The notes under the pieces: model-generated
The model's database searches: none
Seen by the model: the letters and a program-made list of their open reading frames with translations, nothing else
Told to the model about the DNA's origin: nothing
Program-made: the position numbers and the translations under genes
Part shown: positions 1 to 64,000 of the stretch, one piece after another
Numbering within the stretch: the stretch's first letter is position 1
Layout: every line of letters starts with the position of its first letter
Source of the DNA: Stegostoma tigrinum
Lineage: Eukaryota
Direction: 5' to 3'
Assembly: GCF_030684315.1 (NCBI RefSeq)
Contig: NC_081379.1
Span: 30,147,947 to 30,211,946 of the forward strand
DNA length: 64,000 nucleotides

Positions 1-393
1 GGTAGGATTTTCGGCGGGTGGGGGGGGGGGGGGCATGCGAGAAGAGATGAGTGAAAAAAGGCAGAGGAATACTTTTTGGGAAAGAAAAACCAGCGACGCT
101 TGGCCAAGATTGGAACAAGGAATCAATAGTCTCTCTGAACTTGGCAAAGAGCATGAACTGCTCCAACCACAACGGAAGTCCTGTACAACTTGAATTAGGT
201 TCACTTCAGCAGCAATTTTAGCAAAATCCTGATTAGAAGAGTACATATATCAAAAATACCCCACTTCTGGTGTAGTTACAGAAAACTTAGGCACAAAAAG
301 CTTTTTTTCGGTATGCTCAATCAAAAAAAAGTTAACATTTTATTCAATATGTAGCTTTACATTCTGTACACAATTAGACTGTGAACAAAGTAC

Positions 394-606
394 CTCCACA
401 GTAGCAGTGCCCCCTCCTACGAGCAGGTGATTAAGCATACTTCCATTGCTGTTAAGAATGCCACTTTTGGAAGAGACAGGTTCACTTTTTCCTACAGCAG
501 TTTCAACATGATACGAATCAGCCATCGTCTGCGGCACAGCTACAATACACGTGATAGTCCAGAACAAGAGAGAGCAGCAGCCCACGGCCGCATCGCTGGC
601 TGTCAT
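394..606 (-). CDS. SLC8B1: Probable first coding exon of SLC8B1 (NCLX, Na+/Li+/Ca2+ exchanger); gene continues off the left edge
   Basis: Minus-strand exon 622-394 with acceptor ccttctctag and phase-0 donor GAG|gtactt. ATG at 606 gives MTASDAAVGCCSLLFWTITCIVAVPQTMA...GGGTATVE, a signal-peptide-like N-terminus. Human SLC8B1 is head-to-head with PLBD2 and has a similarly hydrophobic N-terminus leading to PVVD-C. The call rests mainly on synteny and exon architecture, not on strong sequence similarity. Confidence 0.55.
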
Positions 607-778
607 CACTAGAGCCCGATACCTAGAGAAGGGTTAAAATAATTCGAACTCGAGTCGGGAACACGGTCAGAAGATACAATCCCGGCTTCCACTCTCTCGC
701 TCAAATCTCAGGTGAGCGCACCAGGAAGTATACACGCTGTAAGAGAGTCCAGGGGAAAAATCTACTTCACGACATTAC

Positions 779-1010
779 CCTAGAAATAAGCTTATACCCG
801 TTTGAAAAATCAGAATTTCCCTCTATTTTTAATGCATTTGCACAACATTTAAACGTAATCCTTCTGAAAAACGCCTACGCGATCTGTCAGCTAAACAGAC
901 GTCTGCCTCACAGAAAGCCGACCGCCGATCTGCTACCAGCTCAGCTCCAGACTACATCATTGTTGCTGCTACCTCCCCCTATTTAAAGAGGCCGTGCACC
1001 AATGGGCATA
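779..1010 (-). promoter_or_regulatory. Putative promoter and non-coding first exon of the minus-strand gene
   Basis: CpG-retaining region. CCAAT at 999-1003, TATA-like TTTAAATA on minus (987-980), candidate donor gg|gtaatg at 779/778 giving a 156-bp intron to the acceptor at 623. Confidence 0.4.
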
Positions 1011-1103
1011 CCCAACCAGCGGCCTGGGAAAGACCCGGTTCCGTCCCTCCTGTCGATGTACGTAGCCGCGTTAAACATGAAAAAACGTATACATACATTT
1101 AAG

Positions 1104-1339
1104 AGATCGTACGAACTGCCGATGCTGGAGAATCTGAGAATAACAAGGTGTAGAGCTGTATGAACGCAGCAGGCCAAGCTGCATCAGAGGAGCAGGAAGC
1201 CTGACGTTTCGGGCCTGCAGCCTTCTTCTGAAAATCGGAAAAATTTCTGGAGAAGGGTCCAGACCCGAAACGTCAGCTTTCCTGCTCCTCTGATGCAGCT
1301 TGGCCTGCTGTGTTCATCCAGCTCTACACCTTGTTACCC
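1104..1339. mobile_element. Palindromic Penelope-like terminal mini-element
   Basis: Long inverted arms (ataacaaggtgtagagctg...cagctctacaccttgtta), two degenerate hammerhead motifs near the centre, exact 14-bp TSD TACATACATTTAAG (1090-1103, 1340-1353). Confidence 0.85.
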
Positions 1340-1432
1340 TACATACATTTAAGGTGACAATTTACTTAAGACCCACACTTAAAGGTAACCAGTTCTGTGG
1401 AAGGGTCACCAGACCTGAAATGTTAACTCTGA

Positions 1433-1633
1433 GATGATGGGAACTGCAGATGCTGGAGAATCTGAAATAACAAAGTGTGGAGCTGGATGAACACAGCAGG
1501 CCAAACAGCATCTTAGGAGCACAAAAGCTGACGTTTCGGGCCTAGACCCTTCTGATGAAGGGTCAGCTTTTGTGCTCCTAAGATGCTGCTTGGCCTGCTG
1601 TGTTCATCCAGCTCCACACTTCGTTATGTCAAA
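1433..1633. mobile_element. Palindromic Penelope-like mini-element nested in an older Penelope-end fragment (about 1393-1710)
   Basis: Inverted arms; 10-bp TSD TTAACTCTGA (1423-1432, 1634-1643); the host fragment resumes after the TSD. Confidence 0.8.
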
Positions 1634-2054
1634 TTAACTCTGATTTGTTTTCCCTTCACAGATACTGCCAGGCCTGGTGAGATTATACAGCAATTTTGTT
1701 TTTGTTTCACACTTAAAGTTAGTCTGCCGCTTAATCGCAGTTCGTTGGATTTTGTTGTTATTTCTGGTGCAACAAAAACACATGATTCAGACATCACCTG
1801 CAAAATATAGGTACAAAATGGTTGATTTAATTACAGAGAGACGCAGTGTCCGGGGCAATGGGAGACTAAGGGTCAAGTAGTCAGTGTCCAGCTGGTGATG
1901 GTTAGTATCATCAGTGCTCAGAGACTGGAAGGATGGTACCTGGAAGGAGGATGGTCAGACCTCAGTGTCGAAAATTACTTTGATGATGATGATGTTAGCC
2001 AGCTTTCAGTGTCCGTGCCCAGTGTTTTCAGGGCCGATGGTCAGTATTCCCATA

Positions 2055-3255
2055 GACTTTAAACTAAATAGAGCAGCGGGAGAAGATTCTGGCGAAGGAC
2101 TACGTGAGCTTACATAGAAAAGGGATCTGGCAGCAATGCATGTCAGCTATTTAGATAACGATACCAAAAATGGGACAGGGAGGGAACAGAGTGTACGAAC
2201 ATTTTTTAAAAAACAGCAAATAGACCAAAGGTTGGGGGGTGGGGAGTCGCTATGGTAAAAGAGAAATGGCAAAATTAATGGCTCTCTGCTTAAGTTCATG
2301 TAGTATTTGTTTTAAAAAATGACATAAAAAGAGGCGAGAAAACATGATATTGTAGCCATTAAGGAGGCGTGATTTCCAGGCGATCAAAGCTCGGAACTAA
2401 GTATGAGGTGGTGTAAGACTTTTCGACAGAACAGACAGGAAGGAAATGCTGCTGGGCTAGTTTTCTAAATTCAGCATGGAATAAGTATCAGCAAGAAATG
2501 ATGTGGCTTGGAAAATGTGGAATCCATATGGGTGGAGTTAAGAAATAATAAGGGAAAGAAGACATCGATGGGAGTAGTCTGTAAATCCTCTAATAGTAGC
2601 CGCATTGTAGGACATAGAATACATCAGGAGATGATGAAGGCATGTAAAAAGGGCATGCATTAATCTTGGGTGACTTAAATCTTCACGTAAGTTGGGAAAA
2701 TCAAACTGACAGAAATAGACATGAGGAAGAATTCATAGAATATATATGGAACAGTTTCCTAAACCAATGTTGTATCATCAGATACCACCCAGAATCTCTT
2801 GTTTGAAGAACCGTCGGTGAAAGGGACCAAAACTGTTCTCACTGACATAGGAGACAGCCCAGAGAATATTCACATGGTTGATTTCAAGCATGGAGAAATT
2901 TTTCCTATCAGGAGAGTTGAGTAGTTTGAGCCTACCCTCATTGGATTTTGGAAAAATGAGGTGACCTTTATTGAATAACACGAAATTCTTCGTTGTAGAA
3001 GCAGTAAAGCTGTTTCCTGCAGTTGAAAAATCTAGATCCAGATAGCATAGTCTCACACTGAGAGATTGCCTATTTAAGACAGAGACAAGGGGGAATTTCT
3101 TCCCGGAGGGTAGTGATCTGTGGAAATGTTTTACACAAGAGGGCTGTAGAGGCTGGGATTGATATTTTTAATCATTAAGAGACTCAAGGGTTATGTGAAA
3201 AAGGCAGCAAAGTGGAATTGAAGATTATCAAATCAGCCATAACCTCATTGAACTG
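2055..3255 (+). mobile_element. Decayed, internally deleted CR1 LINE (endonuclease region plus 3' end)
   Basis: ESIWVELRNNKGKKTSMGVV-like AP-endonuclease remnant near 2520-2600; CR1-type 3' UTR (gagggtagtgatctgtgg...atcagccataacctcattgaa). Confidence 0.7.
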
Positions 3256-3399
3256 TCAGTGTCCAGGAAGGGAGGGAGGGTCAGTACCCAGTGTCAGTTT
3301 GGGGAGGGTAAGTGGGGGATACAAGATGATCAGTATGGGGGAAGAGGTCTATACCTGACCACACTATGAAGGAGAGGAGGAACAGGGGGTGTGTGGTCT

Positions 3400-6200
3400 G
3401 TCCAGGAACGGGGACGATGAGTATGGAAAGGGAGATTGGTTGAAGAGGGACTGCTCACGAAGGAGAAGTGAGGAAGGATTTTGGGGGGTGGGGGAGGATG
3501 TTGGGCATTGTAGGGGTTGGGAATTTGGGGAGGATGTGTTGTGGGGGGATTGGGGTGGCTGTGGGATGGGCTGGTAGGGGAGGATGTGTGCTGGCGGATA
3601 GGGGAGGATGTGGGATGAGGGAAATGTGTGTGTGTGTGAGAGGGAGAATGTGTGTGAAGGGGGGGGCGAATGTGTGGGGGTGGGGGTAAAATTTTTGTAT
3701 GTGGGATTGGGGGGAAGAATGTGTGTGTGTAGGGGGGAGAATGTGTGTGCAATGGGGGGGTGAGAATGTGTGTGTGGGGGGGAATGTGTGTGGAGGGGGG
3801 GGGAACGTGTGTGTGGGGAGGAATGTGAATATGTGGGGCAGGGGAATGTGTGTGCTCTGTGTGTGTGTGTGTGTTGGGGGGAAAATGTGTGTGTGGGGAG
3901 AGGCTGTTAGTGGGGTGGAGGAGAAGGGGACGATGTTGGTGGGATAGGGTGGGGTGGGGGGCTGCAGGGCAGGGTGTTGGTGGGGTAGCGTAGGGTGGGT
4001 TGGGGTGTGGTGAGGGTGTTGGTGGGGTGGGGGAGCGGGGAGGATCTTGGTGTGGCAGGGGTGCAGGGTAGGATGTTGGGTGGCGTGGGGTGGGGGCTGC
4101 AGGGGAGGATCTTGGTGGGGTGGGGGGCGGGGAGGCAGGAGAGAATGTTTGGCAGGGTAGGGAGGATGTTGGTTGCAGTGGGGTGGGGTACAGTGGGGCA
4201 GCAGGGGAGGATGTTGGCTGGGGTGAGGATGGAGGGGCAAATGTGGAGTTGTGTTGGGTGGGGTGGGATTGGGTTAGGTGGGGTGAGGGGCCAGGAGAGG
4301 ATGTTGGGTAGGAGCAGGGGAGAATGTGGGGCAGGGGAGGATGTTGGGCATGTAGGGGGTTAGAGGGAAGTGGGATAGGGGTTGGAGGATGTAGGGAGGA
4401 TGGGGTGAAGGAACCGGGAAGATGTTGGGTGGGGCGGGGTGAATGGACAGGGTAGGATGTTGGGCGGGGTGGGGTGGGTGGACAGGGGAAGATGTTGAGT
4501 TGAGGGTGAGGGTGTTGTAGGGGGACAGACAATGTTTTGGGGGTGTTGACAGGGTAGGGCGGGCGAGGATGTTGCAAGGGCTTAGGGGGCGGGGGTGGTA
4601 GATGTGTGTGGGGGCTGGGGGCAGGTCGGGATCAAGGAGAGCGCAGGGGTTTGGGGTCGAGAATGTTGCGGGGGCAGAGGAGGATGGGGGGGGTGAGGAT
4701 GTTGCAGGGGTGTAGTATGGGGCACGGGTCATAGAGGGGATGGGGCGTAGAATAGATGGGGTGGTAGAGGATGTAGCAGAGGGTAGAGCGGGACGAGAAT
4801 GTTGCAGGTGGTGGGGCAGGGTAGGCTGGGCTGGGAGCGAGGATGTTGAGAGGCAGATTAGGGGGGAGGGGTATGATGTGGGGTGAGGAGGAAGATGTGG
4901 GGGGACTGGGAGGATGTAGCGGGTGAGGGTGTCGGGGGGGATGGAGGGGTCGGGGTCAGGTAGAGGGGGAATGTAGGGTGGGCGACAATGTTGCGGTGGG
5001 GTTGGAGAGGGATGAGCAGTGAGGATATTGCGGGGGCGTCGAAAGGGGCTCGGGGAGGTGAAGAGTGGATGGGGCATAGAGTGGGACAGAGGGCAAGGAC
5101 GTTGCAGAAGGTAGAGGGGGCAGGAGGATGTTGTGGGGAGTGGGGGTGGGGCAGACTGGGCTGGGTTAGGAGCAAGGATGTGAGGGGCAGGATGTGGGGG
5201 GAGGGGACAATGTGGAGAGAGGGGGAAGATGTGGGGGGAGGTGGAGGATGTGGGGTGAGCGGGGATGTCGAGGGGGAGAGGATGTAGAGGGCAGAATGTG
5301 GGGGGAGAGGATGTAATAGGGGAGGATGTGAGGGGAGAGGATGTAGAGGGTAAGGGTGTAGCGGGGGAGGATGTAGAGAGGTGAAGGATGTTGGGGGAGG
5401 GATTTGTGGGTGGGAGGAAGGATTTTGGGGGGTGGGGGTGGAGGGGTTGGGGCAGGGGATGGGGATAGGGTTGGCGCAGGAAGGATGTTGGGGGCGGGGT
5501 AGGGGGGTGAGGATTATGGATGTTGGTGGGGTGGGGAGGATGCGGGGGAGAGAGGATGTGGAGGGAGGGAGAGAATGTGGGCAGGGGACCAGATGTGATT
5601 GGAGCGGGTGTGGGGTGTGCGCAAGGATGTTGGGGGGGGCACGAGGATGTGGAGGGCTTGGGGGGAGAGGATGTAGAGGGGTGAATGTGTGGGGGGGAGA
5701 GGATGTAGAGGGGTGAATGTGTGGGGGAGAGAGTGTAGGGGAGAGGATGTAGAGGGGGAGAGTGTGGCAGGAGGGGATGTGGAGGAGGAGGATGTGGTGG
5801 GGTGAAGAGGATGTTGGGTGGGAGAGGATGTGAGGTGAGGATGTTGGCGGCTAGGGGTGGGGATGGAGGATGTGGAGGTGTTGTGATTGAGGGGGGGAGG
5901 ATGTGGGGTGCAGGGGTGGGGGAGGAGAATGTGGGTGGGGAGGAAGGATGTGGGGGATGGAGCATGTCGAGTGTGGGGGATGTTGGGGGCGTGGTGGTGT
6001 GGGGGGAGGATGGTTTGTTGGTTGGGGGATGTTAGTGTGGGGGGGAGGAGGTGATGGGGTTTGGGGGATCAAGGATGTTGGGGGGGTGGGAGGGAGGATG
6101 TTGGTTGAGGGGGAAGATGTTGGTAGTGGTGTGGGGGAGGAGAGATGTGAGGGGTTAGGGGTGGGGGAGAAGAATGTTGGTGGGGGGAGGGTAGGTGGTT
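3400..6200. repeat. G-rich degenerate tandem array (core GGAGGATGT plus G-runs; GT-rich sub-block about 3620-3900)
   Basis: Dozens of gaggatgt(t/a/g)gggg units; plus strand is almost free of C. Confidence 0.9.
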
Positions 6201-6205
6201 GACAG

Positions 6206-6262
6206 ACCCTGACCCTAACGCTGACCCTGACTCTGACCTTGACCTGACCAGGTCATGTGATC
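6206..6262 (+). promoter_or_regulatory. PLBD2 proximal promoter: TGACCy hexamer array and M-box/CLEAR-like site
   Basis: ccctgaccctaacgctgaccctgactctgaccttgacctgaccaggtca, with GTCATGTGAT at 6252-6261 ending 13 bp before the ATG. Confidence 0.55.
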
Positions 6263-6274
6263 GTGGCCGGGGAC

Positions 6275-6498
6275 ATGGCGGCGGCCCGGGGCCTGACGGA
6301 GGTTCCCTTTCGGGAGATGGTCCGAGCCCGGAGCCTGGACTTTCTCCTCTTCCTGCTCCTGATGCTGGGCTGCGCGGCCTCCCAGGAGCTGTTCCGCTCG
6401 GTTTTACAGGAGAAGAACGGGCGGCTCCAGGTGGTCCCGGGGCTGCGGCCCGATGGTATTGCGTGGGCCAACTTCACCGACAGGATCAAGAGCAGCGG
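6275..6498 (+). CDS. PLBD2: PLBD2 exon 1
   Basis: MAAARG...LLFLLLMLGCAASQ...DGIAWANFTDRIKSSG; donor gg|gtgggt. A second in-frame ATG at 6317 is an alternative start. Confidence 0.9.
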
Positions 6499-9400
6499 GT
6501 GGGTGGGGTGGGGTGGGGCGGGGCGGGTTTTGGGTGGGAGTAAGGGGGAGGTAAGTGGGGAAAGGGGGCGTACGGGTGGTTGGCTGAGAGGAGAGGGAGG
6601 GGTTTGGAGAAGGGAATCCATCCGGGAGGGGTTAGAGACACCCCATCCCACAGAGGGAGGGGTCAGAGACACCCCATCCCACAGAGGGAGGGGTTCAGTG
6701 CAGTAGGAGACGGGGATCAAACAGAAATAGGTGGTTTTGAGTCACACTGGGGTTGGTGGGGTCAAAGTGGGGAAGGTGAGAATGGGACGTGCCACAAACC
6801 AAGATCAATGAAATAAACCAGGGGATGTGGTCTCCAGGGCCTGGAAAAACCATGGCTACAGCAATAACTGGGGACCATCTGTTGATGGGTGATTTGGAAA
6901 CCGGGTGCTTGTCGAGTCATTAGTGTAACTCACTGGGGTTTGAAAAGGAACTGGAGGTCGTGGTTGTGCAGGGAAGAGACGTGGAGTTAATGGGCAGCAC
7001 AGTGGCTGAGAACTGCTGCCTCACAGTGTCAGGCACCTGGGTTTGATTCCACCCTTGGGCGATCATCTGTGTGGAGTTTGCACATTCTCCCTGAGTCGGC
7101 ATGGGTTTCCTCTCAGGTGCTTTGATTTCCCCCCACAGTCCAAAGCTTTGCAGGCTAGGTGGATTGACCACGTTAAGTTGCCCATAATGACCAGAGACGT
7201 GCAGGCAAGATGGATTAGCTATGGGAAATGGAGAGTGTAGGGCTAGTGTAGGAGGTGTGTCTCTGGGTGAAATGTTATTGGAATAGTCAGTGTGGACTTG
7301 ATGCACTGAGTGGTCTGTTTGCATACTGTAGGGTTTCTGTGGTAATGGAGATTGAGCATGGTGTAACCAAAGCACAGGCTTGGAAGGTGGGAGGGGACGG
7401 ATAATGGAAAATAAGACCCTACTAGGAAGGATTTACCAGGACCTGGGATGATTGGAAGGGGGAGCAGAGGCAGAGTAATCAGGGAGAGGTGTGTAAAGGA
7501 GGTTAAATGAGAGATGAGTAATGGGTAACAATCGGGGGATAAGAGACATGAAGCAAGTGACATGTTAACGGGAGTTGCCCCATGACCTGATGCTTGGGGA
7601 GGGTTACAGGTATTGCTGAGCTTGCCCTGATGACGCAATGCCCTGTTGACTCTAATTGTGTATGTTTAGATTTAAACTTTAAGCCAATTTGTAAATAATA
7701 AGATAATAACCCACATCTCTAAACAATAATAATAAAATGTGAGGCTGGATGAACACAGCAGGCCAAGCAGCATCTCAGGAGCACAAAAGCTGACGTTTCG
7801 GGCCTAGACCCTTCATCAGAGAGGGGGATGGGGGGAGGGAACTGGAATAAATAGGGAGAGAGGGGGAGGCGGACCGAAGATGGAGAGCAAAGAAGATAGG
7901 TGGAGAGGGTGTAGGTGGGGAGGTAGGGAGGGGATAGGTCAGTCCAGGGAAGACGGACAGGTCAAGGAGGTGGGATGAGGTTAGTAGGTAGCTGGGGGTG
8001 CGGCTGGGGGTGGGAGGAAGGGATGGGTGAGAGGAAGAACCGGTTAGGGAGGCAGAGACAGGTTGGAACTCTCTAAACAATAATACTTTGTCTTGTAATG
8101 AAAAACAACAACAAATATAATTTCTTCTCAAAGAACTTTACATTGTCAGCTTCAGTCATTTAGATGAATGCTAAACATTCCTGGTACTATTTGAAGATGG
8201 GCAATTCTTTTAGCAGACTGTTTTCTCTTCACTGTAATTAAAACATTGAATATATAATTGTTATTCTGAATGCCACTTCTCAGATGTTGCTGATGTAGAA
8301 TGGCTGTATGATTGCTGACACTACTTCAGAATTAATTTGCTGTGAAATACCTCAGATTTTGGCATCATGCGAGTATTGTTTTATTTTAAAAATGGCACTA
8401 ATATTTCACGGATAACAAGGTGTAGAGCTGGATGAACACAGCAAGCCAAGCAGCATTAGGAGCAGCAGGTCCTGCTCCTCTGTGGTGCTTGGTCTGCAGT
8501 GTTCATCCAGCTCTACACCTTGTTATCTCAGATTATCCAGCATCTGCAGTTCCCACTGTCACTAATATTTCACAGTTGAGTCAGAATTTACTGGAGAAGA
8601 AGTTGAAAGGAATGTGGTAGTTCCAATTGCCTTGCCAATTACTACATGAGATGAAGTAACATCACTTAAAGTATGATCAACAATTGCATTTAGAAAGTGC
8701 TGGTAGTGTAATAAAATGTCCGATGACACTTCACAAGCATTCATCAAACAAACTTTGCCGCTGATCCAAATAAGATTTGGATGGATGACGAGAAATGTTG
8801 TTAAATGGATGGGTTTTAAGGAGCATTGTAAAGGTGCAGAGAAATTGAATTTGGTTTAGAAGGGGAATTAGAAGGGCAACTCACAGCAAAGCCACCTGTG
8901 ATGAAACAATCAAAATTACAGGTGTAAAACTGCAGAATTGTTAAGTGGCTGTGGATTTGAAGGAGGTCACAGAGATAAGGTGAGGTGAGACAGTGAAGAG
9001 ATTTGGGGTATTGATTGATTTATTGTTGTCATATGTACCAAAATATACTGTAAAGTGTTGTGTTTTGTGCTCTGCAGTCAGATCGCACCATTCAAAGTGC
9101 ATCAGGGTAGCAGAATACAATATTACAGCCACAGAGAAGGTGCAGAGAGAGAGAACATAATTAACATTTGAGGGGTCATATCAAACGTCTGACAACAGCA
9201 GAGAAGTTATTCTTGAATCTATTCATACGTGCATTCAAACTTCTATGTCTTCCCGACAAAGGAGGTTGGAAAAGAGCATAACCAGGATGGGAGGGGTCGT
9301 TGATTATGTTGATTGCTTTCTCAAAGCAGTGGGAAGTAGTAGATGGATAGAAGGCTGGTTTGTGTCATGGACTTGGCTATGTTCACTACTGCAGTTTCTT

Positions 9401-12400
9401 GTGGTCTGGGGAAGAGCAGTTAACATACCACACTATGATGCATCCAGATAGGATGCTTTCTATAGTTCATCTATAAAAATTGGCAACTGAATTTGATCAG
9501 CAAACACAGGAGATACAGGTGAATGAGACTTGCTGTGAGTTGGATTTCTGGAGCTGATGTATGGACAAGCTTAAGTTAATGGAGGGTGGGGAATGGGAGG
9601 CCGGCCAAGAGAACATTGGAATCATCAAATCAAGAATTAAAAGTGGATAAACATTTCAATAGACAATGTACATAGAAAGAATCAGAGAAGGGCATTCTTA
9701 ATGATGACACAAATATGTGCGGACAGGATAGTGTGTTCTAGTTATCAAATCAGCAAAGTTCAAATATCTTGGAGGCGCACTAATGCTCTTCAACCTTTGT
9801 GAGCAGCACTAGACTGTTTTGGCACATTTTTATTTGACAGCCTGTGCGTCATCTAGCTTCGAGGTTAGGAAAGCGACAATGCTCGTCTTTGACACTGAGC
9901 AATCAGCCATGAAGATTATTGATGAGGTGATGAAGTGGGGTATGTAATTTGGAAGTATACTAGTTTTCCGTGCATACAAACTTCTTAACATTGTAGAACA
10001 ACTAAACCCAGGTTAGTACATGTTGGAATAAAGGTAGCAGGGTATCAGAATTGAGAATGGAGGTCCTAGGATTAAAGCTGAAGAATATTTCTTTCTGCAA
10101 GGTTGTATAGTAACTAAAGGATGGTTGAGATGAGGACTCTGAGTTTTTTTAAAAGAATTGACTGCTGCAGAAGATTGTTTACTTTAGTAGTTCTGAAACT
10201 TGACAGACAAATATAATGAAGTACCAAACGAGTTCTGGGTTGGGGAACCACAACCTCTTGTTATCCATCCAGTCTAAAAATAAATCATTTCCCACTATTT
10301 GCTGTTTCCTAATTTTTAACCAACTTTCTGCAATTGCAATCACACTATCTCTGATTCATGGACCTCAGTTTTACCAACAAACCTAGAATGTGACATGCGA
10401 TCAAAGACCAGCATGTACAGCTATTGTTGCACTTCCCTTAGTTGAGAATTGTTTTAAAATCTTAGCTCCTTCTCAAACACAATATCTGTAATGCACTTAA
10501 CAGGGATGGAACTATTTTTCATAATAGTGCTTACTGGAGAGAAAAAGTTTGTATTCTTGATTATCGTTGATTTGTAACTGCGTTTCTCAGTACTGTTCAT
10601 TTGTGGGGAAAAAAGGCGAGGTTTATGCGCTAAACCTGCTGTAAAGATTATTTTTATTTGTTAGTAGATTGAGTATTGCTGGCTAAGTCAGCATTTTATT
10701 AGAGATGGTGGTGAGCTGTTTTCTTGAATGACTGCAGTCTGTGTGATGTATGCAGACCTCTAGCATTATTACATAGAGACACCCAAGATTTTGATGCAGC
10801 AGTGATGTGGGAATTACAATATATTACCATTTCAAGATGGCTTTAGAATGTTGTAAGCAATTTGAGTGACATGACTCACTAATAAATGCAATATGACTTC
10901 ATGCCTTTGTGTTAACTCCACCTTGGAAAGCAGTGTCTTTTCATTTTTGCTTTTAGTATAATAGTGAATTTTAATTTTAAAATGATAAGGAATGTAAAAT
11001 GAAAACACTTTATATGGGACTGACATTATATCTTTTTTTTTTGACACTGTAATTTTGAAATTGTACTTCAGTATTAGTATGCAGTGGTAGAAAATCGAGT
11101 ACTAACAGCAAAATTAACTGTAGGTTTTCATTTGGAATGCTTATGGTCCATAACACAGGTTACATAGAAAAGTACAGCACAGTACAGGCCCTTCAGCCCA
11201 CGATGTTGTGCCATGACATGTATTATTTATTTTCAGTGAATGAAATAATATTCGTTTATATTACATTGTGAATTTACAGCTGTGGAATCTTAGTAAAAGA
11301 TACTTAGATTATCATAGAGTCTTACAATATAAGAGTACATGATATGGCCTATCATATGGTACCATTTCTTTAAAGGATATTTGAAACAAAACTTTTGTCT
11401 GATTATTTGGGTAACAGTAAAAAATTACAATAGAATTTGGGAGCTTGGTTTTATTCACTCATGGAATGTTTGTATCGCTGACCGGGCTGGCATTTATTGC
11501 CCATCCCCAGTAGCCATTGAGAAGGTGGTGGTGAGCTGCCTTCTTGAACTGTTGCAGTCCATATGCTGTCGGTAGACTTTCAGTGCTGTCAGGAAGGGGC
11601 TTCCAGAATTGGCATGTTTTTCACTCTTGTTGGTTTCCTAACTACAGCGGATCTGGTCTGGCAGCTTTGTTCTTTATGACTTGATCAGCTTTGTCAGCTG
11701 TGGTGCTGCCAAGCCACTGTTGGTAATTAACAGTAATGTCCTCCACCCAAGGGTACATCTCATGGCCTTTCCACCCTCAGAGTATGGATTCATCAGCTGA
11801 GGTGTTCATCTGGAGTCAATGCTGAGGACAGCTAGGGCAATTCCCTCCTAACTATATACCACTCTGCTGCCACCTCTACTGGGATGGTGCTGTCTGTGAC
11901 ATTGCCAGGCAGAATTCAATGAATATGACTGTCATTTAACAGTATCTAATGAGTATTTAACTAGCCTGTGAGATATTGCTCCCAATTTCAACATAATGTT
12001 GATAAGAGGACTTTGCAAAGTCAGCAGGGCTAAATGTGCTGTTGTTGTCTGGTACCTTAGATGATGCCAGGTGATTTGTCTAGTTTCATTCCTTTTTTGG
12101 GAAAAAGCTGACTTTCTTGATAGGCCATTTCAGAGCACAGTTAAGAGTCAACTACATTGCTGTGGGTCTGCAATTATACGTAGGCCAGATAAGGATAGCA
12201 GTTTTCCTTTCTTAACGCACATTAGTAAGACAGATGAGTTTTTCCACCAATTGACACTGATTTCATAGTCATCATTAGATATTTAATTCCAGGTTTTATT
12301 CAATTCAAATTCCACCATCTGCCACAGAAAAATCTAGAGAAAGAGATCAAATTAACCAAATAACAGATGTCAACCTACCATAGAGCTGTATAGAATGAAA

Positions 12401-15400
12401 ACAGACCCTTCAGTCCAACTCCTCCATGCTGACCCGATATCCTTAAATTAATCTAGTCCCATTTTCCAGCATTTGGCCTATGTCCTTCTAAACGCTTCCT
12501 ATCCATATACCCATTCAGATATCTTTTAAATTTTGTAATTGTACCAGGCTCCACCACTTCCTTTGGTAGCTCATTCCATTCAGACTCTCTGTGTTAAAAA
12601 GTTGCCCCTTAGGTCCCTTTGAAATCTTTCCCCTCTCACGTTACATCTATGCTGGCCCCACCCCAGGGAATAGATCTTATCTATTTGCCTTGTCCATACC
12701 CCTCATGATTTTATAAACCTCTACAAGGTCACCCCTCAGCCTCTGATTCTCAGGGAAAATATCCCCAGCCTAATCAGCCGCTCCCTGTAGCTCAAACCGT
12801 CCGACCTGGCAAGGTCCTTCTAAACCTTTTCTGAACCCTTTCAAATTTCTCACCATCCTTCCTATAGTAGGGAGGCCAGAATTGCAAGCAGTATTCCAAC
12901 AGTGGCCTAACCGATGTCCTGTATAGCTGAAACGTGACCTCCCAACTCCTATACTCATTGCACTGACCAGTAAAGGCAAACACACTGAACGCCTTCTTCA
13001 CTATCCTATCTACCTGCGATTTCACTTTCAAGGAGCCGTGAACCTGCACTGCAAAGTCTGTTTGTTCAACAGTGCTCCCCAGGACCTTACCATAAGTGTG
13101 TAAGTCCTGTGCTGATTTGCCTTTCCAAAATGCAGCACCTCACATTTATCTAAATTCAACTCCACTTAATTAGTTCGGTGTAAATACCAACTTAAAAAGA
13201 AATCGCCAAATATTTTTCTGAAAGATTGCTGTGACTATAATTTTGCATAGCGATTCGATGAATATCTGTTCTGATACTAAATTGTTTTTGATTTTCTTTT
13301 CAGTTTTACGTCCTAATTAATTTCCAACATTTGTATCCTTTGTAGCTGGTCCTACCTTGAACTTACCACAAATGGATCATACAAAGACAATTTACAGGCT
13401 TATGCTGCTGGAGTGCTGGAGGCTTCTGTCACACATCAGGTAAATTTAACTTGTCATTCTGCTAATTGTTATATTATTAATGTTATATTAATAAGATCCA
13501 CATTCTCAGGAGATGAGCAAGAAATGTAAGAAAAAAGCATATTTGTGTGCCATAGGTTTTATTTCTAGTTAACAAAACTAAATTTTAATGATCAATGAGA
13601 CTTATTGTTAGGTCTGTGAATTTGAAACAGCAGAATTGATTTTTGCTTAAGGAGTTCATGGTTCACAGTAGAGGTATATCTCAGTGAGAAAGAAGGATTC
13701 TAGGAAGGAGATAAGCTGAGATAGTAGGAACTGCAGATGCAGGAAAATCTGAGATTTCTAAAGAAGGGTCTAGACCTGAAACGTCAGCCTTCCTGCTTCT
13801 CTGATGCTGCTTGGCCTGCTGTGTTCAGCCAGCTCTACACCTTGTTATCTCAGGTGATAAGCTGACCATGGTTTACTGGATAAGTTAAGGATAGCATCAA
13901 ATTGAAAGTTTGAAAAAATATGATGTGGCAAAATTACTGGTAAACTAGAGGATTGAGAAAATCGAGAAAGTCAGCAAAAGATGACCAAAAATAATAGACA
14001 AAGATGATAAACTTTGAAAGTAAACTTGCAAATAATATCAAAATAGTCAGGAAGAGCTTATTTAAATATATAAAAAGAAAGAAAGATGCCAAAGTGAACA
14101 CAAGCCCCTTAGAGAATGAGGCTCTGAACATAGTAATGGGGAATTAGGAAATGGCAGAGGAGTTGAATAAATATTTTGTATCACTCATCACAGTATAAGA
14201 CACTAACAGTGTTCAAAAAATACTAAATACTCAAGTGGCTAAAGGAGGAGAGTAAATGAATACAATAATATCACTAGAAAAAAATTGTACATGGAAAGCT
14301 AATGATACTAAAGACCAATAAATTCCCTGGACCTAATGGGATATAACCTGTGACATAAAAGTAAAGCACAGCAACATGTTTCAAATTCCTTGCTGCAGTG
14401 AGCTGTGGGGGCAGAGTCCCATTTTAAATTTAAAGCTGAGATAGAATCTAGATCAGTAGAGAAATTGAGTTATATGGGGAAAGGGCTGGAAAGTGGATGT
14501 GAGGAATGTTGGATCAGTCATGATCCTGTTGAATGGAGCCTCAGTGGACTGATGGCCTACTCCGGGCCTTGTGTAAAAACAAAGCACTTAGAAACTGATA
14601 ATATGTTGAAGCTGTGTCAGCATTGCTTCACAAAGGGTGGGAGGGTCCAGGACCAGAGGGTGTAATCTCAGAATAAGTGATTGTGTATTTAAGAAACAAA
14701 GAGGAAGAATTTATTCTCTGTGGCTAGTGAATCCATGGTATTCTTTACCACAGAGGGCTTTTGAGGCTGGATTGTTAAGTATATTCAAGGATGATTGTAG
14801 GTTTTTAATCTGTAAGGATTATGGGGAAAAAACAGGAAAGTGGATTTGAGGATTATCAGATTAGCCATGATTTATTGAATGCCAGAACAGACTTCATGGG
14901 CTCAATGGCCTATTCCTTCTCCTTTATTTTCTGGGTTATGTGATCTTATTTTCAGCCATTGAGAATGCTGAAGAAGGCTTTTAATTTCACTTTGCAGTTT
15001 GTTTTAAATCATAAGACATATTTTGAATTGAGCATTTTTGTAATATTTTCATTTTTCTGCTTTTGAAAGCCGAATGGATGTTTAGTGTGTCAAAAGCCTT
15101 CTTCATCCCATATGGAAGAAAATCAAATAATTTGTCGAAAATCTAGTAAGCAGCTGTATTTAAATCATGTCCTTTTTCTTTCCAATCTTCCTTCCTCCAC
15201 ACCTCATCTCACCTTGCTGATAACTTTATTACAGTAAGATTCCACAAGCAGCACAACCCTTGTACTTTGCCCAAGTGGCCATTCTTTATGCACACTGATT
15301 TTTAGGTTATTTTATTATTGTTGTATCGGAACAAAGTCTGACTCTATCCTTAATCTGTTTACATGAATATTCTGTTAGAATAATTGACAATAATCAATTA

Positions 15401-18400
15401 TGTTAGTTTTCCTTCCATAAATCACAGATATTAAAGTCCATCTGACAAACTAGATTAGCAAACTCAGCATGGATCAGGAAATGAACTTGAAAGCTTCCGG
15501 TCTTCAGGGCAGCATTGAGCGGTGTCTTGACACTATGAAGGAATTAAAATTTGATTTGATAAATCAAGTTTTTGAATTAATAAATTACAAACTCGTAAAT
15601 GCTTGCGGTGTCGGGTGAAAACATCAAGCAATTGCTCAAAATTGAATTTTAATTCAAGTTTCATTTTCAGTAATGATAACATTCGTCTGGTACACAAACT
15701 TACATGGAACTTTCGTAGATTAAAAGAAAAATGTTTGAATCTGCAGCAGTGATTTTCACAGATTCACCACCCTCTGGCTGAAGAGGTTCATTCTTGTCTC
15801 ACTTCCAAAGAGTTATCCCTTCACTCTGTGGCTGTGCCCTCAGGGCCCCTCCCACTTGTGGAAACATCATCTTGTCTACTCTATCCAGGCCTCAGCAACA
15901 TTTGCAACTTGCAGTCCATGTTCAAATGCAGCAAGATCTGGGCAATGTTCAGGCTTGGACTGACTGCTGGTAACTGACATCTATGCCTCACAAATGCCAG
16001 GCAATGATCATCTCCAGTAAGAGAGAATCTAACCATCCCTTGACCTACAATAGTGTTACCATCCCTGAATTTCACACAATTAACATCTTTGGGGTTACCA
16101 CTGATCAGAAACTCAATAGGGCTCACCACAGAGGCAGAGTGGCTACAAGAGCAGGTCAGAGGATTGTTTAAAAAAATGATTCAGACTTGGTACATTTATG
16201 TTGAATTATGGACCCCCTTTGACAGTATCTTCCCAAACCCACAGTCTCTACCAGTAAAAGAACAGTGACAGTAGATGTGTTGAGACAACACCAGTTGAAA
16301 GTTCCTCTCCAAGTTCCATACCATCCTGACTTGTAAATTTATGACTCTTTCTTCACTAACATTAGATCAAAATCCTGAATTTACTTGAACTGCAGCAGTT
16401 TGTGTGGGAGGCTCACTGTCACCTTTTCAAGAATAACTGGATGAAGCCAATAAACGCTGACCTAGCTAGTGATGCCCATATCCAATTAGCTGATTACATT
16501 AAAATATGCAAGTACCATTCTCATAACAAAATATTTTAAGTCTCTTATTTAGAGAGACTTTCTAATCCTCTTTTTCTTCTTGGATGTCTGTCCTAACAAA
16601 ACCTTTGTGACCTGCCCCTAAATAACGTAAATATAATGCTGCGATTTTCAGAAAGGTGTTAGATGCAATTAAGTGTTTGATGATCTAGATCTGTGAAGTA
16701 CACAGTACTGTCGTCCTGGCCATTACGGGAAGTATCCTGGTTCATGTAAAATGTATTATGTTACATGTAATCAAATGAAACGCGGACATATGGATTTCTT
16801 ACACTTAGGTAATGCTTTTAACATTGTAAAATGTTTGTGAAATGTACCCATTTTGTCACTGGCACATAGGTTTAAGTATGTTTTTTGATTACTTTTGTTT
16901 TTAGGAGGATGTACTACATGTTAGCAGTATGAGTTGTAATAGTTTTCTGACATGTCTCCTAATGACAATATCAATGGTTACAGAAATACATTTTATCTTT
17001 CTATACTTGAATATTCTGGCTGAAGAGATTTTTGTTCTGTATTTTAATTGATGGTTTTAAATTTTTTTCAAGTACATTTATATGCATTGGACGAACACAC
17101 TGTCTCACTATTGTGGACCCAAGTATCAAACTGCTTATTGTGAGAAACTTAAAAATTATATTGAATCCAATCTGGCTTGGATTGAAGAGCAAGTGGCCAA
17201 AGATGGGTATAAAGCATACTGGCATCAGGTAAGATGCAGTCCAGATGCATTAAAAGTCTCAAAATCACAACAATTGGTCAATATGTAATCTTTTTAGCTC
17301 TGCAGTAAACTATTACAAACCTACATGGTTGCAGAGGAATCTATTGTTTTTAGTTTGCTAGTTGCTGTTTTGAGCTGAATGTATAATTGCATGGCAGCAA
17401 TTGAAACCCAATGTCCTAATTCAGTGCTAATGCACGAATCACGTTATCGGCTGATTTATTTGTTCAAGCTTTTTTGAAATTTAGAAACTCGCTTCCATAA
17501 ACAGTGATTGCTGGATCAATTGTAAATTTTAAATTTGATTTATAAATTTAGTCATCCATAGATACTAAGGGATATGGGGCACTTTTGGCCATTTGCAGTG
17601 AGGTCCGAGATCTACAATGATCTAACTGAATGGTAGAATAGTCTAAATGGCCTCTTCATTAGACCAAAAGAAAGGACCAGGAGTAAGTCATCAGCCCCTT
17701 GAGCCTGCTCCACTATTCAATAGGATCATTGCTGATCCGGCACTCCGCACGTCCACTGTCCTGCCCTTATCCCATAACCCTTGATTCCTCTACTGATCAA
17801 GAATTGATGTACCTCAGCCTTAAATATATACAAGGACTCTGCCCCTTCAGCTCTCTGTGGAAGGGAGTTCCAATGTTTCTAACAGAAATGTCTTTAAGGA
17901 CAGATTATGATCTATTACATAGAGGAGACAGTTAAAGAGAGTTATGCAGCATAGAAACGGACCCTTCAGTCTAACTAGTCCATGCCAACCATATTCCGAA
18001 ACTGGACTAGTTCACACTTGCCTGTATTTGGCCTATATCCCTTCAAACCTTTCCTATTCACGTACTTATCCAAATGTCTTTTAAACATTGTTACTGTCCC
18101 TGCATCCACCACTCCTTCTGGCAGTTCATTCCACACACTAACTAATCTGTGTTTTAAAAAAAAGCTGTCCCTCATGTCCTTATTAAATCTTTCTCCTCTC
18201 ACCTTAAAAGTATGCCCCCTGATTTTGAATTCGCCCACCTTAGTGAAAAGACCTATGCTTTTCATCTTATCTATGCCCCTGAAGATTTTGTACTTCTATA
18301 AGGTCACCCCATATAGCTCCCTGCTCCAGTGAAATAAGCCCCAGCCTATCCAGCCAATTTTTATAATGCAAATCCTCCATTCCTGGTAAATCTTTTCTGA

Positions 18401-21400
18401 CCTCTGTCCTGTTTAATAATATCTTTCCTATAACAAGGCGACCAGAACTACACAAAACAAAGTTGCTGGAAAAGTTCAGCAGGTCTGGCAGCATCTGTGA
18501 AGGAAAAAAACTGAGTTAACGTTTTGGGTTTGGTGACCCTTCCTCAGAACTGATGGTGGCTGGGGAAACATCCAGTTTATATGCAGAAAATAGGGAGGCA
18601 AGTGGGGTAGGTAGTACACGATAGGATAGAGCCCAAAGAGAGAGAAAGACAGTTGGACAGACAAAGGAGTTGTTAACGATCAGGCTGGGAGGTGAATAGT
18701 TGTTAACGGGACGTGTTAGTGACTAACAACAGGGAGTGTGTAATGGCAGCCTATGTGGTAACAGTGCCTGGTGTGTGGGTTAGGGAGCTGGGACATGGGA
18801 GAGTTCAGGCTCTAAAATTATTGAGCTCCATACTGAGTCACAGGGTTGTAGGGGAAAATGAGGTGTTGTTCCTTCAGCTTACGTTGGGCTTCGCTGGAGT
18901 ACTGCAGCAAGCAGAACTGTACCTGGTACTCCAGAACAGACCTCACCAAACTCCTGTACAACCTTAACATCACATCCCAACTCCTATAGTCAGTGGTCTG
19001 AGCAATGAAGGCAAGCATGCTAAATACCTTCTTTAACCACCCTGTCTAACTGTGATGCAAATTTCACAGAATTATATGTCTGAACCCTTGGATCTTTTTG
19101 TTCTACAACACTACCCAGAGCCCTACCATTAATTGTATAAGTCCTGTTTTATTTGTTTTACCAAAATGCAATACCTTGCATTTAGCCAAGTTAAACTCCA
19201 TCTGCCACTCCAACGCCCTTTGATCCAATTCAGTCAGATCTCTATTGTAATCTTAGATGACCTTCTTCCCTGTCCACTGTATCGCCAATTTTGGTGTCAT
19301 CCACAAACCTATGAACCATGCTTCCTATATTCTCATCCAAATCATTTATATAAGTGACAAACAAAAGTGGACCCAGTACCGATCCTGTAGAACACCTCAG
19401 ATACAATGTAAGGATAAGGGAACCCTTCATATTTCTGCAAGGAGTAGGGCTGAAAACTCTGGTCTGGGAAAAGTAATGTCCCTGGCTGGTGAAAACCAAA
19501 AATTTATCACAAGGATTGGTGTGGAAGATGGCATGGTCCAAAACAAGAATGGAATATCCTTGAAGGAAGCAGGGTGAGAGGAAGTTACATGGTAGCTGTG
19601 GACGTTGATGAGATCCCAATTCAACAGCCAGTGCTGGTAATGATTCTATTGCCATTTACAGCTGTTTGTTTCTTTTCTCTTTCCAATACCTCATTACCAC
19701 CTCTATTGCTCCTTTCCATCATCCTTTTTGTCATTTTGTTACTGTTGCCTCTCCCCATCACATCCATTCCCCTCTCTTTCCCATATTTTGGTGTCTGTAT
19801 TTACTTAAAACTGTTTTGTTAATTTTTTCACTGGGCTTTTTTAGCTACATCTACAGTTTTTGCCCATCCTGTTGCAATCTAATTTTTTCCCATTCTCACG
19901 AAAAGTCAATGACATGAAATATTGTCTTAATCTCCATAGGCATTAGACCATAAGACATAGGAGCTGAAATTAGGCCATATGGCCTATTGAGTCTGCTCCG
20001 CCATTCAATCATGGCTGATGAGTTTCTCAACCTCATTGTCCAGCTCTCTCCCCGTAACCCTTGATCCTCATTGCCTTGCCTGCTGAATGCTTTCACAATT
20101 TTTTAAAAAACTTTTGAATATTTACTAAATGATTTTGTTTTACTCCTCAAAACTCACCTCCAAGTGGCAAGTATTCCAAGATATCTGCTGGACAAAAAGA
20201 TAATCTGTTGTATTGTGCTATGGGTGAACACAGGATTTAAACTGAGCTATCAGGTTACACCTGCAAGAAATTTCAGCAAATAATGAGTATTAGTTATGCC
20301 ACCAACTTTCAAAATTTGAGTTTATTAACAAACGCTTGCTTTCATGATGAACATTCACAACTGCAAAAGACCAAAAAACTGTCAAAATTAGATAAAACAT
20401 TTTGACCCTATATTTAAAGTTTTGGCAAAGATCTGTAGCTTTGGTTGTGGATGAGGTTGTTGACTTCCTCACCAAGCTCGGTGAGCAAGTCAATAACCTC
20501 ATTTTGGACCTATTTTATGAAAGAGTTAAACAATTTAACTTTTATTGAGTACTCTTGAATATTCTTTCATTGCAGGTAGAAGTTAGGTGACACTGTTTAA
20601 AAGTTAAGTACTGTCCTTGGAGCTTAGCAGCCATAACTATACTTGGAATAATATGGGTGTTCTTAGCTAGAGAGCCCTTGCCTGCCTTCACGTAGTTGCA
20701 ACAAAATTGGAACTAATCAGGAAGTCAAACATGTGAAACTGGCACTTATTGCATTCTCTGAAATGTAGCCATGCTTTTAAGAAACAAATTTGTCAGCTAA
20801 CGTCAAATACTCGCATAGTGGACCTGGGATAAATGAATGTATATTTGAGACCTGCCTGAGCATTGACGACAGTGAAGAACCTATTTGCAGCTGTGTAAAA
20901 TGCAAAAACGAGTTTTGGCTCTACTCAATTTTTGCAAATTGGGACAGGTTAAAATTTTTGCAAGACGTATGACACCCCAAAGATCTTGATTATTGATCTC
21001 TTCTCCCCACTTATCTCCACCTCCCACAACACTTTTCTATTTCTAACATATGTTGAACACCTGCAGAGAAGTTGATTGCTTTTGAGTTTGTCTTTTGAGT
21101 GATGAGTTTGTGGGAGATGGAAATACCAAAACAGGAAATATCTTCAAGGGATTCAAGGAGAAATTATTTTCAAGGTGAGGTTAAAGAAGACTAAGAATGT
21201 ATCGGAAAGACGTTCAATATGAATATCTATATTTTAAATATATCAGGTGAATTTGGTACTACTACAGCTGCGAGGGCTAGAGGACAGCTATAACAATCAT
21301 ATTTCATTTCCTAATGGGAAGTTCAACTTCCGACCTTTTGGATTCATGTAAGTGGTTTATCTTGTTTTGTAGCACAGATTACATTCCACATTTAAGAGGA

Positions 21401-24400
21401 AATATAATTTTATTGAAATATACATTGATGTGTGCTTCCATTACTCACTCATATACCAAATAAATGAATGTTTCTTACAGTTGAAATAAATATTGCCGTT
21501 TCAACATACTTCAAGCCTGAGTTTGAGAGATTTTTATTAGATAATGGTGTCAAGGGATACGTATCAAAAACATAAATGCTGTTGAGGTACATGATCTAGT
21601 TGAACAGCAGAATAAACTGGTTAGCTCCTGTTACTGGACTTCATACACCTGACATATGAATTTTTAAAATTCTTTCTGTTCACATTTTCTGTTGCTGTCT
21701 TGTATCTCTTCTTGTATAAGACCAACTGTCTGAGGCTGCACAGCCCAGGTTTCTTCAATCATTTCTGCATACTTATACCTACCAAACTTGGAGACAACCT
21801 CATGGCTCTTAATTGCACTCCCTCCCATGCTAGAGTGTTCCCCAACTCCCTTCTGTTTATAAGATAACAAAGTGTGAAGCTGGATGAACACAGCAGGCCA
21901 AACAGCATAACTTTTGTGCTCCTGAGATGCTGCTTGGCCTGCTGTGTTCATCCAGCTTCATACTTTGTTATCTTGGATTCTCCAGCATCTGCAGTTCCCA
22001 TTATCCCTTCTGTTTATGTTTAGATACTGTATTCAAGTTTGACCACTGCTTCCTGTGACTTGTATTCTACAATTTTGGTCACATAGTTCAAGATGCTATT
22101 GCCATTGATTTTTTGCAGTGCATTGGTTGGACATGAGTGCTGAACTATTTCTCAACTAGCTAAAACACCATTCATGTTTCATTCAGTCATGTATATTATT
22201 TTCCATTGTGAAGAAGACCACATTTGTCTGCTTTAAATGATCTGTAATTGTTCTTTTCAAACCATTCTGTAATTTCTATGGGTGCATCTCTGCTTCACTA
22301 ATGTGGTTGTAACCACATCTGAATGTCAGTCATTTAATAATTCAGAAACAGTGGTGATCTTGGGAAACACAACTGATTCTTCTAACAAGTCAAAAAGGTG
22401 TAACCAATTTTATCATTTTAATATTGGGATGGAGTTGATTTTGATTTTGGTTACGGTGCTTGTTTGTCTGTGGTTCATTTTGATGTATGAAGTTACTGGG
22501 TGCTGTTAGCTTATGAAGTACTTTATATGGTTTGCCCCATGTTTTAACTTTATTCAACCCAAAACAGCTTTGTAGAAGAAAGTAACCTGTAAATTTGATG
22601 AAACTGGTGATTAAAAAGTATACTATGCTAGCTTTGTCACATGCTGTTGTCATGCTCAGAACCATGGTGTAATAAAATTCTGTTTACTTAATAAACTACA
22701 TTTCAGTCTTTTGCAGATGGCTGGTGACTTGGAGGATCTTGAAAATGTATTTAATAAAACCGATTCTTCAAAGGCTTTTGGTTCTGGGTCATGTTCTGCC
22801 CTCATCAAACTGTTGCCAGGCAACAGAGATCTTCTAGTAGCCCATGACACTTGGACTAACTATCAGTCAATGCTGCGAATCATTAAGAAATACAAACTGT
22901 CCTTTAAAGATGTCCCAGAAGGTATGTGTGCATAATTGTCTTTTTGTAAATTTATTCAACTACTGCAGGAAATCTCCCTAAACCTTAAAGCTTAAAGTAC
23001 CCAAACTAGCAGAAATCAAATAATTAATTCCAGAACACAATGTTTAATCTGGTTTAGGTTTGGATTGAAAAATGTGACTGAGAATTATCAGAGGTATCTC
23101 AGAGTAAGGGATTTATAGAATACTGTTATATGACAGTCGTGGCCGAACAGTAAAACAATGCAAATCTGCTTACATTGTAAACTGTTTTTATACTTTTGAT
23201 GCATTTCACAAGAACACAGATGTCAAGCTACTATTGCAAGGTATGCTTTTATATGGTCCCCTGTTCCAAATGTGAAAGATGGGACAGAACCTCAAGTATG
23301 AGTATGACTATGAACCCAGACTATAGAATGCATACGTCAACTTGCCCCCATAAGACTATTGTTGGAGGCAGTCACTTCTCTACTTCTGTGGAGGCTATCA
23401 ACTAGATAGCAAGCTAGATATCCCATTGTGGGCTTTTCCCAACAAACAGAAGGTATAAGTGGCAGATAACAAGGTGTAGAGCTGGATGAACACAGCAGGC
23501 CAAGCAGCATCAGAAGAGCAGGAAAGCGGACGTTTCAGGCCTAGACCCTCAGAAAGGTCTAGGCCCGAAATGCTAGCTTTCCTGCTCCTCTGCTGTTGCT
23601 TGGCCTGCTGTGTTCATCCTGCTCTACACTTTATTATCTCAGATTCTCCAGCATCTGCAGTTCCTACTACCGTGTAAATGGTATTCCTGTTTGCAAATGT
23701 TCTATGCTCCAGCATGCAATTCGTGCACAAAAAAAATTAAGAAGGTACCATTGATAAATGCATCAATCCTTAAATATGAATGTTAATGTAGGAATGCTTA
23801 AAATCTCTAAAATTATGTATATTTGCTCATTGGCGTATTTGTAAACGGGGATTTTGCAATCCAGTTAGGAACTGTCTAACGTTTAAAGAAAAATCCAAGC
23901 TACTCATTAAAGCCATTTGAATTTTGCCACAAGATTTCACTTGATAATTAATAAATAAGCTTTATATGAAAGGATTAAATAGAACAAACATTATTAACAG
24001 AACAATATTTTCAAAGTGATATATGTTGTGCAGTCAGGTTCACATCTTTCTCACCCCAATAATTCTCTAATTAGACATATCAACCTGAAAGTTTTGACTT
24101 CTGTAGGGACCACCTATAAATATGCTGCAGTGCTCTTGAGGATTTTCCTTGGCTCTGGCTGTTTTGAGAGGTAAAACTTTGGACTATGGATACCTGTGTC
24201 CCTTGCAATAACTCCAAAACATTCTGCTAATTGCTTTCATTGACACAAAACCCTGTAGGAACTACTAGTTTCGAATGTCAGGTTTCTTGTCCTTCTCAAA
24301 ATTCAAACTGCACTTAAGTCTCACCCACATTCCAAGTTGTGACTGAAGACATTACATTTTTGCGCTACTTACTGTGAACACTACTGTGATTTGCCTTGGC

Positions 24401-27400
24401 TATTTTCTCTCAGTGAGCCACAAAATGTACATAGCAGTTCCAAGCTGCAAATAAGTCTCAATGCACCAAGATCAATTGAAACCATAGCACCTGACACTCT
24501 ACCTTTCTCCATGACAGCATAGCTGCTCTACAGTGTTCTCAAAATTGACCCTGCTTTAAGTATCCTATCTTTAAAATTCCCTATATGACCCTTTTGGAAG
24601 AAATGGAGTTTACAACCTTTTAGTGTTTACTAATGCTTGCAAATTAAGTTACCTCCACCTCCCAAAACAAATACATCTGTGTGGAATGCCATTATTACAA
24701 GGAATTTCATTTCTAAAGCTGAATAATCCCACCTGCTGTTTTAAGGCCCTATCTGTTCTATTGTGACTTTATGAAGCAAATGTGGGTCACCCTTTGAGCT
24801 GCCATTTCTTGATGTGATCTGGCAGTCTCGGAGTTCAGCATTTTAATTATCTTACACTTTCAGCTTTAGTCTTCCCAGAGCTAAATATTGCCTCTAAAAT
24901 ATTGACAAAAACTAGAAACTAGATATTCACAGCAACAATAAAGGTTGCTGTTTGAAAGAAGAAGGATTAGAGTCATGAACTTTTGATAATTGAATAGTAT
25001 TAGTCCTGTCCTCCCTAAGAAAATCCATTGTTCCATTGTTTTCCTTGCTTAGGTGGCGTTGCCATACCAGGAGAGGAGCAGGCCTTCTCATCATATCCTG
25101 GGACACTATTTTCTGCTGACGATTTCTACATCATGAGCAGTAGATTGGTGAGCAATATATTTTAAAATTATTTTGTGTTATTTCTTTAATGCCTCCATTG
25201 CAGCCAAGGTGGATTTAGATCTGCTTCCTTGCCTAACCATGGCGGATATCATACAATTGTCTTTCAGCAGAAAGTTCAGAATTTCTTTAAAGAACTTTAA
25301 ATACCAGCATATCATCTGTGGCATTTCTCATAAGGCAAAGGGAAGAGTGGTCCTTGTTAAGTCTCAGATTATCCTTTCATTTCCAGAAGAACCAGATCAC
25401 CTTACCGTTCACCCCATAAATCTTTTCTTGTTACTTGACCCGTCACCATTCATGTTTGTTCTCTTTTTTTTTCCACACCCTCTCATTCTCTCTGTCTCTC
25501 ATGAGCTCATTAATTACAGTTGGATTTCAGAGAATGTACACATTTCACTGCTGGTAGTAAAGACCAAAAATTGTGTTTATATTTTAGTTTAAATGTAGTT
25601 ATAAATCCCAAAGCATTTTGCCAGAGCATAACCAGAGAGCAATTCATACTGACCCAAGCATGGAGATATTAAGACAGGAGACTACAAGTTAGTTGAAGGA
25701 GATATGTTTTAAGGCATACTACAGAAATTGTTGAGAGGTGTGTAAGGTAATTCCAAAGTTTAGGGCCTTAGTAGATGATAGCATGAATACTGGGAGGTTG
25801 CATAAGAGACAGGAGTTAGAAGAATGCAGAATTTTCACAAGGCAAGATAATGGCACAGAAACAGGGAAGGCTGAAGCCATGTAAGCCATTTGAACAGGAG
25901 GGTGAGAAATTTTTAAATCCATGAGCTTGTAGGTCAGAATTCAGTGTAGCAGAAGTGAATTGAATTGGAAGTAGGCTGTCTTTGGAGTGGAAAGGAAATG
26001 AGTCATCCTGGGATCAAACAAGTCAATGAAGTTGTGAAAGTCTTTGATTCTGAGATAGCAGCGGTAAAAGGGATAGTGGTCTGAGCAGATTCAATGGCTA
26101 GCTCATTGATTTTTAATTTGAAAGCTCAAGGCAATGACATTTTTTTAAAGGGCTTTTTAAAAAAATGTTGGGTGATCCACAGCTCGCTGTTTAACAACTG
26201 AGGAAATGGAAGAGCTAACAGTTGGTGGTGAGGTGAAACTAGCTGCTTTCAAGATGCATGTTGAGCATGTCAACACAAAATGATGTGGGTGGGCAGCACG
26301 TGGAGAGAGGTAAGACAGTAATAACTCCTTAGGGAAGTCAAAAGATAATTTTGTCGGGAAGAAAGAGAAGCTATTGCAGGAGATTATCTGGCCACAACTG
26401 TCTATGTTGAAGTGGTGTTGAACATTGGTGACCTGGCAAAGTTGAACATAGGCAGAAAGGCACCTGGAAATTATAGCTGTTTGCATCAGGAGCAGACACC
26501 ATGTAGACAAGCCTTTCACAGTTGGGTTGTTTCATTATTACTGCGTGCTTGGGGTGTCAGCAAATTCCGTCATTTAAAAATGTTGTTTGGGGACGAAGTC
26601 TCATACACTTTGCAGTTCATTTACAGGATGTGTTTCTATTTGTATAAATTGTTGGAAAGCAGTTTTGATTATTTTACTGTGAGAAAATATTCCACTGAGA
26701 GGTGTGTAGAGATGTTGGTATAGAATTCTCATAGTTTCTGCATCATTAAAGAATATGATTTAGTGCAACTGTTGATAAAATATAATTAGAGAGAGAGGTA
26801 GCTTAGAACATCAATAATGAGAGAAGAAAGTGCTTCTATCGACAGTGTTCTGATGACAGCTGCAATTTTAAAATAGAGGTGCCGAATAATGAATATGATT
26901 CATCAAATATTGTATCGTTTTCATTTTTTTTTCCATTAGGTAGCTCTAGAAACCACATTAAGTAACAATAATGCACATTTGTGGAAGCTTGTGCAGCCCG
27001 TTGGTTCAGTGATGGAGTGGTTAAGGAACATAGTAGCTAATCGACTGGCTAAGAGCGGTGCGGAATGGGCTGCAATTTTTAGAAAGTTCAACAGTGGCAC
27101 GTAAGTGCTATTAATTTCAGTTGCCTTGTATTGTACAACACTTTATTTAAAAATTCATTAAGGAATTTGAGTGAGCTGGTAAGGCCAGTATTTCTTGTCT
27201 GTTGTTAATTATGTTTGGGAAGATAGTAGTGACTTCACCTTAAACTGCTGAAACCTGTGCTGTTAGATAATGAGTTTCAGAATTCTGACCCAGAGACGAA
27301 GAAGGAATGGCACTATATTTCCAGTCAAGATAACCTATAATTTCAGGGAGATGGTTTCTCAATGTACTCATTGTTCTTCTGTTCAAGTTCACGGGTTTTG

Positions 27401-30400
27401 GCAGTCACCTAAGTGCTTTTCCACAGTACACTTTGCAGACACTGTAGCCACAATGCACCTGTGTTGGAATGAATGAAAGTTTAACATAGTAGAAATGGTG
27501 CTGGTCAAGCATGCTGTTTTGTCCTATGTTTTAAGCTTCTCAAGTATTGCTTGAGCTGCACTCATTGAGGTTTTCATATCTGTCATGGAATGTACGCTTT
27601 GCTGTCAAATTTTGCTGATCTTTAATTATCCTTAAGGTGATTTGGGATCAGAAAATTAAATTTGTTGCAATAAGGGATGAATTTTATTGACTTTTTCGCT
27701 GCAAAAGTTAGAGTTGGTGTGTAAATAGCTTAAAACAAATCAGCTATAAACCTCTTTTAGGTTACAAGTGTGAAACAGAGGTACAATAACACTTGAGAAT
27801 TAATGGCCTCAACTGACCAGTTTATTTAAAAAAATGACATTTTTCAGTTTTCTTCACATATTGACAATCTGAGTGCCACTCCAAGATTAGGCCTGCATTT
27901 ATGCATATAAGCGTGCAAGTCCTGAGTTTATGTGGCTTGACCAGAGAGCACAGCACTGTATCAGTGTCATGTACCATAAGATTTTGACTCCAGGTGTCTT
28001 TTTTGCAAAAACAGATCTCAAAACAGTCCTTACAATTTAATAAGTATTAAAAATTGGTTTAATTTTACTCTGATTTGCAGACTAAGGTTTCCAAAATATG
28101 AGTCCAGTGCTAAGTATATATGTCAAGATACCCATAACCAATGACTCATGACTTTAAAATATTTGTTGTTTAAATATAAGCACATATCAGTAAGTTTCAT
28201 ACTTGTTACATCAAGGATCTACTTCTAAAGGCATTCAATTTTCCCTTGTCTTTTAATAAATTATTCACATCTGAAAAGATTACATTTAAATGTATTGAAA
28301 GTTGTTTTTAACTCTACAGTGACATAAGTACAACAAATATTAAAGCAAATATTAAAAATATTAAATTAAATATTAGTTTGTATTTCTGTCATGAAACTTC
28401 TAAATGTGCAGTTTGAGTTTTTGTTCGGAGAACACTTTTGAATTTTATTCACATCATTCTTGCTACTTCATTAATTTCCACAACATCAAGACTGAAGCCT
28501 CATGAGAATATGTTCAGTACTGACTAGGGTAACCAAATTGGAAAAATAAAACCCACGGTCTGTCAAGCCAGTTTTCACTATGGAATCTGATTTCTCCAAT
28601 ATCACCATCAGCTGAGATCATAATGACAGGAGAGATCGGAAAGACTACGGACTGCTCTTAGATTAGGGCAGTTTAAGATCATGAGGATTTTGGTAGATAA
28701 CTTTTCTTTCCCCCACCTCTGTCGAGTGGGTTAATTACTAGAGGTAGCACATTGGTAAAAGATCTGAATGGGACATCAGGGAGATGTTTTCACTAACAAG
28801 TTAGGTTCTGAAATATTATACCTGAAAAGGTGGTGGGAACTGGTTCTATAAATAATTTTGAAAGGAAATTAGAAATGAAGTTGAGGATGAAGAACTTGTA
28901 AGATATGTAGAAAGGCATGACTGCTTTTTCAGAGCCAGCTCAGGCATAATTGGCCAGATGGTGGCCTCATGTTTCTTTGATTCGATGTGACAGATCGCCC
29001 ATTTGAGCCTTCAAATTCTCTCTAACTTTTGTAAGCTAATAATAACTTGGATATTTGTTTCTTGGTCTACTTTAATGCTTACTCACTGCTTCAATGGACA
29101 CTAAAAATAATGTATTGGATGTTGGAGATTGTTAATGATGATATGTTAAAACAGCTTTTATTTTCTTTTACAGATACAATAATCAGTGGATGATTGTGGA
29201 CTATAACTACTTTATACCGGGACAAATGGATATTAAGAAGAACTTGCTGACAATTCTAGAACAAATACCGTAAGTATGAATGAGAATAACTATGACTGAT
29301 AAATTTATCTTCCAGATAATCTTTGGACAAGTTTCCTTTGCAATGTGTGCTTTCAGCATTTACTACTCTAGTTTTTTGGAAATGAAGTAAAATAAATTTG
29401 TATCTTAGTTTGTTGCTAAGTTGGCTGTATAGCTAGATGCAGATTGTTGATTATATTCTACAGATTGCTACTGTGCATGTTTTGCTATTGTATTTCATGA
29501 TTTGTCATGGTTCTTTGTTCTGTGCAATTTCAGTGGGCAAATAATAACAGCTGATAAAACAAATGAACTGATGCAGAAGGGTTACTGGGCAAGTTACAAT
29601 GTACCGTAAGTGTAAGATTTGATGGATTTTGTGAGCTAATGTTTGTATTTTTATGTTTAATTCTAGATTAGTTAAATTCAAAGTATTACTTTGGTAAAAT
29701 TCCTGTATGGACTACTGAGAAAAACAAACATGCTCTTCCATTGTTTTCATTTGATTCTTATACTCCATTATCATATTTGCGCCTTTCTTCCTCCCATCCC
29801 CTCCAAAATAACGATGCGATTGAACCCACTCAGCACATTAGGTTTAGCCATTTCATAAACGATGTGAGGTGTTGGCTAAAATGAGTACTCCCTGGAAATT
29901 TAACCTTGAGGAAATGTAATATATAAGTAATTCCACAAATATTTGAGCAAATATTCAGAATATTTGTTTATTTGTACATTTCTACTTGATATACTACCTG
30001 TGCAAACATTGCAGTTCTTTCTTGTGTTCTGCGGTATGTTTCATTATCTCCATCTTTACCGTTTTTGCAATAATTCCTACCATAGCCCCTGCAATGCACA
30101 TAGCATTATAAACTGTGCTGTTGTTTATTATCTCAACCTGTACCATTTTTAGAACATTGCTTTTCTCAGTCTAATGGGGAGGTGATGACTTAGTGTGGTA
30201 TTATCGCTGGACTATTAATCCAGAGACTCAGGTAATGTTCTGGGTTTGAATCCCGCCATGGCAGATGGTAGAATTTGAATTCAATAAAAATATCTGGAAT
30301 TAGGAGTTTAATGATGGCTATGAAGACATTTCTGATTGTCGAAAAATACCCATCTGGTTCACTAATGTCCTTTAGGGAAGGAAACTACCATCCTTACCTG

Positions 30401-33400
30401 GAGTGGCCTACATGTAACTCCGGACCCACAGCAATGTGGTTGACTCTGAACTGCCCTCTGGGCAATTGGAGATAGGCAATGAATGCTGCCAAGCCAGCAA
30501 CACCCTCATTATCCCATTAATGAAATGAATGAAGATCACTCTCACCTCACCTCTAGAAGTCAGCTCATTTGTCCATGTTTTAACCAAGGCTATAATGAGG
30601 TCGGAACCTGAGTCGCCCTGATGAAACCAAACCTGAGCAGGTATTGCGGAGCAAGTGCTACTTGATAGCACTGATGACGATACCTTCCATCACTTTACTG
30701 ACAAGTGAGAGTAGACTAATGGGGCAGTAATTGGCTGGGGTGGATTTGTCCTGTTTTATGTGTTCAGGACATACCTGGGCAATTTTCCACATTGATGGGT
30801 AGATACCAGTGTTGTAACTAAACTGAAAGACCTCAAATATGGAAGCTACAGTTCTGGAGCACAAGTCTTCAGTACTATTGCCAAAATGTTGTCAGGGCTT
30901 TGCATTATCCAGTGTCTCCAACTGTTTCTTGATATCACATGCAGTGAACACCACGAGGCCATCACCTCCCCACATCTCTGACTTGACCCATGAATACTGA
31001 CTCAAGAGATTGCCATCACTGAGCAATAGCTGGCATCCTAGATAACGACATAAGTTCACTAAATTGGTGAAAATCTGATTTTTATTTCCTTATTCATTAA
31101 CGGGATGAGGGTGTCACTGACCAGGTAGCATTTATTGCCTAGTCCTAATTCTTAACATTTTACTGAATTCAAATTGCACCATCTGCTGTGGCAGGATTCA
31201 AACCCGGGTCCCCAGAACGTTATATGGTCTCTGGATTAACAATCCAACAATAATACCATTAGACCATTTGCAACTCCTCAGATACTGAAACAGTCCTTGT
31301 TCAACTGCAGCAAGATTTGGACAATATCCAGGCTTAGGCTGACGAGTGGCAAGTAACATTGGCGCCACACAAATTACAGGCAATGACCCTCACCAATAAG
31401 AGACAAGCTAACCACCAGCCCTTTACATTCAATGATGTTACTATCACTGAATCCCCCACTATCACATATGCTTATAGTTACCGCTGAACTGGATTTGCCA
31501 CAAATTCAGTGGCTACAGGAGCAGGTCGGAGGCTAGGAAAACTGCGGCAAGTATCTCACTCCCGACTCTCCAAAGTCTGTCGACCATCTACAAGGCACAA
31601 GTCAGGAGTGTGATGGAACATTCCCCACTTGCCCGGATGTGTCTAATTCTAACAACACTCAAGAAGCTTGGCACCATCCAGGACAAAGCAGCCCTTTTGA
31701 TTAGTGCCACATCCACAAGCATCCAGTCTCTCCACCACTGACACTCAGAAGCAGCAGTGTGTACTATCTACAAGATGCACTGCAGAAATTCGCCAAAGAT
31801 CCGCAGACAGCACCTTTCAAACCCACGAACACTTAGATCTAGAAGGTCAGGGGCTGCAGATACTTGGTAAAACCATCACCTGCAAGTTCCCCTCTAAGCT
31901 ACTCACCAACCTGACTTGGAAATGTATCACCATTCCTTCACAATCACTGGGTCAGAATCCAGGAATTCCATCCATAAAGGCATTGTGGGCTGCAGTGGTT
32001 AAAGAAGTCAGCTCACCACCACCTTCTCAAGCACAAATAAGGAGGAGCAATAAATGCTGGCCAGCCAGCAGTGCCCACATCCCAAAAAAACATATAATCC
32101 AGGTGGGCACTTCAATGTGCTACTCAGGATATGCAGTCATTCAGGATAATATAAAAGTTCAAGGTTGTTTCCCTGACTCTCTGTTTTGTTGCCCACTTTT
32201 TATGTCTGTCCTGTCCATTTAGTCACCTTTGACATGTACAAAGGCTAGAAACCGTTCTGCTTATATCATATCCTGACTGATCCTAATTATCATACGGTTT
32301 TACCTCAACCTAACCCATCTTTTACAAATTGATATAACCATGGATAAAAGTAACGTTTTGTCTCTTTGCCTGCCATATGTTTATTTTTCTACATCTCTCC
32401 CAGAACTGAATGACAAATAACAAATGGAGTAGTGTGGAGCTGGAGGAGCACAGCAAGCCAGGCAGCATCAGAGGGGCAGGAAAGTTGACATTTCGGGTCA
32501 GGACCCTTCTTTGGATTTCTGAAGGGTTCTGACCCGAAACGTCAACTTTCTTGCCCCTCTGCTGCCTGGCCTGCTGTGCTCCTCCAGCTCCATGCTGTGT
32601 TATCTCTGACTCCAGCATCAGCAGTTCTTACTATCTCATAATTGGAGTAGTGCTGTCTGATTTTGTTGTAGCAATTTGAGTAAACAACGTTACATACGTT
32701 CATGTGTATGCTGTATATACTCGTGCAAAAGTCAAATTTTTACACTTTTTTTAAGGTTAGTTTTATGAGGTCAAATATTGCATGTTGACTACTTTTGAGG
32801 GGCTGAAATTCATGCTACTGTCCAGAATACTGTATCATTAGCAGAAGCCCAATTGATCTCTAAATGAATAAAGAATAAAACACAATGAATTACATTAATT
32901 ACTGGATAAAGTTTTTAAAAAATTAGAAAGTAAAGATTTTAATCATATATGCAAAAAGTAAAATTAGAATATGGCTTTAAATTACAATTACATTGTACAT
33001 CTTAAATTAAACAAATCAAAATAGTTAACTTATTAAAATTAGCCCTCCTGCCAATTTCTAATTATAAACTGGTGAAAATGTAATATCTTCCAGTTAGGCA
33101 GGCAGCTTTTGTGCAAATGTTATGAATCTTGTGCATCATCTTGACTTAAAATCTGAAATTCCATCCTTCTTTGATTTGTTCCTGCATGGATTCGGATGGC
33201 TTCATGACTAACACATATTCCAATTTGACGATTTTCAAGTACCCACTCAGAAACTATTTTTTTCGATTGTGGACACTTACTAGGTTTACTTCTTTTGGCA
33301 TACTTTCGTTTTGGCATTCTGTGAAGTTGGTTCAATACCTTTCTCCAGTCTCTCCAAAATACACAATTCTCTTGCTGCTACGCAGTTATTTATCTTTTCT

Positions 33401-36400
33401 GCAACTTCAGTAACTTCCAGTTTAAAGGCTGCTGCATACTTTTTGTTTTTTTCTACGGGGCATTTTTACACAAAATGAAGAAATTTCAAAACCTCAACTG
33501 GGTATATGACTGTATTCCACAAGTGCCACAGGAGAACTGAGCTCAGCTGAGCTGCACATAAGGGGAGGCTGTCACCTGACTCTGACCTGATGCATCTTAA
33601 ATTTTTGTGCCAAATTGGTGTGAATTGTACATCAGAGCACATAGCATGAGAAGAGAAATTATTTCCTCATTGTAACATTTAGGGTCTGGATCATCCTTTG
33701 GCTCACAAATGTTGATCTGTTATCTGTGAAGAACTAGGAGCCAGCTTTTACAAGATATGAAAAATTCCAGATTTTTTGGCCAAAAATAGGTGTTGGCTTT
33801 TACACAAGATCGACTTTTACTCAAATATATACAGAATGTGTAATTGGTTGAAATATTCACATCACTAATGTTCTTGTCACAATTATTTGTATTCACATAC
33901 CCAGGTTATATTTGCACTGGCGTTTTACATCAGTAGGAATTTTCTTAATGGCCTATGATTGACTGAGATATTCCATGATACAAGTTGGCACTGTATTGGT
34001 GCATCACTTCAGAGTGCTAGAATAATAGCTAATACAAACAGATTCCTCATTACCCGGAATTTGTTTCTTTGCCCACATTGGTTTGAATTTTGCCCTTACT
34101 GGGGAACACTACTGCAGGCTGAATCGGCTTGGATTGTTTTATTTAGAACAGAGAATGCTAAGCAGACCTGATTGAAGTATATAAGATTGTGAGGGGATGG
34201 GGGGTATGCACAGGGTGGATAGAAAGCAACTGTTCCCCTCAGTTGAAAGATCAGTAATGAGGGAACATAATTTTAAGTTGAAGGGCAGGAGATTTTGAGG
34301 GGATTTGAGGAAACACTTTTTCACATAGGATGATGAGAATCTGGAATGCAGTGCCTGGTAAGGTCGTAGAGGCAGGAAACCTCAACTTTTAAAATGTGCA
34401 TGGATGAGCACTCGACACGTCATAACATTCAAGGCTATGGGCCAAGTAATGGAAAGTTGGGGAAATCAAAGGAAATGTTGCCCCTGGTTCATTGGTGCTC
34501 TGAATTGACCAGAACAATGACAGAGAAATTAAGATACTTATCTGCCTGTGTGCTGCAATGCTAAGTGACCTAGGAAGACCCATAGGAGCAGAAAAGTGGG
34601 TAACATTCTATAAGTAAATATTTTTACTGAACGAAATTGAAGTTTTTATTTTTGATAACTACTATTCATACTTTTTTAAACCTTCCATTTCTGTAGATAT
34701 TTTGAAGAGATTTTTAATGCCAGTGGTAAAACAGCCCTCGTTGAGGAATTTGGAGACTGGTTCAGTTACGATAAGACTCCTCGAGCCCTGATATTCCGTC
34801 GAAATCAGACTTTAGTTACAGACATGAATTCAATGATTAAATTAATGAGGTACATGGAGCTACATCAGTCAGGATAAAGGTTCCACATTGTGTTGATCTT
34901 TTAAACTAGTAAACATGGTGAGGCTCAGCTAAATTGTAGGACATTACACTAACATAAAGGATTTGGATAAACCTCAGAGTATATTGATTTTTAAATTCTG
35001 TTATTTGCCTGAAACAGAGTCCTAACTAACAAGTGAGTACTTTTTTGTGCATTTTAAGAAATCAGACAAGATGATCCCATTTGAATTACTAGATTCTATT
35101 TTAGAATAAAATAATGAGATCACCTCTTGAAAAGACACGATTTATGTTAATAGCCCTGGTCTGAAATAAGCTTTTACAAGCAAAACGTATATCAAATTTA
35201 TCTTGGATTTATTCACAATATTATGTACATTTTACTGTGAAAATATGTACTGATGCTATTAAGCTCATGAGGTTTTAAAATACGTTCTATTAATTTCCAT
35301 TAGTCAGCACCCTCATTGTGTTTATTATCGTACAAAAATATGCTCAAATATTGGACTTATTAGCTAACATAAAATTCAGAGCTTATTTTAATGCCAGACA
35401 CACACAACTCTTTAGTTTCTTGAATTTGAGCACCATGTGTTCAGATAAAGGTGTCAACTGGGAGCTGATTGAAATGACTAATTTTATAACATTTACAAGC
35501 CAAACGATTAAGACTCAGAAAGAGGTGACATTTTCCTTTCGTGGATTGGAACTGCCACATCAAATTAATTATTTGTGAGAGAAATCAAAACTACCAGCCA
35601 TAGTTATAAACTGGTTGATAATAAATCCAATTGGTGTTCAGGAAATACTACTTTACGTATTGTGATTAGCAGGTGGAACTTAGTCCCAAATGAAATGACT
35701 GAGGCAAATACCATAGCTGTACTCAAAAGAAATAATAATTATGCAAGGGTAAATGGAATCAAAGGTTGTGCTAATTAGATCGAGTAAAGTGAGAAGAACA
35801 CCATGTGGACCATAAATACTGGCAATGACCAGTTTGACCGAATAGTCTGTTTCATAGAACATAGAACATTACAGCACAGTACAGGCCCTTTGTCCCTCGA
35901 TGTTGTGCCGACCTGCCATACCAATCTGAAGCCCATCTAACCTACACTATTCCATGTACATCCATATGCTTGTCCAATGCCGACTTAAATGTACTTAAAG
36001 TTGGCGAATCTACTACAGTTGCAGGCAAAGCGTTCCATATCTTACTACTCTCTGAGTAAAGAAACTACCTCTGACATCTGTCCTATATCTTTCACCCCTC
36101 ATTTTAAAGGTATGCCCCCTCGTGCTCGCCATCACCATCCTAGGAAAAAGGCTATCCCTATCCACCCTATCTAAGCCACTGATTATCTTATATGTCTCAA
36201 GTCACCTCTCAACCTTCTCTCTAACGAAAACAGCCTCAAGTCCCTCAGCCTTTCCTCGTAAGACCTTCCCTCCATACCAGGCAACATCCTAGTAAATCTC
36301 CTCTGCATCCTTTCCAAAGCTTCCACATCCTTCTTATAATGCGGTGACCAGAACTGTACGCAATACTCCAAGTGCGGCCGCACCAGAGTTTTGTACAGCT

Positions 36401-38184
36401 TCACCATAACCTCTTGGTTCCGGAACTCGATCCCTCTATTAATAAAAGCTAAAATACTGTATGCCTTCTTAACAGCCCTGTCAACCTGGGTTGCAACTTG
36501 CAAGGATCTGTGTACATGGACACCGAGATCTCTCTGCTCATCTACACTACCAAGAATCTTACCATTAGCCCAGTGCTTTGCATTCCGGTTTCTCCTACCA
36601 AAGTGCATTACCTCACACTTGTCTGCATTAAACTCCATTTGCCATCTCTCAGCCCAGCTCTGCAGCTTATCTATATCTCTCTGTAACCTACAACATCCTT
36701 CGTCACTATCCACAACTCCACCGACCTCAGTGTCATCTGCAAATTTACTAACCCATCCTTCTACGCCCTCATCCAGGTCATTTATAAAAATGACAAAGAG
36801 CAGTGGACCCAACACCGACCCTTGCAGTACACCAATAGTAACTGGACTCCAGGATGAACATTTCCCATCAACCACCACCCTCTGTCTTCTTTCAGCAAGC
36901 CAATTTCTGATCCAAACTGCTATATCTCCCACAATCCCATTCCTCCGCATTTTGTACAATAGCCTACTGTGGGAAACCTTATCGAAAGCCTTGCTGAAAT
37001 CCACATACACCACATCAACCGATTTACTCTCATCTACCTGTTTGGTCACCTTTTCAAAGAACTCAATAAGGTTTGTGAGGCACGACCTACCCTTCACAAA
37101 ACCGTGCTGACTATCCCTAATCAAATTATTCTTTTCTAGATGATTATAAATCCTATCTCTTATCACCTTTTCCAACACTTTACTAACAACTGAAGTAAGG
37201 CTCACTGGTCTATAATTACCAGGGTTGACTCTACTCCCCTTCTTGAACAGGGGAACCACATTTGCTATCCTCCCATCTTCTGGCACTATTCCTGTAGACA
37301 ATGACGAGTTAAAGATCAATGCCAAAGGCTCGGCAATCTCCTCCCTGGCTTCCCAGAGGATCCTAGGATAAATCCCATCCGGCCCAGGGGACTTATCTAT
37401 TTTCACACTCTGTAGGATTTCTAATACCTCTTCCTTATGAACCTCAATCCCACCTAGTCTAGTAGCTTGTATCTCAGTATTCTCCTCGACAACATTGTCG
37501 TTTTCTAGAGTGAATACTGTCGAAAAATAGTCATTTAGTGCTTCCCCTATCTCCTCTGACTCCACACACAACTTCCCACTATTATCCTTGATTGTCCCTA
37601 ATCTTACTCCCGTCATTCTTTTATTCCTTAAATACCTACAGAAAGCCTTGGGGTTTACCCTGAACCTATCCGCCAACAACTTCTCATGTCTGCTTCTGGC
37701 TCTTCTGAGCTCTTTCTTTAGGTCTTTCCTGGCTACCTTGTAACCCTCAAGCGCCCTATTTGAGTCTTCACATCTCATCATAACATAAGCCTTCTTCTTC
37801 CTCTTGACCAGAGATTCCACTTCCTTCGTAAACCACCGCTCCAGTGCTCTACAGCTTCCTCCCTGACTGACAGGTACATACTTATCTAGGACACACAGGA
37901 GCTTTTCCTTGAATAAGCTCCACATTTCTAATGTGCACATCCCCTGCAATTGCCTCCCCCATCCCATGTTCCCTAAATCTTGCCTAATCTCATCGTAATT
38001 GCCTTTCCCCCAGCTATAACTCTTGCCCAGTGGTATATACCTATCCCTTTCCATCATTAAAGTAAACATAACAGAATTGTGATCGCTATCACCAAAGTGG
38101 TCACCTACTTCCAAATCTAACACCTGGCCGGGCTCATTACCCAGTACCAAATTTAATGTTGGCCTGTCTACATAGTCATTTAGT

Positions 38185-38215
<31 letters not shown>

Positions 38216-41200
38216 ACGAGTTTTTTTCGGCACGTGTCAGGAATCCCTCCTGCACACACTGATCCACCGCTAAGAGTTGTACGAGTTTTTTTCAGCACGT
38301 GTCAGGAATCCCTCCTGCACACACTGGACAAAAACTGACCCATCTATAGTACTCGAACTGTAGTGCTCCCAGTCAATATTTGGAAAGTTGAAGTCCCCCA
38401 TGACAACTACCCTGTCTCTCTCACTCCTATCGAGAATCATCTTTGCTATCCTTTCTTCTACATATCTGGAACTATTCGGAAGCCTATAGAAAACTCCCAA
38501 TAGGGTGACCTCTCCTTTCCTGTTTCTAACCTCAGCCCATACTACCTCAGTTGACGAGTCCCCAAACATCCTTTCTGCAACTGTAATACTGTCCTTGACC
38601 AACAATGCCACACCTCCCCCTCTTTTACCATCTTCTCTCTTCTTACTAAAACATCTAAATCCCGGAATCTGCAACAACCATTCCTGTCCCTGCTCTATCC
38701 GTGTCTCCGAAATGGCCACAACATCGAAGTCCCAGGTACCAACCCATGCTGCTCGTTCACCCACCTTATTTCGGATGCTCCTGGCGTTGAAGTAGACACA
38801 CTTCAAACCAACTTCTTGCTTGCCGGTGCCATCTTGCGTCCCTGAAACTTTATTTCGGACCTCCCTACTCTCAACCTTTTCTATACTCGAACTACAATTT
38901 TGGTTCCCATCCCCCTGCTGAATTAGTTTAAACCCACCCAAATAGCCTTAGCGAATTTCCCCCCCAGGATATCGGTACCCCTCTGATTCAGGTGAAGACC
39001 ATCCTGCTTGTAGAGGTCCCACCTACCCCAGAAAGAGCCCCAATTATCCAAGAATCCAAAACCCTCCCTCCTGCACCATCCCTGTAGCCACACGTTCAAC
39101 TCCTCTCTCTCCCTATTCCTCGCCTCACTAGCACATGGCACGGGTTTCTGTGCTGTAAATTCTTTATAGCTATTTATATGAAGAATACTTCTCAATTTAC
39201 AGGATTCCACTTCGAGAACACTACAGTTTGAAGCAGAACATTTTGTATTCAGTCTATTCCTGTTCTGCTTTTTTTTATTCTCCTGTTCAGACATTTCATA
39301 TTTGGGACCTATGCCACTGTAATGGCAACAGCAAACTTCTTTGATCCACCTGTATGACTACAAAGGACTGTGACCTTTTTTGGTTTGCATTCCTCCTAAT
39401 TTAGAACAAAAAGTAAGAACATTTAGAAAAGTGGTATTTATAATTTTTGAGGCGCATCAGCTTACCTTGCTGGGTGATAGGATTTACTGAAATGAGGATA
39501 TGGGCACAAAATTAGACACAGTTTGAGGTTCTGTTTGATTTATTTCACTGTTAATTCATAGGATATTGACTTTAAAACCTTAATGCACCATGATTATGCA
39601 TTTTAATTTTCAGGTTCTTATTGATTTCATGTCATCGAGCATAATGCCTTTTCCTTCTGGTTAAAAATAATGTTCTTTAACAGAAAATGTAAGATTTAAT
39701 TATGACCATTTGTTAAATGAGGGAAATAATATGAGGTTATTGACTTGCTCGCTGAGTTGGCTTGTTCTTGTTTAGACGTTTTGTCACCATGCTATCTTCA
39801 GTGGACCCTCCGAGGAAGCAATGTTATTCTTGAAATCCACTTGAAATTTACACTGTCTGGTCCGTTGTGGTCAGTAGCGTCATTTCTGGTTTTGATCTGT
39901 ACAGGTTTGTATATGGGATCCAATTCTATATTTTCCCTACAGACGGTTAGCATACTAGCCATCAGAATATAAAAATATCAACTAGCAGCAAAACAGTATG
40001 AGGAGCGGTCCTTAATATCGGTACACTCAGACAATGAAGGCCATCAGTTTATCTGGGACAAGGTAACTATAGTAGCCCAAGCCAAACATTGACACACACG
40101 GGAATTCCTAGAGGCATGGTTCTCCACCTGTGATGCAGTCAACAAACATATGGAATTGGACCCCATATACAAACCCATACAGATCAAAACTGGAAATGTC
40201 AGTACTCACCATAACGGACCAGACAGTATAAATTCCAAGCGGAATAGAGTAACATCGGTTCACCTGAGGCTCCAATGATGATGTCACCTAGCATGGTGAC
40301 AAAACATCTGAACAAGAACAAGCCAGCTTGGCCAGCAAGTCAACAACTTCACCCACAGTTGGAACTACAGATCTTTGCCAAAACTTTAAAGGAAATAATA
40401 TTTCAAGCAAATAGTAGGGACTTCTAACTGCTTTTACAGAGTGCAGTACTAAAAGGAATAAACTCTATTCCAACAGGAGAGAACGTTTGCAGAACCAAAT
40501 ATACTGTTTACAAACTTTGCTGTTTCTTTGCTGGCTAAGCATGCTGCCAATTCTTTCCTTTCCTGGATCTTAAATTTAGTACTCTGCTTCCATCATTCTC
40601 CAATTCTTTGACTGACAGACATTAATCACAAATAACCTAATTATTACATCTTGGTTTTATCTGCCCCTCTTGGCACCTACCCAATCTAATTTGAAAAAAA
40701 AGCAAACATTTTTATTTAATGTTTTAAAATGTTGCAAAGCTCTCTATAGCCAATGAAATACTTGTGAAGTGTGGTTATTGCTGCAGTGTAGGAATTGTGC
40801 TGAAAATCTTCAAGTTTCAGTTTCCATTCGGAAGGCTTTTGCTTGCTTGTAGCTTTTATAACATATTCAATATTAAGTGTTCATGTTTTCACTTTTCCGG
40901 TTAATTAATTAGTTTGTATTTGTCAGGTATAATAACTTTAAGAACGACCCTCTTTCTGAATGTGTGCAATGCAATCCTAAATACAACGGTGAGAATACAA
41001 TTTCTGCTAGATCTGATCTAAATCCAGCCAATGGAACTTACCCATTTTCAGCATTAGGACAGCGTTCATATGGTGGTACAGACATGAAGGTGAGATTTTT
41101 TTTAGTTACATTGTCCAGCACAAAGTATTATGTGGGAACAGCATCTGAATGGGAGATCCTTTAAAACTTTGGATGTGACTTTTCATAGGAACAGCAGAAA

Positions 41201-42417
41201 TTCTAATAATGGGATCCATGTGAAACATTTTGGCTCTTTTTATTCAAACGCTTTACTGCCGTATCATGCAATTCCAATAGAGTACATTATTTCAGTTTTT
41301 CTTTGCTGTACTGCTACACAAAAAAAAATTAATTCAGACCAAAAGTAGTTTTGGTAATTTGGTAATTTTTCACTTCCCTATTCCTCTCTCCTCCACCACC
41401 CCTCCCGCCCAAAACAAAACACGCACTAGATAGAATGTCCAAAACAAACCACGCACTAGATGGAATGCTTTAACTTGCAATTTGCTGGGATCTGATATCT
41501 TGCACAATTGCTGGACAACACAATGAAACTTAGAGAAGGCATCTTAATTTTAACTTCTTTCCTAAAATGGATGTTTGAATAATTTACAAGGAACATCTTA
41601 AGATTAACATTTCAACAATTAACTAAACAGTGAAGGAAATGAGGAACTAACTGGTCAGTAATTATATTGTTACCTCTTCCTTTAATTATGTCACATTTAC
41701 CAGCATGTTTGACCATCACCCATTGAAAAACAGCACAAACATAACTCACTTTGTAGCATACTGAGTCAAGAAGTTCTGAATTTGAATTACACATGATCTG
41801 AGTGTAGAATTAAGTCTGATATTCTAATGCCACACTGAAATATGGTTGCATTTCTTATCTGTGGTACCATTTATTTGTCCAGGAAGGCATTAAAGATACT
41901 ATGCATTATCTAAAATTCAATGGCACAGTCTGGTGCATTGTAGTGAGATTCTATCTTTAGCATTCTTCTTTTGACAAACTTGATAGATTTAACTGATTGT
42001 CATGTCATTACATTTGATTATTGAATACCTACTGACAGTTGCACACCAAAAGTATTCAATTGTCTGAAACACAACTTTGATTTACTTAATAGTGCTTATA
42101 TTCCACAAACATACTCTCTTTTCTTTTAGATATAATCAAACCATTTCTAATTGGCAACACCTATCTTCGGGTCCACTATGGTAACCGGGATGGCTTTCTA
42201 AAGCTAGCATTAACTGATTTGATGATCTGTGACTTGTGTTAATACCTAGGTTACTTCATTTGAGTTACACAAGGACTACCAGATGATTGCAGTGAGTGGT
42301 CCAACATGGGATCAAGTTCCAGCATTTCAGTGGAGCAAATCCCCTTTCAGCAAGCTTATGCACAAGGGACAGCCCGATCTGTGGAAGTTTCTACCAGTAA
42401 TGGTGCACTGGAACTGA
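6275..42417 (+). CDS. PLBD2: Phospholipase B domain-containing 2 (lysosomal Ntn-hydrolase), complete 12-exon gene, 565 aa
   Basis: join(6275-6498,13346-13439,17073-17228,21247-21347,22707-22921,25053-25147,26940-27100,29174-29269,29534-29605,34697-34849,40927-41089,42250-42417) = 1698 nt, open, all GT-AG, phases consistent. Signal peptide and the motifs GSGSCSALIK, SSYPG..S.DDFY, FNSGTYNNQW, ISARSDLNP, GPTWDQVP match vertebrate PLBD2. Confidence 0.97.
6624..6695. repeat. 31-bp tandem repeat, about 2.3 copies
   Basis: gggaggggt(t/c)agagacaccccatcccacaga twice plus a partial copy. Confidence 0.85.
6992..7341 (+). mobile_element. HE1-type V-SINE (tRNA-derived)
   Basis: tRNA-like head with B box gggtttgattcc, V-domain tgtgtggagtttgcacattctccc...gggtttcc, CR1-like tail. 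Confidence 0.8.
7732..8069 (-). mobile_element. Penelope-like element 3' fragment carrying an intact minimal hammerhead motif
   Basis: 16-bp TSD TCTCTAAACAATAATA (7716-7731, 8070-8085); sequence matches the 3' region of the GIY-YIG element at 44735-45668. Confidence 0.85.
7790..7821 (-). ncRNA. Minimal type I hammerhead ribozyme motif (Penelope type)
   Basis: Minus strand CT-CTGATGA-A-GGGT-CTAG-GCCC-GAAAC-GTC-AG: CUGANGA and GAAA cores, stem II, palindromic ACGU stem III, GUC cleavage triplet. Confidence 0.7.
8410..8559. mobile_element. Palindromic Penelope-like mini-element, centre deleted
   Basis: 14-bp TSD CACTAATATTTCAC (8396-8409, 8560-8573); inverted arms plus a 3' extension of about 30 nt. 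Confidence 0.85.
9010..9483 (-). mobile_element. Rex1/Babar-type LINE 3' fragment
   Basis: Minus strand reads NFYR*TIESILSGCIIVWY, the C-terminal motif typical of Rex-Babar ORF2. Confidence 0.7.
11450..12327 (-). mobile_element. Internally deleted LINE (CR1-group, second family): SINE-homologous 5' region, endonuclease remnant, 3' tail
   Basis: 5' part matches the SINE at 30176-30530; decayed QQWLGSTTADKADQVIKNKAAR...RKPTR endonuclease segment; tail matches 31980-32085. Confidence 0.65.
12380..13166 (-). mobile_element. CR1 LINE 3' fragment
   Basis: ORF 12792-13049 (YRTSVRPLLEYCLQFWPPYYRKD..ERVQKRF) and CR1 3' UTR. Confidence 0.85.
13346..13439 (+). CDS. PLBD2: PLBD2 exon 2
   Basis: WSYLELTTNGSYKDNLQAYAAGVLEASVTHQ; tgtag| and |gtaaat. 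Confidence 0.95.
13655..14945 (+). mobile_element. Cluster of decayed CR1 fragments
   Basis: KLANNIK...FKYIKRKK-like ORF2 remnant and two CR1 3' UTR copies (about 14395-14570 and 14640-14945). Confidence 0.65.
13720..13851. mobile_element. Penelope-like mini-element inserted in the CR1 remnant
   Basis: TSD AGG(A/T)GATAAGCTGA (13706-13719, 13852-13865); hammerhead-like ctaaagaagggtctagacctgaaacgtc. Confidence 0.8.
15905..16482 (+). mobile_element. Decayed CR1-group LINE (second family) 3' fragment
   Basis: PHKCQAMIISSKRESNHPLT remnant; tail similar to 31280-32085. Confidence 0.65.
17073..17228 (+). CDS. PLBD2: PLBD2 exon 3
   Basis: YIYMHWTNTLSHYCGP...YWHQ; ttcaag| and |gtaaga. Confidence 0.95.
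17936..19396 (-). mobile_element. CR1 LINE 3' part interrupted by a Penelope fragment
   Basis: GSVLGPLLFVTYINDLDE...FVDDTKIG RT motif (ORF 19242-19655) and CR1 C-terminus (ORF 17975-18265). Confidence 0.85.
18454..18911 (-). mobile_element. Penelope-like 3' fragment nested in CR1
   Basis: Imperfect TSD cagaact(ac/gt)ac (18443-18453, 18912-18922); degenerate hammerhead ctgaggaagggtcaccaaacccaaaacgtt on minus. Confidence 0.7.
20417..20499. mobile_element. Tiny palindromic end of the second (Poseidon-like) Penelope family
   Basis: gaggttgttgacttcctcacc...ggtgagcaagtcaataacctc; matches 40330-40387; imperfect flanking duplication cattttg(ac/ga)cctat. Confidence 0.65.
21247..21347 (+). CDS. PLBD2: PLBD2 exon 4
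   Basis: VNLVLLQLRGLEDSYNNHISFPNGKFNFRPFGF; |gtaagt. Confidence 0.95.
21861..22003. mobile_element. Palindromic Penelope-like mini-element, centre deleted
   Basis: Exact 14-bp TSD TCCCTTCTGTTTAT (21847-21860, 22004-22017). Confidence 0.85.
22707..22921 (+). CDS. PLBD2: PLBD2 exon 5 (contains the autocleavage site and nucleophile Cys)
   Basis: LLQMAGDLEDLE...GSGS-CSALIKLLPG...AHDTW; Cys codon at 22792-22794. Confidence 0.96.
23465..23671. mobile_element. Palindromic Penelope-like mini-element
   Basis: Inverted arms of about 80 bp; decayed TSD gtataagtggca / gtgtaaatggta (23453-23464, 23672-23683). Confidence 0.8.
25053..25147 (+). CDS. PLBD2: PLBD2 exon 6
   Basis: GVAIPGEEQAFSSYPGTLFSADDFYIMSSRL. 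Confidence 0.95.
26940..27100 (+). CDS. PLBD2: PLBD2 exon 7
   Basis: VALETTLSNNN...EWLRNIVANRLA...FNSGT. Confidence 0.96.
29174..29269 (+). CDS. PLBD2: PLBD2 exon 8
   Basis: YNNQWMIVDY...LTILEQIP. Confidence 0.96.
29534..29605 (+). CDS. PLBD2: PLBD2 exon 9
   Basis: GQIITADKTNELMQKGYWASYNVP. Confidence 0.96.
30176..30530 (+). mobile_element. tRNA-derived SINE (non-HE1 family)
   Basis: A-box-like tgacttagtgtgg, B box gggtttgaatcc, tail shared with the LINE at 31280-32085. A shorter inverted copy lies at about 31088-31275. Confidence 0.75.
30535..32085. mobile_element. CR1-group LINE (second family) fragments in both orientations
   Basis: Minus 30535-30950: WKIAQVCP...NYCPISLLSLVSKVME. Plus 31280-32085: IYKAQVRSVMEHSPLA region and 3' tail. 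Confidence 0.75.
32435..32637. mobile_element. Palindromic Penelope-like mini-element (related subfamily)
   Basis: TSD TGGAGTAGTG (32425-32434, 32643-32652; 13/15 when extended); inverted arms with gacccgaaacgtc motifs. Confidence 0.8.
32711..33834 (-). mobile_element. pogo/Tc2-like DNA transposon remnant
   Basis: TIRs ctgtatatactcgtgcaaaagtc and gacttttactcaaatatatacag. From 33463 on minus: MPRRKNKKYAAAFKLEVTEVAEK (Brinker-type DBD-like), then SEWVLENRQIGICVS..IR (CENP-B-type HTH). No DDE domain visible. Confidence 0.75.
34697..34849 (+). CDS. PLBD2: PLBD2 exon 10
   Basis: YFEEIFNASG...GDWFSYDKTPRALIFRRNQTLVTDMNSMIKLMR. Confidence 0.96.
36183..38150 (-). pseudogene. CR1 ORF2 reverse transcriptase portion (655 aa open), separated from the endonuclease part by an insertion and frameshifted at the C-terminus
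   Basis: KSPGPDG, NYRPVSLTS, QHGF, DFSKAFD, QGSVLGPLLF, FADDT motifs. Confidence 0.9.
38185..38233 (-). pseudogene. Captured pre-rRNA fragment: ITS1 3' end plus first 30 nt of 5.8S rRNA (partial second copy at 38260-38298)
   Basis: Minus strand gtgccgaaaaaaactcgta-CAACTCTTAGCGGTGGATCACTCGGCTCGT matches the vertebrate 5.8S 5' end. Confidence 0.85.
39733..40387 (+). mobile_element. Poseidon-like Penelope 3' fragment with inverted 5' copy of its terminal repeat
   Basis: TSD GGAAATAATAT (39722-39732, 40391-40401); GIY-YIG C-terminal remnant (REFLEAWFS); 39733-39930 is an inverted copy of about 40145-40350; degenerate hammerhead motif in each arm. Confidence 0.8.
40715..40805 (-). mobile_element. 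Ancient Deu-type SINE fragment (tentative)
   Basis: Minus strand cacacttcacaagtatttcattggctatagagagctttg resembles the 3' part of SacSINE1/AmnSINE1-type elements as I remember them. Confidence 0.4.
40927..41089 (+). CDS. PLBD2: PLBD2 exon 11
   Basis: YNNFKNDPLSECVQCNPKYNGENTISARSDLNPANGTYPF...GGTDMK. Confidence 0.96.
41409..41467. repeat. 30-bp tandem duplication
   Basis: ccaaaacaaa(a/c)cacgcactagat(a/g)gaatg twice. Confidence 0.8.
42250..42417 (+). CDS. PLBD2: PLBD2 exon 12 (stop at 42415-42417)
   Basis: VTSFELHKDYQMIAVSGPTWDQVPAFQWSKSPF...GQPDLWKFLPVMVHWN*. Confidence 0.96.
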   Translation, partial: VTSFELHKDYQMIAVSGPTWDQVPAFQWSKSPFSKLMHKGQPDLWKFLPVMVHWN

Positions 42418-42980
42418 AAACCTAAGAACATTACCAGATTAAAAGAAAAGTATTCTAAATCGGATTAAGCCATTTATGTTTATCATCTGCTTCACTTTAA
42501 ATATTCTTGTTAACTTTATGAAGTTGATTTTTGAATGAGAGTAATTGTAAATGTCTGATCACCATTTATGGTGTAAATTTTGTGAAATAATCACTAAGTC
42601 TTGCCAAAGTTTCATTTTGAATGCATTCTTGCATGAGCATTGTTGTGCACTTCACGAAGTTTGAAGTACCTGGTGTTCCACTTTAATATGAAAGAAGCAA
42701 AACAATGTACAAATTAAAGCTTAAGGCAGGGTTTCACAGCCAAGGTATTTTTAAAGCTGGTAATCTGCTGAGTAAGAGGTTTTTTTGAAGACTATAGACT
42801 TTGATAACTTAATGAATGAGAGAAAATTCCACTCCCAGAAGGACTATTACTTTTCACCCAGAGTAACCTCATGGACCTGTAGTTGTGTTTCTGATAGACC
42901 ATAACTAGTCATGCAGGCTTAATGCAGGCCAAGCTGCCAAAATCACCATGTCATTGTTCCTTTGTTGAGTAGTCAAACCA

Positions 42981-42986
42981 AATAAA
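42981..42986 (+). terminator. Candidate PLBD2 polyadenylation signal
   Basis: First canonical AATAAA I found after the stop, about 560 nt downstream. Confidence 0.4.
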
Positions 42987-43861
42987 AATCCAGTTTAAAG
43001 TCAGTTGTTAAAGTACCGTGACATTGGAGACGTGTTGCACCTTCCTGTGACTTGTCCACCCATATGATTGATTAGTTGTCTGCTGGTTGTGTACCCAACA
43101 AAAACTTTGCAACTGCAACCAAATTGCTGTTAACCTAATTGGAACATTACTTAAACTTCAGCTTTTTTAAACTGTTTCTTAAATTCTATATAACTGGTGC
43201 TAATACATAAATTTGTTCATTACTTTTGAATACAAAGTTGCTGATTTATTCTTGAGTACAAAGCATGTTACGATGTTTAAAGTCAGTGAAATTGGATTTG
43301 TGCATCAAAACTGAGTGACCTGATTTGACATGAGAAAATATTAATATGTCTTTGCCAGGCCCTTCCCTTGAGCAAGTCTGTACCTTGCAAATGGTCTCCA
43401 AGTTATCTATCAATTTGGGTGGAGTCTACGAATTACTCTGCAAATCACACGGAGAAATGATGTAAACCTTAAGCTTTCTCAAGAGCAAGAGGTTGCAATT
43501 AGAGCGTGTTTATCTCATACACCCAGTTCTCATTATAACTCTGGACATGGGAATTTAACTTGGAGCTCCACACAGAAATATATTTGTACCATGTATCCAG
43601 TATAATCCTATGTTACACACTTGTATTATTCCTTCACTGGTACTGCTCAACCACATGTGGAATTTCAACATTTGGTCATCTAGCAATTGCCAATATGAAT
43701 CAAAAAGCAAAATGCTGCTGTTGCTGGAAAGCTGAAACAAAAACAAAACATGCTAGGAAATAGTCAGTTAATCAGGCAGAATTTGTGGAGAGAGAAAGTA
43801 TTAACATTTCAGGCTGATTAACTTTTCGCCATTCTGATGAAAGGTTGAGATATAATGATTT

Positions 43862-46090
43862 GTGTCTTAAGGTTCTTGCAAAGATTTGTAGCTCAGGTTG
43901 TGGATGAAGTTGTTAACTGGTTATCATATAGAAGTATCATCACAATGCTAGGTAACAGTGCAGCCTCCAATGAAGCAATGTTGTTCTACTTTGCTTGGTA
44001 TTTATATGATCTGGTCTATCGAGTTATGTTGTGTCGTTTCCGGTTCTGTTCTGCATGGATTTGTATATAGGGTCTAATTCTACATGTTTGTTGATTGCAT
44101 TAGGGGTTGAAAGCCAGGCCTCGAGAAATTCTGTGGTTGGCATGAGCTAAGATGGTCGTGTTGCCCTAGTTAAATTGATGGTCTTCATTATCCAAGTTAA
44201 CTGAAAGGATGGAAGTTGTGTCATTTTTGCTGCTAGCTGGTGTTCATGTATCCTTCTGATAGTGTTTGTTGCAGTCATTGCAAGGTATTTTGTAAACAAC
44301 ATTGTTACTGCATGTCATTGGTTTTGGGTCTTTGTTCCTTGTGTGTGTTGGTCATAGCGTGTCTGTGGGTTCGTGTGCTACCATGATTCCTAGTGGTTGT
44401 AGGAGTCACGTCAGTTCTGATATGTTCTTGATACAGGGTGGTGTGGCCAGTGCATTGGGCCATACAGTGTCCTTTTGGCATTGTTTATCGAGTAGGCACC
44501 TGCGGATGTAGTTATTGGGATATCTGTCATTAGCACGTACCTTATATAGGTGCTCTTTCTCCATCCTGTGTAGTTCTGGCATGTTGCAGTGAGTGTGGCC
44601 TGTTTGAATAGTATCCTAACACAGCTTTGTTTGTGGATGTTGGGGTGATTGCTGTGGAAATTGAGGATTTGTTCAGTGTGGGTTGCCTTCCTACAGACTG
44701 TAGCTTGGAACTCCCCGTGGGTCATGCGTTCTACCCAACAAAAACAAACATATCACCCTACCAACCTCTGCATCCAGCATATCACTCTCTGCTACTTCTG
44801 CCATCTAGAATCTGACCCAACAGCCAAAGAGATATTTCTCTCCCCACCCCTACCTGCCTTTCGTAGGGACTTCTCTCTCCGTGACTCCCTCATCTGCTCC
44901 ACACTCCCCACAAACCCCATCACACCCGGAACCTTTCCTTGCAATTGCGGGAAGTGCTACACCTGCCCCTATACCTCCCCCTCACCTCCATTCAAGGCAC
45001 AATACAAACTTTCCATATTAGACAGGGTTCAACTGCACATCTGTCAACTTGGTCTACTGTATCTGCTGCTCCCGATGTGGCCTCCTCTACATTGGTGAGA
45101 CAAAGCGTAGACTTGAAGACCGTTCCGTGGAGCATGTCTGCTCTGTTTGCGACAACCAACACCTTCTGGTCGCCAACTATTTTAACCCCCCTCCCACTCC
45201 CTGAGTAACATGTCCATCTTGGGCCTTCTCCAGTGTCACAATAACACGAGGAGCAACACTTCATATTCCGCCTCAGGAGACTACAGCCTGATCACAAAAA
45301 CATGGAATTCACCAGTTTTTGAAATCTCCCCACCCCCGGCCTCATCTCATCCCAAACCCTCCCTCTCATCCCCGTCTCCTTGACCTGTCACAACTGGTCC
45401 ATCTTCTCTCCCACCTATCTGCCCCATCCATCCCACTGACCAATCCCCATCATTTGTTACCTGCACTCACCTACCACCATCCACCCCCCTTCCCCAGCCC
45501 TCCTCTCTATTTACTTCTGTGCTCTCTTCCCCCTCCCTGTTTCTGACAAAGGATCCTGATCTGAATTGTCAACTTGCCTGCTCGTCTGATGCTGCCTGGC
45601 CTGCTGTGTTCCTCCAGCTCTACACTATGTTGTCTCTGACTCCAGCATCTGCAGCTCTTGCTATCTCTGAGTTGATTTTTCTGTTCCTCATCTCTCATAA
45701 ATCTGATCCCAGTGAAAATGTTGATGATGAGTTGGTGTGTCTCTTCTAAATTGGTGCCTTTAATGATGACAAATGTGTCGTCCACATATCGGATCCACAG
45801 TTTTGGCTGTATGAGGGGGAAGAGTAGAGTGTTCCAGTCTTTGCTTGACTGCTGCTGCAATATGCCCCAAGATTGGTGACCTTATAGGTGTGCCATTGAT
45901 TTGTATATTTGGCCATTAAAGATGAAGTGTGTAGTGAGACATAGGTCCAGTAGTCTAGTACGTCGTCCTTGCTGATGGAGCTGTTTGGAGTCGGCGCTTC
46001 TGCTGCATCCAGTAATGTGGCAAGTGTTTCTATGTCAATGGATGAGAATAGTGCTGTGACGTCAAAAGAGACCATAATCTTATCGTTTTT
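43862..46090 (-). mobile_element. Poseidon-like Penelope retroelement (RT and GIY-YIG remnants), split by a second Penelope
   Basis: MVSFDVTALF and WIRYVDDTF (45669-46090); VERMTHGEF..RKATHT..LNFHSNHP and NVVYKIPCNDCNKHY (43862-44734). Confidence 0.88.
44735..45668 (+). mobile_element. Neptune-like Penelope retroelement 3' part
   Basis: TYHP...AFRRDFSLRDSL...GTFPCNCGKCYTC linker and NLVYCICCSRCGLLYIGETKRRL GIY-YIG; terminal repeat 45540-45668 is the mini-element family sequence. Confidence 0.88.
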
Positions 46091-47621
46091 TTTATTTGAG
46101 GTCCAGCAAGCTCAATGATTTGTGTCTAATTCACTGTACTTCCAGAAAAATCGACTTGAAGTTCTGCTCTTCTCTCCAACAGAATTTCCATTTGTCAATT
46201 GTACTCTGTTCTCCTTCACTGCTTTCTAGTTTCTTTCTCATGTCTGAGCCACCCCCATCAGATGCTTTCCTTTTGTCATTGACCCACCCACCCCCGTGCT
46301 CAAAATCTACTATATCAGTATTTATTTCAGCCAACCACGTAGTTTGAAACTGAGTCAATTTAGCCTAAACTGGGTAGGGGTGGTATTCCCTTTTCCAGAA
46401 AGACTTGGGAACCGGTCGGGTCCCTGTGACAAGCTGATGGTTTATTTCACACCAGTTCACAAATTTACTGAGTTAGCACATTCATTTGTACAAATTGCCA
46501 TTGGTGACATTTAACTCTTGGGCTGCAAAGTACTAATTAGAAGACATCACACTGAACTTGAATCATTTAAATTCAGATTTTTTAAAAAATGAAGTTCTTT
46601 TGAGTACAAGCCAATACCTGGTTTCAGTCCTGAAGATTATGTTGTTGGAGCTTCTTCACCAAGCTGTTGTGATTGAGGGGTGTGTACGGTTACAATGTGT
46701 TATTCACACACTGCTCTTCACAGCGGTTTCTTGCTAGTGGTCAACAATAAGAGCCCAAAGGATTACTTTCTACTGGCCTTGCTCATTGTCACGATAATTT
46801 TACTCATGGTCATATCCACCGACCTACTATTAATTTGTTAATTTGCTGTCATTGTTCTGACTGGGTCGATGTCAGACTGACCACTGCACAGTCACTGAGT
46901 TTTGGGAAGGTGTGGCTCTGCCCCTGAAAATAATTTGCATTGCACCAATGAAATATCGTAAAATGTAAAGAATGCAAACCAATATCTACCTCCTATGTCT
47001 CTTTGAGAGAGCAGATAGAGGCTCGGTTAGGTGTTGCTAATACATTGTTAGTTGTTTTAGTACACTCTCCAAGGATTTTGTTGTGGTATTTTCTACTGGT
47101 TGAAATTCAGTTACCTGTAAAATGTTAAAAATATTCAGCTTTGACTATGGGGAGAGCTGGTGTCCTACATCATGTTCAGTCAGAGCAGATTAAAGATGCT
47201 GACAGCAGCTCTCTTCTTCAAAGTGACTTTGTTTTTCCAGGGATGTTTGTGATTTGCTATTATCTTGCTGCCTGTCTTGATCAATAGACTAGTTATAATT
47301 TACTGTTGAGGTAGTACTGCAAGCCATTTAATTGACTAAACTTTTTAAGGTGATCAAGGAGTTTTTTTTTAGTTAGAATTACTAAGCTGTCAAAAGTGAT
47401 TTCAAGTTGAACTTGACCATAGACCTCTTTATTTTTAGCACTTTATTTTAATTCCGAATATACAGAGCAGATCCTGCAATCACTGCATCTGAAATGTTAA
47501 CCTCATTGGTCTTTAGGCTGATTTCTCTGCTGATGTCGCTTTGCTATCCATGTAATTTTAAGAATATATATTGAGCACAGTTGTCCAGAATCTAGCCCCA
47601 ATAACATTCCAGAAAGAATGT

Positions 47622-48725
47622 CCATAAGATGTAGGTGTAGAATTGGCCCATTTGGCCCATCGAGTCTGCTCCACCATTTGATTAGGCTGATATGTTCTCA
47701 ACCTCATTTTTCTGCTTTCTCCCTTTAACCCTTGATCCCCTTACTAATCGAGAACTTACGTATCTCTGTCTTAAGTATAGACAATGACTTGGCCTCCATG
47801 GCCTTCTGTGGCAGAGAGTCCCATAGATTCACTACCCTCTGGCTGAAGAAACTCCTCCTCATCTTGAGGCTGTGCCCTGCGGTCCTAGTATCTCCTATTA
47901 GTAGAAACATCTCCCATGTCCATTCTGTTCAGGCTTCTCCATATTTAGTAAGTTTCAATCAGATCCCTCTCTTTTTAACTTCATCAAGCACAGACCCGGG
48001 TCCTAACCACCACTCATGACGAGCCATTAACCCCGGGATCATTCATGTAAACCTCCTCTAGACCCCTTCCAACACCAGCACATCTCGCATTCTTCCTTTC
48101 CTGCAGGGCCCAAAACTGCTCACAACATCCCAAATGCAATTTGGCCACAGCCTTATACAACCTCAGCAGTACATCTTTGCTGTAGAAATGAATGCTGATG
48201 TTGCATTTGCCTTCTTAACTGCACATGCACCTGCACATTAACCTGGAGAATCCTGAACAAGAATTCCCAAACCCCTTTGTTCTTCACACTTCCAAAGCTT
48301 TTCCCCATTTAGAAAATGATCCATACCTCTATTGTTCCTATCCAAGTGCATAACTGCACACCCTCCCACTTTGTATTCCGTCTGCCACTTGTTTGCTTTC
48401 TGACCTATCCTCTCCAAATTCATCAGCCTCCACACTTCCTCAACACTACCTGTCCCTCCACCTACGTTTGTGCAATCTGCGAATTTAGGAGCAACTGCCG
48501 TCAACTTCTTAGTCCAGACTGTTAATGTATAACATAACCAGCTATGGCCTAACACTGACCCCCTGTGGAATGCCACAAGTTACTATCTGCCATCCTGAAA
48601 AAGAGCCCCTTCCCAATCTGCCTTCTGCTGTCAACCAATCCTTTTTCCATGCCAGTTCGTTGCCCCTAACACCATGGGCTCCTATTTAGCAGCCTCCTGC
48701 ACAACACCTTATCAAAAGGCCTACT
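47622..48725 (-). mobile_element. CR1 LINE 3' part
   Basis: GSVLG...KFADCTNVGG remnant and FFSQRVVNLWDSLP C-terminus. Confidence 0.8.
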
Positions 48726-50103
48726 GGAATGTGAACAGCGTGCCCTCCAAGATTCTGTCAATCTTGCGTAGACTTCTCACAATGTGAAATACAAGTCAGG
48801 TGCAGTCTGAAGTCCATGTTTGGAAAAGTGAGCTGATTGCTAGCTTTATAAATTGTCGTAAATCAATGAGTACTCGAACTTCAGTGGACAACCGACATCC
48901 TTTCTTTTCTCTCGCCTACCCTCGCACAATGTGGCTTCATTTCTTTTTTAGTAAAATGGTGCAGTAAGTGGGTCTTTGTAGCAAGGAAGTAATTCTTGCG
49001 TCTATAGAGGTTTTAATGTAGTGAAAGGCACTAAGACAGTTCATTGTTTTATCAAGCAACGTTAAACACCACCTGAGACCAGGTCAAAAGTTAGCTTTTA
49101 AAGAAGGAAAGAGAGGTAGGAATTTTGCGTTCAGACAGCTAAATGCTAGGACGTTATACTCGAGACTAACGCGAATTTCGGATGGGTACACAATAATATA
49201 GAGCAAAAAGCAAGTTTAGATTAACCACGAGTAAATAAAGCTCCTCCTAGCGGAATGAGACCGGCATTATTTCATGATTACGATGATGCCCAAATAAAAG
49301 AAAAACATTAAAGAAATATAGAATAAAAAATAGTTTCGGAGATCTATCGATAAGTTTACACACCGTTCTCTGGCTGACACTCTGTCTATCGCTTTGCTCT
49401 CTCGCTTTCCAACCTCAGCAAGCAATGTGTAGCAGATTATTGAGCACAATTCATTACACATTCCACATTACAGATGCACTGGCGTTGCTGCAACGTGTGG
49501 AAGGTTTGTAAATGATTGATTGCCTTTCTTCATGTGACTTGTTGAAATTCCTTGATACAAAACATGTTTTCTTTTTGTGACGGGTGTAGTTTTCTTCCCC
49601 ATCCTTTTCCCCACTAAGAAAACACATCCCATGTCCAGTATGCACTGAATTACCCTGCTGAAACTGGGACACTGGTGTTGACTTAAAGCACGCCTTAACT
49701 GCGGATCTGGGCTGAAGACATATTTCGATTCAATTCACCACCTGCCTTTTCTTTTGAATTGCCACTTAAGTGAGATGGTGGTGGGAAATAAAACTGGAAG
49801 ACGAGTAAAGCTCGATAAGTATGAATTGGGGATGGTCATCTTTAGTTCATATTCCTTTGTGACATTTTATACTTGTACAATGAGAGGCGGTTTACCCTCC
49901 ATTCCTGTTCCTGAAATACATTCTGGGTGTTCCTCACCCTTTTTCTAGTGTGAAGAATGTACTGGCATCATAACTAATTCTGAGTTTAAACTGGTGTTTC
50001 TTGTCATACTGTCAAAGCTCTGACTTTAAGAAATTTTCTAGTAATTATCTTTACCTCTATAAAATGATCCCTCAATTACATTTTTTTAACTCTACCGTTG
50101 ATT

Positions 50104-50405
50104 GTAGAGTCCCTACTGTGTGGAAGCAGGCCATTAGGCCTATCAAGTCCACACCAAACCTCCAAAGAGCATCCCATCCAGTCCCACTCCTACTGTGTAT
50201 TGCCCACACTAGACACCACGGGCACTTTAGCATAGCCCACCTACCTAACCTGCACATCTTTGGATAGTGGGAGGAAGACCAAGCGCCCAGAGGAAACCCA
50301 GGGAGAATCTGCAAACTCCACACAGACAGTTGCTCGTGGCTGGAATCAAATTTGGGTCCTTGGCACTGTGAGGCAGCAGTTCTAACCACTGAGCCACCAT
50401 GATGC
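50104..50405 (-). mobile_element. HE1-type V-SINE
   Basis: Minus strand ggtggctcagtggttagaactgctgcctcac...tgtgtggagtttgcagattctccc; same family as 6992-7341. Confidence 0.8.
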
Positions 50406-52149
50406 TCAAGCCTTAGCTTTGTCCAATGTTGTATCTCAACCATGCCTGGTCCATTCACTTATTTGGAGGTAACCCACCCAACTGATATCCAATATATTCC
50501 AACCTTCATAGTTTCTTACTCATTGTCAAGGTTTACACTGGATCCCTCTTTCATTGAACTTAACTGATAGTATATAATGGGGAATCTTTGTTGATTTGTT
50601 TTATAAGTTTAGGCACATCTTGTGCTTCCCATTGTGGACTTGGGATGTTAGCCCCTGCAGATGGTCAGGTTGACCAGGGAGATTTTCCTCTCCTGAATTC
50701 ACCAGGCTATTGCTAAACTATAACATGAGGGAGAGAAACATGACATGTAGGTCAAAGATTTCCCATTGAAGTATACAAGATCAAAATAGACTTGTTTGTA
50801 GGATAGAAAAGTTTATTTTTAAAAAATCAATTTCAAACATGCATTGCAAATCTTTTTAACAAATTGAGGACAGTGATTGCAATTCTTCAAATGTTTGTTT
50901 TGCGAACACATGTAAATAATACTACAGAAAGTAACTGAAATGTTGCTAAACATTGTTCTTTACAGTGAGTAAACCTGAGATGACTGTATAGACTTGCTAA
51001 AATAGTTATTGTATTTACATAAAACAAAATACTACTTTAACAAAAATATTGCAGTATCTATTCCTGCAATCCACTATAGCTCTGTTTAAAAAAAAACAAC
51101 TTTTTAATCAGTTTCAGAACAATCATTCTGGAAAACCTTTCCTAAAAAGGGTGAAACTTTAAAAAAAGCCTCAATGTTTCAGTACACTTGCAGATGCCAA
51201 CTTATGGAAATTTGCCAAGGTCAAGCCATGTCCATTGGGAAGAATTTGAGAAAAAAATACCCATTGTGAGACAGATTTAAAAATCCTTTAAAATTAATAA
51301 TATGCTATTTAATTAGCCTAATTAAGAATGAAAGTTGATTAAAAACTAAGATGTTCTAGATATTTAGTGTTTTAATATTTGGTGCTCTTAACTATAATAA
51401 AACACATCAAATTGCTATATGTTTGTTGCAAAAAATAAGTCTCACTTGAAATAGACTTCAGAGCTTAACAAGTTTTTATTCTGTTTTTATTCTAAACAAA
51501 GGAGGTTAAAAACATTACCATGGAATGTTGGCCTCACTTAAAATAAATATCTGACCCAGAAATGTCAGCCTGTGGCTTTAAGCTTAACAAATATAATTAA
51601 TAATATCATTGAGGACCCCAGGAGATCAGTCTCTGAGGATTTTTTCATCCTGTTATACCCATGGAAGTAAATATACATATCTTAATGATCTTGGTTGAAT
51701 TGTATGAAAGTCTCCAGAGAATCTAAGACTGAGCTGGACTTGGAAGCAATCTCCTTAGTCATCAGGGAGTACTTATTCTGAAAAGTTTAATAAATGCCCA
51801 ATTTTGGGCTGTGTACATGAGGGTACAGGAAGGACTTAAAAGTGACACTTAGTGGGGAAAAGGTCATATCAACAGTCCCTGTGGGATACCACATCACCAA
51901 GTCACAGGTGTCCGTGTAACAATGAACTCAAGGGGATTATGTGAAAAAGGCAAAGAGGTGGTGATCTTCATATGAATTCTAAAGATGACAGACTTCCTCT
52001 CACATAGTGTAAAATCCCATTAATATATCCTTTTGGTTGTCTGATAGGGTGTTGGTGGAGATTAAGTTGAACAATTTGAACAATTAAGGAGACAATTCAT
52101 AGCTCCCAAGAAAGATGTATTCCATTGAGAAAGAAAGACTATGAGTAGA

Positions 52150-52985
52150 ATGCACCATGTCTCAGAAAATTATAGATGGTACTAAATTGAAAGAAAAGAT
52201 TTACCATGCTGTGAAGATTCCTTGTAAGTTAGATTGTAGAGCATTTAGAAACCACCAAAGAATGACTATGAAAATATACAGACATTAGAACATGAGAGAA
52301 AACTAGAAAAAAATATAAAATACACAGTAAAAGCTTCTATCAAGTATGTAAAAAAGGAAAATTGTAACTAAAGAAAATAAATATTTCAGTCCCATAAAGG
52401 ATGAGTCTTAGAAGCTCAATAAATGACTAATTTTTGGCTATGTTTTCTGGCATAAGTTGCAGATTGATGCTTGGATGGGGGGAAAGGGTTAGAGTTAGAA
52501 TTAATAATTGGTGACAAAGAAATGGGAGACTTGGAACAAGAACGTTGTGGGTGTAATTTCAATAGAAGGTACAAATAAATAATCTAATAATGGTAGAAAA
52601 TCAAGAGGCAAAGGAATGGAAGAATGTAAATTAATCGTGATCAATAAAGAAAAATAACAGGAAAACAATGCAACTAAAGGCTGACAAGTCCCATATCTCT
52701 GATGCCAAAGGATTTTGGTCTTAAAAGAAATGGCTACAGAAATACTGAGTAAGCCACAAATGTAATGCCTTAAGAAAGGAGAGAGTCATAATGCAGGAAA
52801 CTTCAGCTTAACGTCTCTCATTGGGAAAACATTAGAGTCCATTGTTAAGGAATTAATAGCAGGATATTTAGAAAATTATCATATATTCACGTAGAGTGAA
52901 CATTATTTTGTGAAAAATAAATCATATTTGACAAATGTATTAGTGTTCTTTAATGATGTAATATGTACAGTAGATGAAAGGCATT
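52150..52985 (+). mobile_element. Old CR1 ORF2 remnant
   Basis: Decayed LKADKSHI and SLTSLIGKTLESIVKE segments. Confidence 0.6.
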
Positions 52986-53064
52986 TGTTGAGGAACCTTT
53001 TCAAATTCCTTTTGTGTGGTAACAGAGGAAGGCGGTTAAACTGGTAATGAGGTTGAGAATTGGG

Positions 53065-53245
53065 TGAAACAAAAAGCAGAAGTTGCTGGGACAGCTCAGC
53101 AGGTCTAGCTGAATCTGTGAAGAGAAATCAGAGTCAATGCTTCGGGTCCAGTGTAAGGAAGGGTTTTTCTTCACAGATGCTGCCAGATGTGCTGAGCTTT
53201 ATCAGCAACTTCTGTTTTTGTCTCTGATTTACAGCATGCACTGTC
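53065..53245. mobile_element. Palindromic Penelope-like mini-element (older subfamily)
   Basis: aaaaagcagaagttgctg...cagcaacttctgttttt inverted arms, centre deleted. Confidence 0.7.
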
Positions 53246-53632
53246 CTTTCATTTTTTTTATTGAAGATTAGGTGGTTAGACTTGTGATGATTGACTATGT
53301 GAATCTTATTATTTATACTGAGGAAGCGATCGTAGAGTTTACCGAAAAAATTTTTAAAATGGGATTCTTTTGAATCTGTAGCAGAAGATGTAAGTTTAAA
53401 TGTAGCAACTTCACCTACAGTATGATGATAAGGAGCAGTGTGTCCAGGAATACTGTAGAAAATAGAAACAAATTGGAGTAAGAGCCAGCCTTTTGAATAA
53501 AGAAACAGTATTGGGATCATTGTATTTTAAAGATAAAAATATTGTTAATGGCTGAATGGGTTTTCTACGTATTTTCTTGAGTTACACATAAATAGAATTA
53601 GAGATTCTCTAATTAGAAAATTAGAGATTAGA

Positions 53633-54440
53633 GCCATAGAGATATGTAGCAGGAAACAGACACTTCAGTCCAACTTGTCCATGCTAACCAGCTATCCTAA
53701 ATAAATCTAGTTCCATTGCGAACATTTGGCCCATATCTCTCCAAAACCCTTCGACTCATGTACCCATCTAAATGCATTTTAAATGTTGTAATTGTACTAG
53801 CCTACACCACTTCCTGTGGCAGCTCATTCCATACAAGAACCACCCTCTGTGTGAAGAGGTTCCCCATTTAAACCTTTACCCTCTCGCTGTAAATCTATGC
53901 CCTCTAGTTTTGGACTCCCCTATCCCGGGGAAGAGACTAGTCTATTTACCCTGTCCATGTTGGTTGTGATTTTATGAACCTCTATAAGGTCACCTCAGCC
54001 TCCCACTCTCCACAGAAAATAACCCTAACCCATTCAGCCTCTTCCTGTACCTCAAACCCTCCAACCCTGCAACATCCTTGTAATTTTTTTCTGAACCCTT
54101 TCAAGTTTCACATCCTTCCTATAGGAGGGAGACCAGAACAGCACACAGTATTCCAATAGTTGCCTAACCAATGTCTTGTATAGCAGCAACATGACCTCCC
54201 AACTCCTACACTCAATGCACTGACCATTAAAGGCTATGTATGAAATGTCTTCTTCACTATCCTATCTACTTGCGACTGTACTTTCAAGAAATTATGAACC
54301 TGCATTCTAAAATCTCTTTGTTCGGTAACACTACCCAGGACCTTACCATTAAGTGTATAAGCCCTACCCTGATTTGCTTTTCCAAAATGCAGCACTTCAC
54401 ATTTATCTAAATTCAACTCCACCACCCATTGTTCCATCTG
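53633..54440 (-). mobile_element. CR1 LINE 3' fragment
   Basis: KCEVLHFGKANQGRAYTLNG; same family as 12380-13166. Confidence 0.85.
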
Positions 54441-54569
54441 GTCAAGAGCCCATTGTATATTTCAAATATGTTCTTTGATGTTTAAGCGAAGAATAAAGTA
54501 CTGATATGGATTTGTAAACCGACGAGCTTGTATGTAATCCCAGGACCAAACAATCAAGTAAAAATAAAG

Positions 54570-55862
54570 AATTGTGGGTGCTGGAAATGAGAAACAAAAG
54601 CAAACCAGAAATTGCTAGGAATGCTCAGCAAGGCTGGAAGCATCTCTGGAGAGAAATCAGAGTTAACGTTTCAGGTCCAGTGTCCCTTCTTCAGAATTGA
54701 TGGTAGCTTGGAAAAGGTTGATATTTATGCAGAAGATGGGGCGAGGACTAGTGAACAGACAATCAAATGTCTGTTGGAGATGGTGGGAAATGCAATTGCT
54801 GGAGAAAGAGGTAACACAGTGTGGAGTTGGAAGAATACAGCAGGCTAGGCAGCACCAGAGGAGCAAAAAAGTTGATGCTTCAGGTCAGGACCTTTCTTCA
54901 GAAATGGGGAGGGGTAGGGAGCTAAGAAATAGAGGAGGGGTGGGGTGAAGGTAGTTGGGATGGTGACAGGTGAGTGCAGGTAGGCAGTAGTGGGGATTGA
55001 TCAGTGAGGTGGGAGGAGTGGGCAGGTGAGAGGGAAGATGGACAGATTGTGTCAGATCAAAGAAGTGGGGATTGGACATGCGATGAGGCTGGGGGTGGGG
55101 AACTTTAGAAACTGGTAAAATCCACATTTAGGCCATTGGGCTGTAGGCTCCCAAGGCAAAATATGAGGTGCTGTTTCTCCAGTTTGCAAATAGTGTCATT
55201 GAGACATTAGAGGAGGCCCAGGATGGACATGTCACCCAGGGACTGGGAACGGGAGTGGGAGTTAAAATGCTTGGCAACCGGAAGTTGTTGTCATTTGTCA
55301 CGAACAGAGCGCAGATACTCTACAAAATGATGTCCGAGTCGGCGCTTAGTCTCACTGATGTAGAGGAGGCCACATCGGGAGCAGCAGATGCAGTGGACAA
55401 AGTTGACGGATGTGTAGGTGAGCCCCTGTCTAATGTGGAAAGTTTGCATTGTGCCTTGGATGGAGGTGTAGGGGCAGGTGTAGCACTTCCTGTGGTTGCA
55501 GGAAAAGGTGCTGGGAATGGTGGGGCTAGTGGAGAGTCACGGAGAGAGGCAGATAGGGGCGGGGAGGGAAATATCTCTTTGGTTGTGGAGCCAAGGATTG
55601 TAGGTGGTGGAAGTGGTGGAGAATAATACTTTGTATGCGGAGTTTGATGGGATGATATGTGAGGACAAGGGTGATTCTGTCTTTATTTCAGTTGGGGGGG
55701 AATTTGAGGGCTGAAGTGCAGGAAGCGCAAGAGATGCAGTTGAGGGCATTTTCGATCAATGGACGGGGGAAGTAACAATCTTTGAAATAGGAAGACATCT
55801 GGGATGTGCAGGAGTGGAACGCCTCATCCTGTGACCTGGTGGAGGCAGAGGAACTGGGAGTT
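54570..55862 (-). mobile_element. Neptune-like Penelope 3' part (about 54777-55862) next to another Penelope-end fragment (54570-54776)
   Basis: Minus strand CICCSRCGLLYISETKRRL; hammerhead-like ctgaagaagggacactggacctgaaacgtt at 54694-54665. Confidence 0.82.
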
Positions 55863-56079
55863 GTTTGGAGATTCACACTTTTTTTCCGATAGAGTAACTT
55901 ATTTTTTCCCAGTTATAGGAAAACATATAAATTCAAGCAGGATTAACATTTCTAACACTCGCTGAAACATTCATGTACACACATTGACACCAGTGCGGTG
56001 CTAGTAAATGTTATTCCACTTGCTGACACATTATCATGAAAGGGGATGTCCCTGCCCCATGGAGGCAGGCCTGAAGGGA

Positions 56080-56160
56080 TTTGAATTTCCCGCGGGAGGC
56101 GGGGCCGGAAGCGGAAGTCGCTTGGCCCAGGGTGTCCGATGTAAACAAGTAAAATGGCCG
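56080..56160 (+). promoter_or_regulatory. FBXO21 core promoter motif cluster
   Basis: TTTGAA 56080-56085, TTTCCCGC 56086-56093, GC box, CCGGAAGCGGAAGT 56105-56118, TGTAAACA 56140-56147, AAAATGGCCG over the ATG. Confidence 0.65.
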
Positions 56161-56341
56161 AGCTGGATGTTTGTGGGGAGAGTGGAGGATTGATCAGGTT
56201 GCCAGAGGAGGTACTGGAGCAGATATTCTGCTGCCCGTCGTTGAGCCATGTGGATGTGGTGAGCGCCTGCCTGGCCTGTAAGAAGCTGCAGGAGGTTTGT
56301 CACGGCCACAGCGCCGTGTGGAAACACCAGTTCAGGCGGAG
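56154..56341 (+). CDS. FBXO21: FBXO21 exon 1 (F-box)
   Basis: MAELDVCGESGGLIRLPEEVLEQIFCC...VWKHQFRR; ag|gtaggc. Confidence 0.92.
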
Positions 56342-59300
56342 GTAGGCAGAGCAAACAGGCCGAGCAAGCTACCTCTGACCCTGCTCAAAAAAAATCACTC
56401 GTGTCGTTTCATGTCCTTTAAAAATGACCAGTTTAAGGCATCTGGCTAAATAAACATTTTTTTTGGTGTGTCAGTTGTGACTGTCGTCTCAATCGCAAAA
56501 TTCCAAGTTCAATTCCGGCTGCTAGGCTTGACTACAAAAACCAATGCACTGCAGTATTGTCAGTGGAGCTGTGTAAACCCAGGCGCCATCAGTCTGCTTA
56601 AATGTATGCAAACGATCTCAGGGCCCTATCTTGACCCTAATGTCCTTGATAATAATCTTGTAAACCTAATGATAGTCACACTATTGGTCCAGCAAGAATC
56701 CTACAACTCAAAGTATAGATGATTTTCTGAGTCAAGACGCAAGTACTTTGCTATTTTACTGTGGTTCTCTTTCTGCTCTGATTTGAGCTAGGCAATGTTC
56801 AAACATCAGCTCTGAACTGGAAGTTCAAGTTGAGCCAGTGTGTACTTGAACTTGCACAAACTGCAACTAGTTGGCGCAGACTGACCTGAACTATGCCAAG
56901 AGATTGCGTAGATCAACATTTTGCAGATTTCTTAATTCTTGATAGCTTTAGTGTACACTTTAACAGGAGGCATGCAGCTTAGACTTTTCTAAACAGTTTT
57001 GTTGACATTAGAAATTCACAGACAGTGATGCTTACAACATTTTGATAATGCAATCCAAAACTTGATGCAATTGAGTTCTTCTATTTTAGGAGACTAAGCA
57101 GTTAAAGTTCTTGTTGATGTTTGCTCAGAAACTTATCCTTTGTCTCCTTCTCGACTATCTCTTCCATCAAACTAAAGTTACCAAAATTCTGACTTTTGCA
57201 CTGGAAACACCAGACTGCTAGTGGGTTCTCTTCCTTTTTCTTCCACAATTCAAACAGTCTGCTCTCTTTACCACCCTTCCTTACCTCTCGTCCACCAAAG
57301 TATGTCAGAGCTTGCTTGGCTTGTAATTTTAAAGCTAATACAGCAGTTAGTGACCAACAATAATAACGTGCAAACTCAGTCAAAGTTTGTGCCCAGTCCT
57401 TTGAATTTGATACTTTTGGGCATGCTGTACTCTTCTGAGTAGGTAATACAGGGTTTTCCAAACCATCTTTCAATTTACCGAAACTGCGACTAAAATTCCG
57501 TGTTCTTGAGTTCAAAATTATTCAGTTTCTTGCTTGTTCCCAGGGCTTAGTCTCACTGTATGTGAGTTTTCTTAGAATTATAGAATTTGCAGAGCAGGAG
57601 GAGGCCATTTGACACTTGACATTGGAACTCCTGCAACTCCTTTCAACAGAACATTTTGTTTTTCTTTAGACTGATCTAATTCCATTTTAAATCCTATTCT
57701 CATCTCTGCTTGAGTAGCTGTATGTAGTGAAGTATTGTGAAACATAATAGCTCTTCTGTTTAAAATCCTTCCTTCTGTCTGCCTTCCTGGTATTTTCAGT
57801 GATCGTGTTTTGAGCCCACCCATTTTGATGGAAACTATCCTTCACTGGTGCTCCCAGTTCTGTAGAAATGAAGCACCACATGCCATCCCATTTCCACAGT
57901 CTTCATTTGTCTGAATACCAGACTCGTCATTTTTCAGTCTTCCTTTATCGTTTCACTCTGAAACCTTCACTTCTCCTTGCTGCTCCCTTCTCCCCCTTCA
58001 ATTCCCCTTCTGAAATATAAAGAGCAAAATTTTCTTGGGTTGCTAGCTGCAGTTTCCTTGAGATTCATGAGGATAATCTATCTTTTAACATTGCTTTTGT
58101 AGTTGCACAGTAAACATAAAAGCTCTGCCAAGTGACCTGAAAAGGGGCAGATAATGTTGTTGCTGGGAGATGAAACTTTGTTTTATTTCTCCATAATCCT
58201 CAGTGTTCGTATTTCTAGTCAAAACATATCTTCATTGGCTCGTGTAAGCTCCTGCTACATTGGTCCAATGATCTAAATCCCAGCTCTTGGAAAAATATGC
58301 TCACTGGAGCAATGTACATTCCCATTTCGCACTGACCAATGCTTATCTTTGTGATCCTTCTGACTGAGATTATCAAATTACTGCTATTAGTAATTAATTG
58401 TTGACAGTTTAATTCTGAGGAGTAGTGTGCAGATGGAAAACTTCTAACTCGTTTTGTTTGGACTTCACCGATGTTAGACAGAGGACACTGAGACTAGATT
58501 CAAACCCGTGGCTTGACGGTGAAAAAGTAGGGTTTCGAACTTTTGGCCATGCATTGTTATTGTTCTTGTTGCGCTTTACCTTTTGAAGAACGGCATCCAG
58601 AACTCATTTACCTGTGCTGGCGTTTGATTTATGGACAAAGTTATTGGGCATAACTTGGAGCTGGTATTGCAAAGCATAGGCAGGCTTTTAGGAGTGTTAA
58701 TAGGTAAAGACCAGAAAAGTAGAAGGATACAATATCATAAGGGCTGATGCAGCTGTTCAGATATAAATTGCCATGGCTGGATGTGCACACTTGTACTCCG
58801 GCTCCTAAACTATATTCCTTATCACAGTGGCTTCAAAAATAAATGTCTAATCCAAAGGCAGCATTGTGGGAAATGTGAACTTAAAGACTGGAAATTTTGG
58901 AAATACTCAGTGGATCTAACAGCATTTGTAGGGAGGGAAAAACGGTGTTAAGATTTCAAGTTAATGCTCTTTCAAAGGTACAGAAAGCAATTACAACAGC
59001 AAGTGGTACAGTGGCAAGGGCTTTGAAGTACTAGCAAAATAGAATAGAATAGCAATTTGTTTCTGATATTTATGAAAATACAGTGAGATGTGTGTAAGTC
59101 ACCAAAAGTTGGTACCATTTCAATTACAGAAATTATAAAAAGAAGTTACGACAAAGTTCATGTTTTGTTCTCTCCATGGCAATTTGAGTTTATGGAGTTG
59201 CTATGGAACGCTGCAACCGAAACCATCCCTGAGGCTGTCAAAGGAACAATTTCCAGATTGGGCCCACCACGCTGCCACTACCGAAGCCCACACAGAAGCT

Positions 59301-62300
59301 GTTGCATAGCCAACACAGTAAGGGGGGACAGACCAGACCCACCAAGTCACCGATGCTGAAGCCATTGCTCAAGATGTCGCCACTTCAGTCTGAAGCAGCC
59401 ACTTTGCTACCATAGCTACGAGGAAAGGACCACACCAACCGACAATGAAGCCTTTGGAAAAGCTGCAGCCACTGTGGCCACAAGGAATGGACATCTGGAT
59501 CAACCATGCTGCTGCCGCCACAGCAGGCCCTTGCAACCACCTTCCTCTGCAGCCACAGAAAAGGTGAACTTTAAAGAATGCAAGTGTCAGGTGAGGGGGA
59601 GCATACAAGCACAGAGCCCAAACCCTTCCTACCCTGCTCCTGCTGCTTCCACCTCCACTAACATTGAATAAAGAAGTATCACTATGTGTAACCTTGATGA
59701 CACAGCTGGAATACAATGTGCAATTTTACTATCCTTACTTAAGAGAAAAAAGGTCTTGCAACTCAATACATAGCATCACTGCCTCTGAGTAAGATGCTCC
59801 TGGTTGCAGTTCCACTTTAGAACTCATTGGACAAGTAAGTTGTGTTCATAAAGAAGCTGTATCAATTTGTGAATTCTTACAATGTGAGGGAGAGATTCCT
59901 GGTCAGCCATGTGATGGAAAGAATGTGGAACCTCCTCCATCACTATCCACAGCTCCAGGTTGCAGCGTGTGTGTAAATGCTAATCGCTAGATGATCATGC
60001 TTTCTCATCAGTAATGGGAGGAGGTGTCAGTTTGTTCTTTTGAGAAGTCTGTGGTTCTGCACTTTAAAGGGAGCAGGGTTTTAAATTCTGAGATTAGAAG
60101 CATATGATTGGTTCTAGAGATGGGTGTGAGATGATGTTTGGCTGTTTGAGGAGAGAATGTGTCTTTTAAATGTAAGTTTTGAATTATTTGAATAATGTGT
60201 TTATGTTTCTATATTTGTAGGTGGCCCACACTGATGAAATACTACAGTACTACAGGAAGTCATAACTGGTGGGAAGAATACCGAACACGGCATTCTATTG
60301 GTAGACAAGTGCAAGCAATGGTGGACACCTTTTCAAAGCGATTCTTTTCAAAAGAGGTTAGAATTGTAACAATAATTGAAAATGTTATTGCTTTTACACT
60401 GTAGGTTCTTGAACTTCTTGTTCATACCTTATGCCTGGTTCCCATTCTCAACTAATGAAAAAGAAAAGCTTTTCACTACCTTATCTGAATCCTGCACAGC
60501 TTTCTTGCTTCTTCTCTCAATCTCCTTAGAAATAAATTGGATTATTCTTGAACATAGTGTCATTCCCAGAGTCAAAATGCTATTGAGAAATCTACAGTTG
60601 ATGGTCGCTGCCATTCCTGAGCTGGCATGTTTGCTGATATTCTGTTGAACCTATGAAAAGTCATTGTTCTGAAATGTTAACTCTGTTTCTCTGCCCAACT
60701 TGCTGAGTGTTTATAGCATTTTCTGTTGGTATTTCAAGTGCCCAGCTTCTGCAATTTTGCTTTTAGTTTTTGGAAAGTTTTTTCTCAATACAGCTCTTTC
60801 TTCATAATTAATGTTGAAAATTTCTAAATCCCTGGAATAACTGTTTTACACAAAATATGTATAATCTCTGATGAATTCTTAAATATTCATTAATATCCTG
60901 ATAGGTATCAGTCAATTCCTTGTTGTTTTGATACCTCCCAGTAATTTTAATTTCATTGTGTTTGTTTCCTAATTACAACAGAAAGCTTTTCCACAAGGCC
61001 GAAACATTCCCATCATTTATTAAGTTGCTTTTATAAAACTCTTGTCTGCTGCATTATGATGACTCCTTTAAGTGTAATCAAATTTAGATTGCGAGACACT
61101 TACTAAATGTGTACAAAACTGAATCAGCATAATCATATATTTGCATTAGAGCATAATCTACTGCTTTGCTCCGCCTAGTGTTGAGACCACCTTGAAATAT
61201 AAATAGATTGCTTTTAGACAAAAGTGTCCTGGTTATTTACACTCAAAAGTATTTTTTGATATAAATGAGTGACAGTATTTATCTGGAAGAAACCCTTGGA
61301 ACTTAAACGTGCTTGTGTGCATTCTTCCTGCTTGTGCCGCCAGTAACTAGATCTTTTGTACTGTAGTCTTTTATTGTGCTCCATGCAATTATTGAACTGA
61401 ATTAATTGCCTAATGACTTTGCATTTACTTCGCATAAACATTGAACACTTCAAAAATATGTGATTGCCAGTAGATGGCGCACATGTGACATTGGTCATAA
61501 CACGGATATTTATCGACAGGTTCCTGTTGATGGCTTTAAAGACGTTGAAGCTCTAGGTGGTCCATTCTGTTTTATTGAAGATGAACTGTTGTCAATTCTA
61601 AATATGGATGGAAGGTGAGTGATTGATGTATCTATGAAAATCAGGAAAACATGAATGGAGCTACTTAATCAAACTAAGTTAATTAATTGCAGTTTTTTAA
61701 ATTGGAAAAATAGTGAGGCAGATATTGAATAATTGGAGAGATTCTTTTGCTTCAGGAAGCATCTGACATGGAAATATTATTCTCGCAAAATCCTGTGTTA
61801 TCTTCGTCAGAGGGACATCATGGAAAAGTTGAAGGAGTTTCTCTTAACTCTTCCAGAACACCAAGAATTAATAGAAGGTAAGGGAAGTAATTAAACACTT
61901 CTCTTTTTTTTCCCAGTGCGTATAATTAGTGAGATAGTGTCAGTAACGATGTGCCTTGTCAGGTAACAGTATTCTCAGCAGAAAGTATAACTTTATTATT
62001 TTTACTTCATTAACTATTAGCCAAACTGATAGAGATTATTAAAATGTGCAACCAGTTGAAAAAGATTGATAATTGTCATGTGAATGTGACTGTTATCACT
62101 TTTTTAAATACATTTTTAGTGATGATGATTCAAGTGGGAAATCTGTTTTAGATTCTCATCCGGTGCCACTCTTGCAATCCTTGGGATGGCTCAAGATTAA
62201 CCAAAGATTACTCCACTTCTTTGCTGTGTTATTCTTTCACTTGAATAAGTTTGGAGAAATTGCCATGTGGAAATCATGGGTGAGAATCTGTTTCCTTCCA

Positions 62301-63821
62301 ATGTGTTACACATGGAATTTAATGTGCCAGAACCCTGCCCTGTCATATTCAAAGAGTCAGTGTGGAGTTGATGGCCAAATGACCCGTTTCCACCTTGTCG
62401 GGATCTTATGATTCTGATTACCCCCTGAATTTGGACAGGATTCTGTACTTACTAAGAAACAGTTCAGTACAATGAAGAATATGTAATTAGGTTTGCAAAC
62501 ATAAAGTCTGATTTACTTTTCTTGCCAGGTGTTGTGCTGATAGATCAATACTGCAACCCCTTAGCAGACAACTCCCTGGAGAATATCCTATTACAGCTGA
62601 ATTACATTACAGATGAAGTGAAAAAAGCATTGCGTTTAACACACTCTTATCATCCAAGTATCACGGCAAGAAAAGGTAAATAGTTTTATCCATGCAGCTT
62701 GATTTTTCAATAGATCAGCATTATGTTTTTAGTTACGTATTACAGCAAGAAATCATATTTGTTTGGCTACTTTGGGTCCAAACATAGTCTTCAAGAAAAT
62801 AATGAAATTCAATGCCAGCAATACAAAAGCCTACTAATTTACAGTTGCAGGCCTATTTTCAAATCCTAATCTTGTTTGATATCGGAACTTGTGATTTCCC
62901 AGAGTGTTTCTGTTGAAATAACCAGGGCCAAACTTTACACATTAACAAAAACTGCACACTGCTAAGAATTGATGACACACTGTGGAGCTGGAGGAGCACA
63001 GCCGTCCAGGCAGCATCAGAGGAACAGGGAAGTTGACATTTCAAGTTGGAACCCTTCTTCAGAAATGGGGAAGAAGGGTTCCCACCTGAAATGCCGACTT
63101 TCCTGCTCCTCTGACACTGCCTGGCCTGCTGTTCTCCTCCAGCTCCACTCTGTGTTATCTCTGACTCCAGCAATTGCAGTTCTTATTATCTCTACTTGCT
63201 CTTGATGCTTCTTGTTGATGTGCCACAGAGAATCTTAATAGAGAACAAAGTTTAAGTCGAGTCATTCAAATGTTAATATTTTTGTCATTTTTCGGGTGGG
63301 GTATTATTTTGGATTTTGAAATGTAGGTTTTCTTCTTTGAAATTGCTAGCATGTTGATATCCTTGTCCTTTTAAGTAAATGTGTATTTGAAATATAATTT
63401 TAAAAATATAAAATGCGAATATTCTGCATAATTGTAACACAATGTATTTCTTTTGTAATGCATGTTTCAGATGACGTGTTTATTGATGGTCTAGAACTAC
63501 AACAACAGGTTCTGGATGCTATGAACCATGTATTATACAAGCAATTCAAATTTAAAGGAAATGAAGAAGATTATTACAACCCCATGAATTCCTATATACA
63601 TCAGGTATGTAAGTTTAAAGATAGTGCTCAGATAGTTATGATGTACAAATATAAAAGCTGCTTTTTTGTGTTGTTTGTATATAGGTGCTTAGCCAAAAGA
63701 AAGGAATTCCTATCACACTGTGTGTGATATATTCAACCATAGGCAAGAGTCTGGGTGTTCGACTGGAGCCGGTCAGCTTTCCAAATCACTTTCTCTTAAG
63801 ATGGTGCCAAAAGCCTGCAGG
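56154..63821 (+). CDS. FBXO21: F-box only protein 21, coding exons 1-7 (3' part outside window)
   Basis: join(56154-56341,60221-60356,61520-61614,61756-61877,62529-62675,63471-63604,63685-63821), open, GT-AG, phases consistent. F-box LPEEVLEQI; RWP.LMK, LTWKYY, IDQYCNPL, QVLDAMN.VLY, FP.HFLLRWCQ match vertebrate FBXO21. Confidence 0.96.
60221..60356 (+). CDS. FBXO21: FBXO21 exon 2
   Basis: WPTLMKYY...NWWEEYRTR...FSKRFFSKE. Confidence 0.94.
61520..61614 (+). CDS. FBXO21: FBXO21 exon 3
   Basis: VPVDGFKDVEALGGPFCFIEDELLSILNMDGR. Confidence 0.94.
61756..61877 (+). CDS. FBXO21: FBXO21 exon 4
   Basis: KHLTWKYYSRKILCYLRQ...ELIE. Confidence 0.94.
62529..62675 (+). CDS. FBXO21: FBXO21 exon 5
   Basis: VVLIDQYCNPLAD...HPSITARK. 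Confidence 0.94.
62970..63192. mobile_element. Palindromic Penelope-like mini-element in FBXO21 intron 5
   Basis: tggagctggaggagcacagc...gctgttctcctccagctcca inverted arms, two degenerate hammerhead motifs, 3' tail; TSD not clear. Confidence 0.78.
63471..63604 (+). CDS. FBXO21: FBXO21 exon 6
   Basis: DVFIDGLELQQQVLDAMNHVLYKQFKFKGNEEDYYNPMNSYIHQ. Confidence 0.95.
63685..63821 (+). CDS. FBXO21: FBXO21 exon 7
   Basis: VLSQKKGIPITLCVIY...LEPVSFPNHFLLRWCQKPAG; follows an 80-bp intron. Confidence 0.95.
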
Positions 63822-64000
63822 GTAATACTGTCTACATATCTCCTGAAGATGTAAATCAATTAAGTTTTTTAATGACCTAGAACTGTTCTCTTTCCATTTT
63901 TACATCTTGTGCATTGTCACGCAATGTCGGTCAAGCCTTTAACCATTTAAACCATTTCCCCTGAAACTCTGTGTCTTGTTTACTCCCTTTACAAACTTTG

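Follow-up and report, generated by a model that had tools for sequence, protein, structure and literature searches.

Short, mostly palindromic insertions of a Penelope-like terminal repeat in a 64-kb window of the Stegostoma tigrinum genome

Background

In the accounts of EN+ Penelope-like element (PLE) integration given in PMC8557442, PMC3846280 and PMC2377424, the standard insertion comprises an inverted, 5'-truncated copy, a tail and a target-site duplication (TSD). The origin of the inverted repeats and tails, like the role of the hammerhead, is listed among the open questions in the passages of PMC8557442 concerned with them. Pairs of minimal hammerheads on opposite strands, about 100-700 bp apart, are attributed to truncated PLEs in the description of Schistosoma mansoni in PMC4209133. 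For the anole Poseidon element PAc, both strands are nicked and extended in vitro, two reverse transcription start sites define the tail, and product length is set by the 5' end of the RNA; the protein was modelled as a dimer, hammerhead cleavage was not required, and no RNA reads ending at the hammerhead cleavage site were found in that study (PMC11167929). Non-LTR retrozymes are head-to-tail tandem repeats that are processed to circular RNA (PMC7229834; 10.64898/2026.07.22.740005).

Here we analyse a 64,000-nucleotide stretch of the Stegostoma tigrinum genome (the window), in which an initial annotation, made from the letters alone, had described at least nine palindromic, TSD-flanked, hammerhead-bearing inserts derived from Penelope terminal repeats.

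Nine short inserts and their target sites

All nine inserts had been described as palindromes; self-BLAST recovered eight as head-to-head palindromes of the PLE terminal repeat (1104, 1433, 8410, 21861, 23465, 32435, 53065 and 62970), but not 13720, in which an inverted tail plus 5 nt is followed by an almost non-overlapping tail-less arm. The inserts fall into subfamilies A, B and C plus a more distant family D, and no strand is assigned to any of the nine:

1104-1339: palindrome, subfamily A; tail left; TSD 1090-1103/1340-1353, 14 bp exact; each arm extends to a point just upstream of the hammerhead core
1433-1633: palindrome, subfamily B; tail left; TSD 1423-1432/1634-1643, 10 bp exact; 16 nt of hammerhead sequence missing from right arm
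8410-8559: palindrome, subfamily A; tail right; TSD 8396-8409/8560-8573, 14 bp exact; both arms end 3' of the hammerhead cleavage site, by about 5 nt
13720-13851: non-palindromic insert; left part, 13720 to about 13755, is the tail in inverted orientation with 5 nt more, followed by a sense arm that has no tail; TSD 13706-13719/13852-13865, one mismatch in 14 bp
21861-22003: palindrome, subfamily B; tail right; TSD 21847-21860/22004-22017, 14 bp exact; right arm starts at the predicted cleavage site; no ribozyme
23465-23671: palindrome, subfamily A; tail right; TSD candidate within chance
32435-32639: subfamily C palindrome with tail on right arm; TSD 32422-32434/32640-32652, one mismatch in 13 bp; outer end of left arm shorter (+52)
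53066-53255 (insert 53065): older palindrome, from the more distant family D; most of the hammerhead missing from right arm; uncertain TSD
62940-63195 (insert 62970): palindrome, subfamily C; tail right plus decayed tail left; TSD not found

The sequence into which 1433-1633 inserted is itself an older family-D terminal repeat. Nine inserts in 64 kb bear out the annotated density of about one per 7 kb. The predicted folding energy of 13720 is -35.7 kcal/mol, as against -85 to -166 kcal/mol for the other eight, and two palindromes that were compared with shuffled sequences gave z of about -18, with 0 of 200 shuffles equally stable. An extra tail on one arm, also noted initially, was found in eight of the nine, the exception being 62970, which is apparently tailed on both arms; the putative decayed tail on its left arm scores 29, against a null 99th percentile of 25 and a maximum of 33 among 2000.

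The three exact 14-bp TSDs in the initial annotation were confirmed (1104, 8410 and 21861). Seven inserts had been credited with TSDs; six have scores above chance, at 10-14, and a score of at least 10 was reached by 1 of 150 random site pairs. The candidates at 23465 and 53065 lie inside the range of this random-site-pair null, and a search of the flanks of 62970 found none. The six above-chance TSDs uphold the view that the inserts entered as single TSD-flanked units. Overall, inverted arms are present in 8/9 inserts, a single tail in 8/9 and a significant TSD in 6/9.

The source of the arms

Further copies of the same repeats occur in the window as coding fragments and single arms, and a second family, P, has related insertions:

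44735-45672, forward strand: Neptune-type PLE by motif, subfamily C; 5'-truncated and frameshifted; CX4CX2C linker and GIY-YIG; tailed; no TSD; sits inside the reverse transcriptase (RT) region of another PLE
54782-55864, reverse strand: Neptune-type PLE by motif, subfamily C; 5'-truncated and disrupted; tailed; 8-bp flanking repeat within chance range
7732-8069, reverse strand: single-arm copy, subfamily B; 338 bp, tail-less, 5'-truncated; TSD 7716-7731/8070-8085, 16 bp exact; strict minimal hammerhead core
54558-54752, reverse strand: lone arm with tail, 195 bp, family D; flanked by a 14-bp repeat that has 2 mismatches and lies inside the chance range; carries the strict hammerhead core
18453-18910, reverse strand: longer single-arm copy, family D; about 460 bp
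20415-20499, no strand assigned: family P palindrome, 85 bp; tailed arm of about 64 nt and tail-less arm of about 27 nt, joined at AGCT; no hammerhead
39733-40390, no strand assigned: family P head-to-head insert, 658 bp; inverted tail-less arm of about 203 nt and tailed sense arm of about 456 nt; TSD 11 bp exact

As annotated, the repeat that makes up the inserts also ends the two GIY-YIG fragments, and this ties the inserts to PLEs. A fragment matched the GIY-YIG profile with an E-value of 6e-4, below the curated cut-off, and no RT core is left in the window copies. Six full-length relatives can be aligned to both fragments, with RVT_1 detected in 5/6 and GIY-YIG in 6/6. By sequence, the arm source is an EN+ PLE with RT followed by a C-terminal GIY-YIG domain in one ORF. 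Neptune elements are defined in the relevant part of PMC8557442 by a CX2-5CxxC linker plus two cysteines within the GIY-YIG core. Both fragments carry these motifs, and the linker is present in 6/6 relatives; the fragments are thus classed as Neptune-type by motif, the linker being found in Nematis as well. The proposal that these two copies are the helper family did not hold, because they are 5'-truncated, bear stops and frameshifts, and group with subfamily C only, matching 2/9 inserts. An early lead, MER6 or V-SINE identity, was dropped after the arms had been tied to the GIY-YIG elements. A 25-nt arm motif had no matches in prokaryotic genome contigs.

Family P is presumably also a PLE, of the Poseidon type, a label that we assign from motifs seen by eye (YVDD, a two-cysteine GIY-YIG start and no linker finger). 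Tools confirm it weakly: a Pfam search of three pieces returned nothing relevant, and of the Atlas searches one was blank and the other gave an RVT_1 cluster at 0.90, with 19% of members. The sense arm of the longer insert extends into endonuclease-like coding sequence, and the shorter lies between copies of a 17-bp repeat that differ at 3 positions, which by itself is not significant. At both 85 and 658 bp the architecture is that of the A-D inserts, forming a size continuum.

Hammerhead content

The minimal hammerhead of PLEs was scored by the CUGANGA box, a bulged base, helix II and the GAAAC/GUH core, with a helix I of 4-5 bp. Strict minimal cores of the source repeat occur at 7819 and 54694, each in a lone arm, so that by sequence the repeat carries the predicted core that defines these ribozymes. 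Pairings were counted from the anchored descriptor, as a MAFFT alignment of the hammerhead regions was poorly registered; helix I has 2-3 bp in the A-C arms and 4 bp in two of three family-D copies, and is also 2 bp in the hammerhead of the Drosophila virilis PLE. Fuzzy matches with a helix II of at least 3 bp numbered 7, versus 0-2 in 20 shuffles.

For the inserts themselves, the description "hammerhead-bearing" says too much. With one substitution allowed per box, 3/9 match the descriptor and so retain a core that is nearly complete (1104, 13720 and 62970), but the strict core was found in 0/9 by the descriptor scan, and 8410 and 21861 have no hammerhead at all, the former because its arms do not reach the cleavage site, ending about 5 nt short of it on the 3' side. 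In the five A-C palindromes that reach the hammerhead, the predicted ribozyme would be buried in a hairpin of -135 to -166 kcal/mol, because the antisense arm is transcribed first on either strand.

At gathering thresholds, Rfam gave no matches across the window. An E-value scan of 7700-8600 returned no hammerhead family and only sub-threshold microRNA and snoRNA matches, which reflect the hairpin; 8410 matched a microRNA model with an E-value of 1e-6, far under the gathering score. Genome annotation could mistake such inserts for MITEs or for microRNA hairpins.

Arm ends, junctions and shared variants

The annotated near-constancy of arm ends proved to be a clustering. Relative to the predicted hammerhead cut, the outer ends of tailed arms lie at +96 to +103 (8/8) and those of tail-less arms at +65 to +69 (6/7, the exception being 32435; the left arm of 62970 is excluded as tailed), and inner ends lie at -13 to -39 in 11 of 15 arms. 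These positions depend on hand-set split points and carry an error of a few nucleotides; the automated junction call could not be used for the left part of 13720 or, owing to self-reference, for 1104. Inner ends cluster in two places: a little upstream of the hammerhead, and at its cleavage site or immediately after it. The right arm of 21861 starts at 0 by one measure and at +3 in the automated call, the latter because of one mismatch. The tailed arm is the longer in 32435 and 21861; by eye, the tail-less arm of 1433 reaches about 6 nt beyond the tailed one. We also weighed a splice acceptor at the 5' edge of the hammerhead, as in the D. virilis PLE, as an explanation for the arm ends and rejected it, because the ends spread over about 17 nt and do not fit a single splice site.

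Central junctions differ in all nine inserts, including within subfamilies (A 4/4, B 2/2, C 2/2), and both arms belong to the same subfamily in 7/7 A-C palindromes. No arm-type-diagnostic column was found among 59, 47 and 72 columns, and the two-copy subfamilies have 1 and 3 copy-diagnostic columns. Of 18 variants present in exactly two rows, 4 lie inside one copy (P=0.008); restricted to same-subfamily pairs, the figure is 4/8 (P=0.022). Variants thus appear, from these alignments, to follow the copy rather than the arm type, although unsampled sub-subfamilies or gene conversion after insertion could also produce the sharing. The initial annotation had reasoned that independent truncation products should have unique junctions and arms that are each other's closest relatives. 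The junctions agree with this throughout, but the arms do so in part, because the partner was the nearest neighbour of only 4 of 14 arms in a tree of 18 arms, which resolved B and C and little else.

How the inserts may have formed

We think it probable that the inserts arose independently, each as a very short product of PLE integration, by priming from both strands and joining of the two cDNAs. The unique junctions and subfamily-matched arms favor one of the two origins initially proposed, a stereotyped abortive integration product; the anatomy, the TSDs and the size continuum of family P are likewise direct observations. The GIY-YIG endonuclease would nick both target strands 10-16 bp apart, the range of TSD lengths when the lone arm at 7732-8069 is included, and both 3' ends would then prime reverse transcription on PLE RNA, usually from one site at the tail end and another inside the repeat, at about +98 and about +66 respectively relative to the predicted hammerhead cut. 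Both cDNAs would halt after 50-140 nt and be end-joined with little or no microhomology, giving the order TSD, antisense arm, sense arm, TSD, with the tail on one arm. A tail-primed cDNA that halts at the second primer would yield an insert of the 13720 type, and priming from one strand only would leave a single-arm copy. The clustering of arm ends would probably reflect cDNA run-off or stalling at RNA 5' ends near the hammerhead.

The internal position behaves as a priming site, because the lone arm at 7732-8069 ends near it, next to its 16-bp TSD. Insert 13720 has the shape expected of twin priming on one RNA, and neither of its pieces was copied from the other, because the tail piece reaches 5 nt into the tail-less arm. 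From the sample of nine inserts in one window we infer the priming on one RNA, the end-joining and the cause of the stop point; overlapping arms would need strand displacement or two RNAs. Against two-strand priming we count the apparently double-tailed 62970 without a TSD, the 3/9 inserts without a significant TSD, and the fact that the in vitro system is Poseidon, whereas families A-D are linked to Neptune-type fragments.

A fold-back origin is unlikely, though the least improbable of the competing accounts. Here the tail-primed cDNA would fold and be copied back to an internal site to form the second arm, an idea related to the self-priming outlined in PMC3846280, and the inserts would still be independent by-products. 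This would account for arm-shared variants and matching arm ends inside a copy, for the longer tailed arms of 21861 and 32435, and for the joining of the 85-bp family-P insert at a 4-nt palindrome, and palindromes at inverted junctions were reported by Arkhipova (2013). It is unable, however, to yield 13720, and is at odds with the longer tail-less arm of 1433 and with the tail-less end on a lone arm that has its own TSD. We regard as rather more improbable that the inserts were longer inverted insertions whose centers were later deleted. Long palindromes are unstable, near-center internal deletions are seen in 1433 and 53065 and possibly in 23465 and 32435, and a 658-bp form exists in family P, yet neither the clustering of inner ends between copies nor 13720 is explained.

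The other origin initially proposed, a self-propagating, non-autonomous, hammerhead-processed retroelement family, is very unlikely. Nine copies of narrow size range with TSDs in 64 kb would suit it, non-autonomous PLE derivatives exist (retrozymes, non-autonomous Chlamys), and nine copies are compatible with many small families. In this small sample, however, there is no shared junction, no arm-type-diagnostic column and no inherited internal structure; the strict core is absent throughout and the hammerhead wholly missing from two inserts, the predicted ribozyme lies within a stable hairpin, and partial palindromes with a ragged outer end were not seen among the window inserts. Mobilization of a class II MITE by a DNA transposase is already largely refuted: the inserts are short, non-coding and TSD-flanked with inverted repeats, but their TSDs are variable rather than fixed in length, their ends are asymmetric owing to the tail, and their arms are the 3' end of elements with RT and GIY-YIG.

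Within two-strand priming, a more specific reading is possible but doubtful: the inserts would be "double strong-stop" fossils, left when a PLE dimer primed both strands on the 5' pLTR/ORF-start region of one RNA and ran off its 5' end, so that the junctions would record RNA ends. RNA cleaved by the hammerhead would end at the cut itself, and uncleaved RNA about 25-40 nt upstream of it; the putative cleaved-RNA junction would match exactly in 21861 and nearly in 8410. If so, thousands of junctions per genome would be in vivo evidence of PLE hammerhead cleavage and of cleaved RNA as template, and one twin-priming mechanism would explain PLE inverted repeats and tails. More generally, the shapes of the inserts hint at the integration route of poorly understood Penelope-like retrotransposons, and TSD-bounded inserts would offer, at about one every 7 kb, a very large natural collection of priming sites and stop sites.

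Comparison with known systems

Retrozymes resemble the inserts in being short, non-coding, hammerhead-related and PLE-derived, but the inserts are single head-to-head units in which the ribozyme is buried or lost, not tandem repeats with a hammerhead in every unit. In L1 twin priming, two target 3' ends prime on one RNA to leave an inversion inside the TSD, and in the product the segments do not overlap and a poly(A) tail is present; the inversion shape is present in 13720, whereas most inserts have overlapping arms. The anole PAc reaction shares with the proposed mechanism the extension of both strands from two start sites, but it belongs to the Poseidon clade, and the in vitro products described for it do not extend to the joining of two cDNAs into a palindrome, whereas the arms of inserts A-D are joined and Neptune-linked. 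The dual hammerheads described from S. mansoni likewise place two minimal hammerheads on opposite strands in a PLE context, in an account that does not describe TSDs, tails or junctions; the cores here lie nearer to each other, and in many cases the junction has destroyed them. The closest likeness is to the EN+ PLE insertions of the cited accounts, which share a head-to-head repeat, a tail of about 30-40 bp usually at one end, a variable TSD and strong 5' truncation. The inverted repeats in those accounts flank ORF-bearing or partial-tandem copies, whereas the arms here are 50-140 nt long with no ORF. An inverted arm, a tail and a TSD are the published pattern of PLE insertion, of which these inserts are the shortest form, and this short, ORF-less palindromic form is the commonest form of PLE insertion in the window.

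Structure and target sites of the inserts

The initial annotation had described nine short inserts derived from Penelope-like elements (PLEs), named here by their start positions, in which pieces of a PLE terminal repeat (arms) face each other and usually one arm carries an extra tail of about 30 nt at its outer end. Self-BLAST confirmed a palindrome at eight of the nine sites; 13720, however, is not palindromic, and consists of an inverted tail plus 5 nt followed by a tail-less sense arm. Every true palindrome is head-to-head, with the 3' ends outward. Seven target-site duplications (TSDs) had been claimed. Judged against 150 random site pairs, only one of which scored 10 or more, six inserts stand out with scores of 10 to 14, including exact 14-mers at 1104, 8410 and 21861, but 23465, 53065 and 62970 are within chance. 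The flanking repeats of these six inserts and of two single-arm copies (n = 8) are 70% A+T; the window is 59% A+T.

Repeat families and the source element

Diagnostic columns divide the arms into three subfamilies with 20-25% mutual divergence, beside which lie a more distant family (D) and a second PLE family (P).

PLE-derived features of the window
1104, 8410, 13720, 23465: subfamily A, by diagnostic columns
1433, 21861, 7732: subfamily B, by diagnostic columns
32435, 62970, both long GIY-YIG copies: subfamily C, by diagnostic columns
53065, and single arms at 54558, 18453 and ~1390: family D
43700-43850, 58864-58970, 60654-60759: terminal repeats of family D, older and decayed, by profile search
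20415-20499: tailed palindrome, family P, 85 bp, by inverted-repeat scan
39733-40390: head-to-head insert with one tail, family P, 658 bp, 11-bp exact TSD
43860-46110, minus strand: decayed PLE interrupted at 44735, with RT motif YVDD and an endonuclease-like end

The arms correspond, as had been proposed, to the 3' terminal repeat of the GIY-YIG fragments at 44735-45672 and 54782-55864. These are 71% identical to each other, and both contain stops and frameshifts together with a CX4CX2C linker and the start of the GIY-YIG domain. Since they group only with subfamily C, and so with just two of the nine inserts, and are disrupted, they are dead relatives rather than the suggested helpers; no long intact PLE ORF was found within the 64-kb window. 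The endonuclease fragment returned 11 matches, the sole named one being a stingray protein (61% identity), which points to a cartilaginous-fish origin. An 81-aa piece used as query returned 578 relatives at E <=0.001. Six relatives of 813-924 aa, chosen from the best 150 of these 578, all contain GIY-YIG, and five of them RVT_1. By the motif definition in PMC8557442, the source element is Neptune-type in sequence.

Both family-P inserts, overlooked initially, are kin of the PLE interrupted at 44735, whose Poseidon-like appearance is a reading by eye that sequence tools support weakly. Their sizes of 85 and 658 bp indicate that the head-to-head structure forms a size continuum and occurs in more than one PLE family. 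The insertion of 44735-45672 into the decayed PLE lacks a TSD and apparently involved a short target deletion. In the region 1385-1715, the 1433 palindrome interrupts a family-D terminal repeat older than itself, immediately 3' of that repeat's hammerhead motif and at a distance of ~90 bp from the 1104 palindrome. The scan also found a weak inverted repeat (17609-17737; arms 45 nt, 71%) inside another repeat family.

Genomic setting

Host and other features of the window
22615-22935, plus strand: host exon with Phospholipase B domain match
63404-63727, plus strand: host exon with Transglut_core2 domain match
36183-38947, minus strand: LINE copy with RT and endonuclease domains (673-codon stop-free RT stretch, endonuclease stretch upstream)

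We take the two exons to belong to PLBD2 and FBXO21, respectively. A number of the inserts are probably intronic and would be transcribed as hairpins. A G-rich low-complexity tract of 2.9 kb (~3300-6200) lies upstream of what is probably a first exon, near 6270.

Hammerhead motifs

The source repeat contains a minimal hammerhead (seven fuzzy matches whose helix II has 3 bp or more, versus 0-2 in 20 shuffles), and the strict core is confined to two lone arms. The description of the inserts as hammerhead-bearing stands for the three of nine with a near-complete core; two stop short, and the remaining four have a core disrupted by the junction, by small deletions or by decay. In subfamilies A-C, helix I spans 2-3 bp. 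Its second pair varies by subfamily (U-A, U-G, C-G; 1247, 7819, 13758, 63062, 18547), which suggests that pairing is maintained even in so short a helix. In the right arms at 1552-1570 and 53155-53165, the helix II/GAAA part is gone directly after GAAGGG. The five A-C palindromes extending into the ribozyme are predicted to fold into one long stem (-135 to -166 kcal/mol), and the antisense arm is transcribed first, whichever strand is read; ribozyme processing of a palindrome transcript therefore appears unlikely.

Arm ends, junctions and origin

With positions counted from the base that immediately follows the predicted cut and split points set by hand, tails end at +96 to +103 in all eight cases, and tail-less arms at +65 to +69 in six of seven, leaving out the 62970 left arm because it is seemingly tailed. 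The 15 A-C arms, without the 13720 tail stub, have their inner ends at -13 to -39 (11 arms) or 0 to +18 (four arms); the 21861 right arm starts at the predicted cut itself. All nine central junctions differ (2-nt overlap at 62970, short gaps at 21861 and 32435), and no column tells arms with a tail apart from those without (0 of 59, 0 of 47 and 0 of 72). The proposed self-propagating family, which should share one junction, is thus not borne out, and the inserts are very probably independent by-products. Single-arm copies are longer (195, 338, ~460, ~935 and 1083 bp).

If the inserts arose independently, partner arms should be each other's closest relatives, but in a weak tree this applies to 4 of 14. 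Columns separating copies number one in subfamily B and three in C. Of the 18 variants that just two rows share, four have both rows in a single copy (P=0.008); restricted to same-subfamily pairs, the figure is 4 of 8 (P=0.022). We favor the copying of both arms in each event from one template lineage, not necessarily one RNA molecule; gene conversion may instead have produced the variants common to both arms.

According to PMC11167929, an anole PLE protein nicks the two target strands and extends each of them, uses two internal start sites whose spacing matches the tail, makes shorter products from 5'-shortened RNA and does not require hammerhead cleavage. Two such cDNAs, if joined, would yield TSD, antisense arm, sense arm and TSD, with one tail; 13720 could be a tail-primed cDNA that halted at the second primer, and the single arm at 7732-8069 could reflect use of the internal start site alone. 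A single tail-primed cDNA that folds and is copied back into a second arm would also account for several copies, but leaves 13720 unexplained, and we regard it as improbable; two-strand priming is the favored mechanism, with moderate confidence. Candidates for the cDNA stop near the hammerhead are the RNA 5' end, stalling and an annealing hotspot.

Comparison with known elements

We found no description of twin priming for PLEs or, in cartilaginous fish, of TSD-bounded PLE mini-palindromes devoid of an ORF, although subscription papers, Repbase/Dfam entries or supplements may contain either. In PMC8557442, PMC3846280 and PMC2377424, an inverted truncated copy with tail and TSD is a typical PLE insertion, and Schistosoma has opposite-strand hammerhead pairs 100-700 bp apart (PMC4209133). 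Retrozymes, as described in PMC7229834 and 10.64898/2026.07.22.740005, are head-to-tail, unlike the head-to-head palindromes here. The inserts are real and represent a miniature form of the known PLE insertion structure, and their junctions make an open mechanistic question about PLEs testable at genome scale.

Follow-up and report, generated by a model that had tools for sequence, protein, structure and literature searches.

Patches of sequence copied from another site have been described in several systems, which are summarized here from the available portions of the cited sources. Class 2 templated sequence insertion polymorphisms (TSIPs) are patches at DNA breaks that lack a target duplication and show microdeletion and microhomology (PMC5110952); the string 'ribosom' does not occur in the available main text of that source. 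Insertions made by polymerase theta are templated within roughly 20 bp, and more distant short matches are more often due to chance (PMC11541566). Direct-repeat templated insertions are known to create new microhomology (PMC7165422). Template switching during LINE retrotransposition produces chimeras, including U6/L1, 28S/L1, and tripartite fungal and mouse forms (PMC4476161, PMC2104539, bioRxiv 10.1101/2025.02.02.635956); neither 5.8S nor CR1 is mentioned in the available text of the last of these. In yeast, complex distant templated insertions at induced breaks are built from multiple fragments with 0-4-nt microhomology, have rDNA as a donor class of its own, and are mostly inverted (PMC11724301). 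A published capture of 5.8S or ITS1 of the form described below was not found in a targeted search of a limited literature collection.

The capture lies in a retrotransposon copy within the window, by which we mean the whole 64-kb stretch of DNA analysed. The window belongs to contig C34 of a vertebrate assembly, and its repeats seem to be of the type seen in sharks or rays. The host copy is a 5'-truncated, CR1-like non-LTR retrotransposon on the minus strand (35853-39144) comprising the end of ORF1, ORF2, and a 3' UTR with a short-repeat tail; its ends, including the 3' end at about 35853, were placed by sibling alignments. We take the element to belong to the CR1 clade, whose features we assume to be an AP-type endonuclease with a reverse transcriptase (RT), an ORF1 esterase and a short-repeat tail. 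The copy matches this list in its endonuclease (Pfam Exo_endo_phos, E 1e-12), its RT (RVT_1, E 1.5e-34) and its tail, the esterase match (Lipase_GDSL_2, E 1.9e-05) being below the cut-off. At the truncation point, 39144, the upstream sequence continues in most siblings that cover the position. The insertion site is the end of an older repeat on the opposite strand. When the element ends were compared they were found to have only 3-4 bases in common, with no clear target-site duplication beyond these, and sequence resembling the empty site is contiguous at three other loci and once within the window. Sibling L042 shares the truncation point of the host copy and is likewise preceded by such a repeat end. 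Two other family matches (L074 and L075, contig C1, at about 3.87 Mb), one of them short, lie on opposite strands 2.5 kb apart, possibly through an inverted rearrangement within one copy. Away from the element, positions 3500-6700 of the window form a long tract of low complexity, rich in G and made up of degenerate tandem repeats with short units.

ORF2 of the host copy is split into two frames (38270-38947 and 36183-38204). An earlier note on the window had reported that ORF2 is interrupted by about 59 nt of foreign sequence with the 5' end of 5.8S rRNA as its core and a likeness to the end of ITS1 upstream, and this description is borne out. The foreign sequence is 59 nt long (38233-38175, minus strand); 49 nt of it are of rDNA origin, or 51 when the bases shared with the element are counted, so that the captured rDNA piece spans 38185-38235 on the minus strand. 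It consists of the last 22 nt of ITS1 and the first 29 nt or so of 5.8S, with no substitutions, and it meets the element through a 2-nt microhomology at 38235-38234. For the 5.8S part, the match to the Rfam model begins at 38213 and covers model positions 1 to about 29 with an E-value of 0.0011; its score of 22.2 bits is below the gathering score of 42, and at the gathering threshold the whole 64-kb window has no Rfam match. In the 3.2-Gb assembly, where rDNA is abundant, 167 sites match the core exactly, and among the matches listed the first is this locus while the other 99 are on small contigs with array-like spacing. The 22 nt upstream of the core are identical to the genome's own ITS1 end in 29/29 rDNA units read, except that 4 nt of the donor's A-run are missing from the captured piece. 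The donor unit was checked with Rfam, which placed 18S, 5.8S and 28S in it; a fold of the donor junction added nothing to the argument. Because the captured piece covers the end of ITS1 as well as 5.8S, its donor is either pre-rRNA or rDNA, rather than mature 5.8S, as the earlier note had argued. The donor arrays sit on other contigs and remain intact, and the sense of the captured rDNA is that of the host element. To judge from the 4-nt difference, the captured ITS1 end may preserve an older state of the rDNA spacer.

The insert had been traced to pre-rRNA or rDNA. This holds for the rDNA part, but the last 10 nt (38175-38184, minus strand) repeat 37539-37530 of the same element in direct orientation, a second donor that had been missed. 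Together with three shared bases (38174-38172), this filler forms a 13-nt exact match to 37539-37527, a template site on the minus strand 645 nt downstream. Shuffled fillers match the element on either strand in 0.6% of 200,000 trials as 10-mers, and in 0.01% when the three shared bases are included. rDNA was rejected as the source of the filler, which is absent from 20 kb of the rDNA unit. Between the rDNA and the filler there is no exact microhomology. The filler resembles polymerase theta insertions in that it is AT-rich, that its 10 nt are copied directly from flanking DNA, and that it creates a new 3-nt microhomology, with 2-3-nt microhomologies at other joints (PMC7165422, PMC11541566, in the available text); it falls among inserts of 3-30 nt that are identical to flanking DNA and have a resolving microhomology, by which such events are recognized. 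It differs in that its template is 645 nt away, not about 20 bp, and in that some 50 nt of the patch came from another chromosome.

At 37530 the template site has a rare C, which recurs in the filler. Among exact 24-mer matches genome-wide, the base at this position is C in 7 (the host copy included), A in 1,627 and T in 3; a looser pattern gave 14 C-carriers. In two sets of siblings covering the site, C was found in 0/28 and 0/27. The 13 C-carriers other than the host copy share with it 0-3 of up to 61 rare variants, the same range as in 59 unselected copies. A tree of the region 36700-38150 was built from 57 rows, those with at least 300 gaps being left out; its tips nearest to the host copy have A at 37530, as do all four copies nearest to it at 48 non-CpG lineage sites (L048, L040, L076 and L091). 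The private changes of the host copy appear neutral (15 synonymous and 39 non-synonymous, pN/pS 0.92, about 2.2%), which implies that most of them arose after insertion. In our judgement the C at 37530 is very probably one of these post-insertion changes. Since the filler carries the copy's own rare C, since the other carriers form no clade with the copy, and since its private changes are neutral, it is likely that this copy served as template for the patch at a time when it was already in place and had mutated.

The C was also considered as a marker of a source lineage, with 6 and then 13 carriers, and found no support apart from one relative, L070. This copy has the C and belongs to the same sub-lineage, being the fifth nearest of 67 copies at non-CpG sites and the fourth of 61 at all informative sites. 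It shares 9/64 rare sites with the host copy, or 2/56 at the strictest threshold. Given L070, there may have been a small C-bearing source lineage; the change at 37530 replaces E with D, which an active source could tolerate. Such a source is needed if the patch was made at insertion by the element's own RT, switching repeatedly from the element RNA to the site 645 nt 3', to pre-rRNA, and back, with the duplication described below arising later. We consider this unlikely. L070 speaks for it, as does the common sense of all the pieces. LINE RT double switches (PMC2104539) and sense 28S/LINE-1 chimeras (bioRxiv 10.1101/2025.02.02.635956) have also been reported in the available parts of the literature, and the present locus is like the known chimeras in having host RNA sequence in sense with a 5'-truncated LINE (PMC4476161, PMC2104539, bioRxiv 10.1101/2025.02.02.635956). 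However, at least three jumps and a separate 15-nt deletion would be required, no C-bearing source was found among the 13 other C-carriers, and RNA copied at insertion would most likely have been without the copy's private C. The private changes, moreover, are neutral. In the chimeras of those three sources, as far as their available text goes, the foreign RNA is at the 5' end, a defining feature, whereas the foreign piece here is internal: on its 5' side the element extends for about another 900 nt, as far as 39144, and on the other side the LINE resumes 2 nt on. Nor do the known chimeras contain a private base of the genomic copy, show microhomologies, or have element ends with only 3-4 nt in common; no microhomology was found at the switch sites in PMC2104539, whereas most joints here have it. 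The earlier note had put forward a double RT switch and named RNA-templated break repair as the alternative. Break repair has gained ground, and the double switch is disfavoured by the private base in the filler. The same-sense orientation, to which the note had appealed, is on its own a coin toss.

The junction was compared with 59 sibling loci (29 + 30), of which 45 (27 + 18) could be parsed; at the other 14 the site was uncovered or both anchors were unmatched. None of the 45 has an insert. The spacing of the anchors is 41 nt in 44 of them and 39 nt in the remaining one, and relative to these siblings the host copy has lost 2 nt of element at the insertion point. The codons that had been reported as missing just downstream correspond to a 15-nt in-frame deletion, evident from the sibling junctions, whose joint is at 38160/38159 (within 38157-38160, minus strand), about 15 nt past the filler, with a 3-nt microhomology. 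Indels of at least 10 nt are found in 20/59 siblings (25 events in 135 kb aligned). The probability that a deletion of at least 10 nt falls this near the patch by chance is about 0.7% (calculated with 24 events), so the 15-nt deletion likely belongs to the same event as the patch. A microhomology of at least 2 nt is present at 3/4 independent joints, for which the chance is about 1.3%. Further private deletions of 4, 3 and 1 nt are found in the host copy at about 36200-36218 (the end of ORF2) and at 36041 (in the 3' UTR).

The 65-bp tandem duplication reported at 38195-38259 and 38260-38324 is present as described, the units (minus strand) differing at one base (38229 vs 38294). The first continues into the rest of the rDNA piece. 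The second comprises an element part and 41 nt of rDNA, has a 2-nt microhomology at the joint, and carries a CpG-type change (38294). In agreement with the order proposed earlier, the duplication came after the patch, because the junction, the gap in the A-run and one private base (38309, recurring at 38244) are found in both units. CpG decay, at 9/62 family CpG sites in the host copy vs 0/6 and 1/4 in the two rDNA pieces, involves too few sites for dating. The net change in the host ORF2 is +107 nt, and the frame is broken.

These features bear on two further explanations. The patch could have arrived ready-made by retrotransposition as one unit, having formed in a source element or as part of a ligated RNA chimera, since a 5'-truncated copy can, as a matter of general knowledge, carry internal features of its source. 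The earlier note had suggested looking for other copies with the same junction, and genome-wide there are none beyond this locus: the junction pattern occurs twice in the 3.2-Gb assembly, both times in the tandem pair, which largely refutes a source-borne patch there. The ITS1/5.8S pattern with one mismatch allowed is likewise confined to this locus on contigs numbered lower than C192, in a listing of the first 100 of 168 matches, and a source with this patch would have had a broken ORF2. We regard such an origin as most improbable. It is also very unlikely that the junction, which was read from the assembly, is an assembly or library chimera of the repeat with rDNA, even though rDNA is abundant enough (167 core matches) to enter such artefacts. 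Both units have the same 4-nt gap relative to 29/29 rDNA units, one has acquired a CpG-type change, and the host copy's private base recurs in the filler. In a comparison covering 35450-38182, a contig from run X2 matches 35450-35875, from the 3' flank into the first bases of the element tail, with 0 differences, but this run may be the assembly's own source. Two further runs, X10 and X11, cover the 3' flank at low depth.

Taken as a whole, the sequence points to break repair: the scar probably arose by germline repair of a double-strand break with templated insertion, after the element had inserted and begun to mutate. The order of events would be insertion, private mutations, a break near 38234/38174, the patch with the two deletions, the 65-bp duplication, and the CpG-type change at 38294. 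One broken end would have been extended by copying 10 nt from the template site of the filler, 645 nt away, as well as about 50 nt from the ITS1/5.8S junction. The extended end would then have been joined to the other through 2-3-nt microhomologies, presumably by alternative end joining or microhomology-mediated template switching. In one geometry, the left end would prime on rDNA and then on the resected right end, creating the new 3-nt microhomology, and all templates would be DNA. In another, the right end would prime on sense templates, which could be RNA, namely a transcript of the locus followed by pre-rRNA. Both geometries fit the sequence equally, and it does not separate them. Several observations weigh against break repair. 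Both captured pieces are in the element sense, as RT switching predicts, the joint between rDNA and filler is without exact microhomology, and the relative L070 carries the C. The filler template, moreover, is 645 nt off, far outside the 20-bp window of polymerase theta, and for this reason the repair enzyme is left unnamed.

Among described systems, the scar is like class 2 TSIPs in being a short germline patch from a distant, intact donor, without target duplication or poly(A), and with microdeletion and microhomology at the joints (PMC5110952, available text). Unlike them, it has two donors (rDNA and the same element), a 15-nt deletion nearby and a later duplication, and it is non-human. 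With the complex insertions of yeast it shares a multi-fragment patch with short microhomology and an rDNA donor, but both of its pieces are direct, whereas the yeast insertions are mostly inverted and their breaks were induced (PMC11724301, available text). The scar is thus a one-off, single-copy event of a known kind. It is likely to be without function, because the copy already lacked its 5' end and the patch breaks ORF2. Being neutral, single-copy and confined to a dead repeat, it has little importance alone, and its value is that of a worked example. The private base in the filler would date the patch after insertion, so foreign RNA sequence in a LINE, even in the same sense, need not signify an RT template switch. 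The same private-base test could sort such cases genome-wide.

rDNA capture is recurrent in this genome. With one 28S probe, four dispersed rDNA pieces of 2,061, 360, 557 and 435 nt were found on large contigs (among the 100 listed of 173 matches), none of them flanked by target duplications or lying next to a copy of the host element, which is a point for break repair. The capture, which the earlier note had called unusual for being internal, is thus not very unusual here. A spacer probe, searched as an exact match only, had no match on contigs below C192 among the 100 listed of 661. The contrast between the probes, four dispersed matches vs none among those listed, is a further point for RT switching and leans weakly toward transcribed or RNA donors; spacers change fast, so that old captures would be missed. 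We also offer as a tentative reading, and on balance a doubtful one, that the patch was made by serial jumps on sense RNA (the copy's own transcript, then unprocessed pre-rRNA) during germline RNA-templated repair or retrotransposition in a non-mammalian vertebrate, and that the four 28S pieces arose by the same route. Two of the dispersed pieces are from 28S and 98-99% identical (L117:1485-1844, 360 nt, and L119:1490-1924, 435 nt); their endpoints differ by no more than 5 nt and lie some 80 nt short of the end of 28S, which may be chance, as the probe site forces them to reach that far. The 557-nt piece (L118:1170-1726, contig C13) contains the 28S end and 109 nt beyond. It is flanked by two arms of a common repeat, each 85 nt long, which are inverted and 100% identical; the 5' joint has about 6 shared nt. 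The longest piece (L116:485-2545, contig C2; 2,061 nt, 96% identical) runs from 28S into the spacer repeats, extending 921 nt past the 28S end, and fits either a DNA donor or read-through RNA.
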